From Vermamoeba vermiformis (taxonomy: Eukaryota): a DNA stretch of 64,000 bases. A model generated the notes under the pieces. It was not told the DNA's origin, ran no database searches, and saw nothing but the letters and a program-made list of their open reading frames with translations. Every line of letters begins with the position of its first letter. Within the stretch, counting starts at the first letter, position 1. The stretch covers positions 248,001 to 312,000 of the forward strand of contig JBEWZL010000098.1 in the NCBI GenBank assembly GCA_045837725.1, in the 5' to 3' direction. Both the position numbers and the translations under genes were made by a program. Shown here one piece after another: positions 1 to 64,000 of the stretch.

Positions 1-993
1 TCAATACGGAGTTCTTAAATAAGCTGCGTCCTCGTCTGACGCAGTGGAATGCGACACAGCTGGTGGCAGATCTGGTGATTGAAGTGGTGCCCTCGCTCAA
101 ATACACCTACACGCAGTACGTCAACAACTACGACCAGGCCCTCAAGACCCTCAACTGGTGCATTCAGAAAGAAGACGCCTTCAATCACTTCCTCTCGGAG
201 CGCGAGATGGTCAGCACGGCCAGTCGCAACAACGCGCAGCACAAGGGCCCTCAGAGCGCGGGACTGTCGCTGCCTGCCTATCTCATCATGCCCGTGCAAC
301 GCCTGCCCAAGTACGAGCTGTTGTTGAGCGAGCTGTTGCGTCACACCGCTGAAGAGCACCCTGATCGCACCAATCTCGAACTCGCGCTGCAACAGATCCG
401 CGAGACCACGCAGTTTGTGAACGAGAACAAGCGCAATGCGGAGAACTTGTCGCGGCTGTTGTCGCTGCAGAATCAGATCAGCGACTGCATGGTATGTAGT
501 GAGAGGTGATTGGCCAGCACGTGATGGTACTAATTAGGCAATTGCCAAATATAGAATCTGTTCAGCACGGATCGCATGTTCATCCGCGAAGAGAACCTCA
601 AAGTGTACAACACGGTGGAGACCAAAGAGAAGGTGCGCCGCGTGTTCTTGTTCAACGACATGCTGCTCATCACGCGCCACAAGAAGTCGCGCCGCGCCAT
701 GCTCAAGTTCAAAGAGGCCGTGGCATTCAAAGACGTGCAGCGCATGGAAACACTAGGTAAGTCACGCGCCATCCTCTGTTTGACACCTGTCACTCACCTG
801 TCACGTGCCTGCAGACGAGACGAGCTTCAGAATGGTGGTGCCGTCCTTCACCGTGTTCACACTGGTCGCGCCGAGCAAAGAGTCGTGCGATCAGTTCTAT
901 CGCGAGGCAGTCGAGGCCCTGCATGCGTTCAAGAACAGCAACGGCACGAACAACAACGCGAGTAGTAGCACGACTAGTCCGCGCCCTAATTAA
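1..993 (+). CDS. RhoGEF (DH-PH domain) protein, 3' part; gene starts before the window
   Basis: DH signature LSLPAYLIMPVQRLPKYELLLSELLRHT...NENKR, then PH-like exons (FIREENL...RRVFLFNDMLLIT). GT-AG introns near 492-553 and 757-814; stop at 993. Confidence 0.9.
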
Positions 994-1203
994 CACTAGA
1001 GCGACCTTCTTATTTATTGAATTGTATCATAGCGTGTAATTAAACTGCGTTCTCAACGGTGAGAACAACATTCAAGTCACTCATTGTACGTGTCATAGGG
1101 ATACCTCGTGAGAATATAGTGCTAGTACAGGTCACAGTATTGTACTGAAGATCTAAGGACAGTCGTGCATCAAGCATATTTAATAATCTTAGTATTTATT
1201 ACG

Positions 1204-2741
1204 TCACACATTGGCCTCCTCGCCACTGCTCGACTTGACGAGAGTGCGCAAGAGATTGAGCTCGCGAATATAGACCTCATCTTCACCAGGGGTCTCGAGT
1301 ACTTTGGGCACGTGTTCTAAGCGCTTGTCGTTCATGATGGCAGTGAAGGTCGTCATATTTAACTTGCCCTTGCCGATGTTCTCGTGTCGATCCACTCGTC
1401 CCCCCTAACAATAGTGTCGGTCACTACAGATGTGTACATATATGCATTTATGTGTGCTCTATGTTACCAGTTCAGTCTTGGAATCGTTCAAGTGAATCGC
1501 TTTGAGTGCCGCGAGACCAATCACATCATCGAACTGGCGCATCATCTCCTCGTACTTGTCTTGCGTGCGAATGTCGTATCCAGCTGCGAAGGCGTGACAC
1601 CTGGCAGCGGAGTTAAATCGAGCGCTCATTGTTCGGTATTAACTTACGTGTCTAAACAGACTCCAATGCGTTCAGGAATGCGCTTTGATTTGTCCGCTGT
1701 GTTGGTTGATTTTTCTGCACCATCAGTATTGTCTTTGTCACTATTCTTAGTACTGTCGCTCTTCTCTTTAAGTTCAAACATCAGATCCATGATGCGGCGA
1801 ATGTGTTCAAATTTGTGGCCCATATTGGTGCCTTGACCGGCAGTATTCTCGAGTAATATCGCGCACTGACCAGGTACTTGTGCTAGTACTGTGTTCAGGC
1901 CCTGCGCAATCAACTTCAAACACGTCTCTTCGTCCTGTTACTGGATGTTGAGCGACAGTTATACAACGCTAGCACTTACTCCACCTGTTGAGGCACCTGG
2001 ATGCAATACTAAATATGGGATGCCTAATTGTTCGCACCGCTTGAGCTCGTCCACGAGGCCGTTAATGGACTTGTCGCGTACATCCGTTTTGTTGGAGCCT
2101 GTTGGTACATTAGCTTTCAATCAACCAAGCCACCGCAATCATACCGATATTGATCAGGTACGAGGCATGCACCATGACCTTCATCTTGCTCTTAGTCACT
2201 TCCTCTTTGAATTTAGCGGCATCGTTCGGCGCAATGTCTTTGGCAGTCCAGCTACGACCACTCTGCGGTGTGTTATTGACTGAGAATAGACCGTAATAGA
2301 GCGTACCTTGGTGAATATTTGAATAGCATTCGCGCCAATAGCCTTGCCATTAGCAATTGCTTTGTAGATGCCACCAGTGATAGACACGTGTGCTCCTATG
2401 AGAGCAGTGCGACCTTGCGCTACATCAGGCGATTAACAACAAATCATAAATGATATATTCACTAACCTGTAGTCTTTACATTCTGTGCCAAATCAGAAGT
2501 TGAGGACTTCAAGTTTTCGCGCTTGATCTGTTTTAAATAATTAAATAGGCCTCTAATTTATGATCGTTTATAAATAATTACTAGTGTGCTGTATTTTCTC
2601 CGAACGATAAGCCTTGATAATATTGAGCGGCCAAAATTAAATGAGCTGTGCATTGCGAACCTTTTTTGTGTCGCGATCTGCTTCGTCCTCAAGTTTCTGT
2701 TCAGCTTTTCTTTTATTATTTATCTTAGTGCGTTGTGACAT
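1204..2741 (-). CDS. APN1: AP endonuclease, endonuclease IV (Apn1/Nfo) family, multi-exon
   Basis: Spliced motifs [60 protein letters not shown] and VLETP; basic N-terminus from ATG 2741. Confidence 0.92.
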
Positions 2742-3198
2742 TCACCACTTGCAAATAAGTAACTTTGATGATTAAATTGCGCAGCTTTGTTTTGCTGCTG
2801 AAGCGCGAGACCACAAATGATTTCTTGGGACCGTAAAGAAGATAATAAGGACCTTTACAATTAATTGAATTCGTTCAAATATTGAATCAATAACGGTGTC
2901 TAATACTCGACAAACTCTGCAATCTGATCCAGATTCGATCAACGATGGCAATTTGAAGTAGCACTTAACATTTGGAGTCCTAATACCGCATATATTGATT
3001 CTACTTATTTTCAGCGAAACAACTGCACGAGTGAAGCACTAAACAAGAGAACCCAAACTCCCGCGCAAATTTGAGATTTCTTGCGTTTAAATTCACACAA
3101 CGGTCATCACCAAAATCTTGACTGTTTCCGTTTTTGTTTTCATTGTTCCGTACACACTTACATCCAAGCACCATACCTCGTGTATTTTTAGTACAATC

Positions 3199-5239
3199 AT
3201 GTCGATTTGGGAGGATAAAGAAAATTTGAATAATGCAGATGCGATGTCCATCTCACCGATGAAACACTCGCCTGTACCCAAGCTAAACCTCGCCCAATTT
3301 GGTGCGAAAGATAGAACGCCAAGCCCTATGAGTCGTAAGCGCAAAGAGCCTTTCACTCCTTCAAGGTACGTTGCAGAAATTTTTACGCAACGATTATGAT
3401 CTCTAAATTAATTGTTTCTTTGTAGCCCTATGAATATCTCTCCCGACAGACCTCAGAAGAAACAGCGCACGGGCAATGAGTCTGGTGTTTTCAAGCTCCC
3501 AAGCGGTCCTCTTAACTTCGACAGTCCCAAGGTACGATCGGATTGCAATTTTTAGCTTTAATTCGGGCAAAATACTCACTTAAGTTACATTACAGAAGGA
3601 TGAGCAATCATCGACTAAGAAAAAGAGAAAGTTCAAGAGCATATTGGTGTCCAAGTCCTCTAAACTGAGCATGATCCTAAAAAAAGGAAGCCAACAAGTC
3701 TTGAGCACGAAACAGACCGAGACCACTGAAGAGAAGAGGGATATTTACAATGTATTCGAGGAGATGCAAGTCGAGAAGGAGTACATGAAGGATCTGCCCT
3801 CTGCTCGCGGTACTAAAAAGGAAAAACGACCGACTTTGCGTACCTATCACTCGCTCTCGCAGATCAGCTCGTCAAAACCTGAAAAGATGGTGATTATCGT
3901 ACCCAGACCCTCGCCCGGAGCACAGCGTAAGATTTGTGATTTGATACAGCCGAGATCTACCGTGTACTAATAAGGAAAATAGTTTTTTCGAATGTTGTGC
4001 GTCCCTCGCAAGGCTGGACCCTCGAACTCGGTGATATGGCCGCATTGTTGGGCCAATCCATCACTGTTGAGCCTCATCCTCCTCACGCGCGCTACTTTAA
4101 CACGCACTTCTGGCAGAAACCGCACCAAAATTTTGTCGGACAAGATCCACGCCAAGGTCCTGTTGTGGTGTCAGTCATTCAAGCTGATGGCACAGGTCGC
4201 GCGATTGTACGCACTGGCACTGGCGAGACACGTCTTGAAGCCCCAGTACGACCTGGCGTGGTCAAAGGCCGTTCATTCCGTCCAGTATTGAAGTCTCTGC
4301 GTCCTGACATTGATGTCAAGTTGTTGACACGTGTCAAAGATCAACAGCTGTCAAATGAACTCAAGAAGTACGAAGACGATCAATTGATCACCAAGTTCAA
4401 GTTCGGTGTGCTCTATGTGCGCGAGGGTCAGACCCACGAAGATGACATGTTCGCTAACTGTAAGTGACACCTGTCAATCTCAAACCCGCACTAACAGACG
4501 TCAAATAGCTGAGCCTAGTGTGCAATTCTACGAATTCTTATCTCTGCTCGGTGATCGTGTCGCTCTCAAAGGCTTCTTGGGCTACACTGGTGGTCTCGAC
4601 ACCACTCGTAAGTCACTAGTGACTCGTTCACTGAACTGCATCACTCACATTCTATATTAGGCAATGCTACGGGCACGCACTCGTTCTACACCAAGTGGAA
4701 TGAGCTCGAGATTATGTTCCACGTAGCGCCCATGTTGCCGTACAATGCCTCTGATCGTCAACAGCTCGAGCGCAAGCGTCACTTGGGCAACGACATTGTG
4801 GTGCTAGTGTTTGTGGACAGCAACAGCACGTACGATCCTGCTACCATCAAGTCGCACTTCAATCACGTCGTGTTTGTCGTGCAGCCTGAGCTCAGCGGTG
4901 GAGTAACGCGCTACAAGTAAGAGAGCAGTATTATTTAGTGCTATACCATGGTACCAATCAAGTCGCAAACAGGATCCAAGTCGCGCGCAAGAATTCAGTG
5001 CCCGAGTTTGGTCCTAGCCTCGTGTACCCTCCTATCTTCGAGCGTGGTCTGTCATTCCGCAACTTCTTGTTGACCAAGCGTATGTTGTTGTTGTATTATA
5101 TTCGATATTTACGCTAACTCATCGCTTGGTAGTAATCAATGCTGAACGCGCTGCCTATGAAGCAGATGAGCTCAGAACAAAATTGAATCGTACTCGTGAG
5201 GGCTTTTTGACCTACTGGAACCAAACTTACGGCAAGTAA
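3199..5239 (+). CDS. Rap GTPase-activating protein (RapGAP domain) with disordered N-terminus
   Basis: FKFGVLYVREGQT, GYTGGLDT, IMFHVAPMLP, QQLERKRHLGNDIV (Asn-thumb motif) and SHFNHV. The intron at about 3928-3982 joins the N-terminal ORFs in frame. Confidence 0.9.
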
Positions 5240-5473
5240 CCAGCCTTAGTCAATTTTGAGCGAGTCGTAATAGGACTCATGTGTATAAGACAAACTAGCT
5301 TTAAGTAGCTATTTGTCGTTGTTTGTAAATATCGTAATAAGTAAAGTGTTAATACCAACAAGCACCTTCTGTTGCTACATAATATGTGGTATTGCCAAAT
5401 ATAGACGCAATAATATTCTTTAAAGTTTGCGTCAGTTCAATTTCAAAAAGATTTTCTGTGCTGATCACCACAC

Positions 5474-7187
5474 ATGACGGAGAGTCCAAAGAGCCGCAGT
5501 CCTAGGACTCCTGTCTCGGGACTGAAGCTCGATAATATTAGAAAATCACTCACTATCTCTTCTGGCTCACCAAGGTCACCGCGCCAAGACACAAATCTAA
5601 CCAACAGCTGGTACGATCAGATCTTCTCTTGGGGTTATGGACTTGAAGGCACATTAGGACAGGGCGAGGCAGTAAACAATCCAAATGCGCGAGTAATTGA
5701 AGGCCTTTCGACCGTTTGTAAATTTACGAAAATCTCATCTGGATTCTATCACTGCTTGGCGCTGACAGGTAATTTAATTATAATCGTTTAAATAGATAAG
5801 ATTTTGTGAGTCTTTCTTTTCTTATGTTGGATCGGCCCGCAATAAATCACACAAATTTCGGCGCTAAAAATATCCTCCACATTATGTCGCGTCAAACAAT
5901 AAATTAACTGTTCAATAGACGAGGGACGAATATACACGTGGGGCCGTGGTGAGAACGGTCGATTGGGTCACAACGATCATGTGACTCGCTTTCGGCCCAA
6001 GCTGCTCGAGATTGACGGTGACAGCACGCTGAACCGCTTTGACGACGTGTCAGGCGGCAGTCACCACTCGCTCGCCGTGTCCAAGACTGGCCAGCTCTGG
6101 GCTTGGGGCTCGGGCTGGTCCGGTCAGCTCGGCATTGGTGAGCGCGGTGACTCTGCTGTGCCGCGCATGCTGCCCAACTTCACCGCGACACGTGTCATTG
6201 CAGTGGCTGCAGGCTATCACCACAGCTTGGCGGTGACAGGTGCGTGACAGGAGCTATTTTTAGCACCACTAATTCAGTGAACCAGAGAACGGCACAGTGT
6301 GGGCGTGGGGCACAGGAGAGCTCGGTCAGCTCGGCCTCGGCGATGTCAGACAGACCTTCAAGCCACTGCCCCTCTCTGACGCGCGTGTCAAGTTCCGTAC
6401 TGTGGCAGCATCGGAATTTCATTCAGCCGCTCTCACAGTGGACGGGGCACTGTACACGTGGGGCAGTGGCGAGTCAGGGCAGCTAGGACTCGGTGCTGGT
6501 CTCACTGAAGCACACACTCCGCAGCTCGTGGCCACACCTGACCTGTCATTCACGCAGGTGGCACTCGGTGTCAGTGCGACACTGCTCTTGTCCAGTACGT
6601 AGTTTGACACCTGTCATCCTGTCACACTAACACCCTCGCAGCGAAAGGTACACTGTATTTTTGTGGTCGTGAACTCGCCCCGACTAGTGGTTCATCGATG
6701 CCGTGTCACTTTGGAGTTATTCCGCTGCAGCCTGTCAATGTCAAATTTACGCAAGTGGCGCTCAAAAACACGCACGCACTAGCTCTGAGTGTAGATGGCA
6801 AGGTCTATTCAATGGGTCTGAATACTTATGGCCAGTTAGGACGTGAGGGGTGAGTAATTCAATCAAGCACAATCACACCCGTAGCTGCTAATAACACCGC
6901 TCAGGCCTGAAGCACAATTCACTGAAGTCACTCTCGAGCACTTCAGATTCAAACACATTGCTGCAGGGGCCAATCACTCGCTGGCAATAGCAATATCAGT
7001 GCCCAGTGCGCCACTCAACTCACCTGAACGGACCAATCAGATGCGTGCTCGGCTCAATGAGTATTCGCGCGAACTGGCTGAGATCCGTGAACAAAAAGAG
7101 CGGTTGAAGCGACGTGAGAAAGAACTCCTTGCTCGCTGCACTGAGATGCAGAGGGAAATTGACGCTCAAAACAATCGAAACAAATAA
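5474..7187 (+). CDS. RCC1-repeat beta-propeller protein with C-terminal coiled coil (paralog A)
   Basis: Repeated WG.G..GQLG / AAG.HHSLA units (SWGYGLEGTLG, TWGRGENGRLG, WGSGWSGQLG, WGTGELGQLG, WGSGESGQLG); heptad-rich tail. Confidence 0.9.
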
Positions 7188-7432
7188 TGTATCATTCTTG
7201 TATTATAAAATGCGCATGTAAACAACTATTAGCTTTTAGGACGAATTCTGTTTGATTGCGCTATGTACCAACAAAAAAGAAGGCCAAGGAGACCGCAAGT
7301 ATTGTCGACATGCCCAGGCAAAAAGAGTCGGTCTGCCAGCGAATCCAATAAGATGATGAACACTCAGTCATTTACTGAAAACGGTTCGCCAGTTAAGTGT
7401 CTCGTGGAAGGAAAACTGGACAAGACGCAAGA

Positions 7433-7527
7433 GAACAGTATCGTCTTGAGCGAGAGGTTTGATATTCAAGGTTCTGATACTTGAAGAAATTCATCGACGG
7501 ATCCAGTAAGTGTTATTGTTTCTCGGA
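7433..7527 (-). pseudogene. Decayed fragment of a phospholipase D C-terminus
   Basis: Aligns by eye to 26410-26503 (shared AGAGGTTTGATATTCAAG, TTCTGATA, TTGAAGAA, GATCCA). Translates SEKQ*HLLDPSMNFFKYQN versus PLD SEIKGFLVDLPMKFFKYQN, with a 1-bp insertion after YQN. Confidence 0.75.
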
Positions 7528-10022
7528 GATAGGACCTATTGACACTCGTGAGCCACTCGTGTTGTTGTTGAGTTTGGTCATCAACATGGAGAGGTACATC
7601 TTCAGACTGTTTTCAATGTCTGACATGTCTTGCTTCAGTTTGGTTTCTTTCTTCAGTATTTCTTCTTTTTGTTTCAATAACTTTTGCTCTGCTTTCAAGG
7701 CCTCGTGTTGCTTGGCCATCAAATCATTGATCTTATTTTGAATCTCTGCATTGGTCATAATTTCACCTTTGGAGTGCTGTTTGCTTGATCTCTTGCTCGA
7801 ACTGTCTTCTAATCGAGGCTGTGTGGGTAACAATAAGACTTATGAATATAAACTAGCACTACAACGGAACTTACTCTACTTGTACGTGAGCCTGAATCCT
7901 CAAGTTTGGACCTCGAACGCTTCTTTTCACGTTTATCTTTGTCTTTTTTGGTTCCCGATGACTCGAGGTCCGTGTCCGCTGAGCGTGGACTGGACGCTTC
8001 AACGGTGTAACTTCTGTCACGGCCCTTTGACTGCGTGGCCTCAGTGCTGCTCTCCAACATGGCAAGGACTAATTGCTGCGAGCGGATGCGTGATTGAGGT
8101 GTGGCAGGTGAGCTCGGTGCAGACTTGGAGACACTGACTGGCGTGGAGATTTGTGAAGTCGAGCTCGAGAGTGAAGGCGAGCCCTGGCTCTGCGAGACCT
8201 TGTTTGAGAGTTCGAGAGGGACTTTGGCCAATGCGAGTGAGTGATTGCCACCAGCTGACACTTGCAACACCGTCACACCTTGCGCACCGAAATACGAACT
8301 GCTCACTGGTCGTGGAATCAAATCTCCTTCACTGTTCGAGGTTTAAATAAGCATTCTGTAGTGTATTATTGCGATGCTCTTACCCTTCATATCCTAGCTG
8401 ACCTACGGTATTGTGGCCCCAGCTGTAAATGGTCGAGTCTTCTGACAACAACAGCACGTGATTGTTCTTGGCACTGACTTGAACAAACCGCAGATGACCA
8501 GCGCTTTCCATTTTAGTAAATTCGTAATTGAACTGTGACCGTTCGCGCAATTGACGACCGGCAGTGTAAAGATGTCCGTCATTGCACAGCGCGACGGAGA
8601 GATAAGCACCCGCAGCCACAGCTTTGAATGCGTTGGCATTGCCGCGCACCAGGACAGGCGTTGGTACAGAGACCTGTTTGTTGTCTTGGCCCAGACCTAA
8701 TTCGCCGAACTCACCCCAGCCCCACGCGTAGATCTTGCCGTCAGCTGGGTAATGTTAATACAGCGGATAACAATTGACTTGTAATTACGTACTCGATAGT
8801 GCAAGACTGTGATATTCACTCGCCGACACTTGTTTGAATGTAATTTCTTTGACAGCACTGATGGCACGAGGTTTTGACACTCGTTTTTTCTCGCTGTGAC
8901 CCAGCTGGCCGTGCTCGCCAAATCCCCACGAGTACAACTTGCCACTCTCTGCAGCGAGTTAGTATTGATTTGATTGTAACACTGTATTGCAAGTCTTACC
9001 AGTGATGGCGAGTGAGTGGTGAAAGCCAGCAGCAGCAGTCGCAAATCGTGTCTCAGCGTCGTTTTTGAGCGACTCTTTGAGACTGCGTCGCTTGTCTAGG
9101 TCACTCGTTTGCAACGCACTGCTGCGCGACAGAATTGTTTTGTTGCCAACGACAGCATTAGAACTCGTTGAGCGTGCAGCAGAGGAGTTCAATATCAACA
9201 TGGGTCGCTTAATGTCGTCAGTGGTGTTGTGGCCTAGTGTCGCGTGTGAGTGACATGTAATGTGGTGGCTAACAGACACGTACCTAATTGACCGCTCCAG
9301 CCACTACCCCACGAGTACAAATTGCCCTCTGTGACATGTCTTAGTATCGATACTCGATAATAGAGCGATATTAATTATTACCTGAGTCAATTGCGACGTT
9401 GTGGTGGTAACCGGCAGACACGACACGAAATTTGATGCCATCAATAGGCACTACTTCTGTTTCGGCTTGTTGAAATTCGATTGCTTTGGGTCTAAATTGG
9501 TCATTATTAATTAACGGCATTTAAAAAAATTGTTAATCATCAAAGACAAAATCACACTTTCAATAGATCACGCAAATATCTTGAACTTTAAATCAATTAA
9601 CCGAAATATACCTAAATCGAGTGAGTACATCGCCGTGTCCAAGTCTTCCGTTCTCTCCACGGCCCCATGAATATAACTTGCCATCGACTAATCAGGCAAT
9701 CAATCGGTTAATTAGATATTGGTAAAATTTAATAACGCGATTTTTTAAATTCAGTAAAATTGAATTTAAAAATTACAGTACGCTAAGTATTAATACCTGA
9801 AATAGCAACGGAGTGGTAAAGACCAGCAGAAACGGATGTAAAATTAATATTGTCAAATCCACCAATCATTACGGGTGATGTGGAGTTAGTTGATTCTCCA
9901 TGACCTAGTGTACCTTCTTTTCCTTCTCCCCACGCGAAAATTTTGCTTATTTGGTGAAGGTCCAATAACAAGCTCGCGCCAGATGTCTTAGTCACGAGTT
10001 TATCCTTGCGAGGCGAGTCCAT
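7513..10022 (-). CDS. RCC1-repeat protein with Ser-rich linker and C-terminal coiled coil (paralog B)
   Basis: AWGEGKEGTLGHG, SWGRGENGRLGHG, SWGSGWSGQL, SWGFGEHGQLG, AWGWGEFGELG and SWGHNTVGQLG repeats; tail KQHEALKAEQKLLKQKEE; stop at 7513. Confidence 0.88.
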
Positions 10023-10284
10023 TTATGATAGATATACAGATATATAATAATTTAGAGTGCAACTGCCATGGTATGTAATAAATAAAATAAATAGAATAAA
10101 AATAATCCGCTGTCATTGTAACCAAAATCTTTGGATGTGAACTATTTTTAGCGAATTATTTTTCAAAGGCGAAAGCTGTTGATACTCAGTTAAAGTGCCA
10201 GTCGACGATATCAATCAATGGATTTTATGAATTTACAGTTGGGAATAATAGGCGCAATGCCAGTTTTCCTTTCATGGAAACAAT

Positions 10285-12589
10285 TTAATATTCGACGTTG
10301 TACTTAGTGAATCCCTCAAAGTCAGAGTCAGACTCGTTCAAAATAGGACCACCAATGATACCGCGGTCAGGGAAGGTCGACTTGGGTGCCAAAATAGCGC
10401 GGATGTACCACAGATCGGAGAAGAGTCTGTAGTTAGCAGTGTTGTCGAGGTAGTGCACACCTGATGAGCCACCAGTGCCGCGACGACGACCAATCATCAG
10501 CTCTACCATGCGCGCGTGACGATGACGCCACAGCAAGAGTGCTTGTTCGAGGGCCACTGCGCCTGAAATCAATTCACTGAACTTGGCCCAGCCCTGCGTC
10601 CATCTGCAGTACTTGTAAGCCACTTGCCATAAAAGGAAATGCAATACTCACCGATTGGTCATGATGTACAACACTGCCTTGCGTGCCTCGCCAATGGTGT
10701 AAGTTGAAGTTGAGAAGCTGGGCAAGGGGTCTTTGCAGGCAAAGAAGGATGAAATTTCATCTTTCTCACCGATCACGTGACTGCGTCGAAGCTCGTTGTT
10801 CTCGAGTTTGAATTTGAGTGACTCAATCTCAGCCTGACGCATGTGATTGACCAACACCACAAAGCTGTCGACTTCGAGCTTTTCATTGCCGCGCGAAGTC
10901 ATCAATTGCACGAGTAATTTCTGTCACGCGATGAGATTGGTGAACATTACAAGGTCTAATGCACGGTATCTGCTACTTACATCGAGTTCAACTTCAAAGC
11001 CCAGTTTGAAGAGCAAGACCTTGAGCTCTACGATGGCAGACTTGATGGTCTTAGTGTCTGCTGTACCAAATGCGGCATTGAATTCGTTGCGCAGTGTTCT
11101 AGAGCGGACAGGTCAGTAACAATGGCACGACAACTGTGACAGTCAAACGTACTCGTCAGTCAAGCCAGAGAGGCGAGCAATCAAGTCCTTGTAGAGCTTT
11201 TCTTTCTCGTCAAATTGAATCAACTTCTGTTCGTATTGATTTTGTCGCTTGCCCAAGAAGAGTGTCACAAAGTGTTCCACGCCAGGGATGTCCAGTGCTG
11301 CGAGCCACGAGTACAGTGTCAATTTGAGCGAGGGCTGTTGTTGACGCTTGTCAAGTCTAGTCAACAGGTCGTATTCTTTTTCATAGGGGTTCTGGTGCAT
11401 ATTAGCGAACTGTTTGGGCCATCAGATGGATATATTATTACCTCGCCCCAAGTGCATTTGCCGGCAGTGCCAGCATGAGGATCCTTCTTCATCTCATCGC
11501 GCGGACATTTGCCTTCTCTCGGAGTTTTGTCTTTTTCAGTCTCGAATTGAGCGCGGTACGATTGATCGTCGAGTTGGATGCGCTCTTCGTCTTTGAGACC
11601 CAGCATGATCTCCATCTCGCGCATTTGAGCACTTTGGAAACCGCTGGCAGGAATCAAATAGTCGCGGAATTCTAAAAAGTCAGCTGGTTCCTAATAATAG
11701 AATGAGCATCTTGTACAAAGGGTGGCACAACCGGCTGTAATTACCATTGTTTCCATAGCCTCAAAGCCATGAGCTAATTATACATCAGTAAATATATTTG
11801 CAACAGATTGGACGCCATCACTTACTGGCGATACGTAAGACGGATTCAGCACGTTTCAATCGGTGTACTAAGAGGTGGACTAGAGTATCTCTTTCGTAGT
11901 CTTGATAGACGTCCTCGTGGCTATTAATTTTGAATAGGTTCTTATTGATTCCTTGATTGATCATCGCAGTCATAGTGTTACGGATCCAATCCAACTCGAA
12001 CAAGATCTGCAACACAAATTAGGACATTATTTAATTGCCCTGCCGGCACTTACCTGCTTAAACCATAATTCAAAGGCTTGGTGCACTACAATAAATAAAT
12101 GTTCGTCGTGGTGGTTAAGGCCAAGTCCTTCGCGACCTCGTTGAAGCTTGATCAACTCATCTGGCAGAATGTATTTCCAATAAGAGTTGGGCTCGTGGTA
12201 TCTTTTCTCAATATCCTTTTGTTTGCTTGCTATAATGTAAAAATCGTTTAGATTGTTGTTCTAGAAGATCGTTCAGTGAAACAGATCGCAATAGAGATTT
12301 TGGATTGAAATGACCTTTAAATTGTAGACAATAAATTAAAATTTAATACACGAAGCGCGAATCGTTGCTGATTGTTACAATTTAATTAATGAATTTTCGA
12401 AGATTCTAAAAATTGAATCTGGAGTGGGAATTATGCGGCCAAAGCAAGTTAAATAGACTTACATCCAAGGGGTACTTCGGCACCGAGAGAGATTTCGGCC
12501 GACAAGAGTTGCTCGGGCTTAGGCGGTAATGTAACTGCTGGATCTTGCTTGGCCAAGTAATCAGCCTGTGATTTAGAGTACTCTGACAT
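10285..12589 (-). CDS. TDO2: Tryptophan 2,3-dioxygenase with a large internal insertion
   Basis: HHDEHLFIVVHQAFELWFKQ, FLEFRDYLIPASGFQSAQMR and WRHRHARMVELMIGRRRGTGGSSGVHYL. Confidence 0.93.
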
Positions 12590-13053
12590 GATACACTATG
12601 ATAATACTATACAAGGGCGTTAAATGTAGGATCAAATTACCGAACTTCGTCGTTTGTGGTCGTTTTGCACGAAGAGGTTTTTTGATTGTTTTTTGACACG
12701 GAGCCCAAAACAACAAACGAAATCTTAGGCCTAATAAATGAAGTAATTGGTACAAACCTCCACCAAGATCCGTTTGTTCTCCGCCCCGTTAGGCCTGCTA
12801 CGGCAAGAAAGTATTTCATTTCTGTTCACGGTAAGAACACAAGGCATAGAAATAATATTGAGTTGGCTGTATTATTTAATTTATAAGAGGCGGTTACCGT
12901 ATTATGAAAATTTGCAGCGAGGAAAAAACGTTGATCTTACAATTATTAATAATAATAGTTATCGTTAATAATTAACTTTCTCAATAATATTGTTATTATG
13001 TGCATATTGAATGATTAATATTAGGTCAGAGGCTAAGTTTTGAAACGACTTTG

Positions 13054-15573
13054 ATGGCAGATCATTGTTTTAAGGCACCTATTGGTCGCCCTTTACGCAA
13101 TGGCATTTCTTTTCCTCGAGGGTAAATAGATTAATGAATAGCAATTATTGGGAGCATCCCAAAAGCGTTTTGTTTTTGGATTCACCACCAGTCCAGCAAT
13201 ACTTAATAACTGTAGCAACTACAACGCACTAGCGGCTCCAAGCAAACGACCCGTGTTGCGCAACATAAACAAGGCGCAGACCAGATCACCGCAACATAAA
13301 ACTTGCAAACAGAAGTTCGATGCCGCGCTCCACTTTTCAAATAACTTGAAGAGAATACTCGACAAGCAAGAGGATCTACTTTTAAATGCATTCAACGATT
13401 GCTTGGCTGAGTTTCCATCCACACCCGATCAACATCCACCTATCATTGCTACGTTCCAAGCAGGAATCACAAAGGAGTTCTTGATGTACTTTTGGAATAT
13501 TTGGCAGTTTGAAGAGCTTGAACAGCCCAGCCACAAGCCAGTATGGATCAACTCTTCCGTTACAATCACCGATCTGCCAAATGATCCGTCAGTTCTAATG
13601 CTTCACTCTCCTTTCGATCAGTCTATGGTCGATAGGATTCTACAGTTGATCGATCATCATTCCGCTTGTAAAACCAATTCTGAGGCGTCTAATGCAGGCA
13701 ATGTCAAGCATGTACTGATGCTGGTTGGAGATCTTGAAATTCTTTTACTACATAGCGCTTGGATCAAGCCAATGATCGATACGAAACGCATGAAAATGAT
13801 TAACTTAACTATAACCAAGTACGATTTTGCACAATCAAGGTAATGCGAATTTATTTGTTATTTTTTGCTAATGAATGGATAATAGACAGAGGCACTCCAA
13901 TTCGCCATTATACTCGTTCAATGTTACACGAGATTTAACTCTTGAGTATTTGATGAAGAGCGGCGGAATACCATTAGTCCTGCATCAGGTGCTCGTCAAT
14001 TACTCCGAAGAATTGATCGATGTGGTGCTCTATCGTGACAGTTCTAAGCAAGTGCGTTTACTTTTACGACATCTGTTCGTCATGGCTTGCAAGCAGTTTT
14101 TAGTTGCAGAGGATTGGATGTTTAGTAACACATCTTTTTCGTACTTGGAGCTCGCGGACATCATTGGTTTGATTAGAGTAAATGCTAAAGAACGACTCTA
14201 TGCAGATCCAAATGACGCTTTAAAGTCTTTCGAAAAGAGCGATAGCGACGCAGAGAACAAGACGCAGAGTTATTTGATCATTTGGCCCGAGAGCTTGAAG
14301 CAACGATTCGTTACAGTTGAGCCCAATGCAATGAAGCTGCTTCCCGGGCCTGGTCTCACCACTCCAATGCAGTTCTTTGTTGCGCAGAATCTTACAACAG
14401 CTTTCAAACAGCGTTCAACCTCCCTTGGAGAGCGCTTCGCATTTTTGAAACACTCGTTTGTTAAAGACCTTGCCCTTTCATCGGAGCAGCCAATGATGTT
14501 GCCGAAGATACTCGCTAGCGATAAGAAGATTAACTTGAAGTGGGCAAGCACCAGTCCGCCACAGGCCTTCACTGATCTCACCGAGGTGATTTGGTCTGAC
14601 TTTCATAAGCTCGTAGATGCCGTACCAGCTGGTCGTCTACTTATCTTCAGGCCTCTATCACATAGTCCAGGCCTAATGACTGTATATAGAAGCTACAACA
14701 AAACCGACATTAACATTCTGGCCTTTCAAATGAATTCTGGCAAAGAATCACTCTCACCACTCGACTTGCTCGGAGAGCTTGGAAAGTGTCCGTTGACTCA
14801 AGTCGAGGAAGCGCCTGCCTATGTCAATATCCTCTTCCCGCAATATGGCTACAGTAGTACCGGTGCACGGCGTTACAAGTTGACATTCGTGTTTGCTGCT
14901 ATGAACACTACTGATCTTGAAAAAGCCATGAAAGCACAAGGTGCGAAGTTGACAGAAGGTGCGAGTGCCTCAGCTGGCTACATTCGTTGCACAAGAAGCT
15001 CATGGAAGCGGCTTCCAGATGATGTCGAAGTCATTATTCTGCTTCGCGCGGGATTAATTCAACTGTTGGGTACTGATAGCTACGAGTTTGTGGAGAAATA
15101 TTGTGCAACTGAAATTCCACAAAATGAGGGCAAGTAATTTGTTAAGTTGGTTTCTTATTCTAACGTTTGAATGCAGCGGCAACTTTTCTGAATCAAGAAA
15201 CTGAATCTACGGATATTTCATCTTCAGGTACAATTTAAGGGACTTTTTATGCACAAAATTAATGAACTTTTCAATAGACGAACCACAGCTTAACTTGGAT
15301 TTGTTGTCGCAAGCAATAACGGGTGTTTCGCAAGAGCAGCGAAAGCGTTACGTTAGTGCGATACGAGCTACTTTTGAAGGTACAAGGCAATTACTATGTG
15401 GCCCTCCAATGGCCAACTCAAACGCTGCGTCGATGGAAGAGTTCAGTGCATCTCCCGAAGAGCTCAACACGCCAAAAAAACGCACTTACGGTAATGCGGT
15501 ATTTGTAGCAGACGATATCGAATCGCCGCTAAAGAAGGCCAAGGTCTCGAAGAAAAAAAATCCAGTGCCGTAG
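13054..15573 (+). CDS. Crinkler/CR-type effector-like protein (degenerate NTPase plus restriction-endonuclease-like domain), C-terminal basic NLS-like stretch; 5' end uncertain
   Basis: Long exons 13215-13839 and 13886-15129; SGGIPLVL, FRPLSHSPG...ILAFQMNSG..SLSPLDLLGELGK, LTFVFAA and LPDDVEVIILLRAGLIQLLG resemble CR-family C-terminal modules; tail PLKKAKVSKKK. Confidence 0.5.
15130..15176 (+). other. GC-AG intron
   Basis: Donor G|GCAAGT, branch CTAAC, acceptor TGCAG. Only this phase-1 donor keeps the next two exons in frame. Confidence 0.7.
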
Positions 15574-15918
15574 AAAAGCACAGACGCGACTCCGTAGAGA
15601 TTCTAGAGCGCTGTTGTTTCGGCAGTTTGATGGCCTGATACCGATTGACGGGCAGACTGCGAGATAACAGCAAGCAGAATCGTAATTATTTGTAAATATA
15701 TTTCAGCGATTTGTTTCTAACGCAGGCATACAATTTTAATTTGGGCCTAAGCGAGGGATGTTTAAGACAGACAAACCGACATTTGGTAGGTTTTGTCAGT
15801 TCTGTAGACATTCGTGAACCCCTGTTTTTGTTGGTATTGAAATAAGTTTATTTTTATTGACTATTGTATTCTACGAGCATAATTGACCTGTATTTACTAC
15901 GATATAACGGTGATCTAG

Positions 15919-18900
15919 ATGGAGGATGAAGAGAACATTTCGATTGAGAACCTTGACCAAGCTGACGTCTTGGAGCAGCAAATTCAAACGTATATTATCC
16001 AAATTATGAATGAGGATGCTACCAAGCAAGAGAAAGTTCAGCATCTGCACAGGTACACGCCGCTCATCTGGATTTTGATAGTTTTCGCAAATTATTTCCA
16101 AAGACCAGTTGTAAAAGAAATTATTTTATCATATTATTTATCGTAGTATTCCCGTGTGGGCAATTTTTAACCATGTTGGATCCAGGATCGCCCTCATCTA
16201 TGAACGCGAAGAAGAAAAATACAAAAAATTGCTAATTGACCCTAATACAGATAAAAGATATGGTACGTCTTTATAATAGCATCCAAAAATATTTGCAGCT
16301 AACTGTTTTTTAATTAATCAGAACACACGATCGGCAGGCTAATTAATTTGTTTATTGAAAATGAGGAATTTGTATTACAAGTAAGTACTTACCCATACAT
16401 TGCATGAACATTACAGGTGCTTTCAGATAGAATGAAGTTAACTTGCCTTGCAGATCACAGACAAGTGGATGCGCGAGAATGACGTTGACATTCACACAGC
16501 TCTGGCACGTTTATTATTTGCAGTATCAGTGTCGTCAGACAGGTCATTCTTCGTCACCAATCCTGACGAGGACGAAGAACGGCTGATGGAGAAATTTCAA
16601 TTCTGGATCCGAACTCCGCCAAACAAAGCCCTGCGCGTTTATGGCATGGGTACGTACCTTACTATAGTAAATGCATTCTTGGTACTAATTATTTTGTAGG
16701 TCTTATGGCGCATTTCATTGAGGAGTCCGACTTGGCTGGCAATACTTTATCAACAGATCTGCCTGTTGTAGCGCTACAAAGGTTGAACAATTACATGTCC
16801 TATATGAGTTCTATTAAGCCCGATAACGATGCACAATTAGAGGCTGATATTGAAGGTACTGCATTACAAGTGCCGAGTGTGGACGATGAAGTGGATGCAA
16901 ACGAACCAGTGTTGAATGAGCTGCATGTGAGCAATGCGAGTCTGAATGAGCTCGAACAGGTATGTTTGTGGTCATTGGTGGTGTTAGAATTCATACTAAG
17001 ATGTGCATCAGATTTGCTTGCTCAAGTACCTTGCGGATGTGGGTGAATTTCAAGAAGTTTTATCCCCAATCATTCAACACCGCGGCGTTGATGTTCTTTT
17101 GTACTATTTAAAATCACGCGATCCACACGTAGTCGGAGGTCAGTAGTTAAAAACAATAATGTCTGTTGTCACTTGTGTGCTGACACGTGTCATCAGCTTC
17201 GCTCAAAGCCATCAATCAACTGCTCGCACATCGCAAGTTTGGTACCGTGTTTGTTGACGCGGGAGGCATGAAGGCACTAATTGACATCCCGAAGAATGAG
17301 TTCTATGCCACGCTAGTCAGTCACTGCATGGGCAGCATTGCTGGTCTGCCTCAAGCCGTTGAACAAATATGCTTGGTAAGCACATATTAAGCTGGCTTGC
17401 GAGCTATGTATGTATTAACATGTTGCAGTTACAAGAACCATTGCCCCAGCAACTAATTGAATACATTGTGTGGCTCGTGAACAATCCCAATGAAGTGCCC
17501 AAGAAAGATGGCTCGCTGTTCTTCACCTTGACCATGCGATTCAGAAAGATCTACGAGTTATTCACTGCTTCTGAAGTACCGCGCCAAATGATTGACCAGA
17601 TGAAAGAAACATTAAACAAATTGACCTTCAGTCATACTCCCGAAGAGATGATGGAACTAGGCGACGATGAAAATACCATGACCCGTTCTGAGATGCAGAT
17701 TGTAGGCAGCTTTTTCCTGACACTGCGCGAGTACATGCGCTCACAACTGGTCTATCAAACTGAGCTCTGGAAGCGCAAGAATGCTCAGGCTCACAATAAC
17801 AAAGAACAAACGCCCAAGAAGAGCAAACCAGTGCCCGTAACTCCGTCTTACAAGCCCATGAAGGTAGAAGACGAGACTGTTCATGAGACTATCATAACAG
17901 TGCGCGATGGAAGTACGTAACTTGTATTGTTAGACAACAACGCTAACTCGTGATAGACCTCGCCAAAGCCAAGTTCAAAGAAGTAGAAGAGTTTGTTAAT
18001 CTCGAGGGCATCGTTCAAGCACTCAAAGTCATCGAACATAACAACAATCTCTGTGAGCGAGATTTGCGTGCAGCTCTAGCTGTAGACAACGCAACAGTAG
18101 CTCTCGATGTACTGCACGTGTTAACAGCCACGAACTACGGACAAAGTGAGGTTATGAACGCTAAAGTCGGCGAGAAGTCAGGTACGTCTAACGCCATGAC
18201 AATATCAGAGCTAACTGCAGTTCAGCTATTTCAATACTGCTCGATGCTGTCCGCGAGATGCAATATGAAAATCCAACAGTGATTACTGTAGCTTTGAAGG
18301 TGTTGTCGAACTTTGTGCTCAAACCTTCAACTCTCGGTCTTAATAAGTACGTCTCATCGCTATTAATATCCGCAGTTCTAATGCAATGACAGGCAAAACA
18401 AACGACAAAGCATCGATACTAGACTCGATGAAATGACAAAACAAACGTGCAAGACCATTCGATTGAATGACGGCATCAGTGTGCTGCTCTTGCTGCTCAA
18501 ATATCGCACCTCAATTTCAGATGCTGACACGATCCGAGCTCTGGCTTGTAAAGTGCTTACAGGTCTCAGCAAGGACACGACGATCAAGCAGATTCTGAAC
18601 AAGAAAGTAACGAGGACATTGCCTGAACTGATCAAAGAACCAGTCGATCGATCTAACATCGAGGCATTCCAAAAATTCAAAGCCAATGCCAAGGAACTAA
18701 TTCAAGCAATGTAAGTGAGTTTTTCAGCTCAAGTAGCATACTAATATAGTGCTAGTACTGGTCGTGACGCAACAGTAGCCCTGGCTGACACGGATCATGC
18801 GCTGACTAAATACGAACAAGCAGCTATTGTTGCCCAGACACCGATTCACTACGCGGACAATGAGCTGTTGCAATTGATCCATCAGCACTTGACTGAACGA

Positions 18901-20797
18901 GGACTGGAACAGACTGCGAATACTCTCTTGGCGGAGGCTGTAAGTCAATAACATAATTCTCGAAGGCCTTGCACATGTACTTACGCTCCAATGCAGAAAA
19001 TTTCAGCCCCACCCAAGCCAAAGAGTACGCGCAAGAATAGGCGCGCACTAGTCACTCCATCAAAGCGTGCCCAAATGATGGAAGTTGAAGGAGTGGGTGA
19101 GACGTCAGATGAGGACTCGAGCGATCATTCGCATCAACCGAGTCAGAACAGACTCGATGTGATTATGAAGGAGTATTTGATGGATCAACATCGCAAGTGT
19201 GCTCATCCCTGCGCTGTACTGCCCGACTTCTCGCTCATGAACAGACATCGCGTAAGAACTTCATTTTGACACGTGTCACTACACAGCTTACTTACAGTGA
19301 TATTTAGTGCCCCGAGCCTATCGATAGTGTACATACTGGACGTGCGGCCAAGAACATTGGCACGCGCATTCTTCATCGACAATGGCGACCTGTGCGAGGA
19401 GGTTATGGTGGAGCGAAGTTGGACAGAAGATTCAAGTATTCGAAGTACAGACCTACTCGCAAAGTGTTTGACGATGGTGAAATGATGACGTGCTGTGCAG
19501 TTGTCGATAACGGTAAGTTGAGGGCAATACGAGTTAGGCAATATCCCTTATATTTTGTTCCAGGCGAGCGTCTGTTAGTCGGTACTCCCAATGGTGAAGT
19601 TCTCGAATATGACGCGCGGACCACGCAAGTTGTCGTAAGTAGAATATTCTCTATTTAATCGTGCACTTTGGTCTAATAGCTCTTTCAGAAATTATGGGAA
19701 CATGTGAGCGAGACCTCAGTGCATTCACTGAAAACAGTGCGCGGGCAGAACATTGTGATGAGTTTCTCATTGAGTCCTAACGAAACTAAAGTGTTCAACA
19801 CCTCTAACTTGGAGACACCACTTTACTCACTGCCGACAATGAGCGGCGAGTTCAACAACGCTGGTGATCGCATTGTTGGTGTCAAAGCGCCTGGCAAAGT
19901 CGCGGTGTATGACGTGAAGACTGGCCAAGAGTTGATTGTAAGTCACACAAACTGATTGCAAGTGAACAAAAGCTAATGAAATGTGATAGACCCTCGACGA
20001 CACATCGTACAACAGGACATTGGCCCCGTCATTCCCGTGCTTCAGTCCCGACGACTCGTTGTTGCTGTCTAGTGGAGTCTTATGGGACTACAGACATCAG
20101 CGACCGATCTATCGATTTGACAGGTTTTCTAATTATGGAGCCGAGAAGTTCAATCCTTCAGGCCTCGATATTATCATTAATTCGGAGATTTGGGACACGC
20201 GCAGCTTCAAATTGGTGAAGACCTGTTCAGCACTGGATCAGACGAGCATCGTGTTCTCCAACAAGGGCGATGTGATATTTGCAGTGCCCAGACCACCCGT
20301 GCTCTCGTTTGAGAATCCATTCGCCAACTTCACGAAGACACTGCGCGTTGTAGATGCCACGGACTACGAGCTGATCACAGAGCTCAATCACGACAAAGAG
20401 ATCATTGATTTGACGATTGATGCAGAGGACTCGTATCTCGCGATGATTGAGAGCACTGGTTCTAACTTTGAAGTGCACTCAATGTGTCGCATTTGGGAGA
20501 TTGGTCGCACTCGCGGTGTTGATGACGAAGATGACGAGTGGGACGAAGAAGATGGTGAAGATGAGGACGACGAGGACGGCGACATGGATGAAGTAAGCGA
20601 ATGATTATATTGTTATAATTATTGTTCCGAAACTAATCATTCCTTAGTTCGATGACATGGACCTCGATGACAGCGACGAAGACGCCGTTGAATTCTTTGG
20701 CGATGAAGATGGTGAGGACGATGACATGGACGGATTTGACATCGAAGAGTTTGATGACGACGACGAAGATATCGATATTGACGATGACATCGAATAG
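15919..20797 (+). CDS. DCAF1: DCAF1/VprBP homolog (armadillo-like, LisH, WD40, acidic tail), CRL4 substrate receptor
   Basis: DADTIRALACKVLTGLSK, AIVAQTPIHY..ELLQLIHQHLTERGLEQTANTLLAEA (LisH), QHRKCAHPCAVLPDFSL...CPEP, FNPSGLDIIINSEIWD and a D/E-rich tail. Confidence 0.93.
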
Positions 20798-21030
20798 TGA
20801 TACAAACGTAATTGTAGAGCTATAAGAGTTCTTTTGAACCGCGGATATAAAGACAATCAAGTAAGATTAATTTGTCTGGTGATTTATTTGGTTTTTGGTT
20901 GGTTGGGGGTTTTGGTGTTTTTTTTTTTTTTACGCAACGATTGAGAAGTTATTTTAGTGCGATTTCACCTTAAAATCAAAGCTTACATTTGAAGTGGGCT
21001 TGTTTATTTACACGATGCTGTTCGGCGCTG

Positions 21031-24000
21031 TTAAGCAAGTTCAAATCCAGTGTTGTGCTTGATAGCGTACTTCAGGCGTTCCTTCATGTTGGTCGTTGAG
21101 CTGTAATTAGGCAGTTTAAGAATATTGAAGCACGTGCTCGCTGATGGCAGTCTGTCGCTGTGCGCACTGCCGATGCCTAAGAAAGACAGCGGTCCAGAGG
21201 TAGTGTGTTCATCTTGTACGACTTGAATGCAGAACTGTGGTGTCAGATATTTGAAGCCGAGCAAGGGCGGACGAGGACACGAGGTCACAAAGCGAAGCAA
21301 TTGCGATCTCTCTGGAGAGGTGAGTGAGATTATGATATTAATAACAACTGATTTAACACGTGACTTTACCTTCCGGTGAGAATTCTTCGACAACTTTCCA
21401 AAATTTCTTGATGAGCGAGTCAGAGGCAGAGCAACTCAGGTACTTTGTGTTCTGTTTCCAGTCGTTAACGTCAATGTCCACCACATCGCCACCGATCAGC
21501 CATTGCAGTTCATTTTGATCGAATAACTTGAGCCACTGCATTGGTATCAGTTGCGTGAATCCCTTCAAAAACAACTCGGTCTGTTTGCGGATCTGCTTGT
21601 TGAGCTTGAAGTCGGACATTAAGTGAATATATTCGGACTTGTTTTCATTGGTCACTGCGATGTTCTCGCCGCCAGGCACGAGATTGAACGAGAATGTCTT
21701 GCCCAAGAACAAGTCTTCGGTCAGTGAGAAGGTCAAACTCAGGTCCTCGACATCTCCCGGATAATTCTTCACAAAATTGAGGTTCTTGTGCAGTTCAGCA
21801 TCGAGTGTGTTCAATTCATCGAGTGAGTTGTATTTGCCAAGCATTTTCTTCAAAAAGAATGGGGCCAAGGGCAAGTCAACCACGATGCCGTCGTACACGG
21901 CTTTAGCGAGGATTTGGCCCAAGAATTTGAACAGCGGCAACAGCTCCATCAACTGTTCGATGTTGTCGTGGTTGTCTGTCGCGTTGTACTCGGCACTCTG
22001 GAGGTGCAACAGATTGAGCTTGGGATTGGGATAGATTTGACCGAGGCTGTTGTGAAAAAACAGGCCTTGCTCGGGTCTGAAACTTTCCTGTTAACGCGCG
22101 TTAGACTAGAATAAGCGATGATATAAGATGGTACCTTAATCAGCAATATCAAGAACTCTTTGAACAAACCTCCTTGATCGACACCGATTTCACTTCGTCC
22201 AAATTCGTCGATGAACGTGATTCTGTAATAAGACAATTGTTAATTTCTGTCAAATGTCGATTTTTGACGGCACGTACTTCATGTTTGTTTTGAGCATTTC
22301 AGGTGACAGGCGTGAAAAATATTCGAATCCGTCTTTGAGCACTGAATTACGTCTGATTTTCATGGCAATGGGATATTCAATGGATCTGCAATTGATTAAT
22401 ACATGCTCTTATATATGGCATTAGAGAAACATACCTCTTCTCGCGATCCTCTTCCACGAGTGTTCTGAAGTACAAATACCTGTCGTTGAATGGCGTAGCG
22501 AATGGCATGAGTCGAAGTATTTGCGGATATTTTTGTTTCTGACGCAACCTGCGCGCAATCGGACTCGAGGCAGTGAACTGTGCCTGTTGCACCAAGAAGT
22601 TGTCTAATTGCTTCAAGAGCGAGACTTGTTTGTCAGACAACAGCCAGACATTGTCTTCGCAGAACTTGCGTCGTTGATGTCGTTCATAAACTATCCTCAC
22701 GGTTATTACTCAGCACGTGCAGAATAAAATATGATACTTACGTTGTTCCAATATTCTACTTCCATAAGACCTTTGCGAAGAGTGTTACTATTGATTCCAA
22801 TACAATAAGACAAGCGGTACTTACAGCAACAAGTACTCCTCGTCAGTGAAAGCCGATGGATCTTTTTGAGCGACGAGAGTGAATATGAAGTTCTTGACTG
22901 CGGTGATGAGCATCACATTGTCGAACAAATTCATTGGCCGTTGTTCGTTGAAGAATTCTTCGTCGTCGCGCACAATCAACAGGTGACTGTAACTCGCGCA
23001 AAACAGTGTCATGATACGATTGCATTGCACCCAATCGCGCGACCCCTGTTGTGGTAAGATAGTAGGTGTCTTATATTGATCAGTTATGGCTGATTTTGCG
23101 GTACTTTTGTGCAACTGTTTCATGAAATCCACGGGCAAGTACTGTGCGAGCACGGCAGCGCTATTGATCCACTTCCAAAGAGCTGTCAAGAAGCGTTGTG
23201 TGTTGGTGAAAGTCAGCTTGTTGAGCACGACGATATTCAAGTGCGGCATGCGGTCTAACAATGTGCAGTACAGGTCACACGCGCGGAACATGTTGTTGAA
23301 CTCGTCGTTGCTGACGGAGGCCTTGTCAGTCATAATTGATTGAAATAACAGCGAGACTGTCTTGGTCTTATAGAGCTGCTTCAGCTGGTGATAAAAGATT
23401 GGGTCAAACGATGCCGCGGTGTCACTCTTAGCATCGAGCACAAAGCCCTTGGACGAGTTCAGAACATTCGTGTTGTTAGTATTTGTATTTGTGTTGTTGT
23501 TGTTCATCATCTTCAGCGCGCCTTTGTCGATGTTTTGTTTGTTCATATTCTTCAGCAGAATGTTGACACGATGCACAACCCCGGGCCAATGAGTGTACTA
23601 TATATGTCGTGTTAATAAGACTAGAAGAACGTCACTGCCACTTACCATGTCGAGTGGATAAGGTCGCTTTTCTTTGCGTCGTTCACCAGACCTCTTGTTG
23701 TCATTGACACCCATCTTGAAGAACAAATCAATCACATTGCCCAGCACGTACTTCTGCGTCTCTTCTTCGCTCTTCTTTTGCAGCTCTTCTTCGTCGTCAT
23801 CGCTCACGTACACGTCAGGCTTAATGTCATCTTCCTCGTCATTCAATTCGCCCAAATGTTTCAGTCGCATAATTGGTTTTGGCGGGAAATTCGCTTGTTC
23901 TAGCAACATGGTTAGTGAACAGCTTGGTTTTGAGCCTGACAAAGTGTCCACGTACCAATGACAGGCAAGCACGCGTTTAGAATGGCGTACTTGTGCTGGA

Positions 24001-25135
24001 TCAGCAGTCCTTGCGAGTAAGGTGATAAACGATAAAACAGCGCAGGAATGTTGAGCACTTCAAACAAGAGCGTGTAGCCCAGTGTGTTGCTCTTCTGACT
24101 CGCCATAATTGTACGCGTCAACTAATAAGCAGCGTATTAGTATAATATGTCCGATATAGCGATGATCATTGGCACGTACTAGTGTCATAATTGCATCGAG
24201 GTGCACTGAGTGCGTGTCACCGGGCGTGATGACAGGTGTCGAGTGCTGTATGATGAATTTGCGACAAATAGCGACTACATTGAGCGTAGATTGGTTGGTT
24301 AATAGTAATACTTCTGCTATTACTTTGGCTTGATATTCATTGACGGAAGGTAGTTTGGATCTGATGGACAGCGGATCTGTAAAGAACAATAAAGTTCTCA
24401 AAAATGTAGCCAATTCGTTTGATTGCTCCTAAGCACAAGGTTAATAATATTACGGTAATCTTATAGAATTGTCGTACTTTTGTAGCCTTATTAGGCAAGG
24501 TTAGGTGGGTGGCACAGAGGGCCAATATTTTCCGGATCTGGTAAAATGGTGAAGTGTTGGAGGTGGAGAACAACGATGTCAAATAGTTGTTATTAGGATC
24601 AGCGTCGCTAGTACTCTTTAGCAGCACCTTGCATAGTCGTGTCAGTTCGCTTCGAATGTTTGGATCTCGTCGGAAAAATATAAGGAAGCGACGAATAATG
24701 TTTTCGAGCTTTAACCGCGAGGAGGCATCTAAAAATAATTAATATGTATTTAATTTCTCCATAGACTCAACAAATAATGATCGCATAGTAATTTTCAGTG
24801 GATTTTGTAAAAGTGCTGAAAATTAGAAAAACATTTTCTGAACAAGTGTTAACGCGAAAATTATTAATTATATTTTATACATTCAGTAGGTAAATTAACA
24901 TACCTGGCACCGAGATCTGTTCGTAATAAATATTCTTTTGTTCTTTTTCAAATTGTTTCAACTCCAATTTTGTAGCCACTAATTTCTTAATTATAGCAAC
25001 TGCTTTGCTCTCTTCTCTACTTCGTTGACGACTTTCTCTCTCAGATTTGACTTGGGCAAGTATGTCATTTGGCTTGTTGTTACTAGACCTCCCCAAGTTG
25101 ACTTTGCGGGTGTTAATTTTGCCATCGAAGAACAT
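21031..25135 (-). CDS. HECT E3 ubiquitin ligase, UBE3B/UBE3C (Hul5-like) family
   Basis: N-terminus MFFDG...VNLGRSS..ERESRQRSRE; ILRLMPFATPF; ITFIDEFGRSEIGVDQGGLFKEF; RFVTSCPRPPLLGFKYL; DRLPSASTCFNILKLPNY; ends NTGFELA. Confidence 0.93.
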
Positions 25136-25308
25136 GGTCGTATAATATTTACAAAATAATACAATAATAATAATTAGTCGTCGTGGAACGTTTTTTTTTT
25201 CATCAGCCACGTGACTCGATCGAGATCAAGAATTCTGCTTTGGAATGAATAATGTGCTATTGCTATTTACTTAAATTTACCACTATTTACACTGTATATA
25301 TTCATAAT

Positions 25309-26244
25309 TTACACTTTAAAATACTTATGCTTCAAAGCCTTTTTAGCGGTAACACGTTTGGCCGGATCTCCACCGATGAGTTTCTTGAACAAGTCCGTTA
25401 AGACAGGTCGCTCTTCGTCGTTAATTTTCATACAGAATAGAGCCAAGTCACGTTGAGGTATATCACAAGTGGGATAACGTTGAAAAATGTCAAGATCCAG
25501 CAGCTAAAAACAAACAACTTAATAACTGATTGTAAGAAGTCCGAACAATAGAGGACATACCAGCTCCAAAAAGAGAATACATGCGGCCCGCACGTCATTT
25601 TCGCGAACGTCGTACTGGAAGTCATACTCCTTATTTGCCGCACGAGCGTTATCGGCGCCTTCAAAATTGGTCAAGAAGATGTGAGGCTCAGTTTGTGTTT
25701 CGTTCCATTTCCACACGACGCTGCTTGAATCAACTTTGTTGTGAACTATTCCGTGCTTGTGGCACCAAGCGAGCCCCTTGGTATGCATTCGATTAGTAAG
25801 CACCAAAAGTACAATATAATAATCAGTGCTACCTTAAATACCTGACGCATTACAGTCTTGACAAACGGGCGCAATGATTCACGGCAAAAAGCGTTATGTT
25901 TGGGTACAAACAATAAAGGCACACGTCGGATATCATCTACTAACGCTCCTTCTACCATTTTAACAATGTGTGGGCATTTCTTTTTCTTCAGCACGTCGTA
26001 CACGAGCCAAGGGCCGTTAGTACAAAATATGTAGGTCTATTCTTTGATTGACGTTGTTCTTTCTGTCTGTTGGATGGTGTGTCTCCGAAGAATTTCCGAG
26101 CTGTTGCAGCTCCCATCAATTCTCTACATTTATATATTGGTTAGTAATTTGATTAAGATTTACTTACGTTAGTCTGGTAGATAAATTGCTACTAGGTTCA
26201 TCCAGCGATGAACGACTTCTAATATCAGTGCTTACGATTGCCAT
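25309..26244 (-). CDS. Small protein-kinase-fold protein, probable pseudokinase; 5' exons uncertain
   Basis: VMRQVFKGLAWCHKHGIVHNKVD (HRD replaced), IFLTNFE (DFG replaced), DVRAACILFLEL and DLFKKLIGGDPAKRVTAKKALKHKYF. Confidence 0.7.
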
Positions 26245-26389
26245 TTGTTGTAACGCTTATCGATCTAATTTAATAATGAAAGACAAAAATTGAACAAAAC
26301 AAAAAAAAAAACGGCTAGAAAAAAAAGCGCGGAATTCTCAAAGCGGGCAAAGATTGCGGGAATCATTTCGTTTATTCCACCTTAGCTAT

Positions 26390-29300
26390 TTACAAAAATA
26401 CAATCTTAGGAACAATTTTCTCTTTGGCAAGAGGTTTGATATTCAAGTTCTGATATTTGAAGAATTTCATTGGCAGATCCACTAAAAACCCTTTGATTTC
26501 GGACGCATGAGCGTCATAGTCTTCTTTCTTAGCCTTATTTAATTCCTCTACTTGCTCCACAGTCAACAAATTATCGTGCATGACTGGCCAGATCTTCAAG
26601 TACGAGATTGTGTTGCTATGTGAAGTTTCGACCCACAACTTGAAGCACTCGTCGTTGCCTGCACAGAATTAGTATTACGTAGGGTACTAGCAACAAGTCG
26701 ATGCTTACAAGGATTTTTTAGCAGTTCGTCGGCTTCGGTTGTCAGTCCCAAGTAGTCACGCCACAGCCTCATGCGCAGATCTTGAATGAACGCACTGACC
26801 TTGTGACGTCTGCCGTCAATCATCATCTCGCGGTGACCTGCATTCTGCTCAATCACCACTGCAATCTCGGAGTCTCGTGTACCACGCTGTGCTGTTATTA
26901 GCTCTACGCTGCAACCGTATTATATAACATCGCTACGTACCATGCTGCGGTCGTTGATATTTGCCGAGCCAATGATGCACACACGATCGTCCACAATCAT
27001 CATTTTCGCGTGCACGTAGATTTGCTCGGTGACCGGCTTGTCTCCAAGTAAGGCGTGATTACGCAAGCAATTGAACGAGATGTATTGGTGCACTACATCT
27101 TCGGGGAATTCTTTCTTCAATCGGCCCAGGATCGAGTTACGACCACGTGATATGGTACGATATGTGTACTTCAAGATGTATTGTGTGGCTTCAGCTTGAA
27201 TGTCGCCTGAAGGGTACACTGGCAGTACGACAATCAAACGGAATTTCTCTTTGTTGATAATGGCACGTCGAACTCTGTTTGATTTCGTTAATATTAACGC
27301 CAAAGAATATAATAGTGGCAAAATTACCTGGCGTAGAGCTGTCGTGCAATCTTGTTTTTCGGAGTGTTTTGGTCAATGGACGAGATGAAGAACTGATTCT
27401 CGATGTAAATGAAGTGCTTGGCTGTTCTAATGTACGTCAAATATGCCTTATAAATAGAGCTCTCTTGCGGCACTCCACACGACCAATTGCTAACAGATCT
27501 GACAATAACTGTTAGACCACCCGTTGACACGTGTCATTGTTTAACTTACCTCACGACTTGACAATTGAGCTGCGAGTAGAAGTTAGTGTGCTCCAACTGA
27601 GACAAGAGCTGATTGCCTTTCTCTTTCTCAGACAAGGGGACCATGTGTCGCAGTCGCTTGCCCACGTAAGAGTTTTTCACGTGTGGAGGCATCGTCGACA
27701 TGGAAATGTTCCACCGTTCAATGAAATTAAAGGCCACGTCACGAGCTGCTATGCCCGAGACAGCCATATGAATGTCGTGCCAAGGCATGCGGTGTTGAGT
27801 AGTGCGGTCCAACAAACATTCTTTGGTGGGTCCATTGTTCTCACCGAACATGTTAATGTGCATGTAGTCGCGGCCAGGGTACAACGCGCCTTCAGGATCA
27901 GTCAATGTGTACGTGCTGTCCTCGTACCGACCGAAGCATAAATCAACTCCGCCGACGAATGCTGTCTCCTCATCAACGACAACTAGAAGAATACGTCAGA
28001 CTTGATATGAATGAAAATTAAAATAGGACGTACCAAACTTCTGATGATGAGTCCACAAGAGCGGCGTAATGAATGGGTGCTGAATGGCTGAAATGCGCTT
28101 GTGAAGTCCGTTCATGTACTTGGTGACGTACTGACTCTCCAATGACATGCCGCCAACAGCTGGGTTGCGCCAAATGAGAATATAGATTTTCACACCTTGA
28201 CGCGCCTTTTCTAACAAAAGATTATCGAGACGATACTTCTTGTCCAATGGCTGTGTGCGGATCAAGTACAGGCCCGGCGAGAAGTACCAATCAGCGATCA
28301 TAATTCTCTTTTTGGCTCGTTGAATGACGTGATAAACTGCCTTAAAGTACTCGCTGCCGTTGACAAACCATTGACCTTCCACGTTCTTTCTGAGCGGCGC
28401 AAATGAGCGGAATCGATTCACACCACGAATGTTAGCACGAATAATCTCGACCCACTTGTCACGCTCTTGACGGCTTGATGCCTTCAGCCTGCGATTCAAT
28501 TGAAATGCCTTGACAAACAGCTCTTTGCCGAATGAACTCTTGCGCACGGTGGCAGTGCTGAGTGACACGCTGTAAATGGGGTGTTTGTCGCCTTTGTTGC
28601 GATAATAAGCGAGAAATCCACCGCGCACTACGAAATATCTTCTGTTTTGACCCTTCTCGGGCATGCACTTGATTCTATTGGGATGAATTTTCTTCAGCCA
28701 GCCTTCAATCTCAGGTCGCAACAACTTTTTGTTCACGTGGGACTCGATTGGGTCAACGATTTTTGAGTGAATATAGTCGAACAAACTGGCGCAGCTGTAG
28801 AGTTCGTACACGTCAGTGGCACGACGCATGAACTGGGGCAACGAAAGCGTGGTGCCCATGCTCGGCAACATCTCTTCAGCGCTCTCACCACCCGAGGCCT
28901 CTTCAGTCGATTCAACATCGTTGCCATCACTATTATGAGAATCTGCTTCTGAATCACTCGTAGCATCATTGGGAATGACGGATGAACCGGCAATGTTGAG
29001 TGCTAAAAATTTCACGTGTCAATTGTTGCACCTTTAAAAAATAATTGCAAAGCTTACCATTGGGTTCTTCGACTTTTAGTCGCTCACGTGGGGTGGTCAA
29101 TTCATCAGCTTCAAAGTCCACAGCTGATTTCAAGTTAATGGCCTGAGCGGTCAGTGTTTTCAACGTGCCCATGGGAGTCATGGACGGTGTGGGTGACATG
29201 TGACCTTGTTCTTGTGGCCTCGTGATCTCTGTGCGCTCTGCCTCAGACAAAGAAGCAGAGAACGACTCTTCGTCGTCAATAGCCTCGTTCAATTGGTTCT

Positions 29301-31421
29301 CTTCTTCTGTAGGATCTTCATCGTGCTCTTGTTCTTCAACTTTGGGCTTGTGCTTCTCGCTGCGTCTCTTGATTTTGCTGGACTTTCTACGCTTCACAGG
29401 TCGCGCGTTGTTCTCATCGTCAGACAGATCTGAATTGTCATCCGTGTCATTGCTCACGTCATTGTCCGTGTCATTTTCATCTGACGACCACTCGCGATAA
29501 TACTTTTGCGTGTTCTTATTCTGGAAGATATTGGCACGCGTTTGTTGTTGCATTTGATTGTAGTACATGCGTCGTATAGTAATTGGCTCATCTTCTTGTG
29601 GTGGAGGTTCAACTTGTTTGGGTGTCTTTTTTCTAACGAATGACTTGAAAATGTTCTTTTTGTTCGGCATTGACCAGCGCAGGAAATTCCTTCCTTTTTT
29701 GGTCTCTTCTCCTTCGGGATGTTCCGCGTCTTCATGAATACGTTTCTTTTTAGTGAACTTGATCGATTGTGTTGGGACTGTCACAGTGTCGGGATTTGTC
29801 GTCGGAACGGCGGGTGAAGGCGGAATTTCAAATTTGACAGCAGACTTGTCGGGCAGTACTTCTTCGTGAATGCTAGCTCCTTTCAGTGTTACCGCCCGGT
29901 ACGGCCACTGACTTGGCCAGACTTCGGTGCCACAAAGCGGCCACAGGTGCATCTACGTCTGTTTCCCACTCACTGCTACTGTTAGAACAAGTCTTCCTGA
30001 TACAATATGATGCAATGACTTACTCTAACTTCAACAGTCTGCTGGCCTCTTTAGCTACTTTGCGTACGTTACTTGCGTCGATAGCTCCTTCGCGTTCCAG
30101 ATCAAACACGAGAAATGCAACTACAATAAACTGTTAGACATACGATATGAATGTGAATATACTTCTAGCATGTACCCAAAGCCTTCTCGCTTGTGGATCC
30201 GCGAGAAATGACTGACATTGCACGAGCAAACTTCTCAAAAGAAACCTTTCCTGTAGGCTGTTGCATGGCATCGAATGCGTGAAACATTGACAACTTGACT
30301 TGTTCATCTTGCATGTCAGGGAATAACGTGAAGAATGTCTCTGGCGTCAGTTCATTGTTCTCGAGCGCTGCTTTCTTGAAGGCTTTGAAGAGTTCAATGA
30401 GCTCTCGCGTGTCAACTAAAGATATTAATTAGTAACGCTCGATATCTTTTCAATATTGCCGTGTTATTGCTTACAATAAGTGCGACCACGAAGTTTTTGG
30501 ATGAGTTTTGCGGGGACCTCTTCGATTCCCGAAATTGTTAGTTTGTCTTCAATCAGTATGGAGATTGTTTTGTGCGCTTCGAATTCAGTGACAGGAGCGT
30601 CAGAATTATTATTTTTGATGCTTAGTCCGATGTTCTTGGGTACGTGGCAGTCGAAGCGAAACTACATCCGAATTAGTTATTACTTCGCGGAGACGTTGCT
30701 TGTCTTACTCTTTTAGTTGCTGCAGTTTCGAAATTTACTACAACCAGAGGATTGGCACCATATTTCTCAGCTACCATGCTGCACGATCGAGATCAATTTC
30801 CAGTCTGTGTAATTTTCATAGATTGCATTTACGGACCTGTACTGAATATCACCACGCACTCTAGCAAATAGTCCTCTTAACCTCGATGAGGTAGCTGTGA
30901 ACTGGACGGTTTCAAGGGGCTGGCGGTAAATTCGAGTATTAATAATTATTATGCGCGTGTAGGAAAAACAACAACAGACAGCACTTGCTAAATGACAATA
31001 GAAATAGCTTACGTTAATTTTTGGGGGCGGTTCCAAAGCCCATTTGCCTCGTCCTAACTTTTGCTTGCCTAAGATCAGTGTGCTGCTTGTTTCATTTTTA
31101 ATTTCAATCTGGTAATGTAATATTATTAATTAAAATATATTCTTATAATATTTTGTGACATACTGTTAACGTTAATTCGTGGCCTTCTGTTTCTACATCT
31201 TGTCTAATTATTTCTTTAGCAGGTTCTGCTTCCCCTGTTTGTCCCTGAGGCTGAATGTCTTCAATAATCTCCGTAGTATTGCCCAGTGTAGCAATAGTCG
31301 TGTTGCTTAGCGTGTTACATTCCGTTGTCTGATTTAGGGGAAGTGAATCCAAAGATGTCGCATCTTTTTCGACGTCAATCACAACTGACTTCAGCGGATC
31401 GATATCAATTGTGCGATTCAT
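26390..31421 (-). CDS. Phospholipase D (PLD1/2-type, two HKD motifs) with N-terminal beta-sandwich, EF-hand and PH domains
   Basis: WTHHQKFVVVDEETAFVGGVDLCFGRY, RMPWHDIH, HFIYIENQFFIS and IYVHAKMMIVDDRVCIIGSANINDRS; PH-like EGWLKK...RRYFVVRGGFLAYY; EF-hand exon at about 30170-30415. Confidence 0.93.
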
Positions 31422-33024
31422 GTGCGTATTACTATTTACAAAATTGTTGAAATGAAACAAAACGTTGCTGCAACACTATCTTCGCTGCCGATCAGTTTGA
31501 AATGCCGGGTGGAAGTCGCATAGATTCGAAAGAATAAGTGAGTAAATACTTCTAACACGCGACTATCTACATCTATTGACACTACCATACGTTTTTTAGG
31601 AAATTAAACATTAACAGACTCCGGCCATTTTTTTCCTTTCTTCTAGAAGCGCCAGCGCGGATGCGGCGAATTTCTCGTACGACAACTCATTACTCGGTGA
31701 CTATTATGTGAATGTAAGTGGCCGCACTGATAATCTATGCCGGCATTCTATTACAATCAAGCGTATCACAGTGTGGCCGTGCAATTTGATCACCGATGAC
31801 CAAGTCCCAAACGTCAAGCTTGGCAGTGTGCTTGCACAATCGAATTTTCACTGAAAAAAGATGTGGTAGTGCTCTATTGACAGCATTGAGCACAATAGCA
31901 TTGCTAAACTGGAACACGAGTGGACTACCACCGCACTCGAGCGATTTTTTTGCCACTTGGAAATTTGACTAGCAGGCAAGCCCGCGACATTGCACAGCAC
32001 ACATATGATGGAACTACCTCAGTGCTGCGACATGATTAGCTTATTATTACTGCAGCTGCGTTGAGTAAAAGAAGTACGGTGCCAACAACTTCACGTGAAA
32101 TAGTGACACGTGACTCAACCGACGCGAGTGCATACCTTGACTGGAGTCCGTGCTCAAGGCAGACTGGCATTGTCTATCCTTTGAAGTGTCGCCGAGCAGT
32201 ACTCCTTAGCATAGTAATTGAATGCGTTGATTAGTAAGTGTTATTTTTGCCCCAAACTTAAAATTATCTGCACGCGGATTTTAATGTTTGAAAAGTCGTA
32301 GGCAACCTCTTCGCCCGTTACCAATGCTCACTGCCAATAGTTTCATGGTGTTAAGTCACCGCAGCATCAATTCGCGAGCTCTATGCGAGGACAGCTCTTC
32401 TCTAATGGTTGCCAGCTGCAGTGCGCGGGCGAGTCTAGGCGCCACTTGGCCGGTGCTTGTTTATTGCTAGCGGATCTGCTAGCCCGTCGTCATCTGTCCA
32501 ACTCAAACAGGTGGCGTGGTTCTATGATTGTCACCGATGCACACGAGTAACAAGCCAATCATGATCTTAATACTCCAACAGCAAGGTATTCTAGTCTATC
32601 CTTATTCTTTACTAATCGTGAAATTTGTCGGTGTTCGGTGCGGACTTGATATCCCGTCCAACGAAATTACTGACATGCCTTACAAGGACAAATTAAATTA
32701 ATAGCTGCTATTTTCAGCGTGCGAAATATAAACATCGGAGCGAACAGCGAAGAGTTTTTCCATGTTTGCCAACGCGGGGTTTCGCGGTATACTTCTTCAT
32801 ACGAGCTGAGATTCGAGTGCTAAGGACCGTAAGTGTACCCTATATCTAACGTAATTAAAGTAGTACACGGCCAAAATAGAACTCAAAATTGTCTATAAAT
32901 AGGAGATTTAATTTGTGATCGATGCACGTGCTGGCAGGTATAAAGAAAATACGATATCGTCAATCTAATAGTACTTAAAAGTTCATTATAAAGGCCGTAT
33001 TGCGTGCAATATTAAATTTGCTCG

Positions 33025-35739
33025 ATGCGCGCGGTTAAATTCATACTGGCGATACTGCTAATTGCAGCGCTGTGTCACCACGTCAGATCTGAAACTATCA
33101 ACATTCTCCTGCGATCCTCTCAAGTGCCGTTAGTAAATATTCATATTCCTGGTTTTGAAGCTCTTACTGGCCACAATGTACGTATAATATTTCTCCGTGG
33201 TTGAAACGACGAATAAACTTTGCGTCTTCAGGTCAACTTAATTCCAATTGCGCTGTACAACGATCTTCGTGACCAACTTCTTGCAGATTTGAGAAAAGGC
33301 TCGCCGTTCTACGATGCTTTCATTTTTAACGGCCAACTGAAGAGCGAGCTCATTTTGTGTTCGGATTGCGATCCCGAACAACGACCTCTGATTGCACCAC
33401 TGACTGAACTGATCAGAAATGATCCAGCACTTCAATGGAATGATGTTGCAGTGTTTCAACGCACGACAAACAGCGCTTATGACGGCGACATTTATACTGT
33501 CCCTGTTGACGGAGGTGAGTCCGCGCAGACTTTCGTATCAAGATCAAGTAACTAATTCTTGCTAGACTTCCATTATATGTTCTATCGACAAGATTTTCTT
33601 GACAAGTTCGGATTTGATGTTCCGCAAACATGGTAATTTCATTAATAACTAAATATTTGCAATCGATACAATTTACCAAATTTAGTGCACGTGCTTATTT
33701 TGTCTATATATAGGGACGACGTTTTAGCCATCGCCAAGGCCACTAATGGCCAAGATTTGAACAATGACGGAATTCCAGACTTTGGCCTGTGTGCTGAGCG
33801 CAAGAATCGAACTGACTGGAACCCAACGCCTTATTTCTTCTGGTCCCTTGCCTCGCCCTACATCCAAAGCAATGGTACTAGTCAAGGCCTCTTCTTCGAT
33901 GTGCAGACCATGGACGTCATGATTAACAGCACTGGGTTCAGAGAGGCTGCCCAAATGTATCGTGATCTCGCCAACTACGGACCAGAAGAGAACGGCACGA
34001 CACTACGCTCTTACTGGCAAAACGGACGATGTGCTATTGCCATGGACTGGGCTGACATTGCTACAAAGTCACAACAGAACGTCTCCATTGTCGCCAATGT
34101 CACTGTCATGTCACTGCCGCCAGGCTCACGACGCGTGTTCAACAGAGAAACAAAACAAATGGAACAATGCACGAGCACACTGTGTCCACTGATGGATGCG
34201 AATGGAGTGAATCGTGCACCATTTGCAGCAACACTTGGATGGACAACAGCAGTGTCACGCTTCATTCCTGACTCGCGACGCCAAGCTGCATATAGCTTCC
34301 TCTCCTACGTCAGTCAGACCAATCACAGCATTCAGTCAGTGCTCATTGGCACGGGTTGGGACGTCGTGCGCGAGTCTCAAATGAACCCACAGTTGTTCTT
34401 GAGCCATGGGTGGAGCAATGTCACAGCGAACTCGCTGGCCTCGTCCGCTCGGGGCGCGCAGAACCATCTCAATGCCGTGGTGGATATGCCTCTCGAGAAG
34501 TGGTCCGAGTACTACAAAGTCTTTGGTACTTACATGAGCGCCTTCGTTCACGACGAAATCTCCCTGGATGATCTTCAAACACAGCTCACCGATGACTGGA
34601 ACGCTCTCATTGACAAGTACGGCCGACGAGAGCAACACACAGCCTATGCACTCTCTATTGGCGCACACAGACCCGTGTTCGATGAAGAAGTGACACTTCC
34701 TGACGCTCTTCGCATTGCATTCATTGTCATCTCTGGTGTGTGCATCTTGATGGCGCTAGCGCTGATCGTCTTTGTTGTGATTCACCGCGAGAAGAAAGTC
34801 ATTCGCGGCACGAGTCCAACATTCCACTACTCCACACTCGGAGGAGCAGTGCTCATCTTCTCGTCGGTGCTCTTGTTCTCCATTCCTCCCCCGACTTCTG
34901 GTCTGTGTGCTTCTTCGATGTGGTTGTTTGCTATTGGTTTTGGTTTCATCTACGGCAGCATATTTGTCAAGCTCTACAGACTGTGGCGATTGTCAGCAAA
35001 GAGCTTGTCCATCAAGCGCATTACTGACGCGCACTTGATGCCGTTCTTGGCTGGCATTCTCGTCATGTATCTCACTCTCTTGGTAGCCTGGACCATTGTC
35101 GATCCACCAGTTGCTTCACCATACAGAGAAAGTCTTGGACCTGATCAGTTCATGATGGTGTGTCAGACTGGCCATATCGGTCAAATTCTCTTCATTCTGA
35201 TCCTCGCGTGGTCTTGCATCATGTTGTTGGTCGGCATCATCTTGTCGTTCTTGACTCGCAACTTGGCTGAAGCTTACAACGAATCGCGTCCCGTGTCAAT
35301 GTCCGTGTACATTTACAGCTTCTCAGCAGTCATCTTGATTCCCATTCTGTTCGGTAAGTGAATGACACGTGTCACTTACGCTTTGCCCTAATAATTTTTA
35401 GTTGTTCCCAACGCACTGGTCGTATTCATCGCCACAGATGCCGTATTGGTATTCAGTACTGCAGTGACCTTGGTGGCTCTTTTCTTGAGCAAGATTGTAA
35501 AAATTAAGAAAGGTCTCGGCGACAAAGTCTCAACAGGCCGAAGTGGCTCGACGGCTGATCACAGCAGTCCCAACAGCTCAGCATTGCAACAAACCACCAG
35601 CATTCAAACTGACAACCCAAGAAGACGAGAACTTGAGCTTGAGAATCAGATGCTGCGCGAAAAGATCTCGGATCTGGAACGACAACTCTTATCTAAGCCT
35701 AAGCCTATCGCAAGCAGCTCATCTTCATCAAGCGATTAA
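33025..35739 (+). CDS. Class C-like (GABA-B/Grl-like) 7TM receptor with ABC-type solute-binding ectodomain, copy 1
   Basis: Signal peptide MRAVKFILAILLIAALC; SBP motifs IYTVPVDGDFHYMFYRQD, VPQTWDD, GRCAIAMDW; 7TM motifs HREKKVIRGTSPTF, GSIFVKLYRLWR and TRNLAEAYNESRPV; coiled-coil tail. Confidence 0.88.
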
Positions 35740-36115
35740 TTAATCTTGATGGTTTGGACTCTTTTGGAGATTGTATACTAAAAATAGGTAAAAAAATTAA
35801 TTAGCCAGACAAACATGATTTGATAAGCATCAAAACTTTTAGCGCCTATATCGTAAGTAAGTACCACAATCGGTTAGAAACGATGCTGAAGTATATTGTT
35901 CAGGCTCGGTGCAAAGTTCCCCGCCTTTACTAAATATGGAAACATTGGAATTTCAAATTGGTGTTTGGGAAAGTCGACGCTATTCTTCTTATTGGCTTAT
36001 CTTCACGCGGAGATTTAACGAATCAACAATGACACGTGAAAGTGTCAAACTTCAAAACCGAACACACTGCCGCTAATTTTCTTAATAGCGAAGAGTCACG
36101 ACCACCAAGCCCAAA

Positions 36116-38933
36116 ATGTTCAAGTCGAAGATTTGTATTATTTTATTTCTCCTGTCGCCCTGCATCCTTTTGGTGTGCGGAGAAAACATCAATATTTTGA
36201 TGATACGAGATCAACTCGATTTAGTGAATATTCATATACCTGGTTTTGAATTAATCACGGGACATAAGGTATGATGACTTGAAACGTTTCAAATTAGTTG
36301 GTCTGATTCAAATTTTTGACAGGTGAATTTGATTGATCTGACTTCTTACTCTGATTTAAGAGACCAAATATTAGCAGACCTAAGAAAAAACTCGCCGTTC
36401 TATGATGCGTTCATTTTTCCGGGCCAAATGAAGAGCGAGCTCATTTTGTGTTCAGATTGCGATCCAGAACAACGACCTCTGATTGCACCACTGACTGAAC
36501 TGATCAGAAATGATCCTGCACTTCAATGGAACGATGTTGCAGTGTTTCAACGCACGACAAATAGCGCCTATGACGGAGACATTTATACTGTCCCTGTTGA
36601 CGGAGGTGAGTCCGCGCAGACTTTCGGAGCAATATCCAGCAACTAACTTCTTTGCTAGACTTCCATTATATGTTCTATCGACAAGACGTTCTTGACAAGT
36701 TCGGGTTGGCCGTTCCGCAAACATGGTAATCCCTCAAATCGATATTTCCGTATTTTTAATTACTCGCAATCCCAAGAATATTTTTTGTGACACAAATGTT
36801 AATTCTCTTCCAACTAGGGACGATTTTATTGAAGTTGCAAGACAGCTTAATGGCAAAGATTTGAACAACGATGGTACTCCCGACTTTGGAGCTTGTGTCG
36901 AGCGGAAGAACGTTACCGGGTGGAACCCTGCCCCTTACTTCTTTTGGACTTTGGCATCGTCTTATCTACAAAGCAACGGCACTAGCCAAGGCATGTTCTT
37001 CGATGCCAAGTCCATGGACATAATGGTCAATACAACTGGATTTTTGGAAGCAGCACAAAAGTTCAAAGAATTGGCGCAGTACGGACCGGAAGAGGACGGC
37101 ACTTTTCTGCGCGCGGCCTTCGTCTCCGGTCGATGTGCATTGAGTATTGATTGGGGAGACATCGCCGCGAGATCTCAAGAGAATGTGTCAACTGTCGCCA
37201 ATGTGACAGGCATGTCGCTTGCGCCTGGTTCGCGAAACGTATTCAACAGAGAAACAAAGCAAATGGAACAATGTACGAGCACACTGTGTCCACTGATGGA
37301 TGCGAATGGAGTGAATCGTGCACCATTTGCAGCAACACTTGGATGGACAACAGCAGTGTCACGCTTCATTCCCGACTCGCGACGTCAAGCTGCCTATGAC
37401 TTCTTGTCGTACATCAGTCAACCTGCACAAAGCATCAAATCGGTACTGCGTGCATTGGGCTGGGATCTTGTACGCGAGTCACAAATGAATGCGGATCTGT
37501 TCTTGAATGTTGGCTTCAGCAACATCACGGCCACAACCTTTGTGAGTGCCAGCAAAGGTGCTCAAAATCATCTCAATGCCGTGGTGGACTTGCCACTGGA
37601 GCGATGGTCCGAGTACTATCAAACATTCGGTTCACGCTTGACTCAATACTTGCACGATGAAATTTCTCTCGAAGATCTTCAATCACAAACTGTAGCTGAA
37701 TGGAACGTGCTCCTCGATAAGTATGGCCGACGAGAGCAACACACTGCCTACGCGCTCTCTATTGGCGCACACAGACCCGTGTTCGATGAAGAAGTGACAC
37801 TTCCTGACGCTCTTCGCATTGCTTTTCTCGCTATATCTGGCTTCTGCATCTTGATTGCTCTTGGCCTCATTGTTTACATCGTGATTCACAGACACAAAAA
37901 GGTACGTGGGTGATACGGTCTAACTTTCACTTGAGTTTGACACGAGTGATTTACAGATCATTCGTGGCACGAGTCCAACATTCCACTACACCACACTCGG
38001 AGGAGCAGTGCTCATCTTCTTGTCAGTGCTCTTGTTCTCCATTCCCACCGTAACTTCGGAGTTGTGCGTTTCGTCCATGTGGTCGTTCGCTGTAAGTGCA
38101 CCGGATCAAAAGGCACTTCTTCATACTAATTCCCACGATAACAGCTCGGTTTTGGCTTCATCTACGGCAGCATATTCGTCAAGCTCTACAGATTGTGGAG
38201 ACTTTCAACGAAGAGTCTCGTTATCAAAAAGATCACCGATGCTCATTTGATGCCGTTCTTGGGTGGAATTCTCGTCGTGTACATTGCAGTTCTGATTGCA
38301 TGGACCATTGTCGATCCACCAGTTGCTTCACCATACAGAGAGAGTCTTGGACCTGATCAATTCATGATGGTGTGTCAGACTGGATCGACAGGCATCATCT
38401 TGTTTGGCATCATTCTTGGCTGGTCGTGCTGTTTGTTGTTGGTCGGCATCATCTTGTCGTTCTTGACTCGCAACTTGGCTGAAGCTTACAACGAATCGCG
38501 TCCCGTGTCAATGTCCGTGTACATTTACAGCTTCTCAGCAGTCATCTTGATTCCCATTCTGTTCAGTAAGTCACCCTTTCATTTGACACGTGTCAAATCA
38601 TTCATTTGACTGACTTCTTTTGCCTCAGCTGTGCCCAATGCACTGGTGGTGTTCATTGTGACCGACGCAGTGCTCGTGTTCAGCACATTGGTGACACTGA
38701 TCGCCTTGTACTTGACCAAGATTGTCCGCATTCAAAAGGGCCTTGGAGACAAAGTGTCAATCGGTCGAAGTGGCTCCACTGCTGGCAGTACTCCTCCCAA
38801 TACCTCCGTCCTCGAAAAGATGCCCGCTTCGCAAGCACCAGATCCAATCCGAAAACTCGAGCTCGAGAATGATCTCCTACGCGAACGAATCAAAGACCTG
38901 GAAAATCAACTCCGAGCACGGCCAATGTTCTGA
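36116..38933 (+). CDS. Class C-like 7TM receptor with solute-binding ectodomain, copy 2
   Basis: Collinear paralog of copy 1 with signal peptide MFKSKICIILFLL; two additional introns (37902-37956, 38092-38144). Confidence 0.88.
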
Positions 38934-39038
38934 AAAGACTTTGCAAAACTGTATTTTTAATTATTTTTAAACATCTTCACAACTCGGTCCAATCTATGGA
39001 TGCTCGTAAATGATTCGAAACTCTTGATATTTTATTGT

Positions 39039-40848
39039 TTAATACCAAGCCCAATGCTCTTTGAACGGCTTTGGATCAAAACATGCTGTGCTTCTGTTAC
39101 TGTCAAATTCTTGTTCTTGTTTTTGTAAATACTCGCGCTTCCATGCCTGGCAACATGTGCAGTCACTGCAGTCAAATGGATCTTCAAATCTCTTGTCGTA
39201 CCAGTGCCACTCTTTAGGTCGTCTGAGTGTTGTTGGTAAGTTGTAGCCGTGATAAATTCTCGTGTTCGGAAGCTGCTTTGACAACTCGATGATGTCTTCT
39301 TGTGTCGAAGATTGAACACCAGAACTGATGTAAGTGTTCTTGAAACTTTGAACCAGATCCAAGACGTTGAGTTGTGTGAACTTGGCGCAGTAAGGCAGAA
39401 TACTATTATCAGTGTATTCTATCTTCATCTCTCGTAATGTATCGCAGTGTGCGAGCTGTTTGAGGTACTTGGGCAGTGTAGTCTTGCCGCACCTTCTTCC
39501 GTGTTCTGAGGATAACCACTCAAATCGAGTAATATTCAAGTTTGCCAATTCACTGTTTGCTGCGCCACAGTCGCGATGAGCAAACGATATAGAGGCAACG
39601 CGTAGCACTTGTAGACTCTCGGGAATGTTCATTATGGACGTACGTGTTAAGTCCACCAAATGCAAAATTTCCAAATTGATCAATGGACTGAGGTCGATGT
39701 CCATATTGGATATTCCTGACAGTGTTAACTTCTTTAAGGCATATAACCCTGTAAAGTCCACAAAGTCCACTGATTCAATTGTATCAAAGGAAAATCCGTC
39801 CAACAGAAGCGTCTTCAACTTTGGGTAACTTCTAAACTCCAGTGGTTGAGGCCCATCCTCCAGATCACCTGTGCAATACAGTGCCAGCTTCGTCAAATTA
39901 GGTGCCTTGACACAGCTCTCGTATGGAGCGATCAACCGTTCTAGTGACGGCAGTATTTGAGATGCATTGATGAGAACGTTGTACAAGTAGAGCGCCTTGA
40001 TGTGATCGAACTGATCGGCATACAGTACGTTATCATGCAACGCCGTCGTAAGGTTTCTTTTCAACCTAAGCAAGAATTACTCGTGCATTCGATCATTGAT
40101 GGCATCGTAAGTACTTACGATAATTTTTTCGCATTTGCAAGAAGGGCACTCTCAAAGACAAACATCTCACCAAACGACTCTGCACTGACGCGTAACTGTG
40201 TTAAATGAGTGGCTGATTGCAGTCTGTCGAAAGATTCTTTGGATATATCTTGGCTATCCAAGTCCAGTTTTTGCAGTCGTGTCATGCGCGTCATCGCTTT
40301 GACCCACGACTCGTCCAAATATCGATTGGTTTTGTGATCAGAAGACCTCAGAATGCAGTTGTTAATCGTTAAGGAGGTCAGTCGCGTGTACTGCGTGGCA
40401 ATGACGTCCATCGGAATAGTTGTGGCGAGGCAGTACAGCGATCGAAGTACAAGCTTTTCAACGGACTTGAAGTACTTCAATAAGCCGAGTTTGAGCTTGA
40501 TTTTGGAGCTTGAATTGACGTAAATGACTTATCGTACTGCTGAGGCTCCATTGAGCTGTCTCTATTTTCGATGTTAATATAGTTGAATAATGGATAAATA
40601 TTATTACTAAACGAATACGTCACTGGGCCTGTAAGTTGCAAGCTTTCATCGATCTACAAACTTATAATTAGGCGACTTGAGAAATTGAAACTAAACAATG
40701 TTACTGACCAATTCTCTATTTGGGCGGTCTGTTTCACCGCTGGCTAATAAGGCAAACCGGTTCAGCGAGGCTGCATTAAGAAAAGAATTAATATTATATT
40801 TAAATGTTAACGGCGAATGGAAGTCTGCCGATTGTAGGTACCTTGCAT
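39039..40848 (-). pseudogene. LRR gene paralogous to 48481-50805; internal deletion with frameshift (pseudogene or truncated LRR-only product)
   Basis: The 5' exons (MQASLNRFALL...GPVTYSF...HLRQFKLQN) match the paralog, then join out of frame at 40499/40500 to IKLKLGLLKYFKSVEKL. The LRR exons remain open to ...KEHWAWY*. Confidence 0.75.
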
Positions 40849-41954
40849 GGCGCACCTCTTCTAATGCTGGTAATTAGATTATTTAATTCTTTGCTTTTAA
40901 CGGTTTTTTGTCCACAACTCCACAAAAAACAAAACGGAAAGAGTACAGAAGGACTATTACCACAACTATTCAGCTCGGAAACGATCTATTTAAATCAAAG
41001 CGATCGGTTTTAGGAGTCATTGTACGGATTTGTGGATCAGCTGATAGATTAATAAATCCCGCTTGGTGGCAGCGTTTGCCTAAAGAATTAATGGTAAGAA
41101 ATATCCAGAATTATTAGCAGATATATATATCATATTTATTTCGAGGGAATTTTACCGTGTTTATCATAATCATTTGCGTTACGTTCAAACGATTAATAAC
41201 GCTCCGGATTTCACTTTGTTAACGTTTATAAAAATAAAAGCTAATTAATTAGCTTCCAATTATAAATAATGGTCAAATGGAGTTGTGGTCGAAAGAGAGC
41301 AGATTCGGTCATTTTGTAAATAACTTGTTCGTCAAGTTTCTGTTATTTCTAAACTTGCGAATTTGTAAATTACAATCTCCTCTGTTCTGGTCTGGGAATA
41401 ATCCTACACTCAAAATGCGAGCATTAATGCTGCCAAAAATGACACGGAGCGACAGAATAGAAGCCAACATGTTGCCAGTAATTAGCCTTTGATCAATAAC
41501 TTGGATACAGTATGCCAATAATACCTTTACTGCTGTGTTAAACGAAAAATCCGAGGCGCATTATTTCAATTTGTTTTGATAGAATTTTTTTCTTATTTAG
41601 AAAGCTGAAAAGCAAGCGTATTTAAGTAGTAAAATATATGTCATGTCTAACTTAAAATTAAAGAATATAAATAGCAGCGAAAAGTAATCATGGCAAGCGG
41701 AACTTAGCTCGGCGTGTTTTCTTCTTGCGACCTTGACATCGTGAGGATTGGCCACCATTATAAATATGATATACATTTCCGACATGCTCCAGATATATGA
41801 GACCGAATTCGCCCAGTGAGCGGCCTGGATCTCCGACCTGACAACTTAATTTTGCCATTTTAGGCGTTCCGTTGTCACACGTCGTGTCTGACGAAGCCAA
41901 AACAGTAAGTGATGTTAATCAATTCCATTGTAATTCTAATAAGAAGCAGCACAC

Positions 41955-44900
41955 ATGGCAAGTTCTCTCTGTTTGACCCTCGTAGTTGGGTTGTGCCTGA
42001 TCGCTGTCATCAGTGGCGAACTACGCTACAGCTATGGATTTGCGGACTCTGCAACACGACTCAAGGAGATGAAATACACCACCGGTTCCTCGGTTAAAAT
42101 GCCCTCTCCTTCAGCGAACTACATGATGCGATTGTATCCCACTCCCGCTCCACCAACTGGCGGTGTTGCCTATTATCAGACACCTGTTACCTCTGCTCAC
42201 AATGGCTTCATTTCAAAGTTCACTTACCTGCCGTCAGTCTGTGATAGCATCAACAAAGGTGGTCCTGGTGGGTAAGTTTGTTTCTCCGGATCAGTTGTGA
42301 ATTTTTTGATTCATCTTTTAAAGATTCTCCTTTTTTCTCACTACGGACAACATTACTGCTAACTGGGGGCCCACAACTCAGCCAGACGAGTTTGCGTTGA
42401 ACTCATTGAACAACGTTGTGATGGCAGGTTACAGTCAAACTTTCAACGAGTTCTTGTTGTGCAGCTGGAAGTAAGTGGACTACATTCCCGGCATAAATAG
42501 CTAACGGAATTACTAGCTCTGCCCCACGTAACAGCGCACTTCGTGATATTTGTCCAAAGCTAGCGAATACGAGCCCGAAGTATTCATGCGCGACCTTTAA
42601 CCAGAGCGAGTCGTTGTCAGCCTCTTACGAGTTCAAAGTTATCTACGACAGAAAGACACTCAGCGTAAGTCCTCAGCTAAAGCTTTAACCCTATAGTTTA
42701 TAAACTATTCGTCAGATCTACGTTGGAGACGAGCTCCAGTTCTCTCAACCTCTTAAGCTGGCAGCAGCGCGTTATACGATTGGATTTTCGGCAAATACTG
42801 GTTCTAGCTACACGCTCTTTAAGCAACAGATTACTAATTGGAATTTCACTTCGTTCGACACACCTGTGAGCGATAGCTTCGAGTACGATTCGCAGGGGAA
42901 TAACGATGATAGAATCAAGTTTCAATACATCGGCCAAGCAGCCCTTACAAGTGATTCTATTCAATTGCTCTCATCGAGAGAGTACACTTCCGGTGCCTTC
43001 ATTACCACAAGTGCAGTTGCTGCTCATCGCGGTTTTCGCACTCGGCTCACGTGGGTTGCTTCTGAGTGCTCGTACGTCAAGATCGATTTCCTCTTAGTGA
43101 ACTAACGATAGCTAGTGGTGGTCCCGGTGACGGCTTTGCATTCTTTTTGACACCGAAGTACCCGTCGCCAAATGATATTCTCTACTCCTACGGCAATACC
43201 CTTGGTGTCACGAACTTGGACAATGCGTTTGCTGTTGGTTACAGCGCCTTTCTCAGTGAAATTCGCGCGTGTAACTGGTAGGTGCAATCAAGTTATAACA
43301 CTCGTACTGACAAAACACGATCCTAGGATCGAAGATCAATCGGCCTGTCCAAGTGCTACCTGCTTGGGGAAGCCGTACACAGGAGCGTTTAGCTGCAACA
43401 CTACGTATTACGTGGATATTCACTTTCGTGACCAGGAATTAAAGGTCCGGCTGCTTGTAAATCAATACCTTTTTATAACAAAGTTAAATAGGTGTACTTC
43501 AATCAAAGGCTAGTCTACCACAACTTAACCAACATCGCGCTGACACCTGGTTTATATTACGCGGGAGTCACAGCCGCTAACGGAGAAAAGTTCATGCGTC
43601 AAGACATCACCAGTTGGTCATTCGATCTATGGGAGAGCTACAGCCAAGGCTTTGCCGGCAGCAATACTACACTACTTGAGACCTTTGGAAGCGCTTCTGC
43701 TTCATCAACGGAGTTATTATTAACAACGAATCCTCGTGGAGGCATTGTTGTGACGCGTGCACAAAGTCCTGTGTCGAGGGGCTTCAGAACAACCTTCACT
43801 TTTTCACCGGACTATGTGGGCAGTGCTGGCGGGTATATAATTCTTGCTGATGAATTGACGTTTGTTTCTTATACTTTTTATTTAGTATCTCTTTCTTCCT
43901 ATCCGAGACATATCCAAGTGCCAAACAGTTGAACGATTCATATGGCAATGGCTATGGCATCAGGACATTGCCGAACACTTTCGCTTTGGTTATTGTATTG
44001 ACCGGGACTCAGTCTGTCAAACAAGTCACGCATTACACCTGTCAATGGTAAGATAGACGTGCTTCGGCTATTTCTAATTTGATTTGCAACAGGGATACTC
44101 CACTCTCTTCTGCCAATTTCCCGGGCGGATGCGCCCATGGCTTTTCCGTGGGAACTATAGGAAGGAGAGTGAAGCAACGATACAGCATTCAATACGATTT
44201 TAACACTTTAGAGGTACGCTCGCTTGATTTAAAAGTTGACTTATCTAACATATCGCTGTTATGAAGGTTTATATTAACGAGTCTCTGGTGCATTCATCTG
44301 CCCTGAGTTTGGACTGGGAGAGCTATTACGTTGGTTTTACCGGCTATGGCAGTAGTTATTACCCTGCTATTTCACTTTGGCAGTTTAACTCTAGTACTGA
44401 TGACGCCATTGATAAGAAGCTATTTAACACCTTTGCGTCGAGCGATTTCCTGCCTTACTCTGACGCCTCTGTTGTTCCTACTCAGCTGCAGCTTACAGCC
44501 CCGAATTATACAAGTGTTGGTGCGGCTATTCATTCTAACAAGTTGTTTTCGTACCTCGGTTTTCAATCCAAGTTCAACTACATAGCCACTTCTTGTACAA
44601 ACAAGAACGCGTCGTTGCGTGGTCTACCAGAAGGGTACGTACACTAATCGAATTTGCTGGCAGTGTAATAACGAAAAAAAAAAACAGTTTCACGTTCTTC
44701 TTATCGAATGACATCCCCTCCGCTAATATGGTTGCATCATCGATTGGCACTGGTCTTGGTCTGCTTAGCATACCAAGTCTCGCACTAACTGTTGGCTACG
44801 ACAATGTTCAGAACGTGTTCCTACGTGTGCAACTGGTATGTGCCGTGTATTACTACGGGGAGTATAGCTAAGTCATTTGATAGGGACACGGCGAGCGCTA

Positions 44901-46028
44901 GCTTTGCAAGCACTTCTACCTGCAAGAGCTATCCTAATGCGGGAGCTGCGTACTCGTGCAATGCGACCTATGTTTATAGCTTGTTTTACGACAACAAAAT
45001 GTTGCAGGTATGACTGACTGTTGGTATCTATTGTTGTGCATCCATTAACGTGAGTGCACAGGTGTTCGTCAACAACACGTTAGTAGTTGCGCATTACGTG
45101 AAGTTGGCCGGTGTCGAATACTACGCAGGATTTACAGCTGCTAACGCCGATGATCAATTTGCGCAACAATCTATTACCAACTGGGTCTACACCTACTATC
45201 AACCATCGTTCGGTGAACAATTCAACTTTGTCTTTTCAGAAGGCGTAGATTTGGTCACCCTTGGCAGTGCCAATATCGTGAACGCCAAGCTTGTGCTGAC
45301 CAACACCTCTGATCAAGCTGGTGCAGCGTTCTATCCGCACCTGCTCCACCCCGAGGCTGGCTTCAATTCATCGCTGATTTTCTTGCCAATCAATTGTGAT
45401 CCTGTCTACAACGGTGCTGATGGGTATGTTCACGTCACAACCGAGAGTAATTATTGACGCGTGTCACTATAGGTTCACACTGTTCTTTACGAAGCAATAC
45501 CCTGCCGAAGAGCACATTGTTGCATCTGCAGGTGGCCTAATGGGCATACAGCAACAACCAGATGTCTCGATGTTCGCTTACAGTGCCACCTTCAACGAGT
45601 TCTTCATCGCTAACTGGTTCGTGTCTGTTACGTAACGATGCAATGTATCTAACACAATATAGGACCACACCGACCACAGACTTGCTGCGCTGGTTCGGTC
45701 AAAACATTCCTAATCCCCAACCAAAGCTCGCTTGCAATGGCATCTATTACTTTGACATCCTTTACGAGCGCAACACACTCAGCGTACGCAAAACGTTTGT
45801 TGTTTAAATTTGCTAACGTGTTCGAATAGGTCTTCCTCAACTTCAACTTGGTGCTCACTGCGCCCATGTACTTCGATCCCGTTGGCTACTATGTGGGTCT
45901 GTCAGGTGGTACTGGCGAGGGCTACTTTTCACAAGAGTTTGGCACGTGGCGCTTCAATTCATGTAAGTCCGTTCTTCCATTGAAACTAGCGTGTTCTAAC
46001 TCGACCTCAAACAGATGACAGCAACTAA
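41955..46028 (+). CDS. Secreted protein with five tandem L-type (legume/ConA-like) lectin domains
   Basis: Signal peptide MASSLCLTLVVGLCLIAVISG; five repeats of G.A.Y..P....GF.S.F / G.DGF.FFL / YY.GFTA...Q.I..W.F; no transmembrane segment seen. Confidence 0.82.
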
Positions 46029-46171
46029 ATAATCGGAGTTCTTTATTTCATAGCAATGGTAGGAAATAGCATAATAAAATTGATCGCGGTTGCGTTGATC
46101 AATATTTGCAGATTATTTCTATCTATTTTCATGCACCGTAATCTTAATTAATCAGCAAAACAACGACACAA

Positions 46172-48336
46172 ATGATAACAACAGTTAGAGTACAGAATGC
46201 TATAGAAAAAGGACCAGGAACACCGCTGGAAGTGGATCTGCAGGAAGGAATACAAAAGTTGATAGAAAAAATTCACCAGCTTGAAAATATTCACGAATCA
46301 ACCAACATTGAGTTATTTTGTGCTAACGGGGACCCACTTACATCGGATCTATGGTCCATTGAACCAAACAGCATCATTCGTTACACCGAGATACAAACCG
46401 ATGGTAGTACAAATAGAAATTAGCATTGAATGAACTAATTAAGATATTCAGATATTTTTGAAATTGAGAAGCAGCGGTTCGAAAAACAATCGGATGCGTT
46501 CCGCAGTTTGGCTGAACTTTACAGCGGCTGGAAGACAGATAAGGTGAGACAAAAACATATATACGATCGTGTTTTAACATCATTCAGGGTATTGATGTAA
46601 TGAATATCCAGTCCAATGTTCCTCAATTTGTCTCGCTTCCTGAGTTGTCGCACAAACCTGCGTACTTCGAGGCACGTGACCGATTTGTTGTGCGCGATTG
46701 TGTACTTCGGTTGTTTCGTGGAATTGAAGAATGGAATCAGCACTCAACCGAACAAAGTGGAAGCTATATTGCTGGTCCTGAAGGCGTTGGCAAGTCAACG
46801 GCACTGTATTTCCTGTCGTGTATTGCCATGGCCCTGCATTGGTACGTCATTTACCTGCCACGCTGCGACGAGTGGATTGCAATGTCGTGCACCGAACTCA
46901 ACACCATTCATTATTTTGCCGAGTGCGCTGCTGCGTAAGTCTCGAGGTCACTCCAGTCAAACGTCTAGTCATTAATTTTTAATTAAGCGGAATTGCTCCG
47001 TTTCGAGGCTCGACGAAATCTACGTGGCAACTCATGTTGTCGAACGTAGTACAAGCCACGGATGTTAGTGTGGCCAAGCAGCGTTTGATGGACTTTATCG
47101 AAGATCTACAACGCTATGATGGTCGGGACTATCCAATTCTGTTGGTGTTTGACGAAGCACACGCACTGCAATCGGCGGCTGTCCAATGGAACGGACTAGC
47201 AGCGAGAGAGACGTTCCCCTTCAACATTGCCGCTACTTTCAACGCCATACTATTTCAACGAGGGTTCAAGTTGATCAGTGGCAGATTTGAGAGCGCAATC
47301 CGATCGTTCATGAACCCAACAGCTAGTGTGCCTGTTCAACGATTGGTTCCTTACTCGTACGATGAATTCAAGTGCTTGTTGGACACCACATTGTGCCCTA
47401 ACGTCGTTCGTGAAGCACTCAAGCAGTATCCAAGGTACGCACATGACAAACTAATGGCTGAATTGACACTTTTGCGCAAAGTGAAAAAGAAGTGCTGGTT
47501 CGAAAAGTGATTCGTGTGACTGGTTCAGTGCCACAGCAACTGTTGGTGATGAAACAGTTCGAAGAGAAGTACGATCACCTGAAGTGTCAAAGTGTCAAAG
47601 ACGCGTTCACTGAACTGCTTGAGATTCATGAACGACAAATGGTTTCTTTGTATCTTGAACTGCACGTGGATTACATAGCGCAGTTGGACGCGGAGGAAAA
47701 GATGCACTTTCTCGACGCTGTATTGAAGGTATTGCTCGGTGAACCAGGGCCAATAATGGACTTTTCATCAGCGTACCTGGACCGATCGTTGATTTACAAG
47801 CGCGATGATGACACTTTTGACATTTTGACACCTGTTGCTGGCAAGGCGATCAGTTGTGTGTTTAAACAAGAAACAGAAGTCGCTGAAAAATTGTTGTCGA
47901 CTTACCGTGAGAAGGTCCTTGACAATACGGCTTCAATTGATCTGCGACTTCGTTCGCTGAAACAATTCGTGTTCGCAAAGATAATCAGAGCCAGCTTCAA
48001 AGTCACCACAAACGATGGCAAAGTACTTTACTTGCACGCGGATAACGTGGCGAGATTGAACGAGGGTCTAATACGGCCATTGGAGGTGCCTAGCAGTGCA
48101 ACTTTGTTTGTTTCTAAAGACAGACCGTAGGTGCCTTTGCTGTGTGAATAGCACTTATTGACAATGGCACTAGGTACGAAGTACTGCTGTTTGATGCTCA
48201 GGCACAACGTCCACTTGTAATTAGGATCGCCCTGCATAATGATGATCCGGATGATGATCTCAATGAAGACGAGATCCGTCGCAAACTGCAACGACAATTA
48301 CATGAACACGGCTATCGTATACTGATTTATGTATAG
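46172..48336 (+). CDS. Crinkler/RHS-type protein: Ubl-like N-terminus, P-loop NTPase, degenerate C-terminal domain
   Basis: Walker A IAGPEGVGKSTAL, Walker B LLVFDEAHAL, post-NTPase VTGSVPQQL; N-terminal about 77 aa with Ubl-like pattern (IQKLIEKIHQLENI..IELF..G.PL). Confidence 0.7.
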
Positions 48337-48480
48337 CAGAGCATGATATTTGATACAATGCCTGTCAAAGTGTCGGCTCTTGACATTTTCTTCTCAGGCC
48401 GACAATATGCATCTTCACAGCTCGGTCCAATCTATGGACTCGTGATCATAAATGATACAATGTACTTGATATTTTATTGT

Positions 48481-50805
48481 TTAATACCAAGCCCAATGCT
48501 CTTTGAACGGCTTTGGATCAAAACATGCTGTGCTTCTGTTACTGTCAAATTCTTCTTCGAAATAGCCTCGTTCCAAGGCCTTGCAAAATTCACAACCACA
48601 CTCAAATTCCTCCAAATCACTATCTTCCAATTTCTTGTCGTACCAATGCCCTTCTTTGGGGCGTTGAATGGTCGTGGGCAAGTTGTAGCCGTGATAAATT
48701 CTCGTGTTCGGCAGCTGCTTTGACAACTCGATAATATCTTCGTGTGCAGCCAGTCGCGTGGTCATGTACGTCGTAGCTTTGGAACTTTGAACCAGATCCA
48801 AAAGTTTGAGTTGCGTGAACTTGGTGAAGTACGGCAGAACGAGCGTATCGACATATTCAACTTTCAACTCCTGCAATGTGCTGCACTGTACGAGCTCGTC
48901 CAAATATCGCGGCAGTACCTTCACGATTCTGCCGTGCTTCATTTCCCGCGAGACTGAGAGCTCGAAGCGAGTGACTTTCAAGCTCGCGAGTTGGCAAGGA
49001 GGCCCGCCCTCACCGTGGCGATTATATGTTATTCGTAATACTTCTAGATCCTCGGGAATATTTTTGATGGAGTTCGCTTGCGGTTCGACCAGATGCAACA
49101 GCTTCAAATTGATCAAGGGACTGAGATCCATCGTGACGTGGCAAACTGACAACGTTAATTTTTGTAATTCGATTAAGCCAGAAAAATCGATTGAATCGGC
49201 TATTCCATCCAGCAGCAACGATCTTAGCTTGGAAAACGTGCTGAGGACTGGTTTGATGATACCGAACACATGCCGTCCAGTGCTGTAGAGCGCGAGTTTG
49301 GTCAAGTTAGGCGCGTCAAATGCAGTGCTGCTTGGGCTGTAGGGTGCAATCAAGCGTTCAAGTGATGGCAGCGGCACTTGCGGACGAAAGTCGACCTCGT
49401 GCAAGTAGAGTGCCTGGAGCTGATCCGACATCGACGCTCAGAGTCGAAAAACGTCTGGATTTCATTCTACAGTTAATTGTCATTAATCAGTACTGCCTGT
49501 GCCTTGACACGTGTCAACTCTACGTACGATAATTTTTTCACGCCAGCAGGGACAACACGCTCCTCGATTGTGTTAAACGTGGTACTAACACGCAACTGTG
49601 TTAAATGCGTCACTGAGTTAAGCATCTTATAGGAAGAGCTAGATATATCTTGACAGTCCAGATCCAGCTTTTGCAGTCGTGTCATGCGTGTCATCGCAGT
49701 GACCCATGCCTCGTCCAAATGATTTATCTCGCTGTGATCACGCGGGTCCGACAACATGCAGTTGTTAATCGTTAAGGACGTCAGCTGCGTGTACTTGCTG
49801 GCAATGAGGTCCATCGGAATAGCAGTTGCGAGGCAGTTCAGCGATCGAAACACGAGCTTTTCGACTGACTTGAAGTACTGCAATAGACCTAGCTTGAGCT
49901 TCATGCGGTGATATTTGCGCCAGTGAGACCTTGCAATCACTACTGTTCTGATAAAACGTTTGTTAGTCCCGCAAAAAGATGATGCGACACTTACTTTTGT
50001 CTGTTCGCAATGGCGTTGAAAATAGCTTTCGAGCTAAGCATGAACTGAAATAAGTCTGGTGCTCCAAGTTCTGCACTGATGAGCGTTATTAACTCCTATA
50101 ATAATAATTAGTGTTGGTGAGACGCAAGTGATGATCAGACAACTCTTACCGATGGAAACAGTGACAAGAGACTCGCTTGACACTCTGAGCCCCAATGACC
50201 GATGCGATGGCAGTAATAACACTTTTGATCGGCTGTGAACGTTGTTAGGTGCGTCAAAATCAATCTATCAACTTGTTACCAAGTGAGTTGGCGACACGTT
50301 TTATCGTCGCATTGATCTTCATTTCATTTGTGATCCAGTGCAGCACTTGTTTGGCTTGTGCTTCGTGTGCAAAGCGAAGAAATATGGTGCCTTAGAAATC
50401 GCTTGAATAACGCCTCATTGGTTCATTCGTTGTTACAATGCACTTACTTCGCTTATCGGCGGTTATATTTTGCAATTTGAATTGACGCAAATGAAATATT
50501 GTGCCATCGAGGCTCCACTGTGATGTTTCTGCGCGTCAATATTAAAATCAAATGAAAATAATAAATAATATACTTACCAAACGAATATGTCACCGGTCCT
50601 GTCCGTTGTAAGTCTTCATCAATATCAATCTATTTAAATAATTTTTCAATTACAACATTTTTGAATTCAAGATCCAAATTGCTGACCGTTTCTTTTTGTG
50701 GCTCTGTAGCACTATCGATGTCCAATGATGCAAACCGATTCAAGGTAGCTATTACAACAAAAATTATGAGCTGAGGTTGAATAAAGGAGCGGTTGTACCT
50801 TTCAT
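48481..50805 (-). CDS. Zinc-knuckle / F-box / leucine-rich-repeat protein
   Basis: Spliced CYYCHRIGHWGSEC (CX2CX4HX4C, 50180-50221), then LLSLFPSELITLISAELGAPDLFQFMLSSK (F-box-like), LRRs (LTSLTI, LQKLDL, LERLIA, LTKLAL) and a CxCxxC-containing C-terminus. Confidence 0.78.
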
Positions 50806-51404
50806 TTGTGGTTATGGTTCTCAAGTCTTATCAAATTTAACGACTACGTAAACAACAAGGGCTCCACAACCACAAAGTGCATTTTTGCCGAATTTGGATA
50901 ATTTTGTGGGTCACGAAGGCTGATAAAAAAGAAGGATCAATTTCTGATGTGCACGGATCTGAACTGATTACAAAATTAATTAGACGGTAAATATGTCTCA
51001 TACGTATTTCTACTTACCTTTCATGGCGCAAATTTTCAGCATTACGTAACGTAAATAATAATTAATTTGAATCCCTATTTAGTTTATTCGCCGTGCTTTA
51101 CAATTTTAGAAAATAATAAAAACTGAGGTCAATTTTCGAATATTTAACAAAAAAAAGTTTAAATTCCTCGTCAAATTTGCCAGATTCGGGCAGTTACACA
51201 TGATCTTCCAACCGTAATTTAAAGTATACCCTCGTAATCTCGGCATTACCTCAGGGAATAATCCTGCACGACTAAAAATGCTAACAAATGGATTTCGATC
51301 CGAAAAGTTGCTTCCAAAAATAACCGTTTTGACACGTTGGTGATGACACTTTCTGGCGTATGTTTTTAAAGAGACCACGCAAAGGAGAACAATAAGAGGT
51401 CACC

Positions 51405-54215
51405 ATGCTTCGAATATGTATATTTAGTTTATTTTTGTTATGTTTAGGGCTAAACGCTCGAGCGGACACGATCAACATTCTTATGATTGAGTTCCAACTC
51501 CCCTTAGTAAATATACATGTAGCAGGGTACGAAGCACTAACTGGAAATAAGGTAAATTTCGGGTTTAAAATATGGAGCACGCGAAAGCAATATTTAATTT
51601 ATAATTTTTAATAGGTCAATTTGATAACCTTGACTTCTTATGCGGATTTGCGGGAGCATATTCTCGCTGACCTTAGACAAGGCTCACCTTTTTATGACGC
51701 ATTTATATTTTTCGGCCAACTGAAGAGCGAGCTCATTTTGTGTTCGGATTGCGATCCAGAACAACGACCTCTGATTGCACCACTGACTGAACTGATCAGA
51801 AATGATCCTGCACTTCAATGGAATGATGTTGCAGTGTTTCAACGCACGACAAACAGCGCTTATGACGGCGACATTTATACTGTCCCTGTTGACGGAGGTA
51901 AGTCCGCGCGTAAAAAATGAATTTACGCAAGTATTAATGTGATTCTCAGACTTCCATTATATGTTCTATCGACAAGACGTTCTTGACAAGTTTGGTTTCG
52001 ACGTACCTCAGACATGGTAATTAATTTAAGCGTTAATGAATCGATCCCAAATTCTTTACTAAAAATAGCATAATTCAATTAGGGAGGAGTTTATCGCAGT
52101 GGCAAAGGCAATCAACGGACAAGACATTAACGGAGATGGCGTTCCAGATTACGGAGCCTGCGTTGAGAGGATGAATGTTACCGGTTGGAATCCAACGCCT
52201 TACTTCTTTTGGACGATTGCTTCGCCATTGATTCAAAGTCAAGGCACCAAACAAGGCATGTTCTTTGATGCCAAGTCCTTGGACATTATGGCCAATACAA
52301 CTGCTTTTCGCGAAGCTGCCCAAATCTACCGCGAGATCGCCAACTACGGACCTTATGGCGATGGCGGGATAATTCGCGGGGCATGGAACGAAGGACGATG
52401 TGCCCTCGCCATTGATTGGGGAGACATCGCGGCCAGATCTCAGCTCAACACCTCCACTGTCGCCAATGTGACAGGCATGTCGCTTGCGCCTGGTTCGCGA
52501 AACGTATTCAATAGAGAAACAAAACAAATGGAACAATGCACGAGCACACTGTGTCCACTGATGGATGCGAATGGAGTGAATCGTGCACCATTTGCAGCAA
52601 CACTTGGATGGACAACAGCAGTGTCACGCTTCATTCCTTACTCGCGACGTCAAGCTGCCTATGACTTCTTGTCGTACGTCAGTCAGTCGGCACAAAGCAT
52701 CAAATCAGTGCTCGTTGGTCTTGGCTGGGACCTCGTGCGTGACTCACAAATGGACCCTGAAGTGTTCTTGAATGTTGGCTTCAGCAACATCACGGCCACA
52801 ACCTTTGTGAGTGCCAGCAAAGGTGCTCAAAATCATCTCAATGCCGTGGTGGACTTGCCCCTCGAGAAGTACGGCGACTACGTGGACACGTTTGGAGTGA
52901 AGTTGTCACAGTATCTCGCCGATGAGATCTCACTCGACGAGCTCCAGTCGTCTGTTGTGGCCTCGTGGGACATGCTCCTCGACAAGTACGGTCGACACGA
53001 ACAACACACAGCCTATGCGCTGTTCATTGGTGCTCAACGACCCGTGTTTGACTATGAAGTGACACTTCCTGATGCACTTCGCATTGCCTTCATTGTCATC
53101 TCTGGCTTCTGCATCTTGATTGCTCTTGGCCTCGTTGTGTTTGTTGTTATTCACCGAAACAAGAAGGTACGTGTTGACGAGTACTTTGACAGGTCTTGAC
53201 ACGTGTCGCTGACCTATCCTATTGCAGATCATTCGTGGCACGAGTCCAACATTCCACTACACCACACTCGGAGGAGCAGTGCTCATCTTCTTGTCAGTGC
53301 TCTTGTTCTCCATTCCTCCGATCACGTCGGAGCTGTGCATTTCGTCCATGTGGTCGTTCGCTGTAAGTGACCTAGGCTCTGTGTTGCAGATCAAAACTAA
53401 CTTTGCACGACGACAGCTCGGTTTTGGCTTCATCTACGGCAGCATATTTGTCAAGCTCTACAGATTGTGGCGATTGTGGAGACTTTCAACGAAGAGTCTC
53501 GTTATCAAAAAGATCACCGATGCTCATTTGATGCCGTTCTTTGGTGGAATTCTCGTCGTGTACATTGCAGTTCTGATTGCATGGACCATTGTCGATCCAC
53601 CAGTTGCAGCACAGTACCGAGAGAGTCTTGGGCCTGATCAGTTCATGATGGTGTGTCAGACTGGATCGACAGGCATCATCTTGTTCGGCATCATTCTTGG
53701 CTGGTCGTGCTGTTTGTTGTTGGTCGGCATCATCTTGTCATTCTTGACTCGCAACTTGGCTGAAGCTTACAACGAATCGCGTCCCGTGTCAATGTCCGTG
53801 TACATTTACAGCTTCTCAGCAGTCATATTGATTCCCATTCTGTTCAGTAAGTCACCGTTTAATTTGACACGTGTCACGTTAATTCGACTTACCTTTTTTT
53901 GCCTCAGCTGTGCCCAATGCACTCGTGGTGTTCATTGTGACCGATGCAGTGCTCGTGTTCAGCACATTGGTGACACTGATCGCCTTGTACTTGACCAAGA
54001 TTGCGCGCATCCGCAAAGGTCTCGGCGACAAAGTATCATGGCGCCACAGCGGCTCAACAGGCATGGGCAGTGCCACGCCGAACACCTCTACCAATGACGC
54101 GGGCTCAGTGCAGCAAGCCAACGAACAGCACCGAAAACTGGAGCTCGATAATCAGCTGTTGCGCGAGAGGATCAAAGATCTCGAGAATCAACTCCGAGCT
54201 CGGCCAAAGTTCTAG
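51405..54215 (+). CDS. Class C-like 7TM receptor with solute-binding ectodomain, copy 3
   Basis: Signal peptide MLRICIFSLFLLCLGLNARA; same exon structure as copy 2; LYRLWRLWRLS duplication. Confidence 0.88.
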
Positions 54216-54405
54216 AACAATAGCGAAGTACTTCAGTTGTATATAATTGTAATCATAGTTTCGTTTGTAAATATAAACTTAATCGAAAACAGATTTCCAG
54301 CCCCGTTAGCGTCAAAAAAAATGCGCTCACCACCACGTGCAATTAACGTTTGTCACCTACGCGACTACCACTACTGTATTGTAAACATTTAGACAACCTT
54401 TCGAC

Positions 54406-54964
54406 ATGTCTTTCGTTGGATTCGGTTCAAGTAAGTTTTGGTTGGCGCCCAACGGACCTTGGATGTGATATACTCGCGTATTATTAAGCCAAGTATGTTT
54501 ATATTAATATTAAAGTAATTAGGCAAATGCGCTGTATGCAATAAAGATATTTTTAGCAAGCCTATTGCGGTAGATTCGAAGAGCTATCACCCTGACTGCT
54601 TCAAATGCACCACTTGCAACAAAAAATTGTTGCCTGGAGTAAGTACTATTATTTCTAAATATTAGAAGATTTTTAAGCGAGGAAGTTGGGCAATCCAGTA
54701 AATTTCAGAAAATCTTTGGATTTGTGACGTCACCGATGAATTGTAATACTCTTCTTTTCGCATGAAAATAATATTAAACTAAGTACTTTGTTCCCGTAAA
54801 CACAAATTGGAATTTACAGCTGCAGATCTGAACGTGTCACTAACCGTTTTCTCGTGCAGAACTACAAGAAGAATCAAAACCAATTGTACTGCGAGCACGA
54901 CTACAAAGTGCAAGTACTTAAGCACGCGGAGTCACATATGTAGTATTAATTCGCGTAGCGCTGA
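54406..54964 (+). CDS. Small single-LIM-domain protein (about 65 aa, 4 exons)
   Basis: Spliced MSFVGFGSSKCAVCNKDIFSKPIAVDSKSYHPDCFKCTTCNKKLLPGNYKKNQNQLYCEHDYKR*; missed by the ORF track. Confidence 0.85.
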
Positions 54965-55291
54965 AATGGCTCGAGCAGATTTACTTCCGGATGTCAAGTT
55001 CAGTTTTGCTTGTACTGCTACACTATAAATGCTGCAAACTTTGTATTTTAACTGTAGTAGTATGTAGTAATTCGTCATAGTGCTTATATTATTAGCGGTT
55101 TTGAAAGCAAATAGTGCCGGCGCATTCTCACAAGATCTCCATTACAGCAGGTTGTCTGTGGTTGTATTTACAAGGGAGTGTTTATTTAGTACATGAGGCC
55201 AATATAGAGGAATTTAAATACAAGAGGCCATGAATGAAGGAGCTACTTGAACTGTAAATTTCAACCTGCGGATCCAAGCTAGCGTTGCAGA

Positions 55292-55803
55292 TTAGTTGTC
55301 TGAAAGAATAAGGTTAAGGAGAAAAAAACAAATATTAATATATTGTTAGTATTATGTAACTAAGTATGAATAAGGATACAATAAAGTTCAATGCCCATTC
55401 CATCGTGAATTTCATAGTCATCCAGCGTAATGTTGTCCTTGAAAATTTGATACCATTTTTGCAGTCTAATCTTCTCAGGACGAGTTCCTATTTGTGCGGC
55501 AATAATTTTCTTCAAGTCGCCAATGGTGTCTGACGGGCTAATGAAAAGTCAAAGAAAAATATTTTAAATAAAAAATTGAATTTAAATTACAAATAATCGC
55601 CGAGTCAAATTATTAGTATATATGTATTAACACTGCCATAAATTAAAAAAATGTAGAATTATTATTAATATTCTCGGCGCTGTAAAGGTCGATCAGAAGA
55701 TTGAGAGTTCTTCGAAAGAGCTGTCTTTATCTCGTTCAAAAGGATACTTGCACTTGATGCGCACCTTCTTGCCAAGTCTGTCGTTAATAACAATTTCAAT
55801 CAT
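55292..55803 (-). CDS. UBL5: Ubiquitin-like protein 5 (Hub1)
   Basis: Spliced [73 protein letters not shown]. Confidence 0.97.
55300..55379 (-). other. U12-type GT-AG intron (UBL5 intron 2)
   Basis: 5' site GTATCCTT; branch TCCTTAAC (55313-55320) close to the CAG acceptor. Confidence 0.92.
55538..55747 (-). other. U12-type GT-AG intron (UBL5 intron 1)
   Basis: 5' site GTATCCTTT; branch-like TTCTTTGAC shortly before the TAG acceptor; splicing restores KCNPSD. Confidence 0.85.
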
Positions 55804-55972
55804 AGTTGTGGTCTATCGATCTGTAAGCGTGACGGAATGAAAAATTCAAGATCAGGTTTCATCAAAAAGTTTCGTCACTGAAAGCTCGTTTTTGAATTTA
55901 TATATTACATGGTTTCGGTATGATACAAGAGCTAATATTATTCACAAGTTGTCTTTAAGAGATCCAGATCCC

Positions 55973-58900
55973 TCAATCTTTTCTCTTTTGCAACAACGCA
56001 GTCAAGTCCCACAGTCGCAATACACCGTCTTCACCGCCACTGAACAGCATTGTCTTGTCACGTTCTTGTCGCAAACTCAACGAACCGACACGACCTCGGT
56101 GACCACGCAACTCGATGAGGCATTCTGCGTCCTGTAAAAAGAATTGCGGTTAATACCGATACATAGTTAAGTAGGCCTTGTTGGCTGTAGTATATAAATA
56201 TGGTACCTTAATGTCCCAGACTCTAATGCTCGAGTCTTCAGAGCCTGAAAACAAGTGGTGCGACGTAAATTGCAGCGAAGTGACACGACTTCTGTGACCT
56301 TGATAGGCCGATACAACTGCACCAGACTATAAAAATAGCATTAAGAACAATAGTAATGCATAAACTCCACATTATTAATCTTACTTTGAGTTTGAATGCG
56401 ACGAGACTTGGATCGTTCTCGGAAATGACAAAAACAATGCCGTTGTCTGACATATTGTTGAAGCCCAAGCGGAAACACTCGGGCATGGCTGTGATCGACT
56501 TGCGGTGATATTCTTCGAGACACTCGCCAGTCTAAATAACAACAGTTAGTGCGACTGTCCAATGAGCCCTGAGTGCTCAAACTTACAGAGATGTCCCAGG
56601 CACGCACAGACTCGTCAGTGGATGAAGAGTAGAGCGCGTGATTGTACTCGGTGAGGCCCATGACGAGGCCAGTGTGGCCACTAAATGTCCTCGAAGATGA
56701 GATCACCATGAATGCGCGATTCGGGTCGTAGCTGGCAAGTGGTGACGGAGCCCACGGCGAGTTTGGAGGACTAGATATAGACGTGCTTGAGCTCAGCATG
56801 CTGAAGTTGGGGCTTGGCGATTGCGGGGGTGTCACGCTCGAGTTCATGGACTTGGGACTGTGCAAGCTCAAGCGAGTTAACGCTGAGACTTCTGGCGCCA
56901 ATTGCCAGCCTAACAATGCTCCATTTGCAGCTCCAGCAATGACCATCTGTAAGAATTGCGTGAGTTAGGAGTTTGACACGTCAAAAAAAAAGATGTCCAA
57001 GAAAAGTGTCACGTACCTCTTCGATGACAGCAATGCTGCTAATAGCGGCACTGTGGCCTTCTAATTTTAATGCAGAGCCGTCGGTAGTCCAAGCCCAACA
57101 ATTGCCTTCCATGTCACCGCAGAACAGACCAAAGTCGTGCACGAGAAATCGTGTGATTTGTGTGCTGTCTTCGGTCGTGAATCGATGGGCGATGGCGAGT
57201 TTCTGCAAAAGAACTGTCAGTTTCTGTGCCTTAGAAACAATGTCCCTGCGTACCTTAATGTCCCACGCGACAATCTCATTGCCGTTGATAAAATACAACA
57301 GATTGGACTTGACTTCAAGTTGTCCTGTCGGCTTGATTTTATCGATGGTCGTGAGTAGTTTGCCCGTGTCAACTTCCCACACACGAATGCAGCTAAAGTG
57401 TGACGTAAACACGTATTTTTTCTTGGCATTCACGTAATTAATTTCAACGTTTTCTGGGCTCTTTGTCGGCGGAACAAATTCTTTGCATTCACGCGAGATA
57501 GGGACCTGGTGAAATATTATTAATTCCTTAAATATATAATCGATTAATTATTAATTTCGTACCTCTATTAATTTCTTCTTTGAATTACGAGTCAAAAGAC
57601 GAGACTGTTGAACAAAAAAGTTAATTTTGGCCCAGGACACGAGTGACACCTGTCAACGTACTCGAGGACTCTTGAAATGCAATTCTAGACTCGAACTCTC
57701 ACTGTCGACGCTGTCTGAGAGGTCATTCTCGTTCACTGCAAGTTTGGTCAAGTATTTGATTTGATCCACTAACTTTATGACATTTTCACCTGTCTTCGCT
57801 GAGACCTAACGACAAGCAAGAAATTAACGCCGCGTTCGTGTGTAATTACACTGTGATTACTTACAGTGACGTGAGCACATCGTAAGCTGTAGGCCATTGC
57901 TTCAGCCTCGGCCACTTTGACCTCTTTGTTCTCGAGGTCACCTGATCATTTTATTAATTACTTCCTTTTATGGTAACCTAGCCGAGAGCCTGTATCATCG
58001 TGCATTACTTACATTTGTTCCCGACGAGGATGAGCGGTATAGACTTGGTCTGTTTGACAGCTCTCACCGCGTTGACATGTTTCGGGATCTCACGCAGAGA
58101 TTCTTTGTCATCGAATGCATAGACGAATACAAAGTACTCGGGCTCAGAATAGCACTGCAAGACAGCATATTAGCTCGCAATTAAAATTAATGATAAAATT
58201 TTCGGTGAGTGTTAACCTACCTTATAGTAGTAATAAACATCGGTGCCTGCATCAACAGAAGAAGTGTCTTGCATCTCAAGTTTCTTAGGGCCCTGAGCTG
58301 TATCAACATCGATGATGATTGATTTGCCTGTCACATATTGCAATTAAATAACGGTCGTCAAACACGTCACGTTACGAAAGGTATACAATTTAGTAAACAT
58401 TCGTAAATTGCTAATAATATCGTCTATTTCAAATAAAATATTTTTAAATATTATATTATGCACGTACGTTGTTTTGAAGGGCTAATGGCACTCGAAGAAG
58501 TGTCTGACAAGATCCGTTCCAAAAGCGCGGTTTTTCCAACCCTACTTCCGACAAAGCAGTATGACCGAGTTAAGGTTAAATAATATGTATCTTAGTAGTA
58601 ATATAAATTTGTATTAATTGCTCGCTAAACTTGTAATTTGAAAACACAAAAGTCAATCAAAAGGATATCACCACTTTAGTATCATCGCCGGCATCTCTGA
58701 TCGTAGCTATAGCTCCAAAACTAACGCCCTTGTCCTTTTCATGACGATCCTTATCCTTTTTCTTATCTTTCTTCGAGCTATCTTTGAATTTTGGGGATTC
58801 GATCCTTTCTCCAAGCAAGGATCCTCGTGAGGCACTTAATTTTAGTGATGGACGCATTGGCGAGTCGATATCTTGCTTAATATTCGAACTCGAATGACGA

Positions 58901-60264
58901 CGCACTTGCTGGCTGAAACTGAGCCGCAATTGACTTCCGTTAAGAGATGCGGGCGATCCTTTGAACGAAATGGAATCGGAATCGGGCGGATTTGATCCTG
59001 CTGAATTCGGGGCCTCGTTTGTCTCGGGATCAATGCTTTTGGAACTATTCGTCAAATCTTTTCGGTCTTTGTCTGCCTTGCCGGATTTACTTTCTTTATC
59101 CTTCGTTTTCTTATCTTTAACCTTATCCTTGCTCTTGTCTTTCGCTTTTTTCTCTTTTAAGTTGAGCCTTGGCCTTATCCTTGTCCTTTTTAGCTGATTT
59201 ATCTTTCCCCTTCTTATCAAAATCCTTCTTGCTCTTGGATGGGGTCATAAACTCTTTATCTTGTGGTGAACGAGGTGATTTCTCAGCTGTACCACTCGTA
59301 TTACTGCTGCGCGCGCTATCCAAATCGCTGTACTCATCGCTGGATGTCATAGCGCTGCTCGTGCTGTATTGTTTTTTGAATTCCGCGACGAGATCTGGAA
59401 ACAAAATCGCATCGTTAATCATGAAATTAGCTTGTAATACGATCATAATAAAGCCCGATCAATAATTAAATGATTAAAAAGACCTGATCGAGATCGTAAA
59501 TCATTATTGAATGACCTCTCTATTCTTATGGATGCAAAGTAATTAATATGATTATACGGTCACTATTAATATCGAATATGTCGCTTGGTTATCGAATTTA
59601 GACCTTTAAACTTCGGTATGTCTGCGGGTGACGTAAAACTCCTTTGGCGTGTCAATGGCCGAGGACTTGTTTTCTTCTCTTTCACCAATTTACTCACTGC
59701 GAGGGCCCTACATTACATATTAGGTCGTGGGAACATTCAAGAAAACAAGTGAATTATTCTTTTTAGTGAAACGATCTGTCTTCATTTTAAGGTAGTTAAG
59801 CCGGTAATCGTTATTCATCTGCGTAGTAACTTTATATAATACTATTATTGGCAAATTAAATCAAATAAAAACCAATAGAAATAAAAAATAATAGGTGAAT
59901 TACCCGTCAGTATCATCAGAAGAAAATCTTTTAGCTTCTCGTCGATATTGCATGGACATGCGTTGATTAGATATATTTTTGCCCATTTCGCGCGAAAGTT
60001 TCGCCACGCTGGTGCGGATTTGCAAAAGTTCTTGTTCTTGCATCTTCTTTCTCTCCAACACCACTTCAAGACATATTAATTGAGGCCTGTACCATCGCAG
60101 CTTCGAAATACTGGTATGTTGTTGTTTCGAACAAAAAATCAAGACACAAAATCCACAATCTCCAGCGAGAAACATGACACGCTCCAGATTTGGGATCTAT
60201 TTGAAAATCGAAACGTATAATCGTCGTTGCCCTTTCTACTCTCGGATTCTATGACACTCATCAT
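55973..60264 (-). CDS. Atypical Ras-like GTPase domain fused to C-terminal WD40 repeats, with a Lys/Ser-rich N-terminus; 5' start uncertain; apparent frameshift at about 59150
   Basis: KVVCFVGSRVGKTALL, EMQDTSS, FVFVYAFDDKESL, LILVGNKCDL and VSAKTGENV; WD repeats FSGHTGLVMGL...SSSTDESVRAWDI and LRGHRGRV...SGGEDGVLRLWDL. Confidence 0.8.
58559..58668 (-). other. U12-type AT-AC intron
   Basis: ATATCCTT 5' site, CCTTAAC branch (58569-58575) 8 nt before the terminal AC; removal joins TKVV|CFVGSRVGKT in frame. Confidence 0.92.
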
Positions 60265-60541
60265 GTAAGAGCGATTATTAATATGAAAGCCACTTTTAGC
60301 TCTTTCAATGGGTCCATTTTTAGTTCTCATTTAATGTTTCGAATCCGCCATTTTTCGGGCAAACCATAAATCGAGCAATACTTTAACTAGCAGTACGGAA
60401 GTATGCCATTCATTAAGCATGATTCACGCAGCGGTTGAAACAGTGCTGATTTGTCTAAATTTGGAAAATATACGATAGATCCGCCATCGAAGATATTTTA
60501 ATACTATATTACAAGTAATTATATAACTTACATGATTCGAA

Positions 60542-62404
60542 TTAATTCCGACTAATCCTACGCAGATTCTCGCTACTCGGCGTCCACTTCTTGAAGCCCA
60601 GATCGTTCTGCAAAAAGATGACACGTGTCGCGTGCACGGCCTTGTACTGCACGTAGTTGGGCTTTTCTTGGTGCTGCAGGCCAGAGACGTAACTGTGCTC
60701 GAACTCGCGCAGCACCATGTTGTGTCGCATGAAGGACGATGCGATCATACGTTGCAGGCCGAGTGAATCTTCCCAATTGGGAATGAACACAATGAACGAC
60801 AGAGGCTCGGACTGTGCCTCACTCAGCAGCGTGTCGATGCGTTCAGCGCACTTGAGAATGACTTGCTCGACAAAGGGAGGGTTGACTTCGAACGAGCCTG
60901 AAGTCGGACGGTAATTGAAGAACGAGCCAAAAGAGCCAAAAAACACGTCGGTGTCGGAGTACGCGGAGCAATAGGAGCCATAGAAGCTGTTCAGGGGTGA
61001 TGCAAAGCACTCTGTAGTCACACCAAAGAGCTCGTTGAGTGCTGAGAACACTTTGCCTGGCAGTGCCGCATGCAGTCCTGAGCCCTTGCGCGGCAGTGAG
61101 GGTGACATGCACATCTCGTAGCGCAACAACATGGCGAAGAGACAGCCTGGCACGACGTCACTGTGTTCACCGCAAGTCCTCCTGAACAGCGCCTTGAGCT
61201 TGTTGTAGTGCTCGACCTGCACGACGACTTTTTGTGTTTTGAACTCGAGTGTCAGCTCTTTGCTGCAGCGCTCAACTTTGACTTGTTTGTATTGACTAGC
61301 AACTTCTTCTTTGGTCCGCTGTTGTTCGTGCAGTTTCTTGTTGAATTGATCTGCCGCGCGCAACAGTAATTTGCACGTGAGTTCAACGCGCGAGTGCAGC
61401 TTTTTGTTCAATATTGGACACAAGGACAACTGCAGTTCTTTGATCTTGTCTACAATGCGTGTCTTCTCGTCATCGTGTCTGAGAGTCTTGACCCATTGCA
61501 CTGCTTCATTGCACTGCTCGTTCACTGAATTCTTTTCATCTTCGCTCAGCTCGTAGTCGTTCGTGTCTGTGTTGTTAATCTCGCCGTTAATCTCGAATAA
61601 ATTGCTGCAATGAAACTGCGTGGCATTGATTGTGCGACAAACATCGTTGATCGGTGCTAGTGTCTTATTTGCCAATGTTATTGCCGCGCTTGTCCACGTG
61701 GTCAGTGCATCCACGCCTTCGCGCAAATTACGCGGGAACAAACTGACTTTAGTAGGCACGTCTTCGATGATCTCTTTGTACAATGACGTGCTCACACGTG
61801 GCTCTACATCAATTGGTATCACTGGATCGTGCTTTGGTTGGCCTGATGGAAGAAACAATGTCAGAAAATGGATGCGAGATCTCAATAAACAAATAAAAAT
61901 CTTACGCAAAATACGCGTAATTATTAGAGATATTAGCGTAATATTGGTGATCTGGTGCGATCTGTTATTTAGGAAAATCGGAAAAAATATTATTGAAAAT
62001 AATTGTTACGGGTCCAAAAGTTACTTTAATTGACATTACACGAAGATTCTGGCCGTACTTATCGCGTATAAAATTACAAATAAATTTAAATAATAATTAC
62101 CTGATAAATCTAAAAGCATTAGCCTTTCAGACAGCCACCGCTCAAAAGATAATTTTGGAACTGGCATATCAACGAGAACCAATAATAAATGTTCATAGAG
62201 GCCACGCAAATTACGAATATATTCAAATCGAATAAGTTCTTTGTCCAGATCCACTAATGGAGGCAAAGTCGGTGGATTTTCTTTTGTCGCTACTAACTCC
62301 TCGAGCAATGATGGTGAAAAGAGCACAATCTTGTCATTGCTCATATTACGTGGGCTCTTTTTATACGAATCATCGTGTCCATTGTGGTGCTTCCTTCTTT
62401 TCAT
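60542..62404 (-). CDS. PCIF1: mRNA cap-specific adenosine N6-methyltransferase (PCIF1/CAPAM); exact 3' end uncertain
   Basis: PKLSFERWL, HYNKLKALF, LLRYE, GLHAALP, ECFASPLN, FFGSFGSFF, GSFEVNPPF (m6A MTase motif IV) and PLSFIVFIPNW. Confidence 0.92.
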
Positions 62405-62681
62405 TGTCTGATAAAATCAAAATTTCGGTTGATTCGCATTGGATCTCACCACCAAAAAACTGCATGGCTTGAAATATTGTGCAAATCGTAGCTAGATATG
62501 ACCTATAGTATTAATACGATGAAATAGGGCATTAAAATCAAACTCCAAATGAGATCCGATTTGTTTCAGTAATTATTCCGCAAAAACGAGATCTGTAGCA
62601 ATCCAACACGCCTCGATACAATATATATATACTTTACTCGCACTTTTTGTCATACAACAATATTATTTCTTATTTATCGCA

Positions 62682-63337
62682 CTAAGCAGTGACTAATTTC
62701 TTATTCTTGGACAATCGTCTAGCCTTGTATCTCTTCTTATCAGAAATCAGTCTGTAATCGCCGTCAGACAACATTTGATTGTGGCGCTTGATGCCTGAAA
62801 CTCGTTCTTGCTTCAATGCTGCACGCATGCCGCTGAGTTTAGTCACATCCGGTTTGACGAATCTCTTCTTGGGAAGGTTGAGAATAGTTTTGATCCAAGC
62901 AGGTTCATTGCCCGGCTTCCATGGCAGTGTAAAATCAGTTTTTTCGCCGCTGAACTTTTCCCAGGCCATCACTGTCTCTTCGAATGTTGCTGGTCCTTCC
63001 ACTGCACATCCAACACGTTAAAAAATATTCTAAAATATGCATATAGTGTATATCATATTTAATAGAGTATAGATACTATTAGAAAGCAAATACACGCAAA
63101 ACAAAATTATTGCGATTAATTAATAATAATTTTAACGACAGATTCGTAGCTATTATTGATAATAATTCGATATAAATGTAACACACTATATTTTCTAATA
63201 TATCTACAATATTATAATGATAACCTACATTTTTTACCACCAGCAGCTTTCTTTTTCTTCGCTCTTGTGATAAGAGTCATTTCACGGCTGAACAAGCCGG
63301 AACGCCTTGAAAATACACCAACAAGCGAGTTCAACAT
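62682..63337 (-). CDS. Probable mitochondrial ribosomal protein mL54 (MRPL54/Mrpl37-like)
   Basis: Presequence-like MLNSLVGVFSRRSGLFSR..RAKKKKAAG, one intron, then EPAWIKTIL and MRAALKQERVSGIKRHN, resembling the mL54 YPxWL and R..R...IK..N pattern. Confidence 0.55.
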
Positions 63338-64000
63338 ATTATAATATATTAATTATATGTTGGTGTCTGTACAATACAAAAAAATAAACAGAAAATATCG
63401 CGATCTCAGTTTTATGTCTGTCACGCCTGAAACACACCTCAGGTAACTGGTGACTGCAATACAACTATGTCACAGCATACAATATGTAGGAACGAATCAT
63501 GGAGTGCTTTGGGAAATTATCGCGGTTAGATGTGGAGATGGCCTCGCGCAACGGTAAAAATATATTAAAGCATGTATTATTATAGGCTGTCATATTTTTT
63601 TATATTCTAAGCGTAATCGGCGAGTAATTATTAAGTATACCGTGCAATTTATTCATATCATATTGTGGATATCTCCATTTTCGTATTTACGACCTCTAAA
63701 AGCCCATTTTGAATCCTAAACAGTGAAAACATCTTACATCCTTAATCTTAAAATTAGGATGAAGAATAACACCAAGCTTTACATACCTTGGCGAATGGTA
63801 ACCCATCCATTCCATTCGTTTGGAATAGTTTGGTAGAACGATTATACATTAGCAAATGACTCACAAATATTAGTCTTGACCTCAGAATATATTTTATTCG
63901 TGCCGAACGCCTGTTAAATCTCTTTAAGTAATTTGACGTCAAGAGGATTGATTTAATTGTTCCGCCATCGTTCGATAAGCTTGTAAAGCGTTTACTTGCC

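Follow-up and report, generated by a model that had tools for sequence, protein, structure and literature searches.

A 12-bp palindrome with the layout of a MEIS-type dimer site recurs in very short introns of unrelated genes in a 64-kb protist sequence

Introduction

HIP1 (GCGATCGC) is the highly iterated palindrome of cyanobacteria, which occurs far above expectation and mostly as exact copies. A literature search on the term highly iterated palindrome returned cyanobacterial reports alone. Palindromic sites are also described for dimers of Hth/MEIS proteins, whose motif is written TGACA_NN_TGTCA (PMC5501803). The MEIS3 SELEX consensus is given as TGACAGGTGTCA (PMC5449588) and the Hth homodimer seed as TGACAGCTGTCA, and a crystal structure of a MEIS1 homodimer exists (bioRxiv 10.1101/706473). 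The HES5 consensus is quoted as GACACGTGCC. Repeated features in introns of unrelated genes are known from the introners and MITE-derived introns of Micromonas, Aureococcus and Amoebophrya; those of Amoebophrya are summarized as sharing whole-length sequence, inverted repeats at the intron ends and target-site duplications.

Here we analyze a 12-mer, TGACANNTGTCA (TGACA-NN-TGTCA), that recurs in a 64-kb stretch of DNA (the window). A preliminary description had given its half-site as that of TALE homeodomain proteins; this was right, and the published Hth/MEIS dimer motif matches the layout of the whole word (PMC5501803). All 12 copies share with the Hth/MEIS site its half-site, inverted layout, 2-bp spacer and 12-bp length, and the CC/GG form (4 of 12 copies) is identical letter for letter to the MEIS3 consensus. 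The most frequent center differs, since in the cited texts the MEIS and Hth seeds carry GC or GG/CC and the motif is written with NN, whereas 8 of the 12 window copies carry CG and none GC. Also unlike the Hth/MEIS site, the monomer half-sites are not enriched in the window and the sites are restricted to ~50-nt introns. The E-box/G-box core of bHLH and bZIP sites, CANNTG, is present in every copy (8 CACGTG, 4 CACCTG). Unlike bHLH sites, however, the word has invariant outer TGA/TCA, and we found no citable bHLH consensus with such flanks.

Our literature search found the exact 12-mer only in Ebola virus work, judged unrelated by title and abstract, and nothing on introns. The presence of the 12-mer in ~1 in 11 of these tiny introns, and almost nowhere else, points to an as yet undescribed signal within genes.

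Results

Pattern search of the window matched all 12 copies of the preliminary description exactly. Eight are CG-centered (TGACACGTGTCA) and four CC-centered (TGACACCTGTCA on the + strand), with no other central dinucleotide among them. Dinucleotide shuffles (n = 100) gave a mean of 0.21 copies and a maximum of 2, so that 0 of 100 reached 12, and the excess survives comparison with Markov models of order 1–3 fitted to introns, which predict at most 0.007 copies per variant. The most repeated 9–12-mers of the window are words derived from the palindrome; a second candidate palindrome, TGAACTGATCA..., was rejected as paralogous coding sequence. The window word thus resembles HIP1 in being a perfect palindrome that lies far above expectation, mostly as exact copies. 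HIP1, by contrast, is a prokaryotic 8-mer found in genes and spacers alike, while the eukaryotic 12-mer is restricted to spliceosomal introns; a spread over coding and non-coding DNA is not seen in the window, where 11 of 12 copies are intronic.

The spacing of the halves is strict. TGAC-N4-GTCA occurs 14 times in the window, while spacings of 0–3 and 5–8 occur 0–3 times each. With the full word masked, TGACA has a density of 2.14/kb in introns vs 1.99/kb in exons, and TGTCA of 1.58/kb vs 2.40/kb. Because the half-sites are unenriched and the spacing is strict, the unit is a dimer-type palindrome rather than a half-site. The central hexamer CACGTG occurs 42 times, 8 of them within the full word and the rest without intron preference (0.79/kb in introns vs 0.58/kb in exons with the full word masked). 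The E-box core alone is therefore not the signal, as the enrichment belongs to the 12-mer with its fixed TGA/TCA flanks. Intronic copies number 11 exact, 3 one-off and 3 two-off, and such an excess of exact copies is what one expects if selection keeps the sites intact. Upstream of GPCR genes lie only two two-off copies.

Compartments were assigned with a crude gene model of our own, which recovered 14 of 15 RNA-supported introns, the same introns having been used to train it; gene-finder settings that yielded 344–751 introns were left out as over-prediction. With one further intron (that of copy 49505) read by eye, 11 exact copies lie in introns, one in an exon and none in the ~16.8 kb outside predicted genes. 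The intronic copies fall within 8.9 kb of introns (P ~9e-6 if non-coding DNA were equivalent). Their hosts are GT..AG introns of 47–63 nt (window median, 53 nt) and make up 11 of 124 introns, or ~1 in 11. Nine of the 18 predicted genes, from unrelated families, carry a copy, and the density is ~1 copy per 5 kb. Pfam confirmed most of the proposed host genes (RhoGEF, Rap-GAP, RCC1, 7tm_3, PLDc with PH, and WD40), whereas the proposed DCAF1 gene gave only a weak LisH match. None of the 54 window exons scanned against Pfam matched a homeobox. Several near copies lie in exons, as had been reported, in addition to the exact copy at 4325 with its LTRV codons (Table 1).

Table 1. Exact copies and two one-off copies of the 12-mer, with their host introns or exons
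Sequence	Position	Strand	Context
TGACACCTGTCA	781..792	+	RhoGEF gene, intron 757-814; CC in sense; 24 nt past 5' splice site
TGACACGTGTCA	4325..4336	+	Exon of Rap-GAP gene, translated L-T-R-V; sole exonic exact copy
TGACACCTGTCA	4465..4476	+	Immediately 3' of GTAAG, intron 4460-4508; same Rap-GAP gene as copy 4325
TGACACCTGTCA	6605..6616	+	Predicted intron 6595-6641, RCC1-repeat gene (gene model, Pfam)
TGACACGTGTCA	17181..17192	+	Intron 17139-17196 (donor GTCAGT), at its 3' end; acceptor 4 nt downstream
TGACACGTGTCA	19267..19278	+	Predicted intron 19252-19307; same large gene as 17181 (weak LisH match)
TGACACGTGTCA	27525..27536	-	Predicted minus-strand intron 27499-27549, PH + PLDc gene
TGACACGTGTCA	35363..35374	+	Last intron 35354-35401, GPCR paralog A
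TGACACGTGTCA	38584..38595	+	Last intron 38566-38628, GPCR paralog B
TGACACGTGTCA	49505..49516	-	Minus-strand GTACGT..CTGTAG intron just upstream of exon 48481-49431; by-eye reading
TGACACGTGTCA	53865..53876	+	Last intron 53847-53907, GPCR paralog C
TGACACCTGTCA on + strand (TGACAGGTGTCA in sense)	57644..57655	-	WD40 gene, minus-strand intron 57605-57661, 6 nt past GTACGT
TGACACGTGTCG (one-off)	53197..53208	+	Intron 53167-53227, GPCR paralog C
TGACGCGTGTCA (one-off)	45455..45466	+	Predicted intron 45424-45472

The intronic location of 11 copies, as originally claimed, was borne out by RNA-contig joints, reading-frame logic, the gene model and, for one copy, inspection by eye. From RNA-seq runs carrying the same species label, just 15 and 28 reads were placed on the window, at 95–99% likeness. 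In both X8 and X9, an RNA-contig joint (754->813) removes the intron of copy 781, whose host matches Pfam RhoGEF. The X8 and X9 RNA contigs are unspliced across copy 4325, running contiguously from 3983/3985 to 4420/4459 in a gene with a Pfam Rap-GAP_dimer match, and at copy 4465 an RNA-contig piece stops at 4459 though its record goes on. Around copy 17181, the frame on the upstream side ends at 17143, and that on the downstream side is open only past the TGA of the motif, so that reading-frame logic requires intron 17139-17196. The only branch-point-like word in that intron is the CTGAC of the motif itself. The intron of copy 49505 is absent from the gene-model predictions and was read by eye. 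A second CCTGTCAC lies 4 nt downstream of copy 781..792, and CCTGTCAC also occurs 1 nt downstream of copy 6605..6616.

Within the introns, 10 of the 11 copies follow the 5' splice site and precede the branch point (49505 by eye), the exception being 17181. This placement, together with the 11 of 12 copies that are intronic and the absence of copies from non-genic DNA, could point to a role in pre-mRNA, in which the word would act as a hairpin (UGAC-loop-GUCA) or as a site for a dimeric RNA-binding protein and tune splicing, retention or another co-transcriptional step in a subset of very short introns. Motif introns do fold more stably than others (mean z of -0.82 vs +0.30; Mann-Whitney p = 3e-4), variation is found at the would-be loop, which is the center of the word (CG and CC/GG in the window, TG and AG as inferred in relatives), and 8 of the 12 copies carry a branch-point-like TTGAC in sense. 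However, the lower folding energy is a consequence of the palindrome itself, and the hairpin that the preliminary description had offered as an alternative looks weak, with a stem of just 4–5 bp whose halves are paired in 5 of 11 minimum-energy structures. Flanking extension was not seen, nor was covariation, the halves being invariant, and no Rfam family matched. The asymmetric CC form is found in either orientation with respect to transcription, as had been noted: three introns are CC-sense and one is GG-sense (57644). The 5' splice site is GTAAGT or GTACGT in 9 of the 11 motif introns, and their splice sites and branch points look ordinary; in two runs, normal splicing is seen at the sole motif intron that has direct RNA support. 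Moreover, splicing as such does not require the word, which only 11 of 124 introns contain. We consider a role at the RNA level doubtful.

The word might instead lack any function and be a trace of intron-generating mobile elements (introners or MITEs), of short templated insertion or of biased repair. Introner families populate the introns of several protists, as outlined in published summaries, an intron-creating element would explain the tight intron restriction, and exact copies could outnumber near-exact ones because the word arose recently and not because it is selected. The sequences around the copies argue otherwise. Flank identity over 20 nt on each side, in both orientations, averaged 12.2/40 among 11 copies (two near-identical GPCR paralogs being counted once), against 12.2 (sd 2.4) for random intron positions. 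An inverted-repeat search (at least 16 nt, within 400 nt) found 12 pairs in the window, none of which brackets a motif intron; a copy is touched by one pair only, 53859-53882, which is the palindrome itself. Given the unalike flanks and the lack of terminal repeats around the copies, the word is not the remnant of a single transposon family, which the preliminary description had named as a refuting outcome. Nor were 12 nt simply added, since motif introns do not exceed the others in length. Unlike introners, the window introns share only an internal 12-mer, between random flanks and in canonical GT..AG introns of normal length, and we rejected the Amoebophrya analogy, since the inverted repeats there are summarized as lying at the intron ends. 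One exact and several near copies are exonic, and homologous introns of paralogs and relatives appear to keep the word where the rest cannot be aligned. A functionless trace is thus decidedly unlikely.

The paralogs in question are three GPCR genes (A, B and C), each with the 12-mer in its last intron; paralog A encodes a solute-binding domain fused to 7tm_3. A stretch of ~130 nt of exon just upstream of that intron is 100% identical in all three, a gene-conversion tract, and so the three copies are not independent witnesses. This weakens the earlier argument that the motif is conserved among the paralogs while its flanks diverge. The argument is partly rescued by paralog A, in which the 12-mer is intact although the intron flanks match those of B and C at only 7/40 and 10/40 positions (null mean, 12.2). 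The intron homologous to 53167-53227 holds a two-off copy at 37938 in paralog B and is absent from paralog A, and the relative P0005 has LTRV at the position of the one-off copy 53197. Peptides that read through the introns of relatives, between conserved exons, show three features only: the 5' splice site, an LT resembling a branch point and, where the motif would lie, D-x-C-Q or LTRV. Judged from peptides alone, these imply that homologous introns of relatives carry the word or one-base variants of it. The centers so deduced are TG and AG, which would give CATGTG and CAAGTG and still be E-boxes. Scans of metagenome contigs with the GPCR exon and a 15-homologue alignment, and of genome contigs with the same alignment, found no DNA of a relative.

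These data also bear on whether the enrichment is local to the 64-kb region, reflecting a co-regulated neighborhood or gene conversion among a few loci. The evidence comes from one window, and 3 of the 12 copies lie in tandem paralogs with a common conversion tract. However, the word is found in nine independent introns of genes from unrelated families, and proteins from other contigs of related organisms would place it in homologous introns there. We therefore regard a local effect as highly improbable.

Discussion

The reading that we prefer, tentatively and with somewhat less than even confidence, is that a dimeric protein binds the 12-mer as a DNA site, which is selected inside transcription units. 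We infer that the word would be read as double-stranded DNA, with high affinity, by a protein bound as a symmetric dimer; the best-matching reader would be a TALE homeodomain of MEIS/Homothorax type and the second candidate a bHLH protein reading the CANNTG core. Selection would keep the sites within transcription units, and our guess is that binding provides an intragenic regulatory or chromatin mark acting during transcription. The preliminary description had likewise proposed a dimeric reader of DNA, which the strict spacing and the two orientations of the CC form fit. The sites would lie in introns because the stretch from the 5' splice site to the branch point is the only gene-body room for a fixed 12-mer, given a genome that is ~60% coding and introns of ~53 nt. 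No fixed distance to the splice sites is kept, as 17181 lies at the 3' end of its intron instead of in the 5' part.

Several observations count against this DNA-site reading. Promoters should contain the sites too if these were ordinary transcription-factor sites, yet non-genic copies number 0; confinement to introns would be expected of a signal acting at the RNA level; and copies in 9 of 18 genes of unrelated families are too many for a specific regulon. The prevailing CG center also departs from the GC or GG of the published MEIS/Hth seeds.

A bolder version of the DNA-site reading, which we hold to be unlikely, is that the word is a gene-body signal, present in ~1 intron in 11 and at ~1 copy per 5 kb, through which a TALE-type dimer marks transcription units on DNA. 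Were that so, iterated bacterial signals such as HIP1 or Chi would have a eukaryotic counterpart residing in introns, and an ancient MEIS-type site would be used outside ordinary promoter or enhancer control. If the pattern is genome-wide, a conserved, sequence-specific signal accompanies the splice signals in the very short introns of a compact protist genome, which is relevant to the persistence of such introns and to the information that DNA of gene bodies can hold. The word would then also offer a concrete target, simple to test, for DNA-binding proteins of an ancient class in a lineage without annotated close relatives, and would serve in practice as a lineage marker by which to separate eukaryotic contigs from metagenomes. 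The best named match to a conserved HECT exon is 43% identical.

Beyond the window, a scan of genome contigs for GTAAGT-N0-25-TGACACGTGTCA gave at least 117 loci, mostly one conserved Streptomyces locus; among the matches listed, none had more than two copies and no contig was eukaryote-like. The same scan of viral contigs gave seven loci, comprising six single chance matches and one tailed phage (the IMG/VR contig behind L006). The phage contig carries the same 12 letters in 18 exact copies over 31.7 kb, with T/A flanks too. Whereas the window copies are intronic, those of the phage form a promoter/operator-type palindrome in spacers of 20–30 nt that run from a stop codon to the next ATG. We saw no biological link, and the sharing of the word between phage and eukaryote may be chance, because only 4096 perfect 12-nt palindromes exist. 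PHROGs matches on the phage contig include terminase, portal, sheath and baseplate.

A palindrome repeated beyond background composition

Pattern search of the window for TGACANNTGTCA, the forms present here of the palindrome TGACA-NN-TGTCA (TGACASSTGTCA), recovered all 12 copies listed in the preliminary description. Read on the plus strand, eight have a CG centre (TGACACGTGTCA) and four are TGACACCTGTCA, with no other central dinucleotide among the 12. By contrast, 100 dinucleotide-preserving shuffles of the window gave a mean of 0.21 copies and a maximum of two. Allowing up to two mismatches to the CG form yielded 26 sites in the window against 3.84 expected, and its most repeated 9- to 12-mers are motif-derived words. 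TGAC-N4-GTCA occurs 14 times in the window, compared with zero to three times for each other spacing from 0 to 8, and, once the word is masked, introns and exons have about the same densities of TGACA, TGTCA and CACGTG. The signal is a property of the whole word.

Genes were modeled by simple dynamic programming, in which codon log-odds were combined with a length term and with splice-site matrices that had 15 RNA joints as their seed. The model is crude. It recovers 14 of the 15 joints, but these same joints were used for training. It predicted 18 genes, 38,259 nt of coding DNA and 123 introns (8,882 nt in total, median 53 nt), with about 16.8-16.9 kb outside genes; the window is eukaryotic, and very short introns are numerous. 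Contigs from X8 and X9, two runs whose contigs behave as spliced RNA, leave out stretches of 47-233 nt bounded by GT..AG (15 joints among the matches listed; 23 more exist), with GTAAGT, GTACGT or GTATGT at the 5′ site and CTAAC-like words ahead of the acceptor. Neighbors in the atlas are taxonomically mixed, and a conserved HECT exon has one relative at 97%, while named relatives all reach at most 43%. From X21 and X23, raw RNA-seq runs that carry the species label of the best-matching DNA data set, 15 and 28 reads were placed on positions 1-20000, 41 of the 43 at 95-99% likeness; their source strain or species may differ from that of the window.

The word lies within introns of unrelated genes

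Ten copies fall within introns predicted by our own gene model and an eleventh (49505) in an intron that the model missed, which bears out the earlier count of 11 intronic copies among 12; the exception is exonic. The host genes are unrelated by Pfam: RhoGEF, Rap-GAP, RCC1, PH+PLDc, three 7tm_3 receptors (GPCR paralogs A-C), WD40 and a large gene with a weak LisH match.

Selected copies of the word and the features in which they lie
Copy	Location	Observation
781	intron 757-814	RNA joint in X8 and X9
4325	exon of the Rap-GAP gene, encoding LTRV	crossed unspliced by both RNA runs
4465	intron starting GTAAG-TGACACCTGTCA	RNA contig pieces stop exactly at 4459
17181	intron ending at 17196	upstream frame shut at 17143 and downstream frame opening only past the motif's own TGA, so that this intron is required
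35363	last intron of GPCR paralog A (gene 33025-35739)	preceded by identical exon stretch 35220-35353
38584	last intron of GPCR paralog B (gene 36116-38933)	preceded by identical exon stretch 38432-38565
49505	minus-strand GTACGT...CTGTAG intron	read by eye
53865	last intron of GPCR paralog C (gene 51483-54215)	preceded by identical exon stretch 53713-53846

The motif introns have ordinary lengths (47-63 nt); none is a first intron in our gene model, and their distances from the predicted start are 613-3,872 nt. The word begins 5-24 nt past the 5′ splice site in ten of them and 42 nt past it in one, with 49505 placed by eye. Introns hold 11 exact, three one-off and three two-off copies; exons hold one, four and seven, respectively, in agreement with the near-copies described there earlier; and the DNA outside genes holds only two two-off copies. 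Copy quality is all-or-none.

Within the window the enrichment holds against Markov backgrounds fitted to introns, a test named at the outset: with the predicted introns as training set, models of order 1-3 give an expectation of at most 0.007 copies per variant, and with the 113 word-free introns at most 0.0016, against ten observed in predicted introns. The probability that all 11 noncoding copies would fall in 8.9 kb of introns and none in the 16.8 kb outside genes is ~9e-6, a value that assumes all noncoding DNA to be equivalent and depends on our gene model.

In two unrelated introns (781-806 and 6605-6625) a second CCTGTCAC follows the CC form after 1-4 nt, so that the right half-site is directly repeated. 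Outside predicted genes, the only motif-like sequences are partial copies TGACACGTGA at 32092-32115, with a second CACGTG at 32092, and 36030-36041. They precede GPCR paralogs A and B and may belong to promoters or to introns of the 5′ UTR.

Retention of the word in diverged introns

The word is present in the last intron of all three GPCR paralogs. The ~130 nt of exon just upstream are 100% identical among them, while the paralogs are 75-90% identical on either side. This stretch looks like a gene-conversion tract ending at the intron, and the three copies are therefore not independent. Intron flanks of paralog A match those of B and C at seven and ten of 40 positions (B versus C, 22 of 40), and the 12-mer of A is therefore set in otherwise unrelated intron sequence. 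The proposal that the word stayed intact while its flanks diverged is thus partly upheld by A, but not as three independent instances.

The receptors combine an N-terminal solute-binding-protein-like part with a 7tm_3 domain; homologs of the former carry PF13416/PF01547, the likeness being to bacterial solute-binding proteins. Relatives are labeled sugar-transport binding proteins in public metagenome annotations because prokaryotic gene callers split genes at introns.

Relatives were available as proteins called prokaryote-style on their contigs; these read through introns and bear indirectly on conservation. Past ...ILIPILF, where a conserved exon ends, paralogs B and C of the window translate as SKSPF[HN]-LTRV, and the relatives give SKLLF-DMCQ... 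and then VLTN (P0147), ...N-DKCQ...SLTL (P0148) and ...RRV-MCQ (P0146), with the next exon resumed in frame in P0147 and P0148. D-x-C-Q is encoded by xxT GAC ANG TGT CAx, so that the peptides would fit TGACA-TG-TGTCA and TGACA-AG-TGTCA; the relatives' introns may have kept the half-sites and changed the centre, codon degeneracy leaving the DNA itself unproven. These intron translations share only SK (from the 5′ splice site), LT, compatible with CTAAC, and the motif peptide. At a second intron, after ...HRNKKV, relative P0005 reads RVDEV-LTRV-T, paralog C has the one-off copy TGACACGTGTCG, B has a two-off copy and A lacks the intron; judged from peptides, this appears to agree with the last-intron pattern. 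Our analysis covers one 64-kb window with our own gene model, and relatives as peptides; that the enrichment is a local peculiarity of the window we consider very improbable.

Repeat, RNA and DNA readings of the word

The 20-nt flanks of the copies, compared in both orientations (11 copies, two near-identical GPCR paralogs counted as one), share 12.2 of 40 positions, which is just what intron positions drawn at random give (12.2, sd 2.4), and an inverted-repeat search of the window found no arms bracketing any motif intron. Both results speak against remnants of one transposon family, the objection anticipated in the preliminary description. A non-functional by-product of purely mutational or mobile origin is unlikely in general, given the random flanks and the retention in diverged homologous introns.

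Motif introns fold somewhat better than others (mean z of -0.82 versus +0.30, p = 3e-4) because they contain the palindrome. The two halves pair in only five of 11 minimum-energy structures, with a 4-5 bp stem and no consistent extension. An element acting at the RNA level, which the intron restriction and the occurrence in half the genes keep in play, is rather doubtful. Rfam, at gathering thresholds, gave no match in the window.

We tentatively favor a site on double-stranded DNA recognized by a dimer. Pointing to this are the strict spacing, the perfect symmetry, the variable position within introns, the identity with a known dimer site, and the occurrence of the asymmetric CC form in both orientations, as originally reported. 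Ordinary promoter control would explain neither the confinement to introns nor the occurrence in half the genes, both of which suggest a role linked to the transcribed gene body.

Comparison with known sites and iterated words

PMC5501803 gives the palindromic Hth/MEIS dimer motif as TGACA_NN_TGTCA. The MEIS3 consensus tabulated in PMC5449588, TGACAGGTGTCA, is identical to the CC/GG form, and a SELEX study whose text cites a MEIS1 homodimer structure gives TGACAGCTGTCA as the dimeric Hth seed (bioRxiv 10.1101/706473). The Hth/MEIS dimer site therefore has the half-site, orientation and spacing of the window word, so that the suggested TALE likeness is upheld to this extent, but the preferred CG centre differs. 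Every window copy also matches the E-box CANNTG; the enrichment is instead carried by the fixed TGA/TCA flanks. Intronic TGAC pairs are targets of plant KNOX proteins, and cyanobacteria have an iterated 8-mer, HIP1. Introners of Amoebophrya have repeats at intron ends. Motif and topic searches found no literature on this word or on an iterated palindrome restricted to introns. The exact 12-mer returned two papers, on Ebola virus by their titles and abstracts.

An IMG/VR scan for the word behind GTAAGT matched seven loci. One 31,704-nt contig (L006, L012 and L013) holds TGACACGTGTCA in 18 exact copies, each of them as tttTGACACGTGTCAaa. The copies occupy spacers of 20-30 nt that separate a stop codon from the following ATG, and 12 are no more than 18 nt away from the start codon (ATG) of an ORF with at least 70 aa. 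Its terminase, portal, major head, sheath, tape measure and baseplate proteins are those of a tailed phage. On the gene strand TAAnTTTG precedes the palindrome, an arrangement that resembles a Bacteroidota -7 promoter box with operator. That phage and window share the word is probably chance, since there are no more than 4096 perfect 12-nt palindromes. Run on prokaryotic genomes, the scan matched at least 117 loci, with at most two copies each among the matches listed. Most of the listed GTAAGT-N-TGACACGTGTCA loci (L014-L130) are from Streptomyces and have one and the same 38-nt span; one conserved Streptomyces locus therefore carries the palindrome.

A separate word, TTTGTAAATA or its complement, occurs eight times in the window (5322, 15689, 25146, 26387, 31433, 39122, 41313 and 54264), seven of these near gene ends in DNA beyond the predicted genes. 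We regard it as a candidate for the organism's poly(A)/termination or core-promoter word.
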